A stretch of 64,000 nt of DNA, from assembly GCA_963668175.1 (NCBI GenBank), contig OY764159.1, positions 1,792,001-1,856,000 of the forward strand, given 5' to 3'. Below, piece by piece: positions 1-64,000 of this stretch (within the stretch, counting starts at the first letter, position 1; every line of letters begins with the position of its first letter). The translations under genes were made by a program, and so were the position numbers. The notes under the pieces were generated by a model that ran no database searches, was not told the DNA's origin, and worked only from the letters and a program-made list of their open reading frames with translations. This DNA is from Syntrophales bacterium (GTDB lineage Bacteria; Desulfobacterota; Syntrophia; Syntrophales; PHBD01).

Positions 1-2
1 AA

Positions 3-566
3 CGGATCCTGCGCGTCGGGGGGCAAAGGTATATCGATGTCGATGTGCGTGTTATCGCCGCGACGAATCTCGATTTGCATAAGGAAGTCAAAGAGGGGAA
101 TTTCCGGAGCGATCTCTATTATCGTTTGAATGTGCTTCAGTTGATCGTGCCTCCCTTGCGAGAACGCGAGGGGGACATCGTCCAGTTGGCGGAATTTTTC
201 TTTCGGAAAATGTGCGACCAGTTCCATGTGCCTTATAAGCGGGTTGCCAGGGAGGTATGGTCGGCGCTGGAAAAATACTCCTGGCCCGGCAATGTCCGGG
301 AACTGGAAAACTGCATCGAAAGGGCGGTCAGCGTTTCGGAGGGCGACGAGATCCTCCCTACGCATCTCGCTCACAGCGTCTGGAACAGCGAAGACGAACC
401 CGGCTCCGCCTCTTCATCGCTCAAGGCCATGGAGAAAACGACCATTATGAATGCAATCCGGAAAACAAAAGGCAATATAAGCCGGGCTTCCAAATTGCTG
501 GGCATAGGGCGCAACACCCTGTACGACAAGATGCGCGAATATGCGATCAGGCCGTCGAGGGCATAA
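3..566 (+). CDS. Sigma54-dependent Fis-family transcriptional activator (C-terminal part; 5' end outside window)
   Basis: Frame is open from the window edge (RILRVGGQRYIDVDVRVIAATN). Motifs FRSDLYYRLNV and [10 protein letters not shown], plus Fis HTH GNISRASKLLGIGRNTLY. Confidence 0.93.
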   Translation, partial: RILRVGGQRYIDVDVRVIAATNLDLHKEVKEGNFRSDLYYRLNVLQLIVPPLREREGDIVQLAEFFFRKMCDQFHVPYKRVAREVWSALEKYSWPGNVRELENCIERAVSVSEGDEILPTHLAHSVWNSEDEPGSASSSLKAMEKTTIMNAIRKTKGNISRASKLLGIGRNTLYDKMREYAIRPSRA

Positions 567-734
567 ACATCGACCGAGCAATTTCATAATCGTAAGTTAC
601 GTCACATTTATAAAGTGCACCGGTCCATCTCTTGGACGAGAACTCACGCCGTCATTATCCCTTCGCTGACCTGTGGTCGTCTTTTGTCGTTAAATGCATT
701 TATATTACAGGATTTTCAAATAGCGCACATTACG

Positions 735-777
735 CTTAATCGGCAGGTTGCCGGTTCGATCCCGACAGGGCTTACGA
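735..777 (+). other. Degenerate tRNA 3'-half remnant (probably tRNA-Lys-derived; att-like scar), copy 1
   Basis: CTTAATCGGC-AGGTT-GCCGG-TTCGATC-CCGAC-AGGGCTT-ACGA reads as anticodon 3' side, variable loop, T arm and acceptor 3' strand. No matching 5' half upstream. Near-identical to 41262-41304. Confidence 0.65.
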
Positions 778-1206
778 GAAAATCGAAAGGCGTTTCGGAG
801 CGTTGGTGGAATGCCTTTTCTGATTTTATGGCAATCCAACCACGGGTTAGGGTGATTATAGAATAAATACGCAGGATGGGATTAATTGCGTGCTGTTGAA
901 TAGACGGATGACTTTTTGCGGCGACAACGCCATAGACGACAGTTTATGGCAGTCAATGCGCCGGCAACGGCCCGTCAAGGGAAAGGTCAGGGATATCCCG
1001 GCCGTTTGGACCCCAACGAGGCAAAAGGCGAGTATAAAACATACTTCATGTCCCCGTGTCCTGCGACGTTCGGGCCACATCTGCCGGAGAGGAAACGATG
1101 CCTGCAGCCGACATTGAGAGGGGAGGGGTCGTTATCGTTTTGATAGGCGTATGTGTTTTCCCGTCCCGGCCGGTCCGGGGCGGACAAGATGGTTTATACA
1201 AAGGCG

Positions 1207-1234
1207 ATGCCCTGTTTCCTCGGAGACAGGGCAT
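1207..1234 (-). terminator. Stem-loop downstream of the FmdB-family gene (terminator or stabilising hairpin)
   Basis: Inverted repeat ATGCCCTGT...ACAGGGCAT; no strong U-tract. Confidence 0.4.
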
Positions 1235-1250
1235 GGATGGGGTATAGGTT

Positions 1251-1269
1251 GAGCTGCGGACCGCAGCCC
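1251..1269 (-). promoter_or_regulatory. Candidate bacterial SECIS element
   Basis: Minus strand reads UGA GCAUAAAUCA GGGCUGCG-GUC-CGCAGCUC: an 8-bp stem with a GGUC apical motif starting 10 nt after the in-frame UGA. Resembles the E. coli fdhF SECIS apex (GCA-GGUC-UGC). Confidence 0.55.
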
Positions 1270-1279
1270 TGATTTATGC

Positions 1280-1486
1280 TCAGGAGAAAGGTCCCGACGA
1301 TGCGCATGAAGCGAGTCCTTCGCTCTTGCTTCCCGAACAGCCTGAAGATGAGAATGCGGATAGCTGGATTTCAGTTTCTCGATGACCGCAATCCGGGCAG
1401 GTCACATGGTTTTTATCGTCGCTCCTCATGCAGAGATATTCGAACACTTTTCCGCATTTCTTGCATTTAAATTCGTGTATCGGCAC
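1280..1486 (-). CDS. FmdB-family zinc-ribbon protein (possibly a selenoprotein extending to 1274, ending ...FS-U-A)
   Basis: MPIHEFKCKKCG...CPDCG has two CxxC motifs and a Ser/Gly-rich tail. GTG start with AGGGAG RBS. The TGA is followed by GCA TAA and a SECIS-like hairpin. Confidence 0.9.
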   Translation of the reverse strand: MPIHEFKCKKCGKVFEYLCMRSDDKNHVTCPDCGHRETEIQLSAFSSSGCSGSKSEGLASCASSGPFS

Positions 1487-1998
1487 GACTTCACTCCCTT
1501 CGCTCCTGAAAAATCTTTTTCACACCCGTCTCTTTCTTATAACGAAATATAGTTACGGGTGTCGATGGTGTCAAGAGAGGGGCATGTGCTCCTTTTTCCT
1601 GAAGATGGCAATCGACGGTCTTCTTTCCCGCTCCGGCAGGTCCGCTGAAGACCGGAAGCCGACAGAGGCTTTTTCGCCGCGTCATTCGCTCAATAACGGC
1701 GGCGCTTGCGGCGGGAAGAAGGCCGGCGATTCGATGGAGTCTGATAATGTTATGTTGGTTTTTACTGCGATGGCGCCGGGATCGCAGTTTTTAATCGCGG
1801 CATGATGCTGTTCATGAACGATAATGGAGGCGTGAAACATATCCGGCCGTGCCGCGTAAAGCGGTCAGAATGCAGGGAAGGCAAGGGCGGGGAGCCGTCG
1901 CAGGAGACGCACGAAATACTCATAATGTCGAAATGCTTGAGGGGATAGCCGCTATGGAGCGCACCGCGGTTCTACGCGCCTTTGCCGGGAATATTTTC

Positions 1999-2814
1999 TC
2001 AGCCGTAAAGCTCCGGACGCCTGTCGTCGAAGTACGTGACGATTTTCCGCCATTTATCCTGCCTGGCGGGATTAATCTCCGCCGCGGCGAAGCCTTCTTC
2101 CCCGTCCATGGCGGCCAGGACCTTGCCCGAAAAATCGACGATCTTGCTGTGCCCGTAGTAACCCCCGCCCGTCTGGTTGCTCGCCATCACGAAGACCTGG
2201 TTTTCGATCGCCCGCGCCGGGAGAAGCTTGTCCCACACGCCTCCCGCCGAAGCCGGCCACGCCGAGGCGTTGAGGACGATGCGGGCGCCCCGGAGGGCCA
2301 GGGTCCTGAAGACTTCCGGGAAATTCAGGTCGTAGCAGATGGTCGGTCCCACGGTGAACGGCCCCATATCCCAGACGGCCAGTTCGTTGCCCGGGGCGAC
2401 ATAGTCTTCCTCTCTCGCGTCCTTTTCGTGGTAAAGGTGGGTCTTACGGTAGGCGTGCACCGCGCCCGAAGGCGTGAAAAGGAGGAGCGCGTTGGCGATC
2501 TTGTCTTCAGCCGTCTTGAAGAAGGAGCCGCAGCCGATGTAGATGCCTCTTCCCGCGAGGCCTTTCATGGCCTCGACCCACCGCGAGGAAGGGCTGTTGG
2601 CCATGCCCGATGCCAGCCGCAGAGCCTCTTCGACGGTCCTGGTGCGGTCCAGGACGATATAGCCGAGGTCCGCCCCTTCCGGAAAGAGGATGAACTGCAC
2701 ACCTTCCGCCTGTGCTTTTTCCGCCAACGTCAGGATCTTTTCCTCGTTCTCTTCCTTCCGGAAACAGCCTGATACGAACTGGGCCACCGCCGCCTTGAAT
2801 ACGCCGTCTTTCAT
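1999..2814 (-). CDS. Carbon-nitrogen hydrolase (nitrilase/omega-amidase family)
   Basis: Catalytic triad motifs LFPEG, YRKTHL, ICYDLNFPE, plus ARAIENQ and GHSKIVD. ATG at 2814 chosen over the ORF-track start. Confidence 0.9.
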   Translation of the reverse strand: MKDGVFKAAVAQFVSGCFRKEENEEKILTLAEKAQAEGVQFILFPEGADLGYIVLDRTRTVEEALRLASGMANSPSSRWVEAMKGLAGRGIYIGCGSFFKTAEDKIANALLLFTPSGAVHAYRKTHLYHEKDAREEDYVAPGNELAVWDMGPFTVGPTICYDLNFPEVFRTLALRGARIVLNASAWPASAGGVWDKLLPARAIENQVFVMASNQTGGGYYGHSKIVDFSGKVLAAMDGEEGFAAAEINPARQDKWRKIVTYFDDRRPELYG

Positions 2815-2830
2815 GCTAACCCTTTCTTTC

Positions 2831-3526
2831 TCATGCCGGCTCCCCCCGGTCGAAGGCAAGCCGCACCTTTTGCAGGTGGCGTTGCAGGAGCCTGCCCGCT
2901 TCCTCGGGGTCCCGTTTCTTAAGCGCCTTCAGGATCTTTTTGTAATCCTCGATAAAAGGCGAAATGCTGCCCTGTTTTTCGAGCGCCAGGAAGGCCGTTC
3001 TCCTGACGTGATCGTTAAAGCCCCTGATGACGCCCGCCATCATGTCGTTCCCGCACCGTTCGAGGAACATGTTGTGGAACTGCATGGAATAGTCCACATA
3101 CGACCTCACGTCGTTCTTCCGGAAGGCCTCTTCGAGCTTCTCCAGAAGTTCCTCGCCGGCTTTCACGTCGCCGGGCGTGATGTGGGCCGCCGTTTTCCTG
3201 ATGGCCGCCACTTCCAGGAGTTCCCGGAGTTCCGCCAGTTCCGCCACCATCTTTTCGTCGACTGCGGTCACGCTGGGCCCCTTGAACGGGATGTTGACGA
3301 CGAAGCCCTCCTGGACGAGGCGGTTCATGGCCTCCCTGACGGGCGTTGTGCTGATGCCCAGCTCGCCGGTTATTCTGGCGAGGTTCAGCCTCTCCCCCGG
3401 CGCGAACTTCAGCGAAATAATGGCCTCCTTGAGGATGTCGTAGGCGTTTTCGCTCAGCCTGACGTCCTCGATTTTTTTGAGCCTGCCTTCTCCCTTGTCC
3501 GTCTGTTTCCGCACGGTGTCCGTCAT
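2831..3526 (-). CDS. GntR-family regulator (FCD domain)
   Basis: wHTH PGERLN...LGISTTPVREAM...L; FCD segment ELRELLE...FH. Confidence 0.92.
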   Translation of the reverse strand: MTDTVRKQTDKGEGRLKKIEDVRLSENAYDILKEAIISLKFAPGERLNLARITGELGISTTPVREAMNRLVQEGFVVNIPFKGPSVTAVDEKMVAELAELRELLEVAAIRKTAAHITPGDVKAGEELLEKLEEAFRKNDVRSYVDYSMQFHNMFLERCGNDMMAGVIRGFNDHVRRTAFLALEKQGSISPFIEDYKKILKALKKRDPEEAGRLLQRHLQKVRLAFDRGEPA

Positions 3527-3548
3527 CGCGCCGCTCCTTGGGGTCTTA

Positions 3549-4742
3549 TTAGGAGGCTTTTGCCGGTTTCCCGAACGAGATGGCGGGGCAGATACAGGTG
3601 CATACGCCGCACCCCCGGCAGTCTCCCACCGTCACTATATTATCTTTTATCCCGATTGCGCCATAAAAACATGCATCGACGCAGCGGCCGCAGAGCACGC
3701 AAAGGTCCTCGTCGATCTGCGCCCTTTCCTTCTCGAATTTTTCCATTTCGGCGTACGTGAGGGCCTTATCCGCCGCCAGGCCGACGATCTCCGCGGCCGT
3801 CGCATAACCGAGCCTGTCCAGGAGATCGTTCGTTTCCTTCACCGTCTTCCCGTACCAGCCGTACCCTTCGGCCATGGCGACGGAACAGAGCTGGACCACG
3901 GTGGCTCCCGCCATCATGTACTCCGCGACGTCCCTGCCGTCATAGGCCCCGTTCGATCCGGCGATGGGGATGCCCAGGTTCCGGTAAATCTCGTAAATCC
4001 ACCGGAGCGTCAGGGGTTTGACCCACGGGCCGCCCACGCCCGCCGTCCCGTACAGATGGGGCGCGGCATTCTCCACGTCGACGAGGAAGCCCACGAAGCG
4101 GTTCATGATCGTAACGGCGGCGGCACCGGCGGCCTTTACGCTCCGCGCCATGTCCGTCACGTCCTTTACCTGCGGCGTCAGCTTCACGATGACCGGGATG
4201 GAGACGCTCCGGGCCACGGCGCTCACGACCTCCACGGCCAGGTCCTTGTCCTGGCCGATCAGCATGCCCGTTTTTGTCTCCTCCATCTGGGAGGGGTGTG
4301 GGCACCCCAGGTTCATTTCGAGCATCCGGACCCCCGTGTCCTCGGTCATCCGGGCGAGTTTCACCCACCCCTCTACATCGGTGGACGCGATGCTGCCGAT
4401 GACGACGCACCCTTCGCCGTCCCCGATCTCCCGCGCCTTCCTGATATCTTTCAGCCATTCCTCGGGCTTGTCCTCATGCAGTCCCGTCCGGCCGTAAAGC
4501 GTGAACAGCCGCGGGACGCTGCCGTTGCATACCTTGTGTTCCTCGTCGAAGAACCGCCACCGGGTCTGGAAGCTCAGCTTCCTCATCGCCTCCGAATCGG
4601 TGACCGTCTTGACCACGAGCCCGCCGACGCCGCTTTCAACGACCCTCCGCATGTTCTCCAGATTCGCCGTCGGCTCCGCCGACGCCGCTATGACGGGGTT
4701 TTTGAATTCGACCCCCAGAAAATCGACCTTTAAATGCGCCAC
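3549..4742 (-). CDS. PreA-like dihydropyrimidine/dihydroorotate dehydrogenase-family flavoprotein with C-terminal 2x[4Fe-4S]
   Basis: FLGVEFKNPVIAAS, GGLVVKT, EMNLGCPH (catalytic Cys loop), VKLTP, C-terminal CVLCGRCVDAC and CRGCGVCTCICP. GTG start at 4742 with GAAGGGAG RBS. Confidence 0.85.
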   Translation of the reverse strand: MAHLKVDFLGVEFKNPVIAASAEPTANLENMRRVVESGVGGLVVKTVTDSEAMRKLSFQTRWRFFDEEHKVCNGSVPRLFTLYGRTGLHEDKPEEWLKDIRKAREIGDGEGCVVIGSIASTDVEGWVKLARMTEDTGVRMLEMNLGCPHPSQMEETKTGMLIGQDKDLAVEVVSAVARSVSIPVIVKLTPQVKDVTDMARSVKAAGAAAVTIMNRFVGFLVDVENAAPHLYGTAGVGGPWVKPLTLRWIYEIYRNLGIPIAGSNGAYDGRDVAEYMMAGATVVQLCSVAMAEGYGWYGKTVKETNDLLDRLGYATAAEIVGLAADKALTYAEMEKFEKERAQIDEDLCVLCGRCVDACFYGAIGIKDNIVTVGDCRGCGVCTCICPAISFGKPAKAS

Positions 4743-4759
4743 AACCAAGCTCCCTTCTG

Positions 4760-5452
4760 TTACACGTACGTGGGAATTTCCACGCGGTATTTGCACCAGA
4801 GCGAATCTCCCGATACCGGATTGAAAAGCTCCACCTCGAAACCCTCTCCGGGCAGCATGGCGCCCCCGATGGCCGAAACTGTGCCGGAAAAGATGATCAT
4901 GTTTTCCATGTCGCCGTCCTTCACCCTGCCTTTTACGAAAGCGAGAAGGTCGTCCACGCCCATGAACGCCGAAAGCGCCGCTTCCTGGTAGAGGATTCTC
5001 CGACCGTCCCGGATGACCCAGCTTCGGAGCACCATCTCGTTCCAGACGGCCGCCACGTCCTCGTAAGGCCATACGACGGCGGACATCACATTGGGGCACA
5101 TCTGCTTCGCCTTGAGGATGCTGGCCGCTTCCAGCGCCCGGTCCGTATGGTCGCTTCCCGCCCCGACGTACATGCGGCCCTCCTCGATCAGCAGCACGAA
5201 TTCGGCTTCCCCGGAATTGTCCTCCTCCACCACTTCGAGGACGCCCCCCGTCTTGATCAGGTAGGACGCGACGGGGTAGAGCGTCGGCACCTCGTCCGGC
5301 GCCGGAATGCCTTTCTCCTTCAGTTCCTCGATATGTCTCCTGACGCCTTCCTGGTCCCTCGCGGTGTAGCCCGCGTTGACCATCCGCCGGACCGGGAATG
5401 CGATGTCCCTGAGCCCGCTTGCGCTCTTCACTTTTAAATTCAATACGTGCAT
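4760..5452 (-). CDS. DUF2848-family protein (FAH-like fold, unknown function)
   Basis: AGYTARD...HIEEL...GIPAP...P.LYPV, SGEAEFVL, GSDHTDR.LE...KQMCP, W..M.LRSW, LYQE. Confidence 0.8.
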   Translation of the reverse strand: MHVLNLKVKSASGLRDIAFPVRRMVNAGYTARDQEGVRRHIEELKEKGIPAPDEVPTLYPVASYLIKTGGVLEVVEEDNSGEAEFVLLIEEGRMYVGAGSDHTDRALEAASILKAKQMCPNVMSAVVWPYEDVAAVWNEMVLRSWVIRDGRRILYQEAALSAFMGVDDLLAFVKGRVKDGDMENMIIFSGTVSAIGGAMLPGEGFEVELFNPVSGDSLWCKYRVEIPTYV

Positions 5453-5498
5453 GGGTTCCCCCGATTCCAGGACTTTCGTCGATGCATGCCTGCGTTTG

Positions 5499-5837
5499 TC
5501 ATTTCTCGTAATTCCGGATCTCGAACGTCATCATCCCGCTCTCGGAATAATACGGTCCGTGGACCATGCCCGGATGACGGTACCCGTAGTACCCCTTCCC
5601 GAAGACGGCGCCGCTCCTCGTATCGACGAAGGAGCCTTCGAGCACGAGGATCTCTTCGTGGAAGTCGTGGGTGAGGACGTCGTTCGTTCCCGTGCCCGGC
5701 TCGTACTTCAGGAGTCTTGTGACGCTGTTCGTTTCCGGGTCGACGTTGAGGACCTTTTCGAAGACGCCGGGGGTGCCGGCGACGGGCTCCCAGGCGATCG
5801 ACGCCGTTTCGTGAATTTCCTGTTCCTTCTTGGCCAT
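5499..5837 (-). CDS. ChrR-like cupin domain protein
   Basis: TRLLKYEPG...THDFHEEILVLEG...GYYGYRHPGMVHGPY cupin His/Glu pattern. Confidence 0.8.
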   Translation of the reverse strand: MAKKEQEIHETASIAWEPVAGTPGVFEKVLNVDPETNSVTRLLKYEPGTGTNDVLTHDFHEEILVLEGSFVDTRSGAVFGKGYYGYRHPGMVHGPYYSESGMMTFEIRNYEK

Positions 5838-5882
5838 GGTATGCTCCTTCCCGTTAACGATATAAATGATGCCGACGCTTCT

Positions 5883-6434
5883 TCACGCCCGGTCCCTGAG
5901 TCCGGAGGCCAGGGCGCGGCCCGATTCCAGGGCCTTCAGGTTGATGTCGACGAGCGACGGCGAGAATTTCTGTTTGAGGACCGCCGCCACGGACTCCTGC
6001 GACGATATGCCCGACAGGGCGACGATGCTCCCCAGGGCGACGATGTTGGCCGCCGTTTCCATTCCCAGTCTCCTTGCCTCCTCGGTGAAGGGTATCATGA
6101 AGACCTTCGATTCCGTAGGCGGCACCCTGGTCACGAACATCGAATCGGCAAGGACGAGGCCCGACCTCTTCGTCTTCGGGACGTAGAAATCCGCTATCGG
6201 CTGGGACATGGCGAGGAGCACGTCGGGTTCCGTGACTTTGACTTCGTTCAACTCCTCCGAACTGACCAGCACCTCGGCGCGGCTCATGCCGCCCCGCATG
6301 GATATGCCGTACGCTTCCGTCTGCAGGACATTCTTTCCCTCGATCTCGGCGAGGGTCTGGGCGAGGATGACGCCGGCGATTCCCAGTCCCTGGCCGCCGC
6401 TTCCGCCCAAGAGTATTTCCAAAGTTCCCTTCAT
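5883..6434 (-). CDS. 2-oxoacid:ferredoxin oxidoreductase gamma subunit
   Basis: GSGGQG, YG...RGG.S.AEV, ANIVALG, N.KAL..G. ATG at 6434 overlaps the beta stop (ATGA). Confidence 0.9.
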   Translation of the reverse strand: MKGTLEILLGGSGGQGLGIAGVILAQTLAEIEGKNVLQTEAYGISMRGGMSRAEVLVSSEELNEVKVTEPDVLLAMSQPIADFYVPKTKRSGLVLADSMFVTRVPPTESKVFMIPFTEEARRLGMETAANIVALGSIVALSGISSQESVAAVLKQKFSPSLVDINLKALESGRALASGLRDRA

Positions 6435-7279
6435 CCTTTCGCCCTTCCTTTCTGCGCCTCGGCGATGATTTTGTCGTATTCCTCCGTGAATTCCGGCAGC
6501 GTCTTTTCCACGAGAATCCCCCGCAGCAGTTTGTCTGCGAGGGCGTCCGCCGGGAGGTCCTTCGCCTTCTTCACGGAAACCGTAACGTCCTTCTGGGCCT
6601 TCCACATCTGCGCCGCAGCGCCCAGGCGGTTCCTCCTGCCGAAGGCCGTGGGGCAGGGCGTCAGGACCTCGATCAGCGAAAAGCCCTTGTGCCTGATGCC
6701 TTTTTCGATGATGTCGATCAGCTCCCTGACGTAATAGACGGCGCCCCTGGCGACGAAGGTCGCCCCGGCCGCCTCCGCGACGCGGCACAGGTCGACGGGC
6801 TTTTCGATATTGCCGTAGGGGGTCGTCGACGTAATGGCGTCCACCGGCGTCGTCGGGCCCACCTGCCCGCCCGTCATGCCGTAGTTGTAGTTGTCGTAGA
6901 CGATGGCGGTGAGGTCGATGTTCCGCCGGCAGGCGTGGAGGAGATGGTTCCCGCCGATGGCGGCGCAGTCCCCGTCGCCCATCGTGACGACGACGTTAAG
7001 CCCCGGGTTCGCCAGCTTGATGCCCGTGGCGCTCGGCAGGGCTCTGCCGTGGGCCGACTGCAGGGCGGTGAACGTCGTGTACCAGTGGGCCACGGGGGCG
7101 CAGCCGATGCCGGCCACGTGGATCACCTTGTCCAGGTCCAGGCCCAGCCGCTCCACGGCCCTAGCCATGGCCATGACGACGGTGCCGTTGCCGCATCCGG
7201 GGCACCACATGGTGGGCATCTGGTGCGTATAAAAATATTTCTCCACGAGGGAGGACGTGGAAGGTTGTTCAGAGCGCAT
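6431..7279 (-). CDS. 2-oxoacid:ferredoxin oxidoreductase beta (TPP-binding) subunit
   Basis: WCPGCG, GIGC, HGRA, GDGD...IGGNH, YGMTGGQ, PCPT. Confidence 0.93.
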   Translation of the reverse strand: MRSEQPSTSSLVEKYFYTHQMPTMWCPGCGNGTVVMAMARAVERLGLDLDKVIHVAGIGCAPVAHWYTTFTALQSAHGRALPSATGIKLANPGLNVVVTMGDGDCAAIGGNHLLHACRRNIDLTAIVYDNYNYGMTGGQVGPTTPVDAITSTTPYGNIEKPVDLCRVAEAAGATFVARGAVYYVRELIDIIEKGIRHKGFSLIEVLTPCPTAFGRRNRLGAAAQMWKAQKDVTVSVKKAKDLPADALADKLLRGILVEKTLPEFTEEYDKIIAEAQKGRAKG

Positions 7280-8420
7280 GATGCACCTCCATTATTTTCC
7301 GGAGTATTTCGGCCGAGGAAAAGGCCTCGCCCACGCGCGCAAGCGAGACGATTTCCGCCTTCTGTCTGCAGGCGGCCTCCCTCACGGGATGGATGTACTG
7401 ACCCAGGTTCATTTCCGGAACGATGATCGCCCTGGCCTTGTCCGCCGCGGCCCGGACTTCGTCTTCCGGAAAGGGCCAGAGGACGCGGGGCCGCATAAAC
7501 CCCACCTTAAGCCCCGACTCCCTCGCCTTGAGGACGGCCCCCCTGGCGGCGATGGCCGTGCAGCCGTAGGCGAGGACGACGATATCCGCATCTTCCATGA
7601 ACTCTTCCCGGACGTCCGTTATCTCTTTCCTGTTTTTTTCGATTTTGTTTGTGAGCCTTTCGATCAGGAGCCTGGACACGGCGAAATCGCTCGTGGCCTG
7701 GAAGCTGTCCTCGTTGTGGGCGCTGCTGTTTGCGTACCAGTGGTAGGGCGTCCCGAATTTCGCCATGGGCGGGACCCCCTTGTCGTTCCCCCGGTAGGGG
7801 TGGTACTGGTCCGGGGGCACGTCGGGTTCGGGCCTGTAGGCCGTTTTGACCGTCTCGTACGGCGGGAGCGTGACATTTTGCCGCATGTGCCCCACGACCT
7901 GGTCCGCGAGGAGGATGACGGGCACCCTGAACCTCTCGGAGAGATCGACCGCCCTGATCGTCAGGTCGAACATCTCCTGCACCGACGCGGGCGACAGGGC
8001 GATGATGGCATAGTCCCCGTGGGAGCCGTATCTTGCCTGCATCACGTCGCCCTGGGCCGGCGACGTCGCCATGCCGATGGACGGCCCCACCCTCTGCACG
8101 TTGACGAGCACAAGGGGAACTTCCACCATGCAGGCGAGCCCCAGGTTCTCCATCTTCAGCGAAAACCCCGGTCCGCTCGTCGCATCCATGGCCTTGACGC
8201 CGGTGAGGGCGGCCCCGATCGCTGCGGCGAGGCTTCCTATCTCGTCTTCCATCTGGATGAATTTTCCTCCGACCTCGGGGAGCCGCCTGGACATGACGTT
8301 GGCGATCTCGTTCGACGGCGTTATGGGATATCCCGCATAGAACCGGACGCCCGCCGCGATGGCGCCTTCCGCGCAGGCCTCGTTCCCCTGCATCAGCTTC
8401 ACTTTTCCTGTCTGTTCCAT
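7269..8420 (-). CDS. 2-oxoacid:ferredoxin oxidoreductase alpha subunit (KorA-type)
   Basis: GNEA.AEGA, YAGYPITPS, QMEDE, ATSGPGFSL, QRVGPS.G, EMNLGQ. Confidence 0.93.
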   Translation of the reverse strand: MEQTGKVKLMQGNEACAEGAIAAGVRFYAGYPITPSNEIANVMSRRLPEVGGKFIQMEDEIGSLAAAIGAALTGVKAMDATSGPGFSLKMENLGLACMVEVPLVLVNVQRVGPSIGMATSPAQGDVMQARYGSHGDYAIIALSPASVQEMFDLTIRAVDLSERFRVPVILLADQVVGHMRQNVTLPPYETVKTAYRPEPDVPPDQYHPYRGNDKGVPPMAKFGTPYHWYANSSAHNEDSFQATSDFAVSRLLIERLTNKIEKNRKEITDVREEFMEDADIVVLAYGCTAIAARGAVLKARESGLKVGFMRPRVLWPFPEDEVRAAADKARAIIVPEMNLGQYIHPVREAACRQKAEIVSLARVGEAFSSAEILRKIMEVHHAL

Positions 8421-8424
8421 ATGT

Positions 8425-8610
8425 TCACACCTCTAATTCGACGGCATAATCCGGACACCATAATTCGCAAAGTCCGCACTTGCTGCATTTGTCCGCATGG
8501 ACAGGCTCCGGATAGCCTTCATCATTTGCTGCATAGACTTCCCGCGGGCATAACCCGATGCAGACGCCGCACTTTTTGCATCGCTCCGTATGAATCACAA
8601 TCTGGCTCAT
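8425..8610 (-). CDS. 2x[4Fe-4S] ferredoxin, OFOR delta subunit
   Basis: MSQIVIHTERCKKCGVCIGLCP...CSKCGLCELWCPDYAV; ATG at 8610. Confidence 0.9.
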   Translation of the reverse strand: MSQIVIHTERCKKCGVCIGLCPREVYAANDEGYPEPVHADKCSKCGLCELWCPDYAVELEV

Positions 8611-8659
8611 TTCATCAGCTCCATCGTTCCTTTTTCGCTCTTGGGGACATACCGTTGTT

Positions 8660-8696
8660 TCGTATATCGTATATGATATACGATATACGATGTCAA
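8660..8696 (-). promoter_or_regulatory. Sigma70-type promoter overlapped by a 31-bp perfect palindrome (probable GntR operator)
   Basis: TCGTATATCGTATAT-G-ATATACGATATACGA (8660-8690) lies directly after minus-strand TTGACA (8696-8691). Confidence 0.7.
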
Positions 8697-9925
8697 GAAA
8701 ATCTTGCAACCCCCCGGAACCACATGTGTCCATGGGGTGCTCCCGGATGCGCGGCGTGAAAATGACGGTGAATGGGTCAGGCGGACCGGATGCAGCGGCA
8801 GGGCTTCCGGTTCTCCGCGGCTATTTTTTACTTTCCCCGGCAAACGGGATACGGACTTCGATTTCGTCCGGTTTCAGGGATGGTCCGGTAAAGGTGTCTT
8901 CAGTATGAAATAAAGGGAAGGGAGACGAAAGATAGACGGCACTATCCGCAACGGCAGGGCATATAAGGCCGGTACGATGTGAATCGGGCTCGGCGTGAGA
9001 TATCAGAAGCCATTTCGAGATTCGTTGCGGGTGGAACGGCATCTTCGAACGCGCCTGTCGGGACGGTCTGACCCGGCGTATTGACCGTAATTGAAGCAAC
9101 GTGTTGTTCGTAGCGGAAGCGGTAAGGCGGATGCGACAATATCCGGGAGGCTGGTCCCGATGAAGAATCCGCTCATTTTCTGTTGGGGGTTTATATCGTT
9201 TCCCCGGCCTGTTTATCACCTTCCCGGATTCCGGAACGCCGGGAAACTATCATGCGTGATCCGGGGCGCCGTATGCCCGTTGTCCGCAACAATTGTGTAT
9301 CGTTTTCCCGGGAAGGGACAAATATGTCTTGTTTCCCAAAGACTTCATGAGAAGCCATCCGCCGCTTGACCTCGCGCCGTATCCGAAACAGTTCCAGCCC
9401 CTTACCGGTCTTCCTCGTCGCCTTCTCCGGGACGGCGACAGCGGATGGCACAGATCTTGATATCTAAAGTTACAAAGAGCGTATGAAGTCGCAGGCAGGG
9501 CGCGATGAGCCATGGCGATTCAGTGGAGCTCCGCTCGTTGCGGCGCAAAGGATGACCATTCTCTTATAGGTCGACGATCGGTCGGGTGCAGAACATATCC
9601 CGCGGCCGTTTCCGGATACGTCACGGAAGGCATGACGATGTCGCGGGGTCGGCAAAAGCTGATCGTCAACAGGGGCGGGGTATTCCGGCTTCGGAATGCC
9701 CCGATGAGAGAATGAAGGTTTGAGCGGGGTTGGGGAAGCTTAGCGCTTCAGGAAAGATTATCGTCCGACACGGGAGGTATGGTTGCAGTGAAAAGGGTAC
9801 GGCGGGATCAAGACGGGGCAGGCGGCGTAAAGTTAAAGAGGGAGTTCTTTCCTGATATTATGGAATTAACGGAATTATACTTAACACCGATTTCAAACGG
9901 CACTTGAAAAGATGTTTCTTTTCAT

Positions 9926-9953
9926 TCTAATATCTGATATATCAGATATTAGA
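9926..9953 (+). promoter_or_regulatory. 28-bp perfect palindrome (probable GntR autoregulatory operator)
   Basis: TCTAATATCTGATA/TATCAGATATTAGA about 30 bp upstream of the GntR gene; overlaps a TTGAAA-N18-TAATAT promoter-like spacing. Confidence 0.7.
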
Positions 9954-9980
9954 TATGAATAAACCGGTGGGAGGTGTGTT

Positions 9981-10679
9981 GTGATGTCAGTGTTGAGGAA
10001 TATCGATATTCCAAGTTCTTTGAAAACTATGGCGTTGGAGTTGATTAAAGAGGCCATCCTCTCGCAAAGACTCAAGCCGGGGGAGATTTATAACGAGAAA
10101 AGGCTGGCGGAAGAGCTCGGGATTTCTAAAACGCCCGTCAGGGAGGCCCTTCTGGAGCTGTCCGCCAAAGGATTCATCGTTTTCCTTCCCCGCAGGGGCA
10201 TACGGGTGGCAAAAATGACGGAGAAGGATATCCGGGACCTGTATGAAGTCCGCAGGGCTTTGGAAATGGCTATCATCCGCTGCATTGTGCCTAAAATAAA
10301 CAAGAAAATGCTGGATAAGATAAACGCCATTCACAAGAAAGGTGAGAAGGCTTTCAAAGATAAAGACAATCTCGGCTATCTTCGGATCGATCGGGAGTTT
10401 CATTTCGCCCTGTCAAGTCTTACCGAGAACCCGTTCATGGTCAACTCTTTGGAGAATATTCGCGATCTGATTGACTGGATGGGCGCGAGGGCGCTGGTTA
10501 AGCAATCGCGCATGAGCGAGGTGCAGGACGAACACGAGGATATCATCAGGAAGATAGGCGATAAGGATCTGGAAGGCGCTGTTCAGATGATCGAACAGCA
10601 CATTAAAATAACGGAAGAGAACGTTTTGGAACAACTCAAAAAGGAGGAGATGCGATTAAGAAAAAAAAGCAACCATTAA
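9981..10679 (+). CDS. GntR-family regulator (FCD domain)
   Basis: LKPGE...LAEELGISKTPVREAL..L; EVRRALE; DREFH; GGGAGG RBS. Confidence 0.92.
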   Translation: MMSVLRNIDIPSSLKTMALELIKEAILSQRLKPGEIYNEKRLAEELGISKTPVREALLELSAKGFIVFLPRRGIRVAKMTEKDIRDLYEVRRALEMAIIRCIVPKINKKMLDKINAIHKKGEKAFKDKDNLGYLRIDREFHFALSSLTENPFMVNSLENIRDLIDWMGARALVKQSRMSEVQDEHEDIIRKIGDKDLEGAVQMIEQHIKITEENVLEQLKKEEMRLRKKSNH

Positions 10680-10740
10680 TCACTTAATCAACCGGAAATG
10701 TCATCAGAATTAATAAATACGCCTTTGAAGGAGTTGGGTT

Positions 10741-11886
10741 ATGTCAGAAATATTCGAATACATGGATGAGTTTGGTCCCGAGAAGATCTTGATTGTGCAC
10801 GATACGAAGACAGGTATGCAAGGAATGGTCGTGATCGACAATACGGCACGCGGTGTCGGAAAGGGAGGGTGTCGTATGGATGCGAACATGACCCTCCATG
10901 ACTGCTTCAGGCTGGCAAGGACGATGACCTGGAAATGGGCCATGGCCGATATCTTTCTGGGAGGCGCGAAGGCCGGCATAAAGAACGATCCGAAATCCCC
11001 GTTTAAGGAGGAGATCATCCGGGCATTCGTAAAGAAGATCCGCAAATTGCTTCCCGACGAATATGTCTTCGGAAACGATATGGGATTCGCCGAGAAAGAC
11101 GGAGCGATTGCGCTTGATGAAGCGGAGGATATGAAAACGGCCGTAGGCACGCCTGCTGAATTGGGAGGATTGCCCTACGACGAACTGGGCATTACGGGTT
11201 ACGGGGTCGTCGAGGCCGCCGAATGCGCAGCACCGTATAAGAAAATCAAGCTGCCGAAGGCCACCGTGTCCATCCAGGGATTCGGCGCGGTCGGCGCTTT
11301 CGCGGCCAAATTCATCAGCGCCAAAGGGGCCAAGGTCGTGGCCATATCGTCCGTGGATGGTTCCCTGTACGATCCGAAGGGGCTCGACATCGCCCGGTTG
11401 CTGGAATTACGCGAACAACACGGGGATAAATGCGTGGCTCTGTACGGCAAGGGCCAGGCGATTCCCGCCGGAAAAGAACTTGAACTCGATGTCGACATCC
11501 TGATTCCCGGCGCCACGGGCGACGTGATCACGGAAAAGAATATGAAGAATGTCAAAGCGAAGATGATCGTGGAAGGGGCCAATTTCCCGACCAGCGAGGC
11601 CGCGCAGAAATATTTCCACAAAAGCGGGATCCTGGTTGTTCCCGATTTCGTAGCCAATGCCGGTGCCGTTATGGGCGCGGGAAAGGCCATGGACAACCGG
11701 TACTCGTGCGACATTCTGGAGCCGCAGGAAGTTTATGACACGGTGAAGAAGAAGATGTGGAAGAACGTCGCCATGGTTTTGGATGAAGCGACGTCGTCTA
11801 AGAACCTGCCGCGGGAAGTGGCCCTGGCCATCTCGAAAGAGCGGGTCCTTAAAGCCATGAAGCTGCGCGGGCGCCTTCCGAAATAA
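10741..11886 (+). CDS. Glu/Leu/Phe/Val dehydrogenase-family enzyme
   Basis: GKGGCRM, MTWK, GGAKAGI, TGYGV, QGFGAVG, EGAN, PDFVANAG. Confidence 0.92.
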   Translation: MSEIFEYMDEFGPEKILIVHDTKTGMQGMVVIDNTARGVGKGGCRMDANMTLHDCFRLARTMTWKWAMADIFLGGAKAGIKNDPKSPFKEEIIRAFVKKIRKLLPDEYVFGNDMGFAEKDGAIALDEAEDMKTAVGTPAELGGLPYDELGITGYGVVEAAECAAPYKKIKLPKATVSIQGFGAVGAFAAKFISAKGAKVVAISSVDGSLYDPKGLDIARLLELREQHGDKCVALYGKGQAIPAGKELELDVDILIPGATGDVITEKNMKNVKAKMIVEGANFPTSEAAQKYFHKSGILVVPDFVANAGAVMGAGKAMDNRYSCDILEPQEVYDTVKKKMWKNVAMVLDEATSSKNLPREVALAISKERVLKAMKLRGRLPK

Positions 11887-11961
11887 CGGATTTGTTGTTG
11901 GTCGATCCCAGAAATTTTGCAGTTCCATACCCAATATTGCATGGAGGGGGGATTCACATTC

Positions 11962-12756
11962 ATGTGCAGCGAAAGGCTGGAGAACGATCCGGTCAGGTTC
12001 CGCGACCGGGTCAGACAAGGTCAATGGCAAAAATCAACCAACGGGGTCTGCCCCGGTTACGTCCAGGCCAATCTCGTCATTCTGCCGAGTAAATATGCTC
12101 TGGATTTTACCATCTTTTGTTTACGGAATCCGCAGCCCTGCCCGATCATAGAAATCCTCGAACCGGGAAATCCGATTGTGCAGGAAGCGGCTCCCCATGC
12201 GGACATCCGCACCGATCTGCCGAAATACTGCGTCTTCAGGGATTCAATGCTGGTCGAGGAGAAAACGGAGATCGGCGATATCTGGCAGGACGACCTGGTG
12301 ACCTTTTTGATCGGCTGCAGCTATACCTTTGAAGAGGCCCTCGTCCGGGGAGGGGTTCCCGTAAAGAACTACCTCCGGCAAAAAGATCCCGGCGTCTATG
12401 TCACTTCGGTCATGTGCCGGCCGGCCGGAATCTTTGAAGGGCCGATGGTGGTCTCCATGAGACCGATTCAAAGCCGTCTTGTTTCACGGGCGGTTCAAAT
12501 AACCTCAAGATTTCCCAAGGCGCACGGAGCGCCGGTCCACGTCGGCGATGGAAAATCCATCGGAGTTGCAAGACTCGACAAGGTCGACTTCGGCGAGCCG
12601 CCCGAATTGGAGGCGGACGATGTGCCTGTTTTCTGGGGGTGCGGCATCACCCCGCAACTGGTGGCCATGAAATCGAGAATTCCGTTCATGATCACCCACA
12701 AAGCCTGCCATATGTTTGTTACGGATGTGAAGATAGAAGAAATGGCAACTTCCTGA
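11962..12756 (+). CDS. DUF1445 putative hydro-lyase (D-glutamate cyclase-like domain)
   Basis: PGYVQANLVILP, FC.RNPQPCP, DIRTDLPKY, FLIGCSYTFE, HGAPVH, FWGCGITPQ, ITH. ATG at 11962 with GGAGG RBS. Confidence 0.88.
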   Translation: MCSERLENDPVRFRDRVRQGQWQKSTNGVCPGYVQANLVILPSKYALDFTIFCLRNPQPCPIIEILEPGNPIVQEAAPHADIRTDLPKYCVFRDSMLVEEKTEIGDIWQDDLVTFLIGCSYTFEEALVRGGVPVKNYLRQKDPGVYVTSVMCRPAGIFEGPMVVSMRPIQSRLVSRAVQITSRFPKAHGAPVHVGDGKSIGVARLDKVDFGEPPELEADDVPVFWGCGITPQLVAMKSRIPFMITHKACHMFVTDVKIEEMATS

Positions 12757-13034
12757 TTTCCGGAATGTCAGGAAGACGATGATTAAAGAACGAAATTGAT
12801 ACGACCCCTCATATCACTTGGCGTTCACTGAAATTCGGAAGGGGGGTGGTTTTGGAAGAGCGGCAGGATATTAAAGAACCCTGATTTTGTCATTGATGCC
12901 TTCCAGATGACCCGCAAAGAAAAATACGACAACCGCATATAACACCAAAAGAATATTGGGGTGGTCATCCCTGCGGCTTCTACGCGCAGGAGGACCATTG
13001 AAAACCAACCAAGCCGATGTACGAGGAGGAAATA

Positions 13035-14288
13035 ATGAAACGAAGGGAAACTGCATTAGCGGTAATAGTTGCGATGATATGGGTGTTCATCGCCGTTGTG
13101 GGTGTCGGGGAATTAAATGCCGCAGACCAGAAACCGATACGTATCGGCGCCGTTTACGATCTGACCGGCGGGCTTTCCGTTTACGGCCAGGGGAGCAGCA
13201 TGACTGCAAAAGCCGCTATCGACCGGATCAATAAGATGGGGGGAATTGCCGGCCGTAAAGTGGAATATATCGTCGAGGACGGTGCTACCGATGCAACCAC
13301 GGGGCTCAGAAAATTTCGTAAGCTGGTTGAAAAAGACGAATGCGATTTCGTGCTGCTGAGCTGCAATTCCGCGTTGGGAATCGGGGCGCCGCCGCTGGCC
13401 AAGAAGTTCAATACGATCGTCTTCACCGAAGGGACCGCCCGGGATATCACGGGCTCGAAGGGAAACCGGTATGTCTTCCGGCAAATTGCCAATGCCGAAA
13501 TGGCGGCAATCGCCATGTCCCAGTTCGCGGCCAGGAATCTCGGGAAAAAAGCATACGGGATGGGTGCCGATTATGAGTGGGGGCACTCCGTTGTCGATAC
13601 GACGGAAAAGATTTTCAAACAGCTTGGGATAACGATGGCCGGGAAGGATTTCTCCCCGGTAGGGACAGTGGATTTTGTGCCGTATCTGAGCAAATTGCCT
13701 AAAGACATCGATTTCATCGTATCCGGATATTTCACGGCCGACGTCATCAAAATGACCAATCAGGCATGGGACCTCGGTTATCGGAAACCCATCTTCGTCG
13801 GCACCATTCAATCGATTCGCTATGCAGACCTCGGACCCGGCGCCGACCTGGTATGGTGCGGCACATACGGATCGCGAACGCTTGACGGCTTTCCAAAAGA
13901 GTTCAGAAATGCCCAGAAGGCCTATCGCGCCGCGGTCGGTATCGACGACGACGGCTGGGATAAATCCAAAAAGCTGAGCGCGGATTACATCTGGGCCGGC
14001 TGGGAAGGCGTCTACTGGATCAAGAAGGGCGTGGAAGACGGCCAATGGAAATCGAAGAAGGATAACCTGAAATTCATGAAGGCCCTGGAAGGCGCTCAGG
14101 TCAAGGCGGGAATCGAATTTCCCCAGGGGAGCAAAATGATGCGCGCACAGGACCATCAGGCCATTACCGACACGTATATTCTGAAGGGCGAAAAGGGAAG
14201 CATCGTGACCAAGGCCTGCATGAAAGGCAACGATGTTTTGAAGTACTACCCCGCGACGGTCGATTTTACGAAAGAAAAGGTTCAATAA
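13035..14288 (+). CDS. Branched-chain amino acid-type ABC transporter substrate-binding protein
   Basis: Signal peptide, PIRIG...LTG, INKMGGIAGRK, DYEWG, DF.PYL, RAQDHQA. Confidence 0.9.
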   Translation: MKRRETALAVIVAMIWVFIAVVGVGELNAADQKPIRIGAVYDLTGGLSVYGQGSSMTAKAAIDRINKMGGIAGRKVEYIVEDGATDATTGLRKFRKLVEKDECDFVLLSCNSALGIGAPPLAKKFNTIVFTEGTARDITGSKGNRYVFRQIANAEMAAIAMSQFAARNLGKKAYGMGADYEWGHSVVDTTEKIFKQLGITMAGKDFSPVGTVDFVPYLSKLPKDIDFIVSGYFTADVIKMTNQAWDLGYRKPIFVGTIQSIRYADLGPGADLVWCGTYGSRTLDGFPKEFRNAQKAYRAAVGIDDDGWDKSKKLSADYIWAGWEGVYWIKKGVEDGQWKSKKDNLKFMKALEGAQVKAGIEFPQGSKMMRAQDHQAITDTYILKGEKGSIVTKACMKGNDVLKYYPATVDFTKEKVQ

Positions 14289-14369
14289 CGTCAACATCAC
14301 CTCGGACGATCCTTCCTGCGTGACGCGCAGGAAGGACCGTTCCGCCTCTATGAATATTGGGCTAATTTT

Positions 14370-15230
14370 ATGATCACTACAATCGAAATAGCAATTATTA
14401 ACGGTCTCACATGGTCCTGTATCCTGGCGATGGTGTCTCTCGGGCTTACGCTTATATACGGTCAACTGAACGTCATCAATATCGCGCACGGAGCCATGTA
14501 TACGATCGGCGCCGTAACGGCCTTCTATGCCGCCAGTTATCTGGGGTCATGGTGGTATTCTCTGGTCGGCAGTTGTATCGTTATGGCCGTCATTGCGGCC
14601 ATTATATACATGACCACCCTGAAATTTCGCATTATCGGGCATCCCATTGCGGTGACGCTGATCATTTGTTACGGCGTGATGTTCATCCTGGAACAGATCA
14701 CCCTGCTGATTTTCGGCGGCGCACCAAGGCTTCTGCCCAATCCTTTGCCTTATTCCATCAGTTTTCTCGGGATACAGTATCCCGTTTATCGTCTCTTTGC
14801 GGCCGCCTTTTCCCTGGCCGTCGTCGGGTGCCTTATCCTCTTTCTGAAGAAAACGCGGATGGGCGTCTGGATCAGATCGACCAATCAGGATCAGGACACC
14901 GCTTCCGCCATGGGTGTTCCGGTATCCAGGGTTTATCTGATGACCTTCGTTTTAGGATCGATTCTGGCGGCCCTGGGCGGCACGCTGGTGGCCCCCATGA
15001 CCAGCATTACCCATTCCATGGGTGCCGAGGTCATCATCGACGCCTTTATCGTGGTCATCGTCGCCGGTTTCGGCAGTATTCCGGGAACCATTATCTCTGC
15101 ACTGATTCTGACGCTGAGCAGCGGTATATTCTCCGTTATCATGAACCCGACTCTGGCAAAGAGCGTTTCACTCGCGATCATGATTTTGATTCTTTATATC
15201 AAGCCCGAAGGGATCGTGTCGCAGAAATAG
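14370..15230 (+). CDS. livH: Liv-type ABC transporter permease (LivH-like)
   Basis: SLGLTLIYG..NVINIAHG, T..G..IR, GFGSIPG, KPEG. Confidence 0.88.
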   Translation: MITTIEIAIINGLTWSCILAMVSLGLTLIYGQLNVINIAHGAMYTIGAVTAFYAASYLGSWWYSLVGSCIVMAVIAAIIYMTTLKFRIIGHPIAVTLIICYGVMFILEQITLLIFGGAPRLLPNPLPYSISFLGIQYPVYRLFAAAFSLAVVGCLILFLKKTRMGVWIRSTNQDQDTASAMGVPVSRVYLMTFVLGSILAALGGTLVAPMTSITHSMGAEVIIDAFIVVIVAGFGSIPGTIISALILTLSSGIFSVIMNPTLAKSVSLAIMILILYIKPEGIVSQK

Positions 15231-15237
15231 GGAGGTA

Positions 15238-16188
15238 ATGTTCCAGATGAAAACCAAACTCTTGATTCTCATAATCGTAACGGCGGCTTTACTCGCAGCG
15301 CCGTTTTTTCTTGGAGACTACTACAAGGGGCTGCTTACGGAGGCGGTTCTCTTCGGTCTCTATTGTCTCGGCTTCGATATCATATTCGGGTTCACCGGGC
15401 TGCTCAATTTCGGCATAGCGGTCTTCTTCGGTTTGGGCGGTTATCTCATGCTGTGGAGCATCGTTCATCTCCAGACAGGCATATGGGGGGCGATGTTCCT
15501 CATGATCCTGGGGTCCGCCGTTTTTTCCTTTATCTACGGCATGGGCATCTCCCGCTTCAAAAGCCATTATTTCGTCGCGTTTACGATCGTTATCTCGATG
15601 ATCTTTTTCTACATCGCCATGGCTTTGCGCCCCATTACCGGCGGGGACGAAGGCCTGACTTTTGAAGTGCCGCCCCTGAATCTCGGGCTGGCGAGTCTGG
15701 AATATACGGATCTCGTCAGGTACTATTTCCCGCTGTTCATTGCCGGAGTAACGCTGGCCCTGGTCTGGCTATTCTTTCGAACGCCTTACGGGAAGGCGAT
15801 AGTCGCCGTCAGGGAAAACGAGGACCGCGCCAATATGATCGGCTATGATTCCACCAGGCTCAAGATTATCGCCTTCACGCTTTCGGGCACGATATGCAGT
15901 TTAGGAGGGGCTCTTTATGCCCTGCATATGGGATTCACCAGCGCCCATGCTTTCTTCTGGATATGGACGGCGCGGGCCGTGTGGTGGACGATCATCGGAG
16001 GCGTGGGAACGCTGTTCGGCGCATTTGTGGGGCCGGGTGTCCTGGTCTTCTTCGAGGACCTGTTGAGCAGTTGGAATTCGGATGTATATCTGATCGTGAT
16101 GGGCGTCATCATGATCCTGGCCATTATCTTCGCCCCGCAAGGCATAGTTCGGGTCGTACAGACCGCTCTTATAAGAAAAGGAAAATGA
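15238..16188 (+). CDS. livM: Liv-type ABC transporter permease (LivM-like)
   Basis: GFTGLLNFG, TGGDEG, G....AVRENE.RA..IG, GG.GT..G, PQG. Confidence 0.88.
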   Translation: MFQMKTKLLILIIVTAALLAAPFFLGDYYKGLLTEAVLFGLYCLGFDIIFGFTGLLNFGIAVFFGLGGYLMLWSIVHLQTGIWGAMFLMILGSAVFSFIYGMGISRFKSHYFVAFTIVISMIFFYIAMALRPITGGDEGLTFEVPPLNLGLASLEYTDLVRYYFPLFIAGVTLALVWLFFRTPYGKAIVAVRENEDRANMIGYDSTRLKIIAFTLSGTICSLGGALYALHMGFTSAHAFFWIWTARAVWWTIIGGVGTLFGAFVGPGVLVFFEDLLSSWNSDVYLIVMGVIMILAIIFAPQGIVRVVQTALIRKGK

Positions 16189-16189
16189 T

Positions 16190-16963
16190 ATGCAGCAGGT
16201 CATATTAAGAACAGAAGGGTTGCTCAAGCGGTTCGGCGGATTGCTGGCGACGAACGAAGTCAATTTCGAACTTCACGACCGGGAGATCAAAGGACTCATT
16301 GGACCGAACGGAGCCGGAAAAACGACTTTTTACAATCTGCTGACGGGCGTCTACAAGCCGGATAAAGGGAAGGTCTTCTTTTACGATGAAGACATCACCG
16401 GATTGCCGCCCCATAAGATTTGCAGGAAGGGACTTGTCCGTACGTATCAGATCACGTCCATTTTTCCCAAATTAAGCGTGTATGAGAATGTCCGGCTGTC
16501 GACGCAGATCGGTTTCGGCCACGGCGTCAGCCCGTTTTTCAGCATTTCTCATTTCGGCGACATTGCCAAAAAGGTCGACCATATCCTCGAACTCCTGGAG
16601 ATAGCATCCCTGCGGGATGCTCTGGCCGGGGAAATATCTCAGGGGGATCAGAGGCTCCTGGAAGTGGCCATCGCCCTGGGCTCCAATCCCAAGGCGCTGA
16701 TCCTCGACGAACCCACGGCGGGCCTCAGCGCTCACGAAACGGTCCAGTTGACGAAGAAGGTTCGCGACCTTTTCGATGAGGGCATTATCAACAGTATTGT
16801 TCTCGTTGAACACGATATCGACATGGTGGTCAGCATGGCCCATACGATTTGCGTCCTGAATTATGGAGAAGTCATCAAGGACGGACCGACGACGGCCGTA
16901 TGCAATGATCCGAAAGTGCAGGAAGTATATCTTTGCGGAGGATTGAAGAATGTTGGAGATTAA
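16190..16963 (+). CDS. livG: Liv-type ABC ATP-binding protein (LivG-like)
   Basis: GPNGAGKTT, LDEPTAG, VEHD. Confidence 0.9.
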   Translation: MQQVILRTEGLLKRFGGLLATNEVNFELHDREIKGLIGPNGAGKTTFYNLLTGVYKPDKGKVFFYDEDITGLPPHKICRKGLVRTYQITSIFPKLSVYENVRLSTQIGFGHGVSPFFSISHFGDIAKKVDHILELLEIASLRDALAGEISQGDQRLLEVAIALGSNPKALILDEPTAGLSAHETVQLTKKVRDLFDEGIINSIVLVEHDIDMVVSMAHTICVLNYGEVIKDGPTTAVCNDPKVQEVYLCGGLKNVGD

Positions 16964-17675
16964 TGACCTTCATGCGTTTTACGGGAAAAGCCATATCATT
17001 CACGGCGTGTCGTTCCATGTGAAGGAAAGGGACGTCATCGGTATTCTCGGGCGCAACGGCGTCGGCAAGACGACGCTCCTCAGATGTATCTTGGGATTGA
17101 TGCCGCCGAGAAGACAGGGGTCCATCAAATTTCTCGAACAAGAGATAGCCGCCCTGCCGGCGCACAAAATAGCGGAGCTGGGCACCGGTTATGTGCCCCA
17201 GGGGAGACGGATATTCCCCCAGATGACGGTTTACGAGAATCTGGTCATTGCCGCCAAGAAGGGGAAGGTCGATCACGCAGAACTCAAAAAAGTCTACGCC
17301 AACTATCCCATTCTCGAAGAAAAGAAAAACCAATACGGCGGCAATTTGAGCGGCGGGCAGCAGCAAATGCTGGCCATCGGGAGGGCGGTGATGTCCAAGC
17401 CGAAACTCCTGATCATCGACGAACCGACGGAAGGCCTTCAGCCGTCCATGGTCATTGCCGTGCGGGATACCATCAGGGATTTGTGTGAGGGCGGAATGAC
17501 CGCCATCATTGCCGATCAGAACCTCGAAAACATCATGGCTTTGTGCACCAAGGTCTATGTCATCGAGAAGGGATTGATCCGGTATGAAGAAGTCAGGGAG
17601 AATCTGAGTACGGAATTGCTTCACAAGTTCCTCGGCGTGGGCGTCTCCTGCGAAGCCCCCGGCCTGAAGTCATAG
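16950..17675 (+). CDS. livF: Liv-type ABC ATP-binding protein (LivF-like)
   Basis: GRNGVGKTT, LSGGQQQMLA, DEPTEGL. Confidence 0.9.
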   Translation: MLEINDLHAFYGKSHIIHGVSFHVKERDVIGILGRNGVGKTTLLRCILGLMPPRRQGSIKFLEQEIAALPAHKIAELGTGYVPQGRRIFPQMTVYENLVIAAKKGKVDHAELKKVYANYPILEEKKNQYGGNLSGGQQQMLAIGRAVMSKPKLLIIDEPTEGLQPSMVIAVRDTIRDLCEGGMTAIIADQNLENIMALCTKVYVIEKGLIRYEEVRENLSTELLHKFLGVGVSCEAPGLKS

Positions 17676-18047
17676 GAAAAATGCGGCAGAGCAGACAGGA
17701 ACGGATCTTTTCGATCTGCCCGCGGGTCTCACGTTCTCCGGCATGTCGATCAGGAACCGCACGCAGTCAACTCGGATACCGCTCAGGGGATGTCTCGTCA
17801 TTCATGGATCGATGGGAGATTGAAATATGTATGGCCGATTCGGAAGCCGGTTCCAGCGGTCGTTCTTTCCGGAAGCCCATTGATCCAGCCCCTGCGGAGG
17901 CGACAGGCCGTCCGTACGGACTGAAAAGATGCATCGATGCCGGAGAGGCGGCGGCACGTGTCGCAGTAAATTCTATGGGCGAATCCGTCAAGGCGGATCG
18001 TCCAATGAACAAAGAAGATATGAGGCATGAAAGGAGGAATTCAGATT

Positions 18048-19706
18048 ATGCCCCGAATAATTTTTGATCAGTTGAAGATTAAGCAGAAAACGGGATTGGA
18101 TACCAGGAACGCGCTACTCTACCCCCATATGGATCTCGATTCTTGCGTCATGTCGTCTCCCGTTCTCAAAGAAGATGATGATGGGTCGCTCCTCCTGTTC
18201 GTCAAGGACATCGAACGCGGCAACTTCGATGAAAAGATGATCAAGGCGCGGGTCAGCTATTTCAAGCCCTATTTCACATTCGACGGCGTACCCGAACAAA
18301 CGCCGAACACATGGACGGAAGGACTTCAATCCGGGGGGGCAGGCGCCGCCATTGCCGTCGACGGCCAGATCCACATGTCGGCCTACCGGCCGTTGGCCGA
18401 AAAATTCAGGATAACGATAGAGGCAAATCCGCCCTGGTGGCGGGTATATCTTTACGAAATCCGTCCCGAGGATATCTTGTCCGCCTTCGGCGCATCGTAC
18501 GCCGCCGCCCAGAAAGACGCGGACAAAGTCGCATCCGGCCTGCAGCAGAAGGCGGATGTCCTCCGCCTGGTCGAGAGGGCTTACGTCGATGATCGCTTCC
18601 TTGCTCTGGACAAGACGATGGAGAAGATGGGCCTCGAGACGATCGTCGTTTCCTCCCCGATGAATCTTCAGGAAATGGCGGGGATTCCGTTCGCATATCT
18701 TGAAAGTTCCCCGTGCCTCGCTCTCTATCGGAAAGGCGGTCCCGTCTTCCTGTTGACCTCCGCACCACTGGCGCAGAACTTTCCGGTGTTGACGGGCGTG
18801 TTCCCCGATATCGAAGCGGCCGTGAAGACCCTTCCCGTGAAGTTGAATTCCACGGTCGGCATTGAAGAGAATCACCTGTCTTACGACTTTTACAAAGCCC
18901 TCGGATTAAGCGACAACGATCAGGCGATCAGCGCCGCACTGCGGGTATGGCGCGAGCAGAGAGCAGGATGGGAACTGCCGTACTATCTCCTGGCCGCCCG
19001 GATAACCGTTTACGGAATTGAAACCGCGCTGGAACGGGTGAAAAACGCCCTCAAGCAGGGGAAGTCCCTTCTTGAAACGGACGTCGAACAGTATCTCTAT
19101 GACGGTTACCAGGAATATGTCAAAGCCAGGGGGCTCGGCAGTATATCCGTCAAACCTTATTTCACCGTATTGCATGCCGGGAACCGCACGAGAAGACCCA
19201 ACCTGCCGCAGGCGTTTCCCGTCGATTCGGCGACGAAATCCCTGAAGATCGATTCCGGGGTATTGGTGATGGATGCAAGCGGACTGATCCGGGGCGTCTC
19301 GGATTTGTGCCGTACGCTTGCCCTGGATGAAGCCGCGGAGGAGATATACGCGTACTTCGATAAAACCATGATCGATACGACCATTCCCGCGTCCGTTCCG
19401 GGCAACGACGGCGACGTCGTCTATCGGAAGGGCGTCGGCACGCTGGCGGCCATGAAGGAGAAGCTGGTCGCTCGCAACCTCGTTCCCGACAAGGCCGTCC
19501 TTCCGGACGATTACCGCCGCAACATCGGCCATGTGCTCGGCAAGCAGGAACCGGCGACGATCAGTTTCGAAACGGGCAACCATGACGTCATCGAGGAAGG
19601 GATGGTCGGTTGCGTCGAATATCAATGGCCCTATTATCCCTATGCCATCGGCGTGGAAGACATGTTCTACATAGATCGTCAAAAGACGTTCAATATTACG
19701 AGATGA
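18048..19706 (+). CDS. M24 (creatinase/prolidase-fold) metallohydrolase with long N-terminal extension
   Basis: Creatinase_N-like segment RF..L...M...GLETIVVSSP.N; metal ligands IDSG, SDLCRT, GHVLG, CVEY, VED. ATG at 18048 with AGGAGG RBS. Confidence 0.75.
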   Translation: MPRIIFDQLKIKQKTGLDTRNALLYPHMDLDSCVMSSPVLKEDDDGSLLLFVKDIERGNFDEKMIKARVSYFKPYFTFDGVPEQTPNTWTEGLQSGGAGAAIAVDGQIHMSAYRPLAEKFRITIEANPPWWRVYLYEIRPEDILSAFGASYAAAQKDADKVASGLQQKADVLRLVERAYVDDRFLALDKTMEKMGLETIVVSSPMNLQEMAGIPFAYLESSPCLALYRKGGPVFLLTSAPLAQNFPVLTGVFPDIEAAVKTLPVKLNSTVGIEENHLSYDFYKALGLSDNDQAISAALRVWREQRAGWELPYYLLAARITVYGIETALERVKNALKQGKSLLETDVEQYLYDGYQEYVKARGLGSISVKPYFTVLHAGNRTRRPNLPQAFPVDSATKSLKIDSGVLVMDASGLIRGVSDLCRTLALDEAAEEIYAYFDKTMIDTTIPASVPGNDGDVVYRKGVGTLAAMKEKLVARNLVPDKAVLPDDYRRNIGHVLGKQEPATISFETGNHDVIEEGMVGCVEYQWPYYPYAIGVEDMFYIDRQKTFNITR

Positions 19707-19758
19707 CGGCATCGGGATCGTGTTGTCAAACTGAAAAGGAAATGAGCGAAGGAGAAAA

Positions 19759-20886
19759 ATGGGAAGTCAAGTGAAATTATTACAGGGCAACCAGGCCATC
19801 GCGGAGGGCGCGTTTTACGCCGGGGCGCGGTTTTATGCCGGATACCCGATCACGCCTTCTTCGGAGATCGCCGAGGAGTGTTCGAGAAGAATGCCGAAGA
19901 TCGGCGGGATGTATATGCAAATGGAAGACGAGATCGCGAGCATAGCGGCCATCGTCGGTGCATCGCTCGCGGGCGCCAAGTCGTTCACGGCGACGAGCGG
20001 TCCGGGCTTCTCCCTGATGCAGGAGAACATGGGCCTGGCGGTCCTCACGGAAGTGCCCTGCGTCGTGGTGAACGTACAGCGTTCCGGGCCGAGCACGGGG
20101 CTGGCGACGAAACCGGCGCAGGCGGACGTGATGCAGATCCGCTGGGGCAGGCACGGGGACCAGAGCATGATCGCCCTCTGCCCCGCGTCTGTGAAGGAGT
20201 GCTTTTACTACACGGTGAAGGCCTTTAATTTTGCGGAGAAGTTCCGGGTGCCGGTCGTTCTCGCCTCCGACGAGGTCGTGGCCCACATGCGGGAGAACAT
20301 CGTGATCCCGGCGCCGGGCGAGGTCGAGGTTGTCGACAGGAAGAAGCCGTCCTGTCCGCCCGAAGCCTACAGGCCGTTCCTGCCCGATGAAGACGGCGTG
20401 GCGCCGCTGGCGGCCTATGGAAGCGACTACGTATTCCATGTGTCGAGTTCCATGCACGGGCCCGACGGCTACAGCAACAACGATCCCGGCAACGCTGCGC
20501 AGCGGATCGAGCAGCTGCACCGCAAAATCGAAAAACACCGGGACGAGATCGTCATCGTCAAGACCTTCGACGCCGAGGACGCCGACGTCCTCCTGATCGC
20601 TTTCGGGGTGACGACCCGCGCCAGCCGCGCGGCGGCGTTGGAACTGAGGAAGAGGAAAATCAAGGCCGGCGTCCTGCAGTTGGTGACCCTGTGGCCGTTT
20701 GCCGATGTCGAGGTGGCCGAGTTCGGCGGCCGGGCGAAAACGGTCGTCGTGACGGAAATGAATTACAGCGGCCAGGTGGCCGGCGAAGTACAGAAGGTCC
20801 TTGGGTCCGGGACGGATATCCGGAGGGTCAAAAGCTACAACGGCCGGATCATTACGCCTCAGGACATCATCAAGGCAGTCGTTTGA
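19759..20886 (+). CDS. 2-oxoacid:ferredoxin oxidoreductase alpha subunit
   Basis: GNQAIAEGA, YAGYPITPSSEI, ATSGPGFSL, QRSGPSTG, EMN. Confidence 0.93.
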   Translation: MGSQVKLLQGNQAIAEGAFYAGARFYAGYPITPSSEIAEECSRRMPKIGGMYMQMEDEIASIAAIVGASLAGAKSFTATSGPGFSLMQENMGLAVLTEVPCVVVNVQRSGPSTGLATKPAQADVMQIRWGRHGDQSMIALCPASVKECFYYTVKAFNFAEKFRVPVVLASDEVVAHMRENIVIPAPGEVEVVDRKKPSCPPEAYRPFLPDEDGVAPLAAYGSDYVFHVSSSMHGPDGYSNNDPGNAAQRIEQLHRKIEKHRDEIVIVKTFDAEDADVLLIAFGVTTRASRAAALELRKRKIKAGVLQLVTLWPFADVEVAEFGGRAKTVVVTEMNYSGQVAGEVQKVLGSGTDIRRVKSYNGRIITPQDIIKAVV

Positions 20887-20920
20887 ATATGGAACGAAAA
20901 GATTCAAAAAGGGGGTTTAA

Positions 20921-21745
20921 GTGTCTCACGCAACAGGCATGAAATATATCAAGGACGGTGTCTTGCCGCACATGTGGTGTCCGGGATGCGGCATAGGCGT
21001 GACCATGGGCGCTTTGCTGCGTTCCTTCGAGGAACTGGGCTACGAGCGCAACGATACGGTCGTGGTGACGGGAATCGGCTGCACCGGCAAGCTGGACGAT
21101 TACCTGCTGACAAACGCGCTGCATACGACGCACGGGCGCGCCCTGGCTTTCGCCACCGGGATCAAGGCCTACAGGCCTGAGCTGCACGTCATCGTCCTGA
21201 TGGGGGACGGGGACAGCGTTACCATCGGCGGCAACCACTTCATCCACACCGCCCGAAGGAACATGGATCTGACGGCGATCGTCGTCAACAATTTCAATTT
21301 CGGGATGACGGGCGGCCAGTATTCCGGGACGACGCCGACGGGCGCATCGACCCAGACCAGCGCCTACGGCAACCCCGAAAGGGAGATGGATATCTGCTCG
21401 TTGGCGGAGGTCGCCGGAGCGAACTACGTGGCCCGCGGAACGCCTTACCACGTGTGGGAACTCAAGGAAAGCATCAAGGAAGCCCTGAACAAAAAGGGCT
21501 TCTCCGTCGTGGAGGTCGTCAGTCCCTGCCCGACGAACTACGGGCGCCAGAACAACATGAAGAAGGCGGTCGATATGCTCCACCGGCTGAAGGAGAAGGG
21601 CGTTCCCGTGGAGGAGTTCCGGCGCCGGAAAAGCGCCCGGAGCGACGGCCGCTTTGCGGTGGGCAAGCTGGTGGACAGGGACGAACCCGATTTCAACGCA
21701 CGTTACAGGGAAATCACGGCCAGGGCGACCGCAGGCCGGGGCTGA
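20921..21745 (+). CDS. 2-oxoacid:ferredoxin oxidoreductase beta subunit
   Basis: WCPGCG, GIGC, HGRA, GDGD..TIGGNH, GMTGGQ, PCPT. Confidence 0.93.
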   Translation: MSHATGMKYIKDGVLPHMWCPGCGIGVTMGALLRSFEELGYERNDTVVVTGIGCTGKLDDYLLTNALHTTHGRALAFATGIKAYRPELHVIVLMGDGDSVTIGGNHFIHTARRNMDLTAIVVNNFNFGMTGGQYSGTTPTGASTQTSAYGNPEREMDICSLAEVAGANYVARGTPYHVWELKESIKEALNKKGFSVVEVVSPCPTNYGRQNNMKKAVDMLHRLKEKGVPVEEFRRRKSARSDGRFAVGKLVDRDEPDFNARYREITARATAGRG

Positions 21746-21760
21746 GGAAGGTGATAGCGA

Positions 21761-22291
21761 ATGAAGAAAGACAGGTATGAAGTGATTATGGCCGGCTCCG
21801 GAGGCCAGGGCTTGGTTCTGTCCGGCATCATGCTGGCGGAAGCGGCCATCCTGGAGGGCAGAAACGTCGTACAGACCGTTTCGTACGGTATCGCGTCGAG
21901 GGGCGGTTTCTCCATGGCCGAAGTGATCATCGACCAGGAGGAGATCGTCTTCCAGCAGGTCCAGAATGCCGACATCGTACTGACCCTGACGGAGGACGCG
22001 ATGGAGAGATTCCTGCCCCTGTCGGAGCGCGGGGCGGCGATATTCTACGATTCGGTCCTGCTGAGGGCGCGTGAGGGTAAGCATTTCTACGGCCGGCCCT
22101 TCACGGAAATGGCCGACAGGATGGGGAACGTGGGCATGTCGAACATCATCGCCCTGGGGTACATGGCGCAGATGAAGGGCATGATTCTTCCGGAGAGTCT
22201 CGCGGAAGTCATCAAGAACCGTTTTTCCGGAAAAGTGAGGGATGCGAACCTAGCCGCGTTGCAGGCGGGAATCGTTCTCGCGAACGGATGA
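21761..22291 (+). CDS. 2-oxoacid:ferredoxin oxidoreductase gamma subunit
   Basis: AGSGGQG, SYG..SRGG.S.AEV, NIIALG. Confidence 0.9.
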   Translation: MKKDRYEVIMAGSGGQGLVLSGIMLAEAAILEGRNVVQTVSYGIASRGGFSMAEVIIDQEEIVFQQVQNADIVLTLTEDAMERFLPLSERGAAIFYDSVLLRAREGKHFYGRPFTEMADRMGNVGMSNIIALGYMAQMKGMILPESLAEVIKNRFSGKVRDANLAALQAGIVLANG

Positions 22292-22379
22292 TAAGAATAA
22301 TATCCAGCTCCCCCTGCCTGCCGCTTTCCGATACGGCGGGCGGAGAGAATGAGCGTCATAGAGTTTGAAAGGAGTCATG

Positions 22380-24002
22380 ATGGGAGTTCCCGATAATGAA
22401 CAGATAAAAATTGCTCCGTGCAGAGAGGCATGTCCGGCGGGCATCGATGTACCGCGCTATATCAGGTACATCAGGAACGGGGATTTCGACGAAGCGCTTG
22501 CGGTCATACGCGAAAGAATCCCATTTGCCGCCGTATGCGGGTATGCGTGCGCCCATCCCTGCGAGTCCCGGTGTGCGCGCATCCAGTACGATGAGGCCGT
22601 CGCCATCAGAAGGCTGAAGCGGGCAGCCGCAACCTACAGCCACCGGTCGCCCAAGAGCGAAGAGACGGCGAAATCGACTTCGAAAAAGGTGGCCGTTATC
22701 GGTTCGGGACCGTGCGGTCTGACGGCGGCTTACTACCTGGCCGAACTGGGGCATAGCGTTGCGATTTTCGAAAAGCTTCCCAAGGCGGGAGGGATGTTGC
22801 GTTACGGTATCCCGGAATACCGTTTGCCCAAGGACATTGTCGATCGTGAAATTGCCTTTATCAAATCCCGGGGTGTCGGCATTGTAACCGGCACGAAAGT
22901 CGATTCAGCCGCGAAACTGCTGTCGGAAGGCTTCGATGCCGTGCTGGCTGCATCCGGCGCCTGGAAAGCCCAGAAGATGGGTATCGAGGGAGAGGGGCTC
23001 CCCACGGTCGTCGACGGCGTCAAGTTTCTTGCGGAATACAATTCGGGCGTTCGCCGTCCCGTCGGCAAAAGGGTGGTCGTCGTCGGAGGCGGCAATACGG
23101 CTGTGGATGCCTCCCTGGCGAGCGTCCGCATGGGTGCGAAGGTCGTGCTCGTTTATCGGAGAAGCCGCGAGGATATGCCGGCCCTGCCGGAGGAGATCGC
23201 CCAGGCCGAAGAGGAAGGCGTGCGCATCCAATGTATGGCCGTGCCCGTACAGATCACGAAAAGCAGGATCGTCTGCATCAGGACGGCCCCCGGTCCCGTC
23301 GACGGCAGCGGAAGGCCCAGACCCGTTCCCGTCGAAGGCAGCGAGTTCGCCTTGTCCTGCAATGCGGTTGTTATGGCCGTCGGCCAGTCGGCCGACGCCG
23401 GCGCGCTGGGGCTTGCCGGAAACGGCGACGGAACGATTGCCGCCGGTGCCGATACGGCCACGCAGAACAAAGGGATATTCGCCGCCGGCGATGCGGCCAC
23501 CGGTCCGATGACGATCATCAACGCCATTGCCCAGGGGCGCCTGGCTTGTGCCGCGATCGACCGCTTTCTCGGCGGTAAAGGCCGGATCGGCCGGGATGCT
23601 TCGCCGGGCGCGGTCCCGGAACCGTCGGAACCGGAGCCCATGGGCACGTGCCGCGTGGAGCCGGGAAGGATCCCCCTCAGTGCCAGATTTCAGGGAGTCG
23701 GTCCCGTGGAGTACAGTTACAGCGAAAAGGAGGCCGTGGAGGAAGCCGGGAGGTGCCTGTCGTGCGATGTCCGCCGCTACGAGGTGGAGATCGATCCGGT
23801 TATCTGCAAGGCGTGCGGTTACTGCCGAGAGATGTGCCATATGGACATCTTCGGTGTTTCGGACACATTCAACGCCGGCGGCTACAAGCCGTCCGTCGTG
23901 AAACGCTCGGACCGTTGCGTGGGATGCCTGAAGTGCCTCTACGTCTGTCCGGATTTTGCGATCAAGATCAACGACGGCTGCGGCGGCGCCGCGGCCGTAT
24001 AG
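22380..24002 (+). CDS. GltD/NfnB-like FAD/NADPH oxidoreductase fused to a C-terminal OFOR-delta-type ferredoxin
   Basis: APC...CPAGID...CG..C..PCE..C, GSGPCG, GGMLRYGIP.YRLP, GGGNTA.D, YRRS, GD, EAGRCLSC, then CKACGYC..C and CVGCLKC...CPDFAI. Confidence 0.88.
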   Translation: MGVPDNEQIKIAPCREACPAGIDVPRYIRYIRNGDFDEALAVIRERIPFAAVCGYACAHPCESRCARIQYDEAVAIRRLKRAAATYSHRSPKSEETAKSTSKKVAVIGSGPCGLTAAYYLAELGHSVAIFEKLPKAGGMLRYGIPEYRLPKDIVDREIAFIKSRGVGIVTGTKVDSAAKLLSEGFDAVLAASGAWKAQKMGIEGEGLPTVVDGVKFLAEYNSGVRRPVGKRVVVVGGGNTAVDASLASVRMGAKVVLVYRRSREDMPALPEEIAQAEEEGVRIQCMAVPVQITKSRIVCIRTAPGPVDGSGRPRPVPVEGSEFALSCNAVVMAVGQSADAGALGLAGNGDGTIAAGADTATQNKGIFAAGDAATGPMTIINAIAQGRLACAAIDRFLGGKGRIGRDASPGAVPEPSEPEPMGTCRVEPGRIPLSARFQGVGPVEYSYSEKEAVEEAGRCLSCDVRRYEVEIDPVICKACGYCREMCHMDIFGVSDTFNAGGYKPSVVKRSDRCVGCLKCLYVCPDFAIKINDGCGGAAAV

Positions 24003-24266
24003 GGCCGAACGGACCGGCGCAGGAGGGAGGCCCGGAATCCCGCATCCCGCGCCGGGAGAGGTTTCGTTGCAGGAGGGGGCCGCAGCGTTTGCCAAAGGCA
24101 GGAACATAAGGCGGCTTCCAAAGACCGTTTTTTACGGGGATCGGAGGACCATCCTTCATATATACACCGTGCTTTTAACCCGGATTGGCGATCCGGAGCC
24201 AAAGAAACCGAGGGGGATGCCTCGTCACGCTGAAGAGCCTACAGGGAAATGAAAGGGGTTGATTTT

Positions 24267-24482
24267 ATGGGTGTTGAATTACTGTCCCCCGCTCCGGGGA
24301 AAATACTGAAGATACACGTGAATCGGGGTGATCTGGTCACCGAGGACACGGCCGTGATCCGCCTGGAAGCGATGAAGATGGAAAACGAGATATTCGCTCC
24401 CGCCGGCGGCACGGTAACTGAAATCAGGGTGCGGGAAGGCGACGAAGTCGAAACGGACGACGTCATGGCGGTGATTAATTGA
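24267..24482 (+). CDS. Biotin carboxyl carrier protein (decarboxylase gamma-type)
   Basis: SPAPGKI...G...LEAMKMENEI.AP..G.V biotinylation motif. Confidence 0.9.
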   Translation: MGVELLSPAPGKILKIHVNRGDLVTEDTAVIRLEAMKMENEIFAPAGGTVTEIRVREGDEVETDDVMAVIN

Positions 24483-24611
24483 CGATCGTCTCCATATAAC
24501 GGGGAGGACCGCCGCTTCCGTCGTCCGGTACGACCGGGCAAGGACGAGTTGACGGCCGGGCGCTTCGGACGCTTTAAGCGCCCGGCCTTATTATGCAGGA
24601 GGATGTGCGTC

Positions 24612-24773
24612 ATGACTGTTCCAGACAGCCTTCAGGGGGCCTTGGTGTTGAGCTTCGTCGATTTGGCCCTGAGTTTCATTCTGATCGGGGGCATAGGTGT
24701 GATTCTGTCCCTTTTCCCCTATATCAACAAGTTGGGCACGATCGACGAACGCAAACTCGGCGATGGTCATTAA
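24612..24773 (+). CDS. Small single-TM protein, OadG/GcdD-like decarboxylase anchor subunit
   Basis: 53 aa with a hydrophobic stretch, AGGAGG RBS, located between the biotin carrier and beta subunit genes. Confidence 0.6.
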   Translation: MTVPDSLQGALVLSFVDLALSFILIGGIGVILSLFPYINKLGTIDERKLGDGH

Positions 24774-24814
24774 AAATAATAAACGGAATAAAATGAGAAA
24801 CCCGAGGAATCCGA

Positions 24815-25945
24815 ATGGCCGAACAATTCGTTTCCCTTCTTGACGCCCTGAAAAACCAGACCGGCCTCGTCCATTTCTGGTGGGGCAACATGATCATGAT
24901 CGCCGTCGGCGTGCTCATGATCTATCTGGCGATAGCAAAGAAGTACGAGCCCTTTCTGCTCATCGGTATAGGGTTCGCCTGCATCGTGGCCAATGTGCCC
25001 GGCTCCGATCTGATCCTGCCGGGCGGTCTTTTCAATTATGCTTACCGCGGCGTCGCGCTGCTCATCATTCCACCCCTTATCTTCCTGGGGGTGGGCGCCA
25101 TGACGGACTTCGGGCCGATGATCGCCAATCCTTCGCTGGTCATTCTGGGTGTGGCGGCCCACCTGGGCATCTTCATCGCCCTCATCGGGGCGAAAATGAT
25201 AGGTTTCACGATCCATGAGGCCGGAGCGATTGGCATCATAGGCGGTGCCGACGGTCCGATGGCGATTTTTGTAACGATGAAACTCGCTCCTCACCTGCTT
25301 CCCCAGGTTTCCGTTGCGGCCTATTCCTACATGGCATTGATGCCGCTGATCCAGCCGCCGGTCATGAAGCTGCTTACAACCAAGAAAGAACGCGAGATTG
25401 TGATGAAGGCGCAACGGAAGGTGAGCCGATTGGAGAAAATCGCATTTCCCATTGTCATTGCCGTCATCGTGAATCTCTTTTTGCCTCCGGTGGCGCCGCT
25501 GATCACGATGCTGATGCTCGGAAACCTCTTTCGGGAATGTGTGCTCGTCAACCGGCTGGCGAAGACGGCGGCCAACGACCTGATGAATGTCATCACCATG
25601 ATGCTGACGGTGGCCATCGGCTCGACGATGGTGGCCGACCAGTTCCTGACGCTCAAAACGCTGATGATCATAGCCCTCGGACTGGTCGCATTCGTGACCG
25701 GTACGGCCTCGGGGGTCTTGGCCGCCCGGGTGATGAACTGGGTGAGCAAGGGGAAGATCAATCCGCTTGTGGGCTCCGCGGGGATCGCCTCGGTGCCGAT
25801 TGCGGCCCGCGTGTCCCATGTTGTGGCGTTAAAAGACAATCCGAGGAATTTTCTTGTGATGCATGCCATGGGCCCGAATCTGGCGGGTGTTTTCGGGACC
25901 GCCATCTCCGGCGGGATCATGTTGGCCCTGCTGGGGGCGGTATAG
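24815..25945 (+). CDS. gcdB: Na+-translocating decarboxylase beta subunit (GcdB/OadB family)
   Basis: YEPFLL..IG, PPLIFLGVGAMTDFGP, GIIGGADGP, AAYSYMAL.P.IQPP, HAMGPN.AG. Confidence 0.92.
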   Translation: MAEQFVSLLDALKNQTGLVHFWWGNMIMIAVGVLMIYLAIAKKYEPFLLIGIGFACIVANVPGSDLILPGGLFNYAYRGVALLIIPPLIFLGVGAMTDFGPMIANPSLVILGVAAHLGIFIALIGAKMIGFTIHEAGAIGIIGGADGPMAIFVTMKLAPHLLPQVSVAAYSYMALMPLIQPPVMKLLTTKKEREIVMKAQRKVSRLEKIAFPIVIAVIVNLFLPPVAPLITMLMLGNLFRECVLVNRLAKTAANDLMNVITMMLTVAIGSTMVADQFLTLKTLMIIALGLVAFVTGTASGVLAARVMNWVSKGKINPLVGSAGIASVPIAARVSHVVALKDNPRNFLVMHAMGPNLAGVFGTAISGGIMLALLGAV

Positions 25946-26374
25946 TCGCGTATCCGTCGGCCGCGATCGTTCATCGGCACGGCTTTATCCCGGTTTGCGT
26001 GAAAAGATCGCCTCATAAATTCCTGTATCGTGACGACAACGCCATGTGTTTGAGAAATGCATGCGGGCTACTTTATCGTTAACCCTATTTTTCGAGCCGG
26101 CGTTCGGTCCGGCGCATTGTTTCTTGCCCAGACTCCTTATCCGTTTCCCGGCAACATTTACGATGGGCGGCTCAAAAGCCTCTTGGCGCCGGATATTCCC
26201 TCGTTCATATGTACCTTCCGCATTGCACTCTGCGGCATAGACGATCGGCTTGCGGCGGGATTCGTCGATAAGTGAGCGAACGACCCCGTCTTATCCGCCT
26301 TGCGGATCGCCGGCCGGGAGCCCCGGGGGCCGCTGCGGTATTTATATGGAATGCTCGCGGACAAACGTGTCAAG

Positions 26375-26390
26375 TGGCATATTAATTGCG
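26375..26390 (+). promoter_or_regulatory. Sigma54 -24/-12 promoter
   Basis: TGGCAT-ATTAA-TTGCG upstream of the MaoC gene. Confidence 0.7.
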
Positions 26391-26433
26391 AATAGTTGAA
26401 TTATAGTTGAATCACAGGTGAATCATAGTTGAG
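26390..26433 (+). repeat. Four imperfect 11-bp tandem repeats
   Basis: GAATAGTTGAA TTATAGTTGAA TCACAGGTGAA TCATAGTTGAG. Confidence 0.65.
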
Positions 26434-26646
26434 TCGTTGAAGTCATGGGAATACAGGGGATTATGCCGGCCTGTGTGCCTTGCGGTTCGGGACGAGCCGA
26501 TTTCAAAGCGGCGGCTGTCCCTCTTGTATGAGCAAGATTGATGGCGTCGTATGGCGGACCCATGAAATGCCGGAACCCCCATGAGACGGATTTCCATAAT
26601 CCCCGACCGGGGATACGATATAGAATCAGAGAAAGGATGAAGACCT

Positions 26647-27078
26647 ATGATTGGCAAAACCATTGAACAGCTCAAACTGGGCGATTCGGCCGAGTTCTCG
26701 AAAACCGTTTCGGAGGCCGATATTTATCTCTATGCAGGCGTGACCGGCGATTTCAATCCGGCGCATATTAATGAAGTTTATGCCGGGAAGACTTTCTTCA
26801 AAAGTCGGATCGCCCACGGCATGCTCTCCGGCGGTTTCATTTCCGCGGTTATTGCAAATCAGCTGCCGGGACCGGGAACCATCTATATGCGCCAGGAGCT
26901 GAATTTTCTCGCCCCTGTCCGCATCGGCGATACGATCACGGCGAAGGTCGAAATTATCGACATAAACGCGGGAAAAAACAGAATTCGTCTTAAAACGACC
27001 TGCGTCATTCAGGATGGTACGCTCGTCGTAGACGGCGAAGCGCTGGTCAGCCCGCCGAAGCCGCCGAAGAAACCGTAA
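26647..27078 (+). CDS. MaoC-family (R)-specific enoyl-CoA hydratase, copy 1
   Basis: GDFNPAH...F..RIAHGML, LPGPG.IY..Q.L.F.APV.IGD. Confidence 0.92.
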   Translation: MIGKTIEQLKLGDSAEFSKTVSEADIYLYAGVTGDFNPAHINEVYAGKTFFKSRIAHGMLSGGFISAVIANQLPGPGTIYMRQELNFLAPVRIGDTITAKVEIIDINAGKNRIRLKTTCVIQDGTLVVDGEALVSPPKPPKKP

Positions 27079-27516
27079 ACGGGCAACCTGTTCCGCAGGA
27101 GCTGATCCGGCAAATCGGGGTGTTTTACGGCATTGCCTCCCCGGATTCGCGATTCATGCCCGGTGAACCGGTTTGCTCCGCGGGGGGGGCGCCCGGGACA
27201 GGATCGAAGCGTGGAGGGCGGATCGCATGGAGCGCCGTTCCCACAGTCCCCTGAACGACCCATCGCCCGGAGATTACGGCGGATCTTGGCTTTTTCAGGT
27301 GAACGGGCCATGCCTGCGGTTTGTGCGGTTTTGGATAACTCCCGGGAGCTGAAAAAGAGACCCTGTGTCTGTAATTGTTGCGGATAGGCCCTTCACAAGG
27401 AGGAAACCCGGACATCGAGGATGGGCGCGCCCGACAGCGGCCGTTTTAATGCGCTTGACAGACGGGCGATCTTTCCTTATAAAAGTTCATGCTTCATCAT
27501 CAGCAGATGTATATTA

Positions 27517-29244
27517 ATGAACGACGAATCGGATACGTATAAATACGTTTTAGATAATTTATTTCTTGCCCTGCTGCTGTTCGACACAAGAGGTCAACTC
27601 ACCTATGCAAACGGGATGGCGCAATCTCTTCTCGACATCCCGGATGATTACAAGTCCCGGAATCTCCACTGTTCTGTATTCAGTGAAACATCGTGGTCCG
27701 ACATTCAGGAAGTTCTCGCCTCGGGAAAACCCCAGATCGGAAAGTATGTGAGCGTGAATAACACGACGATGCTTTGCAACCGCATTCCCCTGAAGCGGGA
27801 GGATGCGGTGACCGGCGTCATGAGCACGATCCAGTACATGACCGAGTATGAAAACGAGATAGAGAACCTGCAAAAGGACAAAGAACTCCTGAAGCGCGTT
27901 CAGGCGATCATCGAATCGTCTTACGACGGTATCTATGTGACCGATGGGCAGGCCAATACGATTATGATCAACTCGGCCTATGAGAGAATGTCGGGATACG
28001 GACGGGATGAGATCGTCGGGCGCAATATGCAGGACCTCGTCGACGAGGGTTTCTTCGACAAGAGCGTCACGCTGAGCGTCCTGCAGTCCGGGAAGCAGGA
28101 GACCATCCGGCAGAAGCTGCGCTCCGGAAAAGAGATATTGGCGACAGGCACGCCTATCTTCGACGACAACGGAAATATCATCATGGTCGTGACGAACGAC
28201 CGCGATATGAGCGATCTCATAAGCGTTCACGAGCAGCTGGAACACTCCCTGGAAATAGCCATGGCTTACAAGGAAGAGCTGCACCTCATGCAGCAATCCG
28301 ATCTGTTCGGAAAGGATTTCGTTGTCATGTCCAAGGCCATGCGCGGCGTGTGCGATATGGTGGAACGCGTCAGCAAGACAGACGCCACGGTCCTTTTTTA
28401 CGGAGAAACGGGCGTAGGCAAGGACCGGTTGGCCGAGGAGGTGCATAAACGCTCCCTGAGGCATAACAGAGGGCTGTTCGTGAAGATAAACTGCAGCGCG
28501 ATACCCGAAGCCCTGATCGAGAGCGAGCTTTTCGGTTATGAAAGGGGCGCCTTCACGGGGGCCAGGAAAGAAGGGAAGGTCGGATTGTTCGAACTGGCCG
28601 ACGACGGGACGCTTTTCCTCGATGAAGTGGAAACCATGCCCATGTCGCTCCAGCCGAAACTCCTGCGCGTGCTGCAAAATTTCGAGATCAGCCGTGTCGG
28701 AAGCACGGTGACCAAGAAAGTCGACGTGAGGCTCGTCTGTGCGACCAATATGGACTTGAAGGAGATGGTGGCGAAGAATCAATTCCGTGCCGACCTGTAT
28801 TACCGCCTGAATGTCATCCCCATATTCATTCCGCCGTTAAGGGAACGAAGAGAAGACATTCCTTATCTCATCACGTTTTTCGTCAATCAATTCAGCCAGA
28901 GATACAAAAGAAAGAAAAGCATCGGCAGCGAAGTCATGAACGTATTGACGTCCTATTCCTGGCCGGGCAATGTCCGGGAAGTCGCCAATATCATAGAAAA
29001 GCTGGTTGTAACGGTCGAAAACAGGCAAATCGGCATTCAGGATCTTCCCTTGGAGTTGCAGAATGCGGACTGGCAGGTTCAGATAAAGCCTGGATTGACT
29101 TTTAAGCAGCATATCCGGGACGAGGAAATAGCCATTCTGAAAAATTTCGTTAAGACTTACGGGAGCGCCCGCAAAGCGGCGGCCGCCATCGGTATCGATC
29201 ACTCCACCATTACCCGCAAGTTGAAAAAATACCGCCTGCAGTAG
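27517..29244 (+). CDS. Sigma54-dependent activator with two PAS domains
   Basis: PAS (SSYDGIYVTD), [36 protein letters not shown]-terminal HTH. Confidence 0.92.
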   Translation: MNDESDTYKYVLDNLFLALLLFDTRGQLTYANGMAQSLLDIPDDYKSRNLHCSVFSETSWSDIQEVLASGKPQIGKYVSVNNTTMLCNRIPLKREDAVTGVMSTIQYMTEYENEIENLQKDKELLKRVQAIIESSYDGIYVTDGQANTIMINSAYERMSGYGRDEIVGRNMQDLVDEGFFDKSVTLSVLQSGKQETIRQKLRSGKEILATGTPIFDDNGNIIMVVTNDRDMSDLISVHEQLEHSLEIAMAYKEELHLMQQSDLFGKDFVVMSKAMRGVCDMVERVSKTDATVLFYGETGVGKDRLAEEVHKRSLRHNRGLFVKINCSAIPEALIESELFGYERGAFTGARKEGKVGLFELADDGTLFLDEVETMPMSLQPKLLRVLQNFEISRVGSTVTKKVDVRLVCATNMDLKEMVAKNQFRADLYYRLNVIPIFIPPLRERREDIPYLITFFVNQFSQRYKRKKSIGSEVMNVLTSYSWPGNVREVANIIEKLVVTVENRQIGIQDLPLELQNADWQVQIKPGLTFKQHIRDEEIAILKNFVKTYGSARKAAAAIGIDHSTITRKLKKYRLQ

Positions 29245-29296
29245 CGACGCAGATGGCCGCGCCGCTACCGAAACGAAGGAGGTTTGGATATAGGAA

Positions 29297-30592
29297 TTAT
29301 TGATCGAAGTGCTTCTGGTATTCCCGCCATAGTCCGTCACGAAAATCGGGGTGGGCGATGGCGATGAGGGCTTTGGCCCTTTCCGAAACGGATTTGCCCC
29401 GCAGATTGGCGATGCCGTATTCGGTGACGATGATATGAACGTCGGAGCGGAGGGCGCAAACGCAGGCGCCTTCGTCGAGATGGGACACGATGCGCGATGT
29501 CTTGCCCCCCTGGGCGGTGGAATGAAAGGCCAGGATGGATCGCCCGCCTTTTGAATGCGTGGCGCCGCGGACAAAGTCGGCTTGACCCCCGATGCCGCTG
29601 TACTGCCTGTATCCTATCGTATCGGATGCAACCTGGCCGGCAAAATCAACCTGCAGAGCCGAATTGATGGAAACCATGTTATCGTTCTTTGCAATAATTT
29701 CGGGACTGTTTGTATAGTCGAAGGAATAGGCCTCAATAAAAGGATTGTTATGGACGAATTTATAAAGCCTCTCGGTTCCCATGAAGAACGAGGAAACCAT
29801 TTTCTTCCGATGATAATTCTTTCTGGTGCAGTTAATCACACCGCTTTCGACAAGGTCGATTACGCCGTCCGATAACATCTCCGTGTGGATTCCCAGGTCC
29901 TTCTTGTCTTTCAGAAATCCCAGGACGGAGTCGGGGACGGCGCCGATGCCCAGTTGAAGACAATCGCCGTCGTTGATCATCTCCGCGCAATAACCTCCGA
30001 TAGCCTCGTCGGCGGCGTCGATGGTCGGAGGTTTCAGTATCAGCGGCTTGGTTTCGCATTCCACGATATAATCGATTTCCGATACATGGATAAAGGAATC
30101 GCCCAGGGTCCGGGGCATGTGCGGCGTCACTTCAGCAATCACAAGCGCGGCGGATTCGGCGGCAGGTTTCGTGTAATCGACGGAGACCCCGAAAGAGCAA
30201 TAGCCGTGTTCGTCCGGCTCCGACAACATGCAGAGCATGACATCGACGGGCAGGATTCTGTCCGTGAAGAGTCTGGGAAGATCGCTGTTGTGGACGGCGG
30301 TGAAAAGGGCGCGTCCTTCTGCGATCGCCTGTCTCGATGTGGCGCCGGCAAAAAGAGAATTATGGGTGAAATAGGGCTTGCATTCCGGAAGGCAATACAG
30401 CGACCGGCCCATGGCGACCTGATGCGCAATCTCTACGTTTTGGTAGGCCTCCTTGTTGTCGACCATTGCTTTCAGTAACAATTCCGGCGTGCCTGTTGCG
30501 TGGCCCGCGACAACGCGATCCCCAGACTTTATATAGGTTACCGCTTCTTCGGCTGTTACCAGTTTCTGTTTGTACAGCTTTTCCCACCTCAT
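29297..30592 (-). CDS. Acetyl-CoA hydrolase/transferase family (4-hydroxybutyrate CoA-transferase-like)
   Basis: EPDEHGYCSFG.S.DY, LQLGIGAVP, LGIHTEM, SGIGGQ.DF.RGA, VTEYG.A.LRGK...ER..ALI.IAHPDFR. Confidence 0.9.
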   Translation of the reverse strand: MRWEKLYKQKLVTAEEAVTYIKSGDRVVAGHATGTPELLLKAMVDNKEAYQNVEIAHQVAMGRSLYCLPECKPYFTHNSLFAGATSRQAIAEGRALFTAVHNSDLPRLFTDRILPVDVMLCMLSEPDEHGYCSFGVSVDYTKPAAESAALVIAEVTPHMPRTLGDSFIHVSEIDYIVECETKPLILKPPTIDAADEAIGGYCAEMINDGDCLQLGIGAVPDSVLGFLKDKKDLGIHTEMLSDGVIDLVESGVINCTRKNYHRKKMVSSFFMGTERLYKFVHNNPFIEAYSFDYTNSPEIIAKNDNMVSINSALQVDFAGQVASDTIGYRQYSGIGGQADFVRGATHSKGGRSILAFHSTAQGGKTSRIVSHLDEGACVCALRSDVHIIVTEYGIANLRGKSVSERAKALIAIAHPDFRDGLWREYQKHFDQ

Positions 30593-30676
30593 ACTCAATC
30601 CTCCGTAAATCTATTCTTAATCAGCTGTGTGCGCCGTCACTATAGAGGTGCTTCTAATGGAACGCTGATGATGGTT

Positions 30677-30692
30677 AGCAGGAATAGTGCCA
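30677..30692 (-). promoter_or_regulatory. Sigma54 -24/-12 promoter
   Basis: Minus strand TGGCAC-TATTC-CTGCT upstream of the CoA-transferase gene. Confidence 0.7.
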
Positions 30693-31226
30693 GAAATAAA
30701 AGGCGGCGGCGCCGGGGGGGCTCTAGAGGGTTGCTATGACAACCGTAACCGATTTTTCGCTTTTAATTGATGCGGATGAAGATGTGCGGGCGGGGCGGTG
30801 ACTGGAATCGCCAACGCGGCCCGCAGAGGTATCGTCCGTCAGGAGCGGTGCAAAGGCGCACCGGGGAGACGGGCTGGAACAACGTATTTTTTTGTTATGA
30901 TGGATAAATTGCCCGTCGTTGACTCGCGGTGACGTTTTGCAACGCTTTTCTGTGGCATTCAGCCGTATCGCGGCTTCCGGAGGCGAATAGCAAGTAAAGT
31001 CTATAAACTGGCGAAAATAGTTCTTCACCGGCAATGGTGCCTAAATGCACCGGTATTCAATTCGGGCATGCGCCCGAAGGTTGTTCCGGTACTGACTTTT
31101 CGCGGGAAAAGCGATCCCAACGGGTGTGGAAACAATCCCGACGGGGGGAATGAAATTTCGTAATTATCCATTTGTTTCAGACTATACGGCGGTTTCCCCT
31201 GCATCGGTCCAGGCAGCCGGTCGGCG

Positions 31227-31242
31227 TGGCATTGATGTTGCA
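31227..31242 (+). promoter_or_regulatory. Sigma54 -24/-12 promoter
   Basis: TGGCAT-TGATG-TTGCA upstream of the ABC operon. Confidence 0.72.
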
Positions 31243-31363
31243 ACATATACGGCATACGCAAAATCGAATAAGAATCGGCTTTATAAGATGGCCTGATATC
31301 AGTAGGGCGAAAAGATCTTATAGGGTGAAAAGATCGTTCTAACCATATGAAGGAGGTTCTACT

Positions 31364-32584
31364 ATGAGGTTGCAACTGAAGTGGTTTTGGGTTCCTGTGA
31401 CGTTGGCTTTCCTGGGTTTGATGGTCTTGCCTGCCAATGCGGCTCCCCCCATCAAAATAGGTGTCGTCAGCCCCATGTCGGGAAACTACGGTGATCACGG
31501 CGCCCTGGAAAGAGCGGGTATGCAGATGGCTTTGGACGAGTACGGCGGAAAGATCCTCGGACGTACCATCCAACTAGTGACCGCGGACGATGAGACGAAC
31601 CCGGATGTCGCCGCGAGACGCGCAAGGAGACTCATCGAGGTTGACGGTGTGAAGTTCCTTCTCGGCGGCGTGAGCAGCTCCGTCGGAATCGCCGTCGGCG
31701 CCGTCGCAGAAGAGAAGAAGGTTCTATACATCAACACCAACGGAAATTCGGACCAGCTCAGCGGCGAATACGCCCGCCATCACGTATTCACCAGCGCCCC
31801 GAATATGGCCATTCTGGTGAGGGGCGGCGCTAAATATGTCGCCGAGAATCTCGGGAAGAAATGGTTTTTCATCACCCATGATTATTCCTGGGGCTGGTCG
31901 GGCACCAAGTGGGCGCGCGCATCCATGAAGGAGTTCGGCTGCAAGGAAGTGGGCGAGATCAAGGTTCCCATGGGAACGCGCGATTTCAGCTCTCAATTGC
32001 TCCAGGTCAGGAATTCCGGGGCCGATGTTCTTGTCATCACCTGCGCCGGTTTCGACAATGTCGCCTTAATGAAACAGCTTGCCGAATACAAGATCTACGA
32101 CAAGGTCAAGGTCTGGTACACGCTGATGGAATACGTCGATATGTGGCCGCTGGCGAAGGCCGAACGGCAGCCTTACGTGATGGCGGAAGTGTACTGGAAT
32201 GAAAACGCCCAGACGCGCGCCTGGACGGAGAAATTCAACAAGAAGTACCCCAAGGCCGCATGCCCCGTGCTGGATAACGGAAATTACAACGGCTGGCTGG
32301 CCATGAAGGCCCTCCTCGAAGGCATTAAAAAGGCGGGAACGGCCGACGACGTGGAAAAGGTCATCCGCGCCATGGAAGGCATGACGATCAAGGACAATCT
32401 CCGCGCAAACCCGACTTACATAAGACCCTGGGACCATTCGTTCCTGACCCAGGTTGTGCTGGGAAAGGCGAATCCCAACGCCAACGGTACGGATCTCTAT
32501 GAAATCAAGGCCATCACTCCGGCAGACAAGGTCGCCCGGACAAAGAGCGAAAATCCCGTCGATGTAAGCAGTAAGAAGAAGTAG
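31364..32584 (+). CDS. Branched-chain amino acid-type ABC substrate-binding protein
   Basis: Signal peptide, IKIG...PMSG, GKILGR, DYSWG, DFS..L, IRPWDH. Confidence 0.9.
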   Translation: MRLQLKWFWVPVTLAFLGLMVLPANAAPPIKIGVVSPMSGNYGDHGALERAGMQMALDEYGGKILGRTIQLVTADDETNPDVAARRARRLIEVDGVKFLLGGVSSSVGIAVGAVAEEKKVLYINTNGNSDQLSGEYARHHVFTSAPNMAILVRGGAKYVAENLGKKWFFITHDYSWGWSGTKWARASMKEFGCKEVGEIKVPMGTRDFSSQLLQVRNSGADVLVITCAGFDNVALMKQLAEYKIYDKVKVWYTLMEYVDMWPLAKAERQPYVMAEVYWNENAQTRAWTEKFNKKYPKAACPVLDNGNYNGWLAMKALLEGIKKAGTADDVEKVIRAMEGMTIKDNLRANPTYIRPWDHSFLTQVVLGKANPNANGTDLYEIKAITPADKVARTKSENPVDVSSKKK

Positions 32585-32667
32585 AATTCGAGATTTACAG
32601 GGAAGGGAGCTGTGATGCGCCGCTATTGCAGCTCCCTTCCTAACTCATCATCATCAGAGGTAAAATC

Positions 32668-33540
32668 ATGGATATCATGTTGCTTGTTTCACTCCTTCTC
32701 AACGGCATTTCTCTCGGCCTTGTTTATGCCGCCGTCGCCATGGGCTTCAGCCTGGTTCTCGGTATGTCGGGGGTCATCAACTTCTGTCACGGCGTCATGT
32801 TTGCTTTCGGCGCTTATTTCTTCTGGATTCTTAACGAATACATCGGATTCTGGCCGTCGGTCGTTGTGGTGCCCCTCTGCGTAGCCATTATCGGCTTTCT
32901 CATCGAGCGCCTTCTCATCCGGCGTGTTTACGGGCTCGATCCGCTCTTCGGCTTGTTGATCACCCTGGGTTTTTCCATAGCGCTGGAGGAGTTGATCCGG
33001 ATGATCTTCGGACCGGCGTCCCACAATGTGAGCGCACCCGCCTTCGCCGACGGCGCCGTCATCATCGGGGACTTCGTGTATTCCAAATATCGCCTGTTTA
33101 TCGGTGTGTTCGCCGCCATCATGCTCGGCGCCACCTGGTTCCTGATCAGCAAGACGAATTTCGGCGCCATCGTCAAGGCGGGCATGTTCGACAGCGAAAT
33201 GGTCGGCAGTCTGGGACACAACCTGCCGAAACTCAGAACGACGGTATTCATACTGGGCACGGCAATTGCCGGCTTCTCCGGAATCCTGGCGGCCCCCATC
33301 TGGAGCATCAAGTCCGGCATGGGTTCCGCGATCCTGATGCCGTCGTTTATGATCGTGCTCATGGGCGGTCTGGGCAGCATTCCCGGTACGGTGATCGGCG
33401 GCCTTCTTGTCGGAGTGATCACCGCCCTCGGCAGTCTGGTGTTTCCCCGTTTTGTCGATATTATTCCCTATGTGCTCCTGGTCATCGTTCTGTATTTCCG
33501 CCCCCGGGGATTTTTCGGCGAGCAGAATATCAACGATTGA
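32668..33540 (+). CDS. livH: Liv-type ABC permease (LivH-like)
   Basis: GFSLVLG..GVINF.HG, GGLGSIPG, RPRG.FG. Confidence 0.88.
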   Translation: MDIMLLVSLLLNGISLGLVYAAVAMGFSLVLGMSGVINFCHGVMFAFGAYFFWILNEYIGFWPSVVVVPLCVAIIGFLIERLLIRRVYGLDPLFGLLITLGFSIALEELIRMIFGPASHNVSAPAFADGAVIIGDFVYSKYRLFIGVFAAIMLGATWFLISKTNFGAIVKAGMFDSEMVGSLGHNLPKLRTTVFILGTAIAGFSGILAAPIWSIKSGMGSAILMPSFMIVLMGGLGSIPGTVIGGLLVGVITALGSLVFPRFVDIIPYVLLVIVLYFRPRGFFGEQNIND

Positions 33541-33615
33541 AGCCGGGGAGTCGGCAGGTATATCCGGATTTCGATACGGTCCGGGCTGTAATTTGAGTTG
33601 GGAGGAATCTGTAGC

Positions 33616-34545
33616 ATGAAAAAATTTCTGAAAGATCCATATCTCTGGATTTTCCTGATCTTCGCTTTCTATCCGATGCTGCCTTATATCGGTAATTTCA
33701 CGTCGCTGGGTACGGAACTTTTGCTTTGGTTCATCTTCACCCTGAGCTTCAACCTTTGCCTGGGGTATACGGGGTTGCCGTCGTTCGGCCATGGCGCCTT
33801 TTACGGTCTCGGATCTTACGGCGCCGCCCTGGTATTCCTTCGCGTCTTCGACAACAGCGGCTTCGTCGTTCCGTTGATTGCCGGCACGCTGATCGGCGGT
33901 ATTTTTGCCGCATGTCTCGGTTATGTCATCCGCAACAAGAAGGGCGTCTATTTTGCCCTGCTGACGGTCGTGTTTACCCAGGTGTTGTTCAGCATCTGCT
34001 GGCGGTGGGATGCCGTGACCGGCGGAGAATCGGGACTCATGGGAATCTCCCGTGCCGATTTTCTGGGGCTTGATCTGAAGGACCCGATCATTTTCTACTA
34101 TCTGGTACTGGCCGTCTTCGCCGTTTGTGCGATCGTTATCAGGATGATCGCCGATTCGTCTTTCGGGATGTCTTTGAAGGCCATCCGTCAGAATCCCGTA
34201 CGGGCCCAGTACCTCGGATACAATACGGGGAATTTTAAATTTGCCGTCTATGTTATTTCCGGACTTTTCGCCGGCCTGGCCGGCGGGCTTTACTGCTTCC
34301 TGACCGGCTCGGCGTTTGCCGACAGTCTCGACTGGGTTAAATCCGGGGACGTCGTCATCGCCACCCTGCTCGGCGGCGGCACGGTGAGTTTCTACGGTCC
34401 GATCGTCGGGACCATCATATTCCTGGTGGCCAAGGAGCTGATCAGCGCCTTTTGGGATCATTGGGCCCTTCTGTACGGCCTTTCCTTTGTCATCATCATT
34501 CTGGCCTTTCCCACAGGGCTTCTGGGCATGTTCAAGAAAAGCTGA
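33616..34545 (+). CDS. livM: Liv-type ABC permease (LivM-like)
   Basis: GYTGLPSFGHGAFYG, TGGESG, S.FG..L.AIR.N..RA..LG, P.GLLG. Confidence 0.88.
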   Translation: MKKFLKDPYLWIFLIFAFYPMLPYIGNFTSLGTELLLWFIFTLSFNLCLGYTGLPSFGHGAFYGLGSYGAALVFLRVFDNSGFVVPLIAGTLIGGIFAACLGYVIRNKKGVYFALLTVVFTQVLFSICWRWDAVTGGESGLMGISRADFLGLDLKDPIIFYYLVLAVFAVCAIVIRMIADSSFGMSLKAIRQNPVRAQYLGYNTGNFKFAVYVISGLFAGLAGGLYCFLTGSAFADSLDWVKSGDVVIATLLGGGTVSFYGPIVGTIIFLVAKELISAFWDHWALLYGLSFVIIILAFPTGLLGMFKKS

Positions 34546-34614
34546 TTCATCGTGATGAATATTCGGGCGTATGAAAAGAATACCTAATCTACAAAATTCT
34601 AGAGGATACATAAG

Positions 34615-35376
34615 ATGTCACTATTTTCCATCAAGGGATTAACAAAACGATTCGGCTCCGTCGTGGCGACAGACCATGTGGATCTGGAGATAGAAGAGGC
34701 GGGCCTCCTCTCCATTATCGGACCCAATGGCGCGGGGAAAACGACATTTTTCAATCTGCTCACCGGATTTCACAAGCCCGATGAGGGCAAGATTGTTTTT
34801 AAAGACAAAGACATCACGGGACTCGATCCAGACAAGATCATCAAACACGGCATATCGAGGTCTTTCCAGGTCGTCAGCCTGTTCAACGAGATGACGGTTC
34901 TGGATAACGTACGTATCGGCGTGCAGAGCAATTTGGGATTCAAGGGCAAGCTGTTCTCCAATTTCCAGAAGAACACCAAGGTTATCGACGCGTCTCTTGC
35001 CATCCTGGAAAGGGTGAAGCTGACGGGTATCAAGGACCATCTGGTGACGGCGATTTCGCATGGCGACCGCAAGATCCTGGATCTGGCCATGTCCCTGACG
35101 ACGCAACCCGATGTCCTGCTGCTGGACGAACCCATGAGCGGTTTGGCGAAAGGCGAGAGGATCAGGATCAAAGACCTGATTATCAACGATTTCAAGAAGA
35201 ACATGAAACTCATCATCGTCGAGCACGATATGGATGCGGTATTCACGCTTTCCGACAACATCCTCGTGCTCAATCAGGGAGCGGTTCTCGCGCTGGGCAC
35301 GCCGGATGAAATATCATGCAATGAAAGCGTACAGGACGCTTATCTAGGAGCCAGAAACAATGACTGCAATGCTTGA
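34615..35376 (+). CDS. livG: Liv-type ABC ATP-binding protein (LivG-like)
   Basis: GPNGAGKTT, LLDEP, VEHDM. Confidence 0.9.
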   Translation: MSLFSIKGLTKRFGSVVATDHVDLEIEEAGLLSIIGPNGAGKTTFFNLLTGFHKPDEGKIVFKDKDITGLDPDKIIKHGISRSFQVVSLFNEMTVLDNVRIGVQSNLGFKGKLFSNFQKNTKVIDASLAILERVKLTGIKDHLVTAISHGDRKILDLAMSLTTQPDVLLLDEPMSGLAKGERIRIKDLIINDFKKNMKLIIVEHDMDAVFTLSDNILVLNQGAVLALGTPDEISCNESVQDAYLGARNNDCNA

Positions 35377-36076
35377 ACTACGTGATGTCAACAGTTTTTA
35401 CAGTGACGCCCATATCCTATTCAACATCAATCTGAAGATAGAAGAAGGGCAGTTGGTCGGACTTTTCGGCCGGAACGGCGCCGGGAAAACCACGGTGCTC
35501 CGAAGCATCATGGGCTTGACGCCCCCGCGCTGCACGGGGGAGATCATCTATCAGAACGAAAGCATCAAGAACCTGCCCCCCTTCAAGATTGCGATCAAGG
35601 GCATCGGATTCGTGCCCGAGGATCGTAAGATATTTCCCAACCTGACGGTTAAGCAGAACCTGATCGTGGGAAGAAAAGAAAAACGCATCGAGAAAAAGTG
35701 GGACCTCGACGAGGTCTATGCCTTCTTCCCCAAACTGAAGATCCTGGAAAACAATCTCGGCTGCGAAATGAGCGGCGGCGAGCAACAGATGCTCACGGTC
35801 GCCAGGGCGATGATGGGCGATCCGGATCTGATGCTGCTCGATGAGCCGACGGAAGGTCTGGCGCCGATGATCGCCGACAATCTGATCGAGATGATTGTCA
35901 AGATTAAAAACGAATTCCCGATCAGTATGGTTGTGGTCGAGCAATTTTCGCCGAAGTTTTTGGATTACCTTGACGTCTGCTATGTGATGGAGATGGGACA
36001 GATCATTTTCGGCGGGGATCCTCAAGTGTTGAAGAAGGACGAGGCGCTCCAGAGACAGCTGCTCGGTGTGGGATAA
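35360..36076 (+). CDS. livF: Liv-type ABC ATP-binding protein (LivF-like)
   Basis: GRNGAGKTT, SGGEQQML, LDEPTEGLAP. Confidence 0.9.
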   Translation: MTAMLELRDVNSFYSDAHILFNINLKIEEGQLVGLFGRNGAGKTTVLRSIMGLTPPRCTGEIIYQNESIKNLPPFKIAIKGIGFVPEDRKIFPNLTVKQNLIVGRKEKRIEKKWDLDEVYAFFPKLKILENNLGCEMSGGEQQMLTVARAMMGDPDLMLLDEPTEGLAPMIADNLIEMIVKIKNEFPISMVVVEQFSPKFLDYLDVCYVMEMGQIIFGGDPQVLKKDEALQRQLLGVG

Positions 36077-36154
36077 CCGGTCGATAATATCCCGTTTCAC
36101 AATAACCGTAAATAAACGGCCGACCAATAAAATCGGTATGAGGAGGATTGTATC

Positions 36155-37294
36155 ATGTATCTTTTGCAGAGTGAAGAACAGCGGATGTTTGCGGATCAAC
36201 TGAGAAAAATGGTCGTCGATAAGGTCGCGCCCCGGGCGGCTGAAATAGATGAAAAAGAGGAATTCCCCTGGGATTTAAAGAAAATATTCCAGGACATGGG
36301 GCTCCTCGGTCTCTCCGTTCCCGAGAAATTCGGCGGAACGGACCAGGGACACATCTATACCTGCCTCGCCGTTGAAGAGATTGCCCGGGCATGCGTCAGT
36401 TCTTCCCTGATCGTACAAGGGCAGTCCCTGGGTTGGGAACCGATTCTCATCGGGGGAACGGAGGAACAGAAGAAGAAATACGGGCCCATGGTCTCGTCCG
36501 GAGAGGTCATCATCTCTTACGGATTGACGGAGCCCAGCGCCGGTTCCGATTCCGGGGCCATGAAGACCCGCGCCGTCAAGAAAGGCGACAAATACATCAT
36601 CAATGGAACAAAATGCTTTATTACGAATGGTCCCGTGGCCAATCTGATTACGGCCTTTGCCATGACGGACGCATCGAAAGGCGTCAAGGGGATAAGCGCG
36701 TTCGTGGTGCCGACCGATTCGCCGGGCTTTTCCGTTGCCAAGTGGGAGAAGAAGATGGGCATCAAAGGCTCGCCGACGGGGGAGCTGGTTTTTGAAGATG
36801 TCGAAATCCCGGAAGAAAACCTCATCGGTGCGGAAGGCAAAGGGTTCATTTACGCCATGAAGACGCTCGATACGTCGCGGCCCGTTATCGGCGCGCAAGC
36901 CTGCGGCGTGGCCCGCGGCGCGCTGGAACTGGCGATTAAGTACTCGCAGGAACGGGTGCAGTTCGGAAAGCCGATCGGCCATTTCCAGGGGATCGGCTGG
37001 ATGCTGGCGGATATGGCCGCCGAAATCGAAGCGGCAAGGAGTCTTGTATATCAGGCGGCCAGGCTGATCGACGAAGACAATCCCAACAAGAGTTATCTTT
37101 CCGCAGCATCCAAGCTTGTCGCGTCGAACACCGCGATGAAAGTGACGACCGAAGCCCTCCAGGTCGCCGGCGGTTACGGATACATGAAGGAATACCCCTT
37201 TGAGCGCATGATGCGCGACGCAAAAATCACCCAGATTTATGAGGGAACGAATCAAATCATGAAATTGATCATTTCCAGGGAACTGATGAAGTAG
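36155..37294 (+). CDS. Acyl-CoA dehydrogenase (short-chain type)
   Basis: [50 protein letters not shown]. Confidence 0.93.
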   Translation: MYLLQSEEQRMFADQLRKMVVDKVAPRAAEIDEKEEFPWDLKKIFQDMGLLGLSVPEKFGGTDQGHIYTCLAVEEIARACVSSSLIVQGQSLGWEPILIGGTEEQKKKYGPMVSSGEVIISYGLTEPSAGSDSGAMKTRAVKKGDKYIINGTKCFITNGPVANLITAFAMTDASKGVKGISAFVVPTDSPGFSVAKWEKKMGIKGSPTGELVFEDVEIPEENLIGAEGKGFIYAMKTLDTSRPVIGAQACGVARGALELAIKYSQERVQFGKPIGHFQGIGWMLADMAAEIEAARSLVYQAARLIDEDNPNKSYLSAASKLVASNTAMKVTTEALQVAGGYGYMKEYPFERMMRDAKITQIYEGTNQIMKLIISRELMK

Positions 37295-37392
37295 CGAAAA
37301 ATCGTTCATCGTCACATACCGACAAACGGCGGCTTCCGGGAGTATATGAGCCGCATAACGATCCCTGTTCAAAGGAAAGAAGATAGGATAAA

Positions 37393-38175
37393 ATGGAATA
37401 CAGAAATATCATCCTTCGGGTTGAAGCATCGGTTGCGGTCTTGACTTTCAACAGGCCCAATGCGTTGAATGCCATGAATGCGGAAACGTTGAATGAAATT
37501 CAGCATGCCCTATCGGTCTGTAAAAATAATGAAGCGGTCAAGGCCGTGGTTCTGACCGGTTCCGGCGAAAAGGCTTTTGTCGCCGGCGCCGATATCCGGG
37601 AAATGAAGGATATGTGCCCGGTGGATGCCCTGGCCCATATGGAGCTCGGCCACGAAATCATGCGTATGCTGGAAACCCTTCCCAAACCGACCATTGCAGC
37701 GGTCAACGGTTATGCTTTGGGGGGCGGGACGGAGATCGCCCTGTCCTGCGACATGAGATTCGCCGCCGAAAACGCCAGATTCGGCCAGCCGGAAATTCTC
37801 CTCGGCAGCATTCCCGGTTGGGGCGGAACCCAGCGCCTATCACGCATTATCGGGATGGGGCGCGCGAAAGAGCTCATTTACAGCGGCGAACAGATTGATG
37901 CGAAACGGGCGTTCGAGATCGGTTTGGTGAACCGGGTTTATCCTGCGGTCCAGCTGCTCCCGGAGACCGTTAAATTCGCCGCCAAACTTGCGGGCATGCC
38001 GGCTTTTGCCTTGAAAATGGCCAAGCACTCCATAAACTTCGGCTATGACATGTCTTTGGACAATGCAACAAGACTGGAAGCGGAGTGTTGCGCCCAGTGT
38101 TTCAGTACGGGCGACCAGAAAGAGGGAATGGGCGCCTTCATAGAGAAACGGAAGCCGAGTTTTACCGGCCGTTAA
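37393..38175 (+). CDS. Enoyl-CoA hydratase (crotonase)
   Basis: NRP.ALNA, AFVAGADI, AVNGYALGGG.E, QPE..LG.IPG.GGTQRL. Confidence 0.92.
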   Translation: MEYRNIILRVEASVAVLTFNRPNALNAMNAETLNEIQHALSVCKNNEAVKAVVLTGSGEKAFVAGADIREMKDMCPVDALAHMELGHEIMRMLETLPKPTIAAVNGYALGGGTEIALSCDMRFAAENARFGQPEILLGSIPGWGGTQRLSRIIGMGRAKELIYSGEQIDAKRAFEIGLVNRVYPAVQLLPETVKFAAKLAGMPAFALKMAKHSINFGYDMSLDNATRLEAECCAQCFSTGDQKEGMGAFIEKRKPSFTGR

Positions 38176-38199
38176 TATAATGCGGAGGATGAATATAAA

Positions 38200-39300
38200 A
38201 TGATCACGGCAACGCTGTTCCCCGGAAAGTACATACAGGGTTATGACGCCATCCATGAACTGAAGGAACTGATTCCCCGATACGGCAAGAAAGGCTTCAT
38301 CATCTGCAGCCCTTCGGTGTCGGAGAAAGTCATGCCCGGCATCGATGCTTCGATAAAAGAAGCAATCCCCGTGGTCGTCGAGCAATTTACGCGGGAATGT
38401 TCGGACGAAGAGATTGCGCGCTTGGCGGCGATAGCCGGCAAGGAGGCCTGTGACGTCATTGTCGGCATCGGCGGCGGGAAAACCATCGATACGGCAAAAG
38501 CGGTGGCCCACACGATGAATGTACCCGTCATTATTGCCCCGTCGATTGCATCGACCGACGCCCCCTGCAGCGCCATGTCCGTCATTTATCGTCCGGATAC
38601 GGGGCGCATCAAGCGCCTCCTGATATTGCGCCGCAATCCGGACGTCGTGCTGGTCGATACGAAAATCATCGCGAATTCTCCGGAGAGGTTCCTCGTCGCG
38701 GGAATGGGGGACGCCCTGGCGACCTGGTTCGAGGCCGAGTCTTGCAGGATAAAGTATGCGAAGAACATGGTGAGAGCCCATAGCTCCATAACGGCCCAGA
38801 CACTGGCCCGTCTTTGCTATGATATGCTTCTGGAATACGGCCTTTCCGCGAAGATGGCCTGTAAACACCGTGTCGTCATTCCCGCTCTTGAGCATGTCGT
38901 TGAAGCCAATACCCTTTTGAGCGGTATAGGTTTTGAGAGCGTGGGCCTTGCGGCCGCCCATGCCATACAGGAGGGGCTGAATGTTCTGGACAAGGATCAT
39001 GCCTATTATCATGGAGAGAAAGTTGCCTTCGGCCTGCTGGTCTCTCTCTTCATGACGGACAAGCCGGCGGATATGATCGACGAGGTTTATTCGTTCTGCG
39101 AAGCGGTCGGTTTGCCCACGACCCTGGCTGACCTCGGCCTGGAGGGCGCTTCCGACGTCGATCTTGCCAAGGCGCTGTCGATTGTCTGTTCCGAGAAGGC
39201 AACCACCCGCAACGAGCTGATGCCCGTAACGCCTGAGCTGGTTGCTGCGGCGCTCAAGGTTGCCGACGCGGAAGGCCTGAGGAGAAAGGCACGGAACTAA
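38200..39300 (+). CDS. gldA: Glycerol dehydrogenase-family alcohol dehydrogenase
   Basis: PGKYIQG, GGGKTID.AK, IASTDAPCS, GMGDALATWFEA, NTLLSG.GFES, AAAHAI, HGEKVAFG. Confidence 0.87.
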   Translation: MITATLFPGKYIQGYDAIHELKELIPRYGKKGFIICSPSVSEKVMPGIDASIKEAIPVVVEQFTRECSDEEIARLAAIAGKEACDVIVGIGGGKTIDTAKAVAHTMNVPVIIAPSIASTDAPCSAMSVIYRPDTGRIKRLLILRRNPDVVLVDTKIIANSPERFLVAGMGDALATWFEAESCRIKYAKNMVRAHSSITAQTLARLCYDMLLEYGLSAKMACKHRVVIPALEHVVEANTLLSGIGFESVGLAAAHAIQEGLNVLDKDHAYYHGEKVAFGLLVSLFMTDKPADMIDEVYSFCEAVGLPTTLADLGLEGASDVDLAKALSIVCSEKATTRNELMPVTPELVAAALKVADAEGLRRKARN

Positions 39301-39572
39301 ATACAATATGATAATATGTAGCCGATCCCGGATATCCGGAAAGGGGAGGCATTAGACGAATTCGTCCGTTGTATCAATCATCCGCCGTTTCCGACGCGGT
39401 TGCGGGTAATGCCTGTCATGCCCTGCCGGCATCGGTCGGATGATCGGGTGATTTTGAAGCATATCCGGTTGATCTTCAATGCCGGGATCAACGGATATAA
39501 ACCCCGGTTTACGTCGTTCCCAGAGTCCTATAATCTGATGAACGTTTCAAACATATCATGTGGAGGCACGAT

Positions 39573-41024
39573 ATGGCACTCAAGACGCCTGAAGAGTACG
39601 AAGCAAGTCTGCGTAAAATGAACATGAAGATATACCTGATGGGCGAACGGGTGAAGGACCCGGTGGATCATCCCATCATCCGGCCTTCGATGAACTCCGT
39701 GAAGAAGACCTACGAGCTGGCCCTGGACCCGTCCTGCGAGGACCTGATGACGGCGACGTCGTCGCTGACGGGGAAGAAGATCAACCGCTTCTGCCATCTC
39801 CACCAGAACACGGACGACCTGATCAGGAAGGTGAAGATGCAGCGTCTGCTGGGCCAGCAGACGGCGGCGTGCTTCCAGCGGTGCGTCGGCATGGACGCGA
39901 TCAACGCCGTGGACTCGACGACCTTCGAAATGGACCAGAAGCTGGGGACGGAATACCACAAGCGCTTCCGGAACTTTCTCCTCAGGATGCAGGAGGAGGA
40001 TTGGACGGTGGACGGCGCCATGACGGACGTGAAGGGCGACCGCGGTCTGGCTCCGCACCAGCAGGCGGACCCGGACCTCTTTGTCCGCGTCGTCGAGAAG
40101 AATGACAGGGGGATCGTGGTGCGCGGGGCGAAGGCGCACCAGACGGGTGCGGTGAACTCGCACTGGGTTCTCGTGATGCCGACGATCGCCATGGGGAAGG
40201 ACGATGCGGACTATGCGGTGGCGTTTGTCGCCCCGGCGGACGCGGAGGGCATCTTCTACATCTACGGGCGGCAGTCCTGCGATACGCGGAAGCTGGAAGG
40301 CGGGACGATCGACGTGGGCAACGCGACCTACGGGGGTCACGAGGCGCTGATCGTCTTCGAGGACGTGTTCGTTCCTTGGGAGAACGTGCTCATGTGCGGG
40401 GAGTGGCAGTACAGCGGGCTGCTGGTGGAGCGGTTCGCCGGTTATCACCGTCAGAGCTACGGGGGCTGCAAGGTGGGCGTGGGAGACGTTTTGATCGGGG
40501 CGGCGGCGGTTGCGGCGGACTACAACGGAGCGGCGAAGGCGTCGCATGTGAAGGACAAGCTGATCGAGATGATGCACCTGAACGAGACGCTGTATTCGTG
40601 CGGGATTGCGTGTTCGTCGCAGGGGAGCAGGACGGCGTCGGGGACGTACCTGATCGACCTGTTGCTTGCGAACGTGTGCAAGCAGAACGTGACGCGCTAC
40701 CCCTACGAAATTGCGCGCCTGGCGCAGGACATCGCGGGAGGTCTCATGGTGACGATGGCTTCGGAGAAGGATCTGAAGCACCCGGAGATCGGGAAGGTGC
40801 TTGAGAAGTACATGAAGGGCAACGCAAGCGTGCCGGTGGAGAACCGTTGCCGGATGATGCGTCTGGTGGAGAACCTGACGCTGGGAACGGCGGCGGTGGG
40901 CTACCTGACGGAATCGATGCACGGGGCGGGTTCGCCTCAGGCGCAGCGGATCATGATCGCCCGCCAGGGCAACCTGGAACACAAGAAGAAGCTCGCCGAG
41001 AAGATCGCCGGGGTCAAGGAATAG
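39573..41024 (+). CDS. abfD: 4-hydroxybutyryl-CoA dehydratase / vinylacetyl-CoA isomerase
   Basis: CFQRCVGMDA, GAMTDVKGDR, RGAKAHQTG, AGYHRQSYGGCKVG (Fe-S ligands), ESMHGAGSPQAQR. Confidence 0.92.
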   Translation: MALKTPEEYEASLRKMNMKIYLMGERVKDPVDHPIIRPSMNSVKKTYELALDPSCEDLMTATSSLTGKKINRFCHLHQNTDDLIRKVKMQRLLGQQTAACFQRCVGMDAINAVDSTTFEMDQKLGTEYHKRFRNFLLRMQEEDWTVDGAMTDVKGDRGLAPHQQADPDLFVRVVEKNDRGIVVRGAKAHQTGAVNSHWVLVMPTIAMGKDDADYAVAFVAPADAEGIFYIYGRQSCDTRKLEGGTIDVGNATYGGHEALIVFEDVFVPWENVLMCGEWQYSGLLVERFAGYHRQSYGGCKVGVGDVLIGAAAVAADYNGAAKASHVKDKLIEMMHLNETLYSCGIACSSQGSRTASGTYLIDLLLANVCKQNVTRYPYEIARLAQDIAGGLMVTMASEKDLKHPEIGKVLEKYMKGNASVPVENRCRMMRLVENLTLGTAAVGYLTESMHGAGSPQAQRIMIARQGNLEHKKKLAEKIAGVKE

Positions 41025-41261
41025 AAGCGGCATGACGGTCCGGATGCGATCCGGAATGGAATCGATTGCCGGATAGGAGTCTGGTTTGGATCTCAAACCT
41101 CACGTCGGCAGGCTCTTGCTGCCGCATCGTGACTCACGCCATGAAAGGGCCTTCGATCCAAAGAATATTTTGACAATGAGACTCCTGCGTTGTCGGCATG
41201 CGGTCGTTTCCCATCATTAAATCCGCTATGACGATAACGCCAAAAGATCGCATACATTACA

Positions 41262-41304
41262 CGTAATCAGCAGGTTGTCGGTTCGATCCCGGCAGGGCTT
41301 ACCA
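41262..41304 (+). other. tRNA 3'-half remnant (att-like scar), copy 2, ending in CCA
   Basis: CGTAATCAGC-AGGTT-GTCGG-TTCGATC-CCGGC-AGGGCTT-ACCA; no D arm or acceptor 5' strand upstream. Confidence 0.72.
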
Positions 41305-41313
41305 CAGATACGG

Positions 41314-41347
41314 AGGGGTTGGCGATAAAAAATCGCTAACCCCTTTT
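41314..41347 (+). terminator. Rho-independent terminator after the tRNA remnant
   Basis: AGGGGTTGGCGAT-AAAAA-ATCGCTAACCCCT followed by TTTGTTTTT. Confidence 0.75.
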
Positions 41348-41705
41348 GTTTTTCAAGCGCGTCGTTGTCCCGATGATCTTAACGGAGACGTCACGAGGCG
41401 GCTGCGGGCGTCGCTCGGCGCCATGCGCATCGGCCGGTTGCAGCATCACGTATCCGGCGATTATCTTCCCCGTAAGACAGACCGTGCAATCTTCTTCCCC
41501 ATTTTGGCCCTGTCTCAAATTATCTATTTTTGTACAATTCCATGCACTGCTCCGCAAGCAGCGGTTATTTCGCAGGATTATAAGATGGTCTCAGGCGGAT
41601 GCCGAATGGAGAAAAGGCGCCGCTGTATAAAATGATCCAGTCGCAGCATTGTGTCGCAAACAGCAACATCGCATCATTTCCGCAGTTTATAGGCGTAACG
41701 CATCC

Positions 41706-41721
41706 TGGCACGGTTGGTGCT
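41706..41721 (+). promoter_or_regulatory. Sigma54 -24/-12 promoter
   Basis: TGGCAC-GGTTG-GTGCT; a TGT-N11-ACA UAS-like site lies about 40-50 bp upstream. Confidence 0.65.
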
Positions 41722-41874
41722 AAATCTGAAAATATTCGACGCTACAACCAATAGATAAGGATCCGCCGCGGGCTTCTCGATCACTCGTGGAAGTCAAAGG
41801 GAGTACCTCGGCCCGGAGAGGCCTGTGCCGTACTGCCCCTGACGAATATTCTTGCAAAGGAGAGATAATTACAC

Positions 41875-42639
41875 ATGGAAGATGCCGAAGTCGTTCTTTA
41901 CGAAAAGAGAGGAAACGTTGCGCTCGTGACGTTCAACAGGCCCAAGGCCCTCAATGCCTTGAATACGCAGGTCAACCTGGCCCTCATCGACACGCTCGCC
42001 CGGGCGGAGGATGACGCCGATGTCAAGGTCGTCGTCTTGACCGGCGCCGGGGAAAAGGCCTTCGTGGCCGGGGCCGACATCAAGGAGATGCAGAGCCTGG
42101 GTGCCGTGGAAGCGAGACAGTTTGCCCTGAATGCCAGGAAGGCCGTCGAAAGGATTTACCATCTGAAGAAACCCGTCATCGCCGCCGTCAACGGCTTCTG
42201 CTTCGGCGGGGGGCTGGAATACGCGCTGGCGTGCGATTTTCGGGTCGCCTCCGATAACGCCAAATTCGCCCTCCCGGAAATCACACTGGGCATCATTCCC
42301 GGCTCGGCCGGAACCCAGAGGCTGCCGCGCCTGATCGGCATGGGCAAGGCGAAGGAGATGATTTACAGCGGCCTCGTCGTCGGCGCGCAGGAGGCCCTCC
42401 ATCTGGGGCTGGTCAATTATGTCTTCGGCAAGGAATCGCTCGTCGCCGAGGCGACGGCCATTGCCGGGAAGATCGCGGTCAGGAGCGGCGTCGCCCTTGC
42501 CCTGGCGAAGTCGTCCATCAACCGGGGTGCGGAGGCGGACATCGATACGGCGCACATGTTCGAGATCGACTGCTTCGCCCTCTGTTTTACGACCGAAGAG
42601 CAGAAAAACGCCATGGCCGCCTTCACAGCCAAGAAATAG
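41875..42639 (+). CDS. Enoyl-CoA hydratase (crotonase)
   Basis: NRPKALNA, AFVAGADI, GGGLE, LPEITLGIIPG..GTQRL. Confidence 0.92.
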   Translation: MEDAEVVLYEKRGNVALVTFNRPKALNALNTQVNLALIDTLARAEDDADVKVVVLTGAGEKAFVAGADIKEMQSLGAVEARQFALNARKAVERIYHLKKPVIAAVNGFCFGGGLEYALACDFRVASDNAKFALPEITLGIIPGSAGTQRLPRLIGMGKAKEMIYSGLVVGAQEALHLGLVNYVFGKESLVAEATAIAGKIAVRSGVALALAKSSINRGAEADIDTAHMFEIDCFALCFTTEEQKNAMAAFTAKK

Positions 42640-42676
42640 ACCGGCTCGAAGCAACACGACAAGAAGGGAGAATTTC

Positions 42677-43465
42677 ATGAGTCTGAATGCACTATTCGAT
42701 CTGAAAGGGAAGGTCGCGCTCGTGACGGGCGGAGGCCGGGGACTGGGCAAATTCATCACGGCCGGTCTTGCGGAAGCGGGGGCTTCGGTGATCATCACGT
42801 CGAGGAAGCTTAAGAACCTGGAGGCCGCGGCCCGGGAAATCGGCGATCGGTATCATGCGGAGATAACCCCCATCGCCTGCGATCTTGCCAGGGAGGGCGA
42901 TATCGACGCCATGATCAAGGCGGCGCTGGAAAAGTATCCGCGCATCGATATCCTCGTCAACAATTCGGGAGCGACCTGGGGGGCGCCGACGCTGGAATTC
43001 CCCATCGAGCGGTGGGACCAGCTCTTCAACGTCAATGTCCGCGGCGTCTGGATCCTGTCGCAGAAGATAGCCAATCTGATGAAGCAACAGGGCGGCGGCA
43101 ACATCATCAACATCTCGTCCGTCATGGGTTTCAGGGGGTCCGAAGAAGACATCCATCCGTCGATCCCCTACAACTCGACGAAGGCCGCCGTCAATCTCTT
43201 AACCATGAACCTGGCCGTGAAGCTCGCCCCCTACAACATCCGGGTCAACGCCCTCGCCCTCGGGTATTTCCATACGGACATGACGTCCTACCTGGAAGAC
43301 CCGAAGTTCAGGAAAGAGTATGACGCGCTGCTGGCCATGACCCCCATGCGCCGTTTCGGCGACGAGAAGGATATCAAGGGCGCGGCGGTCTTTCTGGCCT
43401 CCGACGCGTCCGCGTATATGACCGGGCACGTACTGGTGACCGACGGCGGATTCCTGGCGAAATAG
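42677..43465 (+). CDS. SDR-family oxidoreductase
   Basis: TGGGRGLG, VNNSG, NISS, YNSTK, IRVN, Y.TG....DGG. ATG at 42677 with GGGAG RBS. Confidence 0.92.
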   Translation: MSLNALFDLKGKVALVTGGGRGLGKFITAGLAEAGASVIITSRKLKNLEAAAREIGDRYHAEITPIACDLAREGDIDAMIKAALEKYPRIDILVNNSGATWGAPTLEFPIERWDQLFNVNVRGVWILSQKIANLMKQQGGGNIINISSVMGFRGSEEDIHPSIPYNSTKAAVNLLTMNLAVKLAPYNIRVNALALGYFHTDMTSYLEDPKFRKEYDALLAMTPMRRFGDEKDIKGAAVFLASDASAYMTGHVLVTDGGFLAK

Positions 43466-43508
43466 GTATCCGGCAACAGCGAATCAATAACCATAAGGAG
43501 AAGAAACC

Positions 43509-44654
43509 ATGGATTTCATATTGAACGACGATCAAAAGATGCTCAGGGACACCGTCCGGCGCATCGCCGAAGCGGAGTTTGCGCCGCGCGCCGCCGAGGT
43601 GGACCAGACCGAAATATTCCCGCGTAACGCATTCAAAACGCTCGCGGACAACGGACTTTTAGGCATTCAGGTTCCGGAAGCCTACGGCGGTGCCGGAGCC
43701 GGCATGCTGTCCCTCATCCTCACGGTGGAAGAGGTCGCGCGCGTCTGCGCCTCCACGTCGGTCATCCTGACGACCCAGGCCCTGGCGAGCGACCCGCTCC
43801 TGATTGCCGGCTCCGAGGACCAGAAAAAGAATTACCTGTACCGGATGGCGTCGGGCGAGACCCTGGGCGCATGCGCCATTACGGAGCCGGGGGCCGGGTC
43901 GGACGTGTCGGGGATGAAGACCGTGGCCAAGAAGGTGGACGGCGGCTATCTCCTGAACGGCGCCAAGATATTCATCACCAACGGCGGCGAATCGGACATC
44001 GTCACCGTTCTCGCCTACACCGACAGGGAAAAGGGCAACAAGGGCATCAGCATGCTCCTCGTGGAAAAGGGCGATAAAGGCTTCACCGTGGGCCGTCAGG
44101 AACACAAACTGGGCATCCACGGGTCCGACACGCGCGAGTTGACCTTCGAGGACGTTTTCCTGCCGCAGGAGAGAATGATGGGCGGCGAGGGGAACGGCTT
44201 CAAGATTCTCATGACGACGTTCAATTACACGCGGCCCGCCGTCGGCGCCCAGGCCCTAGGCATTGCGCAGGGGGCCCTGGAGGCGGCGATCAATTATTCC
44301 AAGGAACGCGTGCAGTTCGGGAAGCCCCTGGCGTCGTTCCAGGGCATGCAGTGGATGCTGGCGGAAATGGCGCTGAGCGTGGAAGCGGCCAGGACCCTTG
44401 TCTACAGGGCCGCTTCGACCATCGACGCGGAGCCCGATTCCCCGGATATTCCCCGCATCGCCTCCATGGCGAAATGGTTCGCCTCCGACATGGCCATGAA
44501 GGTGACGACGGATGCCGTCCAGGTATTCGGAGGCTACGGCTACAGCCGGGAATATCCCGTGGAACGGATGATGCGCGATGCGAAGATCACACAGATCTAC
44601 GAAGGCACAAACCAGGTGCAGAGGATCATCATTGCCGGCCAGATCCTGAAATAG
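43509..44654 (+). CDS. Acyl-CoA dehydrogenase
   Basis: [49 protein letters not shown]. Confidence 0.93.
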
Positions 44655-44779
44655 AACCGCTGTTCTAATGCGAACGCCTTATTTGCACCGGGCGCCGGCT
44701 GTATGACCGGGGTGGAATAAATCTCCATAAAGTTATCCGGGAACCTTAACATCAGAGAAAGTGAGGGAGGGAGAAGCAC

Positions 44780-46027
44780 ATGAGTAGCGATTATGGTCAG
44801 AAGTTTATTCCGGTTCCAGACGAAAACGCTTCAATCAAGGGCATACAGATTCTCGTATGGATATTTGCCTGGCTTGCCCTGGTCCTTGATGTCATGGATT
44901 GGCAATTGCTGTCGGTTGCCGCCAGCAACATCCTGGCTGAATTCAAATTTCCGAAAGCGGCCATGGGCCTGCTTCTGGGCGCACCGCTCCTGGGTGCGGG
45001 CATCGGAGGCCTCCTGTCCGGGTGGCTGTCCGACAAGTTCGGCCGCGTCCGGGTCATGGTCTATTGTCTTATGTGGTATTCTATCTTCACCGTTGCCTTT
45101 GCCTTTGCCAACAGCTTCGAGATGATGCTTGCGCTCCGGATTCTCGTCGGCCTCGGATTGGGCGCGCAGTGGGGTGTCGGCAACACCCTCGTCGCGGAAG
45201 TCATGCCGGCGCGGATGAGGATCATGTGTTCGGCCGTAATCCAGACCGGCTTCGCCTTCGGTCCCATGCTGGCCGCATATGCAGCGAAGGAAATCCTGCC
45301 CGTTTCCGGGTGGAGACCGCTCTTCTATCTTGGCGCGGTCGGCCTCGTCATGGCGGTCATCGCCAAGTTGTGGATTCCCGAGCCGGAGGCGTGGCTTAAG
45401 AAGCGCCACGAGGCAAGGGGCGGTACGGTCAAACTGGGAAGCATTCCCCAGCTCTTCTCCCGGGAACTGAGGATCAATACGATCTGCGCCTTCGGTCTCG
45501 TCTGGTTCACGCTGCTTGCCTACTGGGGCGCCATGAGCTGGATACCCAACTGGCTGGTCGCGGAACGCGGGATGAATATCGTCAAATCGATGGACTATCT
45601 CATGTGGCTCAATGTGGGCGGCGTGATCGGCTACATCGTCTTTGCCCTCATCGCCGACAGGTGGGGCCGGAAACCGCCGGCTTACATAACGCTCGTTGCC
45701 TCGTTTGTCGCCGTCGTCTGTTTCGTCAATATCAAGGAACCCTCGGCCATGCTGATCTTCGCTCCGATATTCGCCTTCATCACCTATCCGATTTTCGGGC
45801 TGTACGGCGGCTACATGTCGGAGCTCTTTCCCACGGAGGTCAGGGCTACGGCGGTCAACGGCATCTATAATCTGGCCCGCATGACGGCCTTCTTCGCGCC
45901 GGGCGTCATGGGCGCCATCGCCGCTTCCTTCTCCATGACGACGGCCATCGGGTTTACCGCGGTCCTTTATTTATGCTCCATCATACCGCTTTTCTTCCTG
46001 CCGGAAACCATCAGACACAAAAGGTAG
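44780..46027 (+). CDS. MFS transporter (carboxylate/aromatic acid:H+ symporter-like)
   Basis: Multiple hydrophobic TM segments; GWLSDKFGR, ADRWGRK, ELFPTEVRATA, LPET. Confidence 0.88.
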   Translation: MSSDYGQKFIPVPDENASIKGIQILVWIFAWLALVLDVMDWQLLSVAASNILAEFKFPKAAMGLLLGAPLLGAGIGGLLSGWLSDKFGRVRVMVYCLMWYSIFTVAFAFANSFEMMLALRILVGLGLGAQWGVGNTLVAEVMPARMRIMCSAVIQTGFAFGPMLAAYAAKEILPVSGWRPLFYLGAVGLVMAVIAKLWIPEPEAWLKKRHEARGGTVKLGSIPQLFSRELRINTICAFGLVWFTLLAYWGAMSWIPNWLVAERGMNIVKSMDYLMWLNVGGVIGYIVFALIADRWGRKPPAYITLVASFVAVVCFVNIKEPSAMLIFAPIFAFITYPIFGLYGGYMSELFPTEVRATAVNGIYNLARMTAFFAPGVMGAIAASFSMTTAIGFTAVLYLCSIIPLFFLPETIRHKR

Positions 46028-46147
46028 CTTTCGGCGGCGGGTTTCGATATACAAAAGCGGGGTGCCGGACACGGCATCCCGCCTAAATCAGCGGGGCGGC
46101 CGTTGAAGCGGAGCGGAAGGCGTCCTGATAAATCGTGAGGAGTGCAG

Positions 46148-47380
46148 ATGAAAATGGAAAAGAAGAAATTGCTGGACGGCATAAAGATAGTGGATCTGAC
46201 CAGGGTCTATGCCGGACCTTTCAGCAGCCAGATACTGGCTGACATGGGGGCGGAAATCATAAAGATCGAAGACGGCGGGCCCAACACGAACGAGCGCAGC
46301 TGGGCGCCGTTCGCGCCGGGCACCAAGGAGTCCACGTATTTCATCGGGCTCAATCGCGGCAAGAAAAGCATAGAACTGAATCTCAAAGAACCCAAGGCCC
46401 TCGAGATTTTCTACAAACTCGTCGGGGATGCCGATATCGTGATGGAGAACTACGCCCCCGGGGTGGCCCCCAAGCTTCTTGTCGGCTACGAACAATGCAG
46501 GAAGATCAAACCGGACATCATCTACCTGTCCATATCCACCTTCGGGCAGTACGGCCCCCTCAGCAAGCTTCCCGGCTACGACATGCTGGCCCAGGCCATG
46601 GGAGGACTCATGAGCATCACCGGATTTCCCGATAAACCCGTGCGGGTGGGTTCGTCGCTCGGAGACGTCATTGCGGGTCTTTACGGGACCATTGCGATGC
46701 TGGGGGCGCTCCAATACAGGAACCTCACGGGCGAGGGCCAGTACATCGACGTCGCGCTCGTCGACTGCATATTCACTTGCCTCGAAAACAACGTGCCCGC
46801 CTACACCATCACGGGGAGGCAACCCCGCCGGATGGGCAGCCGCCATCCCGACGGCGGGCCCTACGATGTCTATACCTGCAAGGACGGCTTCATCGGCGTC
46901 GTCGCCTCCAACGAGAAGCTGTGGGGAGGCATGTGCCAGGTCATGGGAAGGCCGGAACTGGCAAAAGACCCGAAGTTCGACAGCAACGTCACGAGGATGC
47001 AGAACGTCGAGGAGATGACGGAAATCATCAACAACTGGATGAAAGATTTCACCGTGGAGGAGGCCATCGTCAAACTGCGCGAGGTCCGCGTGCCGGTCGC
47101 CCCCATCCTGGACGTGCCCCGGATCTGTGAGAGCGACAATACCAAGGCGCGCAACATGCTCGTCGAATTCGAGCATGCGACGGCGGGCAGGCTCCGTTTG
47201 GCCGGCAATCCCGTCAAGTACGGTGCCTACGATGCCATTGCCGAGCTTCCCCCGCCTTTCAAGGGACAACATACGCCGGAAATCCTGGAAGCCCTGGGAT
47301 ACAGTAAGGGCGACATCGACGAATTGCTGAAATCCGGGGCGATCGGCGACGGGTTTATGACCAGGGCAAAAAAGGAATAG
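46148..47380 (+). CDS. Family III CoA-transferase (CaiB/BaiF)
   Basis: LDGIKIVDLT...AGP....LADMGAE.IKIE, NRGKKS, ENY.PG, GYD...QA.GG, GD...G, G.GQY.D. Confidence 0.92.
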   Translation: MKMEKKKLLDGIKIVDLTRVYAGPFSSQILADMGAEIIKIEDGGPNTNERSWAPFAPGTKESTYFIGLNRGKKSIELNLKEPKALEIFYKLVGDADIVMENYAPGVAPKLLVGYEQCRKIKPDIIYLSISTFGQYGPLSKLPGYDMLAQAMGGLMSITGFPDKPVRVGSSLGDVIAGLYGTIAMLGALQYRNLTGEGQYIDVALVDCIFTCLENNVPAYTITGRQPRRMGSRHPDGGPYDVYTCKDGFIGVVASNEKLWGGMCQVMGRPELAKDPKFDSNVTRMQNVEEMTEIINNWMKDFTVEEAIVKLREVRVPVAPILDVPRICESDNTKARNMLVEFEHATAGRLRLAGNPVKYGAYDAIAELPPPFKGQHTPEILEALGYSKGDIDELLKSGAIGDGFMTRAKKE

Positions 47381-47452
47381 AACCCGAAAACGGGGAGCTG
47401 TTCCACAAACAAACGATCAGGACACTCGTGTGTCGTCTGTAAGGATGAATTT

Positions 47453-47884
47453 ATGGTTGGCAAAACGATTGAAGAGATCAAAACAGGCGATTCGGCGGAA
47501 TTTTCCAAGACCGTTTCGGAAGCCGATATCTATCTGTACGCCGGTGTAACGGGAGATTTCAATCCGGCCCATATCAACGAAGCTTACGCCAAACAGACTT
47601 TTTTCAAGGGACGGATCGCCCACGGCATGCTTTCCGCCGGCTTCATCTCCGCGGTCATTGCGAACCGGCTGCCGGGACCGGGGACGATCTATATCCGCCA
47701 GGAACTCAACTTCCTGGCTCCCGTCCGCATCGGCGATACGGTGACCGCCAGGGTCGAGGTTGTCGAAAGGATCCCGGATAAGAACAGGCTTCTTCTCAGG
47801 ACGACCTGCGTCGTCGAGGACGGTACGGCCGTCGTGGACGGACAGGCCCTGGTCAGCCCGCCCAAGCCGCGCAAAAATGTTTGA
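47453..47884 (+). CDS. MaoC-family (R)-specific enoyl-CoA hydratase, copy 2
   Basis: Same length (143 aa) and motifs as 26647-27078. Confidence 0.92.
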   Translation: MVGKTIEEIKTGDSAEFSKTVSEADIYLYAGVTGDFNPAHINEAYAKQTFFKGRIAHGMLSAGFISAVIANRLPGPGTIYIRQELNFLAPVRIGDTVTARVEVVERIPDKNRLLLRTTCVVEDGTAVVDGQALVSPPKPRKNV

Positions 47885-48303
47885 AATGGTCTTTCTCGGA
47901 TGACAGGAGGAGAATCGTTTCCATCTCCTTCTCTCGTTTTCCTCCTGTCACGTCCCGTCCAGACTTTAAAGTGCGCACTGGTATTAAGAATAGTAAGAAT
48001 AGTTCACCGCGAACTTCTGCTCGGAACCCGGGCCGGCCTGCAAAGGGATTTCCTGCATCGTGAAAGATGTTTCTGGAAGTTGCTGGCAGCATGCTGTCTG
48101 TTTCATGGAACGGGTGAACGGTTTGTTTCAGACCACCCATGCTCTGCAAAAGTATGATACTTTACGTTTTAGATAGGAAATGTTCTCTTGATTGGAAGGT
48201 ATTGTTTCCCGTCGTTGAGCCCATATCAGCTGCAACATTTTTTACCAGTGTACATTGCCTCAGCGGATAGTCTGTCAGGGCGTACCAGACGCCAAGAGGG
48301 CGT

Positions 48304-49944
48304 TCACGCATTCGTACTTGTTTCCCTCTTTGGGTTATATTTCTTTTCGATCTCGGAGATTCTGATCTTACCCGATCCTGTTCTGGGAAAAGAATCTACA
48401 AAGAGTATCCTGGAAGGTACCATATAAGACGGCAGTTTCCCTGAAATCAGACTTTTGATTTCTGCTTCCGATACCGTCAGTTCTTTCTTGGGTATAACCT
48501 CGCAGAAGATCAAATTGCCTGCTTTTTCATCTTTGACGGCAAATGCGATCGCTTCGCTCACTGATGTATGAGTCATGATTGCATCAACGATTTCTTTCGG
48601 ATAAACCCTGTACCCCGAGGTCTTAATCATTTTGTCTTTTCGGCCAAGTATGTATAGATACCCCTCTTCATCTATTTTACCAATATCTCCGGTAAAAATA
48701 GTTTTTGGTACGAACGGTGCGCTTGTTGTATCCGTAAGTGGATCTTTCCGTATCTTCTTTCTTGTTTCGAGAGAATCGCCTAAATATCCCATCATCATAC
48801 CGTCGCCCTTATGTATAATTTCGCCTGTCTCGTTTGGAACTGCCCGTTGGCCTCGCGTGTTCAATATGAAGACGTCCGTTCCTGTAACAGGCTTGCCCAC
48901 AGACGATATCTTCCTTTTATAATCGTGCGGTTTTAAAATGGTACTGCGGAAGGTTTCCGTCTGGCCGTACGTCTTATAAATATCCACGCGATAAGCCATT
49001 TCTCGTAATTGTTCCAAATGGCGTAAAGGGAGATCGCCACCCGAGATGGTGATATATCTCAATTTGTTTAGGGCAGTTGCCATGTCCCCGGTTCCATGTT
49101 CGAGAAGACCCGCCCAAATGGCAGGGACGGCAGATATACCGGATATACCATATTGATTGATAGCTACGGCAATATCCGCAGGGAGCCATGAATTTAGAAT
49201 AACGAGACATGATCCGGTTATCAGAGAAGTGAAAAGCTGATTGCATCCGACGTCAAAAGAGAAAGGCAGCAGGCTGAGAAGGCAGTCTTCATTTTTCAAG
49301 TTATAATCTTCACATTCCGTTTGGACCCTGTTCAATAAATCCTGGTGAGAAATCAGAACGCCTTTGGGGAAGCCTGTCGAACCCGACGTGAAAAGGGCCA
49401 TGGCTATGTCCTGGTTAACGATTTGCCGAGATATAGGGTTTTCAAGGGAACTACGATCAACGGAACGAAAGGTGTTAATTTCGAGAATCCGGGAAACGTT
49501 TTCAAGAATCGAAGCATGCCACGGTGATATTGGATCCGACGAGAATAGTAATATCTTTGCGTCAATTTCCGTGTGATCGTCTATACTGCTGAAGCCGATT
49601 AATCCGGCAAAATCGATGATAAGAAGGCGAGACTTAGATAGGGTTGTTATATAAGCTATCTGTGGAATTTTGACCCGCGAATTGATGCAATAAAATCCGG
49701 CACCGGTCTTTAATATAGCCAACACGGCAACGACATTGTCTATGGACTTCTGCATAAAAGTACCGCACAACGACCCTTCCGAAATACCGCACGATGTCAA
49801 GTGAGAAGCCAAGTCGTCTGATCTGTCATCCAAGTCACGATAAGTTATGTTGAAAGATCTGTTCTTGGATAGATGATGGACGATTGCCGTCTTATTGGGA
49901 TGTGCGATAACGATATCTTTGAACTTATCGATAATGTTCGGCAT
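48304..49944 (-). CDS. AMP-forming acyl/amino-acyl ligase (ANL superfamily)
   Basis: FTSGSTGFPKG, LPFSFD, YGQTETFRST, TGDIG..D, GRKD.MIKTSGYRV.P.EI, PSYMVP, SGK. Confidence 0.9.
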   Translation of the reverse strand: MPNIIDKFKDIVIAHPNKTAIVHHLSKNRSFNITYRDLDDRSDDLASHLTSCGISEGSLCGTFMQKSIDNVVAVLAILKTGAGFYCINSRVKIPQIAYITTLSKSRLLIIDFAGLIGFSSIDDHTEIDAKILLFSSDPISPWHASILENVSRILEINTFRSVDRSSLENPISRQIVNQDIAMALFTSGSTGFPKGVLISHQDLLNRVQTECEDYNLKNEDCLLSLLPFSFDVGCNQLFTSLITGSCLVILNSWLPADIAVAINQYGISGISAVPAIWAGLLEHGTGDMATALNKLRYITISGGDLPLRHLEQLREMAYRVDIYKTYGQTETFRSTILKPHDYKRKISSVGKPVTGTDVFILNTRGQRAVPNETGEIIHKGDGMMMGYLGDSLETRKKIRKDPLTDTTSAPFVPKTIFTGDIGKIDEEGYLYILGRKDKMIKTSGYRVYPKEIVDAIMTHTSVSEAIAFAVKDEKAGNLIFCEVIPKKELTVSEAEIKSLISGKLPSYMVPSRILFVDSFPRTGSGKIRISEIEKKYNPKRETSTNA

Positions 49945-49953
49945 TGTCGGGCC

Positions 49954-50211
49954 TCACGATAATCTCTGTTGAATAAAATAGGCTATCAGATCAATCGTGT
50001 CGAAATTGTCGAGCGTGATATCGGAAGCCTCAATTACGATGTTGAATTCATCCTGAAGCATCTGTACTGCGCGTACGATACTTACCGAATCCAAGATGCC
50101 GCTATCGACAAGCGAGAGATCATTTGTTAATTCGATTTTCAGACCCCGGAAGGTCGGCAAAATTTCATTAATGATTATCGATACTTTTTCGCCAATGTGA
50201 ATTGACGACAT
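49954..50211 (-). CDS. Acyl carrier protein
   Basis: L.DSGILDS phosphopantetheine motif, F.I.I...DI...NF.T; adjacent to the ligase. Confidence 0.85.
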   Translation of the reverse strand: MSSIHIGEKVSIIINEILPTFRGLKIELTNDLSLVDSGILDSVSIVRAVQMLQDEFNIVIEASDITLDNFDTIDLIAYFIQQRLS

Positions 50212-50398
50212 GCAGGCTCTCCTAATATTTTATTTTTCGCAGTTATTGCCATCTCTATGATATCATTCTTTTTTATTTGTTCCGATGTGGAAATTAAAGA
50301 AGAGAAACGAACTCCGGCGATGCCTCGACTCAATCACATGGCCGCATTTATAAACAAGAATGCAAGGCGGCGGTTAACGAGTTGTCTTTCGGATCTTC

Positions 50399-50596
50399 TT
50401 AAGGCGAAGCGAGAAAGAAAAGAAAACCGGATCTGTTCGGCAAAAATCTCAAGCCTTCAGCTTTCAGTAGATGAAGGCAACCGTGCCAGTCTATGCCGCT
50501 GTCGACGCTTTCTATAGTGCATGTTTCGCCGCAAAAAGGACAAACCGTTGCATCGGAATCACTGTAGACTATCTTAACATCTTTGGTATTCGTCAT
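50399..50596 (-). CDS. Small hypothetical protein with CPFC/C.H motif
   Basis: Co-oriented between the acetyltransferase and ACP genes; ATG with purine-rich RBS; no family recognised. Confidence 0.35.
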   Translation of the reverse strand: MTNTKDVKIVYSDSDATVCPFCGETCTIESVDSGIDWHGCLHLLKAEGLRFLPNRSGFLFFLASP

Positions 50597-50608
50597 CTCT
50601 CTTTCCAA

Positions 50609-51226
50609 TTAGGATAATATCTCCTTATGCTTTTCACGGTTATACTGGACGAATGCCTTGCTCCCGAAAAAGTGTATCGCTTTGGCAGGAATCCCTATCA
50701 TGACTGCATTATCGGGGACATCTTCCATGACAACGGAATTCGCGCCGATAGCTACGTTGTTTCCTATAGAGATATTGCCGATCAGCTTCGCCCCCGGGGC
50801 GATATAGACGAAATCGCCTATCTTAGGTTGGCCGTAATTGCTGCCTCTTCCTGACCATCCCACCGTATTGCCGTGGGATATATTGCAGAACTTGCCCATG
50901 GAGGTATTGCCTCCGACGAAAATATTACCAAAATGCCCTATATATAGTCCAGGGCCTATATCGATGTCATCGCCTATGGATATGCCGGCCACAGTCTGCA
51001 CGCCGAGATGGCAAAATCTTAAGATCGGTTTCAAAATGATCTTTAATAGTGTCGAACGGCACTCGACATGGACCCAACGCCTGAGCCTGTATACAACAAT
51101 TGCCCATATTCCTTGCGTGAACAATATTATCTCTAAGGCTTTCAGAAACGAAATGTGATCGACTTTATCTCGGGGATACAAATAGCGATAGAGGTCATGC
51201 TTCAGATAGCGCAACTGCGACATCAT
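50609..51226 (-). CDS. Serine O-acetyltransferase-like hexapeptide-repeat acyltransferase
   Basis: YR, IGPGLYIGH.G.I, P.IGD.VYI.PGAK..G.I.IG.NV.IGANSVV..DVP.N...GIPA. Confidence 0.87.
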   Translation of the reverse strand: MMSQLRYLKHDLYRYLYPRDKVDHISFLKALEIILFTQGIWAIVVYRLRRWVHVECRSTLLKIILKPILRFCHLGVQTVAGISIGDDIDIGPGLYIGHFGNIFVGGNTSMGKFCNISHGNTVGWSGRGSNYGQPKIGDFVYIAPGAKLIGNISIGNNVAIGANSVVMEDVPDNAVMIGIPAKAIHFFGSKAFVQYNREKHKEILS

Positions 51227-51588
51227 TACCTCTTTAGTATGTTCTAGAATAGAGATACAATAGTATAAAAAATTAACGACGTCAATATATAACGTAAGCT
51301 ATTTTTAGATATTGCCTTTCGGTGGAGGAAATATCAACTAATCTTACATTCATACTGGATTGTTTTCATTCATACGGCGATCATATTGCAGTCAAATTCA
51401 TTTTGATACGGTCATTCCAGATAGCAGAGATGACCTTAAATCGGGGTGTCGGTCGATTTGAACCCGACAAAATTCGCCGGAGATCGAGGGCTCGGCTTAA
51501 GTGTCTTTCCTTTTTGATTTCCTTATTCCGGAACTGGCGTGAGGAAGTGCGGGGCCGTTGTCTGACCGCGGGCGGATCCAAGGGAGGG

Positions 51589-52293
51589 TCATTTGATATC
51601 GGCGAACTTGTAGCCGATGCTCCTGACCGTGAAGATATAGCGTGGCCGGTCTTTGTCCTTTTCGATGGCCGACCGCAGGCGGCTGATGTGGGCGTCGACC
51701 GTACGCGGCTCGACGAACACCTCGTCCTTCCAGACGAGGTCGAGAATCTGCCTCCGGCTGTAGACGCGGCCGGGATGGCGGCTGAAGAAATGGAGGAGCT
51801 TCAACTCCATCGGTCCCAGTTGCACCGGCGCGCCGTCGACGGAAACCGCGTAGGAACGGTAGTCGATGGTGAGGCCGTTCCAGGTAAAGATATCCGGCGG
51901 ATCGTCCCGGACCGGCTCATGGTCGACGCGACGCATGACGGCCCTGATGCGGGCGAAGAGCTCCCTGACATTGAACGGCTTGGTGACGTAATCGTCCGCT
52001 CCCATTTCCAGGCCGAGAATCTTGTCCGCTAAATCGCTTTTCGCCGTCAGCATGACGATGGGGAGACGCTTGAACCCGTATTCGCTTCGTACGATCCGGC
52101 AGACATCCAGTCCGGACATTTCCGGCATCATCAGGTCCAGGATCATCAGGTCCGGCATGCTTTTCCTGATTTCCGCCAGGGCCTGTCGCCCGTCGTAGGC
52201 CTTGACGACGGCATAATCCTCCCGTTCGAGGTTATAGGCGATCAGTTCGACGATGTCCTTCTCGTCGTCCACAACGAGGATATTTTTCGGCAT
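51589..52293 (-). CDS. OmpR/PhoB-family response regulator (PhoB/PhoP-like)
   Basis: VVDDE, LDLMMP, LTAK, GADDYVTKPF, RTVDAHISRLR, TVR..GY. Confidence 0.92.
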   Translation of the reverse strand: MPKNILVVDDEKDIVELIAYNLEREDYAVVKAYDGRQALAEIRKSMPDLMILDLMMPEMSGLDVCRIVRSEYGFKRLPIVMLTAKSDLADKILGLEMGADDYVTKPFNVRELFARIRAVMRRVDHEPVRDDPPDIFTWNGLTIDYRSYAVSVDGAPVQLGPMELKLLHFFSRHPGRVYSRRQILDLVWKDEVFVEPRTVDAHISRLRSAIEKDKDRPRYIFTVRSIGYKFADIK

Positions 52294-52355
52294 AAGGCAT
52301 CACCCCGGATTGTTTGTCGCGGTCCCGCAGCGCTTTCGCAGGCGATTTTCGCTCC

Positions 52356-55300
52356 CTAATTCCTGTCCAGGATCTCCCGAAGGACCCCGGCGAGATTCTT
52401 CATGAAGAGGGGCTTGATGAGGAGTTTCCGAATGCCCAGCCTTTCGGCCTCCTTCTCGTCGATCAATTCGCTGAATCCCGTACAGATGATGATGGGCATG
52501 TCGGGCCTTATCCGGCGGATCTCGCGCGAAAGCTCGGCCCCGGTCATATTGGGCATGGTCATGTCGGTGATCACCAGGTCGAACCGGAAAGGTTCCGCGG
52601 CGAAGGCGCTCAAGGCCTCGAGACTGCTCGTTTTGGCGACGACATCATATCCGAGCGTTTGCAGCATGTCCCGGCCGATGGCGACGAGGACCTCCTCGTC
52701 GTCGACGAAAAGGATGCGTTCGCTGCCCGACGGCATGGGCGTTTCCTCGACGACATGCCCCGTTGCGATTTCCGGCTGCATCGGCAGATAAACCTTGAAG
52801 ATCGTACCTTTCTGCGGTTCGCTGTAAACCGTGATCGTTCCGCCGTGGCTCTCCACGATGCCGTACACGACGGAAAGGCCCAGTCCCGTTCCTTCCCCGA
52901 CCTTTTTCGTCGTGAAGAAGGGGTCGAAGATGCGGTCGATGATCGCCGGGTCGATGCCGCACCCCGTATCGCTGACGCTCAGCCGCGCGTAAGAGCCGGG
53001 TTTCAGGTTGACCTTATGCGACAGGGGCATCTCGGCGTCGTAATCGACCCTTTCCAGCGTAACCTTCAGGATGCCGCCCCTCTCGCGCATGGCGTGGGCC
53101 GCGTTGCTGCACAGGTTCATCAGGATCTGGTGGATCTGAGTGGGGTCCGCGACGACCGTATGCCGGACCGGCGGGATGTCGGTCAGGATGCTGACGGTCG
53201 AGGGAATGGACGACCGCAGCAACTTGAGGGCCTCCTTGACGATGAGGCCGATGTCGATGGGTCTTCTTTCCTGGTCCTGCTGGTGGCTGAAGGCGAGTAT
53301 CTGGTTGACGAGGTCTTTCGCCCGGCCGCACGCCTTGAGAACCTGTTCCAGGCGCCGCGTCACGGCCGCATCCTTGTATCCGTACAGGAGCATTTCGGTA
53401 TGGCCGATGACGGCGCTCAAGATGTTATTGAAGTCGTGGGCGATGCCGCCGGCGAGCGTGCCGATGGCTTCCATCTTCTGGGTCTGGCGGAGGCTCTTTT
53501 CGGTCTTGCGCAGGGTCTCCTCGGTACGCTTCCGTTCGAGGGCGTTCACGAAGATCGTGCCGACGATCTTGAGCACGTCGATGATCTCGCCGGACCACGC
53601 CTTTTCCTCCCGGACGGAATCCAGGCCGAGATAACCGACCAGGGAACCCCTTGATACCATGGGGATCTTGACCAGGGACCGGATGTCGTAAGCCGCCAGG
53701 AACGTCTTTTCGTGCTGAAATTTGTCGGAGAGGTCGGCCGCGCGGGGGATGTGGATGACTTCGTGCCCCTTGATTTCCGCGGCATAGTCCGGGAAAAGTT
53801 CCGATATGCCGCGGTCGCGGCAATCCCTTGCCTGCGGCGCGATGCCTTCCGCGCACCACTCGCAGGCGTCGGCGATCTTCCCCGTGTCGCCGGAAAGGAG
53901 GAACAGGTTGATCCTGTCCACGCCGGTGTGCCTTCCGATCATCTGCAGGGCCTCATGAATGCCGCTGTCGATCTCATCGGGCGCGAGATTGATGAAGTTG
54001 CTGGAAATGGAGGATATGAGTTTTTCCAGTTGCATCACCTGGTGCAGGGCCGCCTCCGCCGTTTTCAGTTCGGTGATTTCCCGTCCGACCGACTGGAATT
54101 CGACGACCATGCCGTCGCCGTCCAGGATAGCCCTGTCCGTCCATTGCAGCCAGTGGACGCCGTCCCCTTTGCGTATTTGACATTCCCTGGTCTGCCCCGG
54201 ACGTTCCGGGTCGAAGCGGGTAATGCGCTGATGGAACGCGTCCCGGGTCTCCGGGACGATGTCCATTATATTGAGACCGATGACGTTCTCCTGTTCTATT
54301 CCAAAGTACCGGCAGCAGGCGGCGTTGGCAAAGGTCACCGTTCCGTTCAGCAGGTACCGGCAGATGAATTCCGTTTGATCCTCGACAACGGCCCGGTATC
54401 GCGCCTCGTTTGCTTCGTCCTTGAATTTTTCCAGTTCTTCGAGCTTCTCCAGCATGCCGTTGATGTCGTAGGCCAGATGCGACAATTCGTCGCTGCCGGC
54501 GGCGGAGACGCGTTTGGAAAATTGGCTGGCCGTGGCGACGTCTTTGACGTCCGTGCTCAGTTTGGCCAGCCTCTGAGAGACGAACCTGTCCACGAAGAGG
54601 ACGGCGGCAAGCGTAAAGAACACGGCGATGACGATCAGCGATATGAAGAGGTAGTGAACGGTGGTCCGGCTCTGCTTGTACACCGCCCTCGGCTGGTCCA
54701 CGCGCAGTATCAGGGCGGGTCTTCCGTAAATGTCCCGGATCAGGGCATATCCCGCAATAATATTCTTGCTCAGGCGTTTGATGTCCACCGAAGTCGACGC
54801 CGAAAAGGAAGATACCACCTCCCGGATGTCGGGAGGCATCTGTGCGTCGCCGATGGGGTGAACCACGAGGGACAGCCTGGTAATCCGGGCGAACTGCCTT
54901 ATTTTGAAATGATCCAGGCTGGTTGCCATGATAAGCGTGCCGCGGACGGGGCCCGTCATGTCGCTCGTCAGAATCGGTCTTGCGGAAACGAGCATGGGGC
55001 CGTCGGGAAGCATCATGACGCCGCTTATGCCCTTCTCCGGGCTGTCGTGTTTGGTAAGCAACCTGTCGGATGCCATCTTTTCCTGCAAATCGCCGGGAAA
55101 GGGAATCTCGCCCCCGTTCTTGAGATCGTAGCTCTTGCCGAAGACGATCCTGCGGTTTGTATCGACGAACAAAACATAATTCACGCGCAGCTTGGTCATG
55201 GCCGACTCGCGGAGATTGTCCCGGATATACGCTTTAGAACCGCTCCGAACAAAGGCATACGCGTCGTCCGAAAAGGCGAAGTCGCGCGCCGTATCGTCGA

Positions 55301-55478
55301 GCACGGCCATCTCGTTGTCGATGATGTTGAGCGCCCTTTCGACGTCCCTGCGGATTTCCTTGTCTTCGATATCGGTGAACCCTTCGCTCGTGATGGTCAG
55401 GGAGATGACCAGCAGGCAGGCGATGAGGCAGGCGAAGGCGATAGCGATGAAGAGGGACGTTTTTTTACGAAGGGTCAT
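52356..55478 (-). CDS. Hybrid sensor histidine kinase (TM-CHASE4-TM-HAMP-PAS-GAF-HisKA-HATPase-REC)
   Basis: CHASE4-like DFAFSDDAY...G.LIM; HAMP DEL..LA..IN.ML; PAS; GAF; AHDFNN; NL..NA; D.G.G; PFFTTK..G.GTGLGL; REC DMTMP...KP. Confidence 0.9.
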   Translation of the reverse strand: MTLRKKTSLFIAIAFACLIACLLVISLTITSEGFTDIEDKEIRRDVERALNIIDNEMAVLDDTARDFAFSDDAYAFVRSGSKAYIRDNLRESAMTKLRVNYVLFVDTNRRIVFGKSYDLKNGGEIPFPGDLQEKMASDRLLTKHDSPEKGISGVMMLPDGPMLVSARPILTSDMTGPVRGTLIMATSLDHFKIRQFARITRLSLVVHPIGDAQMPPDIREVVSSFSASTSVDIKRLSKNIIAGYALIRDIYGRPALILRVDQPRAVYKQSRTTVHYLFISLIVIAVFFTLAAVLFVDRFVSQRLAKLSTDVKDVATASQFSKRVSAAGSDELSHLAYDINGMLEKLEELEKFKDEANEARYRAVVEDQTEFICRYLLNGTVTFANAACCRYFGIEQENVIGLNIMDIVPETRDAFHQRITRFDPERPGQTRECQIRKGDGVHWLQWTDRAILDGDGMVVEFQSVGREITELKTAEAALHQVMQLEKLISSISSNFINLAPDEIDSGIHEALQMIGRHTGVDRINLFLLSGDTGKIADACEWCAEGIAPQARDCRDRGISELFPDYAAEIKGHEVIHIPRAADLSDKFQHEKTFLAAYDIRSLVKIPMVSRGSLVGYLGLDSVREEKAWSGEIIDVLKIVGTIFVNALERKRTEETLRKTEKSLRQTQKMEAIGTLAGGIAHDFNNILSAVIGHTEMLLYGYKDAAVTRRLEQVLKACGRAKDLVNQILAFSHQQDQERRPIDIGLIVKEALKLLRSSIPSTVSILTDIPPVRHTVVADPTQIHQILMNLCSNAAHAMRERGGILKVTLERVDYDAEMPLSHKVNLKPGSYARLSVSDTGCGIDPAIIDRIFDPFFTTKKVGEGTGLGLSVVYGIVESHGGTITVYSEPQKGTIFKVYLPMQPEIATGHVVEETPMPSGSERILFVDDEEVLVAIGRDMLQTLGYDVVAKTSSLEALSAFAAEPFRFDLVITDMTMPNMTGAELSREIRRIRPDMPIIICTGFSELIDEKEAERLGIRKLLIKPLFMKNLAGVLREILDRN

Positions 55479-55508
55479 GGTTAAGATATTCTGCCTTATG
55501 CATGCCGT

Positions 55509-56321
55509 CTAATCGCGAGGAACGAAGCCCTGGGACTTGACGATTTTCTGTCCTTCGGCGCTGAGGATGAACTTTATGAAATCCCCCGCAATCCCCGCGG
55601 GCTGTCCGTCGGTGAACATGAAGAGGGGCCGGGCGACGGGATATTGTCCCGATTTGGCCGTTCCGGGCGTAGCCTCGAAGCCGTTTACTTTGATGGCCCG
55701 TACGGACTTCTTCAGGTAACCGATACCGATGTAGCCTATGGCATACCGGTTCTTGGAAACGGCCTGGACGACCGCGCCGTTCGATTCCTGCGTCTGGGCC
55801 CGCGGCGTCGCCTGGGCGTTGTGCAGAATCTTTTCTTTCCATGTCTCGTAGGTGCCGGAGCTGGGGTCCCGGGTGACAAGGACGATACCCTTGTTCGGGC
55901 CTGCCAGCTGCTTCCAGTTGGTGATTTTGCCCTGGTAGACGAGGTTCAGCTGCTCGATCGTAAGATTCCTGACCGGGTTGTCCGGGTGGACGATCGGCAC
56001 GATCGCGTCGATGGCGATGAGATGCGGTACGAGGCGGACGCCTTTCCCTTTTGCCAGGTCCTTCTCCTCGCTCTTGAGGTCGCGGGACGAGTTGGCGATG
56101 TCGGTTGTCCTGTCGATCAGTTCCCTGATGCCGTCTCCCGAACCTGTGCCGGACACGGTGATCACAACGCCGGGATGTTTCTGCATGTAACTTAGGCCCG
56201 CCGCCTGGGCGATGGGGAGTACCGTCGTCGATCCCTTGACGACGAGGGTGTCCGCCGCGAGGGCGGGGGACACACAGCAGGAGATAAGAGCGGCTATCGA
56301 TATTCTGATGAAGTTTTCCAT
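55509..56321 (-). CDS. pstS: Phosphate ABC-type substrate-binding protein (PstS family)
   Basis: KGSTTVLP, GTGSG.G, DIANSSR, IAID.I, G.I.NW, R...SGT, AIGY, Y...RPL. ATG at 56321. Confidence 0.9.
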   Translation of the reverse strand: MENFIRISIAALISCCVSPALAADTLVVKGSTTVLPIAQAAGLSYMQKHPGVVITVSGTGSGDGIRELIDRTTDIANSSRDLKSEEKDLAKGKGVRLVPHLIAIDAIVPIVHPDNPVRNLTIEQLNLVYQGKITNWKQLAGPNKGIVLVTRDPSSGTYETWKEKILHNAQATPRAQTQESNGAVVQAVSKNRYAIGYIGIGYLKKSVRAIKVNGFEATPGTAKSGQYPVARPLFMFTDGQPAGIAGDFIKFILSAEGQKIVKSQGFVPRD

Positions 56322-56492
56322 TCCTTTATAGCCTCCTCGAGAAGAAGTGACTATATATACGCCTTGCGGCGACAACGACCGGACAGCCCCACCGGGCGTC
56401 CGTTCCTTCCGGAGATTGTTCCGGGAATTCCTGAGCCGGGACGGACCATACGGATATTTTTACCCGGATGACGGCACACCGTACCACTGCTT

Positions 56493-56533
56493 GTTTACAG
56501 TTTTGTGACGAAACGATGAAACTTTGATGAAAA
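56493..56533 (-). promoter_or_regulatory. Pho-box-like array upstream of pstS
   Basis: Minus-strand 11-bp-period repeats TTTCATCAAAG TTTCATCGTTT CGTCACAAAAC TGTAAAC. Confidence 0.65.
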
Positions 56534-56711
56534 TATCGGGTTTCCGGTATTTCCGCCGAGGAGACGTCCATTCTTGGTCTTGCCCCGATCGCGGCACTTT
56601 CGGCATCCGGCCGAACGGGACGCCGTGAAACCGAGAGATCGGATGATACCGTCCGAGCCAGGAACATATGGCATATTAACCGCCGGACGGTCGTAAATTC
56701 GTCTTGTCAAA

Positions 56712-56742
56712 TTTCATGAAATTGTCATAAGATCGTCACAAT
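56712..56742 (+). promoter_or_regulatory. Pho-box-like array upstream of the PilZ gene
   Basis: TTTCATGAAAT TGTCATAAGAT CGTCACAAT (11-bp period, GTCA(T/C) cores). Confidence 0.65.
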
Positions 56743-56980
56743 TTTCGTGTATGTCAGGCCATACCTTCGGGGAGGCCGGAGATGCGCGGGGAATGTGGTT
56801 GTAAGCGTCATACCTGAACACTTCTTTACGGATTGCCCACCTCGTGTTTGCAGCCGGAATGTGAGTTATGGTAAGGGAGCGCCGGCTGTTCCACATCTTG
56901 TCCCGGCGGCGGCCGGTTTGGAGCCGCGGAACACAATTTGCAATCAAAAAATCGAGTCTTTTGGAAGGTACCTGTACGTC

Positions 56981-57649
56981 ATGGAAGAACTGAAGCCGGG
57001 AATGGCTGTCCATATGGTCCTGGAGCTATCGGACCCCAATCGTGTCATGAAGACCGTTGTGTACGATATCATGGGGAAAAAGATCATCCTCGCCCAGACA
57101 TCGCCGCCTCTCCTGCGGTCCCACCTCGGGGAGGCCGTCAGGGTATCCTTTATCTTCAAGCTTAAGGGCATCAAGGACGTCCGTCTCGCGTTCAGCGGGA
57201 ATATCGTGGCCTTCATGCCCGATTACAAGATGTCCTTCGACCAGGTCGTGCCGGCGATCGTTGTGGACCGGAAGTCGGAACTGGAGGAGATCGACCGCAG
57301 GATGTTCTACCGCATCACGCCCCCCCTCAACAGCGCCATGACCGTCATGATGGGGAACGCGAAAATGAACGTCGTCGATATTTCCCTGGGAGGCGCCAAG
57401 TTTACGCACGCCATGGAGCGCGAATTCCTGCCCGGCGAAGAGATCGATTTGACCGTTACCCTGGATAACCGGCGTTTCGGCATCAAGGCGCGCGTTGTCC
57501 GCGCCGAAAAAAAATTCGACGCCGTCAGGGCAAAGAGATACTATACGGTCAGCGTGCAGTTCGAAAACAATAGCCAGGAGTTCGGGCGCGCCCTGGCGAT
57601 GAAGATCATGATGATGGAAAGGCAGCGCCTGGTCGCAGGCAAGTATTAG
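56981..57649 (+). CDS. PilZ-domain (c-di-GMP-binding) protein, YcgR-like two-domain layout
   Basis: RRMFYR (RxxxR) and DISLGG (DxSxxG) motifs. ATG at 56981. Confidence 0.82.
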   Translation: MEELKPGMAVHMVLELSDPNRVMKTVVYDIMGKKIILAQTSPPLLRSHLGEAVRVSFIFKLKGIKDVRLAFSGNIVAFMPDYKMSFDQVVPAIVVDRKSELEEIDRRMFYRITPPLNSAMTVMMGNAKMNVVDISLGGAKFTHAMEREFLPGEEIDLTVTLDNRRFGIKARVVRAEKKFDAVRAKRYYTVSVQFENNSQEFGRALAMKIMMMERQRLVAGKY

Positions 57650-57995
57650 CCTTCCGCCGTCTTGCCTCCTCAATCGGCGAATTCTAAGCCCATGATCGTG
57701 AGAGAAAGAGCGAACGGTCTCCGGCATCCCCCGCCGATCTTCCCCCGGCAGGCGTTTTTTCCGGTCGCCGCAGGTCTGCCGCAGGCCTCCGTCGCCGCGG
57801 ACAATCCCCGGAGAAAGGAATGCACCCCCCCCTGGGTCCCGGCCTGAAAATTTAAGGGCAAGGGTTACCCGTGGGAAATACTTCAAGTATCGGGGAACGT
57901 CCCTGTTTAATGAGGAAACATACAGAAAATATAGCATTGATTTTGCATGCCGTTGGTTCATAATGTCAAAGGAAGGAATCGGTGGAGGTTACTGC

Positions 57996-59393
57996 ATGCC
58001 CAAATCGACGTATCTCGCTAAACTGCAAAAGCTCGGAGATGAATTTATATATGCATTGATCGACAATCCCTACGAATGCCCGATCGTCGTCGACGAGCGG
58101 GGGATCATTTGTTTCATGAGCCGTTTCAGCAAGAAACTCATAGGAATCAACCCGAATGACGCCGTGGGCAAACACATCAAGGACGTTATCAGCGAAACGC
58201 ATCTTCACGAAATACTGGAAGACGGCAAGGCGCGTATAGCGGACCTTCTCTATATTGCGGGAAAGCAGCAGATCATCTCCCGGATCCCGCTCAAGGACCT
58301 TCACGGGCGCGTCATCGGCGCCGTCGGCAAGGGCGTTTTCAACGAGGCGTTGAAGATTTCCGATCTCAGCAAGAGGATTGAACTTTTGAACGGGCAGGTC
58401 CAGTACTATCAGAACCAGGTGTCGAGCCTCAAGGGCGGTTCCTCGATTGTCGGCAATTCCGACGCCATCAGGGATGTCAAGGAAAGCTCCCTGCTGGCGG
58501 CCAGGAGCAAGTCATCGGTTTTAATTACAGGGGATTCAGGAACGGGTAAGGAGGTCCTGGCGCAGTTCATCCATCAGAACAGCGACCGTGCCAATGGGCC
58601 GTTCATCCGGGTCAACTGCGCGTCCATACCCCAGGAACTGTTCGAAAGCGAGCTTTTCGGCTACGAGAGCGGGGCTTTCACCGGGGCCCGCTCACAGGGA
58701 AAAGCGGGGAAATTCGAACTGGCCAACGGGGGAACCATTCTTCTCGACGAGATCGGCGAAATGCCCCTTGCCATGCAGGTCAAACTCCTGCGCGTCCTCC
58801 AGGAACGGACCATCGACCGTCTGGGCGGGACAAAGGCGATTCCCGTGGATTTCAGGCTTATTGCGGCCACCAACAGGAATCTGCGGTTGATGGTCAAGGA
58901 AGGGACTTTCCGGATGGACCTCTATTACCGGATCAACATCTTTCATATCCACGCCCCCAGCCTGAGATCGATCCCGGAGGACATTCCCTTTCTGGTCAAC
59001 CATCTTGTGTCCATATTAAAGGAAGAGCTGGGCTACGGCGGGAGCGGCATTTCGCCGGAGGCGGTGGCTTTGCTCCAGCGCTACAGCTGGCCGGGAAACG
59101 TCCGGGAATTGAGAAACGTCCTGGAGCGGACCATGATCGTGGCGAAGGACAGGGTCATCCAGGTACAGGACCTTCCTGAACGCGTGCGGCTGAGCCATTA
59201 CGAGAAATATATCCCCTCGAAAGTAGGGAATCTCCGACATATCCTGGTCGAAACGGAAAAACAGGTGATCTCCGAAGCCCTTCGCATGGCCGGAGGCAAC
59301 AAGGCGAAAGCGGCCAAGATTTTGGGCATCCACAGGACGTCTCTGTATGAAAAGATGCAGCATTTCGGGCATAAAACCGAGAAAGACGACTAG
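57996..59393 (+). CDS. Sigma54-dependent activator with PAS domain
   Basis: [37 protein letters not shown], Fis HTH. Confidence 0.92.
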
Positions 59394-59412
59394 GGAAGGG
59401 GTTCCCTACCGG

Positions 59413-59629
59413 TGTCGGAAATACCTACATGTAGTGTAAGCCATACATTTGTAAATATGCTAATTATTTTAATGCTTTTCTTTTTTGCTGCATCCTTGAA
59501 AAGTGAGTGTGTCGGATAATCCAGACACGCCCTTTCCCGGGTCTCCAAGGACATTCCTCCTATTAATTAGAAATAATCACCTAAAATCAAATCGTTGTGG
59601 CGACGACGGCCTTTGGTCCGGCCTTTGCT
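59413..59629 (+). promoter_or_regulatory. Enhancer (three TGT-N11/12-ACA sites) plus sigma54 promoter of the glutarate operon
   Basis: Sites at 59413-59429, 59430-59447 and 59510-59527; TGGTCC-GGCCT-TTGCT at 59614-59629. Confidence 0.65.
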
Positions 59630-59671
59630 ATGATCCTCATAGCACCAAGAACCCGATCAAAGGAGTCATTT

Positions 59672-60649
59672 ATGGATGTTCGTCAAGACAAAGTCATGAC
59701 CTTGGAGGCGGCTGTAAAAAAGTATGTCTCCAACGGCAGCCACATTTCGATTGGGGGATTCACGGTCAACCGAAATCCCATGGCCGCGGTTTATGAGATT
59801 ATCCGCCAGGGTATCAAAAATCTTCATGTGTATGCCCACTCCAACGGCACCGGTGTCGATGAACTGGTCGGCGGAGGCTGCGTAGGCAAGATTGAGATCG
59901 CTTACGGCGGAAACGGGAGGGCTGCCCCTACCTGTATCCGTTTCAAGAAAGCCATTCAGGAAGGTACGATCCTCCATGAGGACTATTCGAATTATCAAAT
60001 GAGCCTGCGGTTCCACGCGGGTGCCATGGGCATCCCCTTTCTTCCCACCCGGTCTTCCTTAGGAACAGATATCGTCAACAAATGGGGTTTTTCAAAGGAT
60101 ATGCGCAGCGCCGATCCCAAGATCCCCGACGAGAAGCTGGTCGTTCTGGATAATCCCTTTAAAGGGTGGTGCGATTGCCGGAAGGTCGTCCTGGTTCCCG
60201 CCATCAATCCCGACGTTACGATTATTCACGTTCAGAAAGCCGACCGCCAGGGGACCTGCCGGATTCTGGGTTTGACTTTCTGCGATGTCGATCAGGCGAA
60301 GGCCGCCAGGAACGTCATCGTAACCTGCGAGGAACTGGTTGAATCGAGCGAACTCAGAAAGGATCCCGAGTACAACCAGATCCCCTTCATCCATGTGTCC
60401 GCCGTTGTTCAGGTTCCTTACGGCGCCTACCCCTCGTCATGCTTCCGCTACTACGACTACGATCCCACCCAGCTGAGCACGTTTGCGAAGGCCGCCAAGG
60501 ATGACGCGCTCTTCAAGGACTACGTCCAGAAATACGTGTACGACGCGGGAAGCCACCAGGGACTCTTGGATATGGTGGGCAAGGAACGGATAGCGAAAAT
60601 CAAGGCCGATCCCAGAACGGGTTATGCAACGGGTCTGGACAGGAAATAA
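59672..60649 (+). CDS. gctA: Glutaconate/glutarate CoA-transferase subunit A
   Basis: GGFT.NR.PMA, AGAMG.PF.P....GTD, P.V.IIH.Q.AD..G, PYGAYP; operon context. Confidence 0.85.
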   Translation: MDVRQDKVMTLEAAVKKYVSNGSHISIGGFTVNRNPMAAVYEIIRQGIKNLHVYAHSNGTGVDELVGGGCVGKIEIAYGGNGRAAPTCIRFKKAIQEGTILHEDYSNYQMSLRFHAGAMGIPFLPTRSSLGTDIVNKWGFSKDMRSADPKIPDEKLVVLDNPFKGWCDCRKVVLVPAINPDVTIIHVQKADRQGTCRILGLTFCDVDQAKAARNVIVTCEELVESSELRKDPEYNQIPFIHVSAVVQVPYGAYPSSCFRYYDYDPTQLSTFAKAAKDDALFKDYVQKYVYDAGSHQGLLDMVGKERIAKIKADPRTGYATGLDRK

Positions 60650-60660
60650 CAGGAGGCGAC

Positions 60661-61422
60661 ATGGATTACACATTAAGAGAACTAATGGCTATCAGTGCAG
60701 CCAGGGAAATAAGCAACGGGGATATCGTATTCTGCGGAACGGGTATTTCCATGGTCGCCGCCATGGCGGCAAAACATCTGAATGCCCCCGAGAGCATCAT
60801 CTTCTTTGAAACGGGAGCGATCGATTCGTCCCTGGAAGAGATTCCGATGGCGGTGGCCGACCCCCGCGTGATGTATCTGGCCGCGTCGAACGGCGGGCTT
60901 CTGGAATCGTTCGCGACCATGCAGAACCAGATCACGGGCAGCCGGGTCACCGGTATCCTGGGCGCGGCCCAGATCGACAAGTTCGGCAACCTGAACTCGA
61001 CGTGCATCGGCGACTACTTCCGGCCCAAGATCCGTTTTTCGGGCAGCGGCGGCGCCTGCGATGTCGCCTCGTACGTGTCGCGGTGCATCATCTTCATGCA
61101 GCACGAAAAAAAGAAGTTCCCCAAGAAGGTCGATTATCTGACCAGCCCCGGTTACCTCGACGGTCCCGGCGCCAGGGAAAAGGCCGGCCTCATTCCCGGC
61201 GGTCCCACGGCCGTCGTTACGAACATGGCCGTCATGCGGTTCGACGACAAGACGAAGGAAATGTATCTGTCCAAGTACTATCCGGGGATCACGCCGGAGA
61301 AGATTCTCGAGAACATGGAATTTGACGTGGATGTTTCCAGGGCCACGGAGCAGACGCCCCCGACGGCGGAGGAACTGCGTACCCTGAGGGAGAAGGTCGA
61401 CCCCCAGCGGATCATTCTGTAA
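60661..61422 (+). CDS. gctB: Glutaconate/glutarate CoA-transferase subunit B
   Basis: GTG, FETG, LG.AQID.FGNLNST.IG, GSGG..D, VDY.TSPG. Confidence 0.85.
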   Translation: MDYTLRELMAISAAREISNGDIVFCGTGISMVAAMAAKHLNAPESIIFFETGAIDSSLEEIPMAVADPRVMYLAASNGGLLESFATMQNQITGSRVTGILGAAQIDKFGNLNSTCIGDYFRPKIRFSGSGGACDVASYVSRCIIFMQHEKKKFPKKVDYLTSPGYLDGPGAREKAGLIPGGPTAVVTNMAVMRFDDKTKEMYLSKYYPGITPEKILENMEFDVDVSRATEQTPPTAEELRTLREKVDPQRIIL

Positions 61423-61540
61423 CAACGGGATATCCCCGGCCGCATGCCGGCTGAACAGGCATGTGCAGGCCTGCTGCCGCCGGGCCGGAGTATCTGAGAA
61501 TAAATGTTTCAAACTAACATATTGAATCAGGAGAAATGAG

Positions 61541-62701
61541 ATGAATTTTGAACTTTCGGATGAATTGAACATGTTGAGGACCACGGTAAGGGATTTTGCC
61601 GCGGAACGTATTGCCCCCTTCGCGGACGAGTGGGACGAGAAACATTATTTCCCTCACAAGGAAGTCGTGAAGGATATGGGGGAACTGGGATTCTTCGGTA
61701 CCGTCATTCCCGAGAAGTACGGCGGAAACGAAATGGGCTGGCTGGCCGCCATGATCATCACCGAGGAGATCGCCCGGGCCTCGAGTTCCTTGAGGGTGCA
61801 GGTCAATATGCTGGAGCTCGGATGCGCCTATACGATTCTCCGTTACGGTACGGAAGCCGCCAAGGATAAATACATCGCGAAGCTGGTCAATGCGGAGTAC
61901 CTGGGATCTTTCGGCATCACCGAACCGCAGGCCGGGTCGGACATCATGGCCATCAAGTCGACCGCCGAGGATAAAGGCGATCACTGGCTTCTCAACGGGA
62001 CCAAGACCTGGATATCCAACGCCACGCTCGGCGACCTGACCATCTTCTATGCCTACACGGAAGTGGGGGGCAAGAAGGGCCTTTCCGCATTCGTCGTCGA
62101 ACTGAAGAATTTCAACGGCATCACGGTGACGGATCTGGATAAACTGGGATCCCGTTCATCGCCCACCGGCGAAATCATCCTCGAAAACACGAAGGTTCCC
62201 AAGGAGAACATCCTGGGCAAACCGGGCGACGGTACGAAGATCGTCTTCGGGTCATTGGCCCAGACGAGGCTTTCCGCAGCCGCCGGCGGCATCGGACTGG
62301 CCCAGGCTTGTCTTGACGCCGTAACGAAATACGCCATGGAGCGCGAGCAGTTCGGGAAACCCATCGGCCATTTCCAGATGAACCAGGATCTGATCGCCCA
62401 GATGGTGATCGAGATCGAAGCGGCGAGACTGATGGTCTACAAGGCGGCCTGGCAGAAGGACCAGGGCGATATCGGCAACAACCTCGAAGTGGCCCAGGCC
62501 AAGTATCTTGCCGGCGAACTCGCTTACAAGTGCTCGCAGTACGCCATGAGGATCCTCGGCGCCTACGGTTATTCGACGGAATACCCCGTTGCGCGTTACT
62601 TCCGGGATGCACCGACCTACGCCATGGTGGAAGGTTCGGCCAACATCTGCAAATTCATCGTCGCCCAGGACCAGTTGGGCATCAGGAAAGCAAACCGTTA
62701 A
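61541..62701 (+). CDS. acd: Glutaryl-CoA dehydrogenase, non-decarboxylating type
   Basis: Closely follows the Desulfococcus/Syntrophus enzyme as I recall it: GWLAAMI.TEEIAR.SS.LRVQ.NM..LGCAYTIL, GAYGYSTEYPVAR..RDAPTY.MVEGSANICK...DQLG.RKANR. Confidence 0.9.
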   Translation: MNFELSDELNMLRTTVRDFAAERIAPFADEWDEKHYFPHKEVVKDMGELGFFGTVIPEKYGGNEMGWLAAMIITEEIARASSSLRVQVNMLELGCAYTILRYGTEAAKDKYIAKLVNAEYLGSFGITEPQAGSDIMAIKSTAEDKGDHWLLNGTKTWISNATLGDLTIFYAYTEVGGKKGLSAFVVELKNFNGITVTDLDKLGSRSSPTGEIILENTKVPKENILGKPGDGTKIVFGSLAQTRLSAAAGGIGLAQACLDAVTKYAMEREQFGKPIGHFQMNQDLIAQMVIEIEAARLMVYKAAWQKDQGDIGNNLEVAQAKYLAGELAYKCSQYAMRILGAYGYSTEYPVARYFRDAPTYAMVEGSANICKFIVAQDQLGIRKANR

Positions 62702-62761
62702 TCGGCATGATGTTACATATTGCCGCACTGACGGCATGAAGAACAAAAGGAGCAAGGAATT

Positions 62762-64000
62762 ATGAGGCAGTACTTCGAAAAAATGGATGACATCGGGAAG
62801 CCGCTCAAGCCCCAACAGGTTGAGGCGATGAAGGAGAACGTTGAAAAGATCGACACAATCATGAAAGAGATCGACGGCGAAGTCGAGCGAATCAAGAATT
62901 ACGGCGTATCCTTGGACAGCATTCACGAGCGGGGTGAAATGAGCGTTTGGGAACGGATCGAATACCTGGTCGATCCCGGCACCTTCTGCGGCCTCCACAC
63001 GATCTACGATCCCGAGAACGAGGAGTCCGGCCATACGGGCGTCATCGACGGGCTGGCCCGGATCAACGGGCGCTGGTGCATCGTCATCGGCTTCAACAAC
63101 AAATGGATCGCCGGCGCATGGATTGCCGGTCAGGCCGACAACAACCTGCGCGTGACCGACATCGCCAAGACGCTTAATATTCCGCTGGTCTGGCTGGTCA
63201 ACTGCTCAGGCGTCAAGCTGCCCGAGCAGGAGAAAGTCTATGCCAACCGCAGAGGGCAGGGGACCTGCTTCTATCGCCATGCGGAGCTCGAGCAGATGGG
63301 TATTCCCGTCATCGCGGGCATCTACGGCACCAACCCCGCCGGCGGCGGCTACCAGGGCGTGAGTCCCACGATCCTCCTGGCCCACAAGAAGTGCAACATC
63401 GCCGTGGGCGGCGGCGGCATCGTGAGCGGCATGACCCCCAAGGGTTCCTTCGATGAAGAAGGCGCGGAGAAACTGATCGAGGCCACCCGGCACTTCAAGG
63501 CCGTTCCTCCGGGAAGCGTCAAGATACACTACGACGTGACGGGGTTCTTCAAGGCGGTTTACGAGACGGAAACGCAGGTTCTCGACGCCATCAAGGAATG
63601 GATGGCCTATCTGCCCGCCTACGATCCCAAATTCTTCCGGGTTGCGGAGCCCGCGGCGCCGAAATTCGCCCCGGCCGAGCTTCCGTCGATCGTTCCCGTC
63701 AACACCAAGGAAGTCTATACCCTGAGTAATGTCGTCGCCCGTCTGGTGGACAATTCCGAGTTCATGGAATTCCGCCCGGGCTTCGGTCCCGAGATCCTGT
63801 GCGGTCTCACCAAGATCGACGGATACCTCATGGCGATCATCGGCAACAACCAGGGTTTGCTCATGAATTATCCGGAATATACCAATGCCTATCACGGCAT
63901 CGGCGGCAAGCTGTACCGTCAGGGCTTGATCAAGATGAACGAGTTCGTGACCCTCTGCAACCGCGACGGCGTCCCCATCATCTGGATCCAGGATACGTCG
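62762..64000 (+). CDS. gcdA: Glutaconyl-CoA decarboxylase alpha (carboxyltransferase) subunit, runs off the window end
   Basis: MRQYFEKM..IGK, AGAW..GQADN.LR, LVWLVNCSGVKL.EQE, GTNPAGGGY...SP, IGGKLYRQGLIKMNEFVTLC.RD. Absent from the ORF track because there is no stop in the window. Confidence 0.9.
   Translation, partial: MRQYFEKMDDIGKPLKPQQVEAMKENVEKIDTIMKEIDGEVERIKNYGVSLDSIHERGEMSVWERIEYLVDPGTFCGLHTIYDPENEESGHTGVIDGLARINGRWCIVIGFNNKWIAGAWIAGQADNNLRVTDIAKTLNIPLVWLVNCSGVKLPEQEKVYANRRGQGTCFYRHAELEQMGIPVIAGIYGTNPAGGGYQGVSPTILLAHKKCNIAVGGGGIVSGMTPKGSFDEEGAEKLIEATRHFKAVPPGSVKIHYDVTGFFKAVYETETQVLDAIKEWMAYLPAYDPKFFRVAEPAAPKFAPAELPSIVPVNTKEVYTLSNVVARLVDNSEFMEFRPGFGPEILCGLTKIDGYLMAIIGNNQGLLMNYPEYTNAYHGIGGKLYRQGLIKMNEFVTLCNRDGVPIIWIQDTS

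Follow-up and report, generated by a model that had tools for sequence, protein, structure and literature searches.

A repressor-controlled gene island of a Syntrophales bacterium that probably breaks down a nitrogen-containing organic acid through a 2-oxoacid

What do two neighbouring gene sets that each encode a 2-oxoacid:ferredoxin oxidoreductase (OFOR) break down, and through which 2-oxoacid? Pfam and NCBIfam profile searches of the open reading frames (ORFs) in the window, the whole 64-kb stretch of DNA analysed, revealed two divergent sets, one on each strand; as a preliminary description had claimed, each has an OFOR and a GntR/FCD regulator of its own, and its promoter carries a long perfect palindrome. 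Both repressor-controlled sets probably degrade a nitrogen-containing organic acid via a 2-oxoacid to acyl-CoA, and in our reading the island encodes a genuine pathway, not yet characterised, that acts on a glutamate-family lactam or D-amino acid and most likely passes through 2-oxoglutarate. The preliminary description recognized no characterised counterpart and favoured a lactam or N-heterocycle as substrate; the combination is coherent and, it appears, uncharacterised, and such a substrate is plausible. A core of M24B hydrolase and ELFV dehydrogenase, with or without an OFOR, recurs in other anaerobes. Newly found here are a rare three-domain M24B family, the FAH-superfamily fold of DUF2848, and a delta-like ferredoxin fused to a GltD-like flavoprotein.

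The Pfam-assigned regulators (regulator 1, 2831-3526, minus strand; regulator 2, 9981-10679, plus strand) are 32% identical. The candidate plus-set operator is a 28-bp perfect palindrome (9926-9953, plus strand) that overlaps a promoter-like -10; on the minus strand, direct reading of 8660-8696 showed a 31-nt palindrome (8660-8690), the candidate minus-set operator, immediately downstream of a promoter-like TTGACA (8691-8696). By manual count, 11 of 15 half-site bases are the same in both, and judged by their letters the two candidate operators are related palindromes. The plus set had been described as one operon; its gene content was borne out, its single-operon status was not, as two stretches within it, 372 bp (17676-18047) and 246 bp (24003-24248) long, are untranslated. 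Base composition is a mosaic, with G+C of 0.52-0.55 at 10-20 kb, 0.61-0.62 at 20-24 kb and 0.57 at 24-26 kb.

Within the plus set (all features on the plus strand), Pfam, NCBIfam and alignments identified a short (381 aa) ELFV amino-acid dehydrogenase (10741-11886). It scored under every NCBIfam glutamate dehydrogenase (GDH) equivalog cutoff, as did all M24B-adjacent ELFVs. The window enzyme retains the Lys aligned with that of the GDH G-P-x-K-G-G motif and keeps the anion-binding pocket Lys, which is Arg in all four aligned M24B-linked ELFVs of the Bacillota/Syntrophaceae type. The side-chain-binding Ser of solved GDHs is Ala in six of six aligned M24B-linked ELFVs; the window's has Ala there, and Gly at a second pocket position that is Ala in solved GDHs. 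The pocket of M24B-linked ELFVs thus differs from that of solved GDHs, so they may act on something other than glutamate. The short ELFV type itself formed >60 clusters among the matches listed at at least 76% identity, and the organism names on a few of these are Thermodesulfobacteriota or Deltaproteobacteria bins.

The neighbouring gene (11917-12756) encodes a D-glutamate-cyclase-family protein (UPF0317/DUF1445; NF003969, 363 bits, cutoff 324). DUF1445 lies beside 5-oxoprolinase-type genes in four of six plasmid contexts examined, the neighbours being PxpA/B/C in three, a hydantoinase/oxoprolinase in one, an Xaa-Pro-peptidase-family M24 gene in one and an MFS transporter alone in one. A five-gene Liv/Urt-type ABC importer (13017-17675; Pfam, NCBIfam) comprises a binding protein, two permeases and two ATPases; its ligand could not be inferred from sequence. 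The protein encoded at 18048-19706 had only a weak Creatinase_N match in Pfam, and its identity as a three-domain M24B metallohydrolase rests on relatives, modelled fold and metal ligands. The model (pLDDT 87) matched X-prolyl aminopeptidase, prolidase, creatinase and the ectoine hydrolase EutD, and all five prolidase metal ligands are kept (D402, D419, H495, E524 and E537) and do not vary across 19 sequences.

No separate delta subunit goes with OFOR2 (alpha, beta and gamma, 19759-22291; Pfam, NCBIfam). Its counterpart, a delta-like 2x[4Fe-4S] ferredoxin, forms the C-terminal domain of the GltD-like NAD(P)H flavoprotein encoded downstream (22365-24002) and matches OGOR_delta at residues 464-535. 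A fusion of this kind also lies downstream of the OFOR in a related locus (L001), whose subunits are 73/65/57% identical to OFOR2 alpha/beta/gamma; between OFOR2 and OFOR1 the corresponding values are 50/45/40%. Both OFOR alphas scored 371-516 bits against 2-oxoglutarate/2-oxoacid-type models versus 94-108 bits against pyruvate-type models. After the 246-bp gap come a 77-aa biotin carrier (24249-24482) with family matches and an A-M-K-M biotinylation motif, a 74-aa protein (24549-24773) with a single hydrophobic stretch and no family match in profile searches, which its position suggests to be the small anchor subunit, and a Na+-translocating decarboxylase beta subunit (24815-25945; TIGR01109, 442 bits, cutoff 191). 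Neither a terminator nor a promoter could be placed in the gap, so co-transcription of the carrier gene with OFOR2 is possible. A terminator-like hairpin follows the beta gene (26096-26113), in a region whose count of such sites was not above that of shuffles.

The minus set (all on the minus strand) carries OFOR1, with a 61-aa OGOR_delta-like 2x[4Fe-4S] ferredoxin (8425-8610; the listed ORF extends to 8733, the start being re-read as 8610), alpha (7269-8420; POR_N and PFOR_II, NF006412 510 bits, cutoff 411), a TPP-binding beta (6431-7279; best NCBIfam match NF007207, 270 bits, under its cutoff of 364) and gamma (5883 to ~6428, an approximate start, as the POR domain begins at residue 131 and the NF006323 alignment at residue 124 of a 301-aa ORF). 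Next to a Cupin_7 protein (5499-5837; Pfam) lies a DUF2848 protein (4760-5452; Pfam, 201 bits), whose AF2 model (pLDDT 96) has an FAH-superfamily fold, with Foldseek matches to fumarylpyruvate hydrolase, Cg1458, KdaD, FAHD1 and YisK. A full-text literature search for DUF2848 gave no match. Its near-invariant residues, H40/E43 and E82/E84/D101/K116, by our reading resemble what we take to be the FAHD1 catalytic set. Elsewhere DUF2848 is fused to Cupin_7 (P0025) or CN_hydrolase (P0061), and on two plasmids it adjoins a cupin plus an amidase or aminotransferase. The set also encodes a PreA-like flavin/Fe-S reductase (3549 to ~4747; DHO_dh and a 2x[4Fe-4S] Fer4 domain), re-read from a 516-aa ORF that overlapped DUF2848; it scored 228 bits against NF006183, under the cutoff of 335, and its top solved relatives are DPD and DHODH. 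The amidase-type nitrilase-superfamily C-N hydrolase (CN_hydrolase, 1999-2859; Pfam) reached no NCBIfam cutoff, and its solved relatives are Nit-type nitrilases and amidases.

Conservation was assessed in 21 M24B-related loci, of which eight are distinct close loci. In seven of these (L001, L003, L004, L005, L007, L008 with L002, and L009), from Bacillota, Peptococcaceae, Armatimonadota, Syntrophaceae and Chloroflexota, an ELFV gene adjoins the M24B gene; in the eighth, L006, the contig ends ~1.1 kb upstream of it. With the core occur an OFOR in 3/8, a racemase-superfamily protein in 5/8 and PxpABC in 2/8 (L004 and L006). Accessory genes near the M24B gene differ between loci, and the four different transporter types in its neighbourhoods gave no substrate clue. 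L009 bridges both window units, with DUF2848, ELFV and M24B genes side by side; its ELFV shares 62% identity with the window enzyme.

From the genes present, the protein folds, the metal ligands, the operators and the synteny, we infer substrates and reactions as follows, a full explanation that we favour tentatively: each of the two GntR/FCD-repressed sets would be a catabolic unit for imported nitrogen-containing carboxylates of a single family, most probably a glutamate-family lactam or D-amino acid, for example 5-oxoproline or D-glutamate, or else a ring-substituted relative. In the plus unit, the substrate would enter through the ABC importer; the binuclear-metal M24B enzyme would hydrolyse a cyclic or N-substituted amide to an acidic alpha-amino acid without ATP; the DUF1445 protein would interconvert a D-amino-dicarboxylate and its lactam; deamination of the L-amino acid by the short ELFV would give a 2-oxo-dicarboxylate, 2-oxoglutarate being the likeliest; and OFOR2 would form the acyl-CoA, most likely succinyl-CoA, passing electrons through the ferredoxin-GltD fusion to NAD(P)+. 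In the minus unit, a related 2-oxoacid that carries a 4-substituent or an amide may be pared down by the nitrilase-type amidase, by the FAH-fold DUF2848 with its cupin partner and by the PreA-like Fe-S flavoprotein. This would yield the substrate of OFOR1, whose ferredoxin could feed the reductase. Core conservation, the L009 bridge, the DUF2848 fusions, the M24B and DUF2848 folds and the related operators argue for this explanation, and the DUF1445 plasmid neighbours, PxpABC in L004 and L006 and the widespread short ELFV point to C5 chemistry. Against it count the M24B-linked ELFVs, with their sub-cutoff GDH scores and altered side-chain pocket, and the FAH-fold enzyme, for which a 2-oxoglutarate route offers no obvious task. 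A further objection is that 5-oxoproline hydrolysis driven by metal alone runs thermodynamically uphill, and PxpABC beside the M24B gene could mean another role for the M24B enzyme.

An unlikely alternative is that there is no single pathway, and that chance or island assembly brought together independently used modules: a general GDH, a 2-oxoglutarate:NAD(P)+ oxidoreductase that supplies reductant, an importer plus peptidase, and Gcd membrane subunits of a generic kind. The G+C mosaic, the long internal gaps and the locus-to-locus variation in M24B accessory genes would fit such a patchwork, as would the contrast between the widespread short ELFV and the rare M24B family (>120 versus 20 clusters among the matches listed). 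However, the M24B-ELFV adjacency in seven of the eight close loci, the L009 arrangement and the related operators of both regulators argue against it.

The preliminary description had proposed a C6 route, in which 2-aminoadipate, or its lactam 6-oxopipecolate once opened by DUF1445 or M24B, would be deaminated to 2-oxoadipate and then yield glutaryl-CoA (by OFOR2) and glutaconyl-CoA (by Acd), with Na+-pumping decarboxylation by GcdA and the carrier/small/beta trio. The genes placed at 61.5-64 kb are indeed there on the plus strand: a non-decarboxylating glutaryl-CoA dehydrogenase (Acd, 61541-62701; NF045552, 731 bits, cutoff 470) and a GcdA carboxyltransferase truncated by the window end (62762-64000; matching solved GcdA structures at 497 and 493 bits and the second-best family at just 128 bits), with a two-subunit family-I CoA-transferase (59597-61422; profile search) upstream of acd. 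No terminator was detected between OFOR2/GltD and the trio downstream of it on the same strand, the terminator-like hairpin comes only after the trio, and the smaller Gly/Ala of the window ELFV, which keeps the anion-binding Lys, could accommodate an extra methylene. A literature search gave no 2-oxoadipate:ferredoxin oxidoreductase pathway, and the literature matches listed included no microbial 6-oxopipecolate hydrolase; the route would be new, if true. We nevertheless consider it improbable. The full gene set was together in none of the 21 related loci, an outcome named beforehand as speaking against the route: beta, biotin carrier, DUF1445 and GcdA were found in 0/21, and the sole Acd-like match was a 26.5% identical acyl-CoA dehydrogenase (L020). 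L001, which encodes the closely similar OFOR2-type enzyme, has no glutaryl-CoA genes in 21.6 kb, DUF1445 elsewhere accompanies 5-oxoprolinase-type genes, and the short ELFV is common in Desulfobacterota-type metagenome bins, as for a general glutamate dehydrogenase. The G+C mosaic and the 246-bp gap also separate OFOR2 from the trio. GcdA adjoins Acd and lies 36.8 kb from the membrane subunits, which in Acidaminococcus reportedly have an operon of their own, apart from gcdA. The trio is best read as a membrane module for the distant GcdA (glutaconyl-CoA decarboxylase), not as an obligate pathway part.

Very unlikely is a C4 route, in which aspartate from a dihydroorotate-, hydantoin- or imide-type ring (reduced by the PreA-like protein, its carbamoyl or amide group removed by the nitrilase-type enzyme) would become oxaloacetate (by ELFV), pyruvate (by DUF2848 or Na+ pump subunits) and acetyl-CoA (by the OFORs): the DUF2848 fold matches Cg1458, FAHD1 and YisK, which we take to be oxaloacetate decarboxylases, the dihydropyrimidine and dihydroorotate dehydrogenases related to the PreA-like protein, the Lys-to-Arg change in M24B-linked ELFVs, which would reach a shorter acidic side chain, and the best NCBIfam match of the racemase-superfamily neighbour, EutA, from an ectoine pathway that ends in aspartate, would suit it, but the OFOR alpha scores, the PxpABC and DUF1445 associations with C5 chemistry, the Lys retained by the window's own ELFV and the lack of an oxaloacetate carboxyltransferase domain among the scanned window ORFs argue against it.

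Several known systems resemble parts of the island. Na+-pumping glutaconyl-CoA decarboxylase systems of glutamate fermentation and benzoate degradation share a bona fide GcdA, a Desulfococcus-type Acd, beta and a biotin carrier with the window, but in the window GcdA is 36.8 kb away from the membrane subunits, the OFOR-Gcd linkage is not conserved in related loci, and no 2-hydroxyglutarate pathway genes lie beside the window ELFV. The FAH-superfamily 2-oxoacid enzymes (fumarylpyruvate hydrolase, FAHD1, KdaD) have the fold of DUF2848, although at the level of sequence DUF2848 matched none of the solved FAH proteins. In the ectoine pair EutD/DoeA and EutA, as perhaps in the window, the substrate of an M24B enzyme is a small, cyclic derivative of an amino acid; however, the EutA match in M24B loci (123 bits) is far under the cutoff of 318, the ~550-aa window protein carries an additional N-terminal domain and, when aligned by fold, is only 11-14% identical to EutD, and ELFV and OFOR genes stand in place of DoeB/C/D-type genes. 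The Azoarcus 2-oxoglutarate:NADP+ oxidoreductase and NADH-dependent phenylglyoxylate dehydrogenase presumably share with the window an alpha/beta/gamma OFOR followed by a GltD-like FAD/Fe-S protein, so that electrons can reach NAD(P)+; in the window the flavoprotein itself carries the delta ferredoxin as a fused domain, and phenylglyoxylate dehydrogenase models scored only 38-75 bits. In 5-oxoproline clusters with PxpABC and DUF1445 (YcsI), DUF1445 adjoins an uptake system and a lactam-opening enzyme, as perhaps in the window; an Azospirillum plasmid has a Liv-type ABC transporter, DUF1445 and PxpB/C/A in a single row, and IclR regulators are present as in related M24B loci. The window lacks PxpABC; at the place expected for a lactam hydrolase it has an M24B metallohydrolase, which may replace PxpABC.

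Scanning the listed open reading frames (ORFs) against Pfam and NCBIfam confirmed, almost item by item, the gene content given in the preliminary description. The minus-strand set (about 1999–8610) comprises, in order, a 61-aa two-cluster ferredoxin, the alpha, beta and gamma subunits of a 2-oxoacid:ferredoxin oxidoreductase (OFOR1), a Cupin_7 protein, DUF2848, a PreA-like DHO_dh/4Fe-4S protein, a GntR/FCD regulator and a nitrilase-superfamily (CN_hydrolase) hydrolase. The plus-strand set (9981–25945) begins with a second GntR/FCD regulator, followed by a 381-aa ELFV amino-acid dehydrogenase (10741–11886), a UPF0317/D-glutamate-cyclase (DUF1445) homologue, a five-gene Liv/Urt-type ABC importer, a 552-aa M24-like protein (18048–19706), the alpha, beta and gamma subunits of OFOR2 (19759–22291), a GltD-like flavoprotein, a 77-aa biotin carrier (24249–24482), a 74-aa membrane protein (24549–24773) and a Na+-decarboxylase beta subunit (24815–25945). 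Gene starts were placed at 8610 for the ferredoxin, near 6428 for OFOR1 gamma and near 4747 for the PreA-like gene; the longer ORF listed for the last overlaps DUF2848, and its N-terminal extension was rejected as an ORF-calling artefact. A 128-aa ORF at 17681–18067 was also discarded, having no family match and an Arg/Ser-rich translation unlike a real protein.

The preliminary description gave each set a palindromic operator, and each carries a long perfect palindrome at its promoter: 28 bp at 9926–9953, and 31 nt at 8660–8690 directly behind a TTGACA element. By our count the candidate operator half-sites of the two sets have 11 of 15 bases in common, fitting a pair of paralogous repressors with 32% identity. 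A search with the 16-mer core of the plus-set operator returned no further copy with three or fewer mismatches, and the internal gaps of 372 bp (17676–18047) and 246 bp (24003–24248) contain no notable palindromes. Rfam had no match anywhere in the window, and therefore no known riboswitch lies in either gap. Terminator (22 versus 19.9 expected) and promoter (17 versus 12.6 expected) scans were not above chance, so they do not place operon boundaries; matches to the sigma-54 -24/-12 pattern (39 versus 51 expected) are not evidence as a count. Sites with one mismatch to that pattern, whose total is likewise not above chance, occur at 26375–26389, 31227–31241 and 41706–41720 (+) and at 30678–30692 (-), 90–270 bp upstream of MaoC, second ABC importer, hydratase and CoA-transferase genes, and the window encodes three sigma-54 activators (3–566, partial; 27421–29244; 57963–59393). 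Another one-mismatch site (9446–9460) lies in the roughly 1.2 kb between the divergent promoters (8760–9925), a stretch with no recognisable gene, where ORFs 8821–9219 (-) and 9091–9369 (+) have no family match. The G+C content is 0.60–0.63 at 2001–8000 (minus set), 0.52–0.55 at 10001–20000 (ELFV to M24-like gene) and 0.61–0.62 at 20001–24000 (OFOR2 and GltD), changing at each module border, including that between the GltD gene and the genes behind it; these steps suggest that the region was assembled from modules with differing histories.

The M24-like protein belongs to a rare family, with 20 clusters matched in 5.8 billion clustered proteins. Pfam found only Creatinase_N in the window protein (E 2.7e-5) and not PF00557 (M24), which 11 of the 20 matched clusters carry; comparison with solved structures by sequence gave a chance-level match only (E 0.032), and its atlas look-alikes were 'M24 family' clusters only. 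An AF2 model built on 19 sequences (pLDDT 87) and a Foldseek search indicated a pita-bread catalytic domain with an N-terminal creatinase-type domain, with probability 1.0 and TM-scores up to 0.76 on the target for prolidases, creatinases, the ectoine hydrolase EutD and the three-domain X-prolyl aminopeptidase XPNPEP1; DddP, a DMSP lyase, was also among the matches. In a profile alignment to Pyrococcus horikoshii prolidase (1wy2), the five residues that we take to bind its two metal ions (Asp, Asp, His, Glu, Glu) pair with D402, D419, H495, E524 and E537, all invariant in the 19 sequences. Because every ligand is paired with an invariant residue, the protein is predicted to be a metal-dependent M24B hydrolase, and not a creatinase-like one, since creatinase has lost these ligands. 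A literature search found nothing on 5-oxoproline hydrolysis by M24 enzymes in anaerobes.

We examined the genomic context of M24B homologues in a scan of one genome per species, which yielded 21 loci. Two of them (L002 and L008) come from the same bin, with the gene split across two contig ends, and were counted as one, leaving eight distinct close loci (40–52% identity, plus L009 at 33%) and 12 distant ones (25–32%). An ELFV dehydrogenase gene lies beside the M24B gene in seven of the eight close loci; in the remaining one (L006) the contig ends about 1.1 kb upstream. Other neighbours recur less widely: an IclR regulator in six (L001, L003, L004, L005, L006 and L008; none found in L007 or L009), an Asp/Glu-racemase-superfamily protein in five (L001, L002, L003, L005 and L007; best NCBIfam match EutA, below cutoff), an OFOR in three (L001, L002+L008 and L005), 5-oxoprolinase (PxpABC) with an aldehyde:ferredoxin oxidoreductase in two (L004 and L006) and DUF2848 in one, L009, where the order is DUF2848, ELFV, M24B and the dehydrogenase is 62% identical to that of the window. 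One Armatimonadota contig (L005) has two M24B copies, the first (1417–2970) in two ORFs through a frameshift or sequencing error and the second (8630–10282) intact beside a TRAP transporter.

The distant loci have a differing context, with an SdhA-like flavoprotein adjoining the M24B gene in 8 of 12 and CoA-transferase, Cys/Met-type PLP enzyme and FMO genes in several, and we read them as serving a paralogous function. Most of the eight proteobacterial loci with the SdhA-like neighbour (L011–L013 and L016–L020) also have a small 2Fe-2S protein alongside, and genes for CoA-transferase III, a Cys/Met-type PLP enzyme, enoyl-CoA hydratase, FMO and a PrpD-like protein occur often; given DddP among the fold matches, a sulfur or onium compound may be the substrate of this clade. 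In an alphaproteobacterial locus (L021, 6801–11674), the M24B homologue adjoins a Cupin_7-like gene and a xanthine-dehydrogenase-type molybdenum hydroxylase, an arrangement typical of N-heterocycle degradation.

The ELFV dehydrogenase of the window has both the dimerization and NAD(P) domains (PF02812 and PF00208), and alignment to sequences like the solved glutamate dehydrogenases (GDHs) showed the catalytic Gly-rich/Lys region, with the Lys of the G-x-G-K-G-G motif kept (G-P-x-K-G-G in GDHs). In GDHs a Lys/Ser pair binds the side-chain carboxylate of the substrate. The window enzyme has Ala in place of the side-chain-binding Ser that follows N-A-G-G-V, and the M24B-linked ELFVs of the close loci have Arg and Ala at the two pocket positions in all four aligned with Thermococcus GDHs. 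All ELFVs scored, whether from the window (212 and 196 bits against cutoffs of 620 and 750) or M24B-linked, fell below the NCBIfam GDH equivalog cutoffs. With these scores and pocket changes, glutamate specificity cannot be assumed. The short type found in the window is common (more than 60 clusters at least 76% identical, among the matches listed), and those few that name an organism come from bins assigned to Thermodesulfobacteriota or Deltaproteobacteria, so that it seems closer to a general enzyme of that group than to one dedicated to a pathway. The ELFVs of L001, L004, L007 and L008 are about 415 aa long, reach at most 384 bits against the solved GDHs of Thermococcus and have Arg and Ala, respectively, where the substrate-binding Lys and Ser would be expected; they possibly represent an uncharacterised specificity class.

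The DUF1445 protein is a predicted member of the D-glutamate cyclase/UPF0317 family (NF003969, 363 bits, cutoff 324; 261 bits to the Atu3911 structure). Among six plasmid contexts of DUF1445 genes, PxpA/B/C were adjacent in three (Azospirillum, Lactiplantibacillus and Pseudoalteromonas), with a Liv-type ABC importer in Azospirillum, as in the window, and a D-amino-acid aminotransferase in Pseudoalteromonas; the remainder had a hydantoinase/oxoprolinase, an M24 gene of the Xaa-Pro-peptidase family and only an MFS transporter, respectively. Together with PxpABC beside the M24B gene in two close loci, these contexts tie the module to 5-oxoproline/D-glutamate chemistry. Going by titles and abstract openings, we found no publication on DUF1445 function; the literature matches listed included nothing on D-glutamate cyclase with 5-oxoprolinase in bacterial physiology, and those for 6-oxopipecolate were human, animal or Penicillium metabolite studies only. 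For the importer's binding protein (13017), the best solved relatives, at 66 bits or less, were urea- or branched-chain-type, and we draw no inference on its ligand.

Both sets have the alpha/beta/gamma(/delta) OFOR architecture, with delta free in the minus set and fused to GltD in the plus set. The OFORs fell short of the 2-oxoglutarate equivalog cutoffs (NF007206 alpha, 371–374 bits, cutoff 579; NF007207 beta, 267–270 bits, cutoff 364) and exceeded that of the generic 2-oxoacid alpha model NF006412. A separate delta subunit is missing from OFOR2, and the C-terminal domain of its GltD-like neighbour (residues 464–535) matches OFOR delta; the same ferredoxin–GltD fusion follows the OFOR in L001. 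With this recurring fusion, OFOR2 and ferredoxin–GltD are likely to form a 2-oxoacid:NAD(P)+ oxidoreductase. In the minus set, the PreA-like protein scored below the PreA equivalog (NF006183, 228 bits, cutoff 335), and no GltD-like gene that could supply a PreT partner was found.

DUF2848 was modelled with high confidence (pLDDT 96) as a fumarylacetoacetate hydrolase (FAH) C-terminal domain fold, closest to 4maq (Foldseek E 3.5e-9, TM 0.65–0.67) and then FAHD1, KdaD and YisK, with fumarylpyruvate hydrolase and Cg1458 also among the matches, enzymes that we take to act, all of them, on 2-oxoacids with a function at C4. Elsewhere DUF2848 is fused to Cupin_7 and to CN_hydrolase; on a Caballeronia plasmid a cupin and an amidase lie beside it, and on a Ralstonia plasmid a cupin and an aminotransferase. 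Judging from these fusions and neighbours, the minus-set trio of cupin, DUF2848 and amidase is a real module. A full-text literature search found no publication on DUF2848.

The preliminary description had proposed that a C6 amino-dicarboxylate or lactam is converted through 2-oxoadipate to glutaryl-CoA, with Na+-decarboxylase subunits coupled to the OFOR pathway. Two of its elements are secure: the non-decarboxylating glutaryl-CoA dehydrogenase Acd at 61541–62701 (NF045552, 731 bits, cutoff 470) and a truncated gcdA at 62762–64000 (497 bits to 3gf3 and 493 to a second solved GcdA; next family 128). The coupling was not borne out, as none of the 21 related loci gave a tblastn hit (E ≤1e-8, coverage ≥50%) for the beta subunit of the decarboxylase, the biotin carrier, GcdA or DUF1445. 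The beta subunit is well supported (TIGR01109, 442 bits, cutoff 191), although its sequence does not tell glutaconyl-CoA decarboxylase (Gcd) from other decarboxylases; the carrier has a Biotin_lipoyl domain with an A-M-K-M motif, and the 74-aa protein has no family match, so that a small anchor subunit is not recognisable. These three genes lie 36.8 kb from gcdA, downstream of the GltD gene across a 246-bp gap in which neither terminator nor promoter could be placed, and are followed by a terminator-like hairpin at 26096. Since no related locus shows them linked to such a gene set and a true GcdA stands with Acd in the window, the economical reading is that they encode a putative membrane half of glutaconyl-CoA decarboxylase, apart from gcdA. 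In Acidaminococcus the Gcd membrane half is likewise encoded apart from gcdA. Their co-transcription with OFOR2 is possible, and it is solely this that keeps the C6 Na+-coupled pathway alive. We consider that pathway unlikely; our search for one joining 2-oxoadipate, a ferredoxin oxidoreductase and glutaryl-CoA gave only docking work.

A second catabolic block occupies 29297–47884. For transport it has a second Liv-type ABC importer and an MFS transporter. Its other products are two acyl-CoA dehydrogenases, two enoyl-CoA hydratases, MaoC dehydratases, one CoA-transferase of family III and one of the butyryl-CoA:acetate type (345 bits, below cutoff), an SDR, an Fe-ADH of the glycerol-dehydrogenase subfamily and an HpaB-family protein. 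Among the HpaB-family members of anaerobes is 4-hydroxybutyryl-CoA dehydratase; if the HpaB protein is that enzyme, the block could convert succinyl-CoA-derived 4-hydroxybutyrate to crotonyl-CoA.

Together, these data point to a repressor-controlled catabolic island feeding an OFOR, with 2-oxoglutarate to succinyl-CoA as its most likely trunk. In the plus unit, an imported substrate would be opened by the M24B hydrolase at a lactam or N-substituted amide next to the alpha-carboxylate, DUF1445 would shuttle a D-amino-dicarboxylate into the lactam pool, the ELFV enzyme would deaminate the amino acid, and OFOR2 with ferredoxin–GltD would form acyl-CoA and NAD(P)H. In the minus unit, the substrate of OFOR1 would be made from a 2-oxoacid bearing a substituent or an amide, through the amidase, the cupin and its FAH-fold partner, and the PreA-like reductase, which could be fed by OFOR1's own ferredoxin. 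In its widest form, the proposal is an undescribed ATP-independent route in strict anaerobes for acidic-amino-acid lactams of the 5-oxoproline and/or 6-oxopipecolate type, with ring opening by the rare three-domain M24B enzyme, an atypical ELFV, a ferredoxin–GltD-coupled OFOR yielding acyl-CoA and a DUF2848/cupin/PreA-like/amidase side branch for substituted rings, the product here being glutaryl-CoA and its decarboxylation coupled to a Na+ pump in the same transcript; taken whole, we think this improbable.

If the core module is as it appears, it would give a first physiological context to DUF2848, to bacterial D-glutamate-cyclase homologues and to a rare M24B family without a characterised member, and would show how stable lactams can be opened at no ATP cost by anaerobes short of energy. 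A new C6 pathway coupled to Na+ would be of greater consequence, and the present evidence is insufficient for it. Going by titles and abstract openings, we found no literature description of the gene combination, the rare M24B family, the role of DUF2848 or the substrate; the enzyme families from which the region is built are all known.
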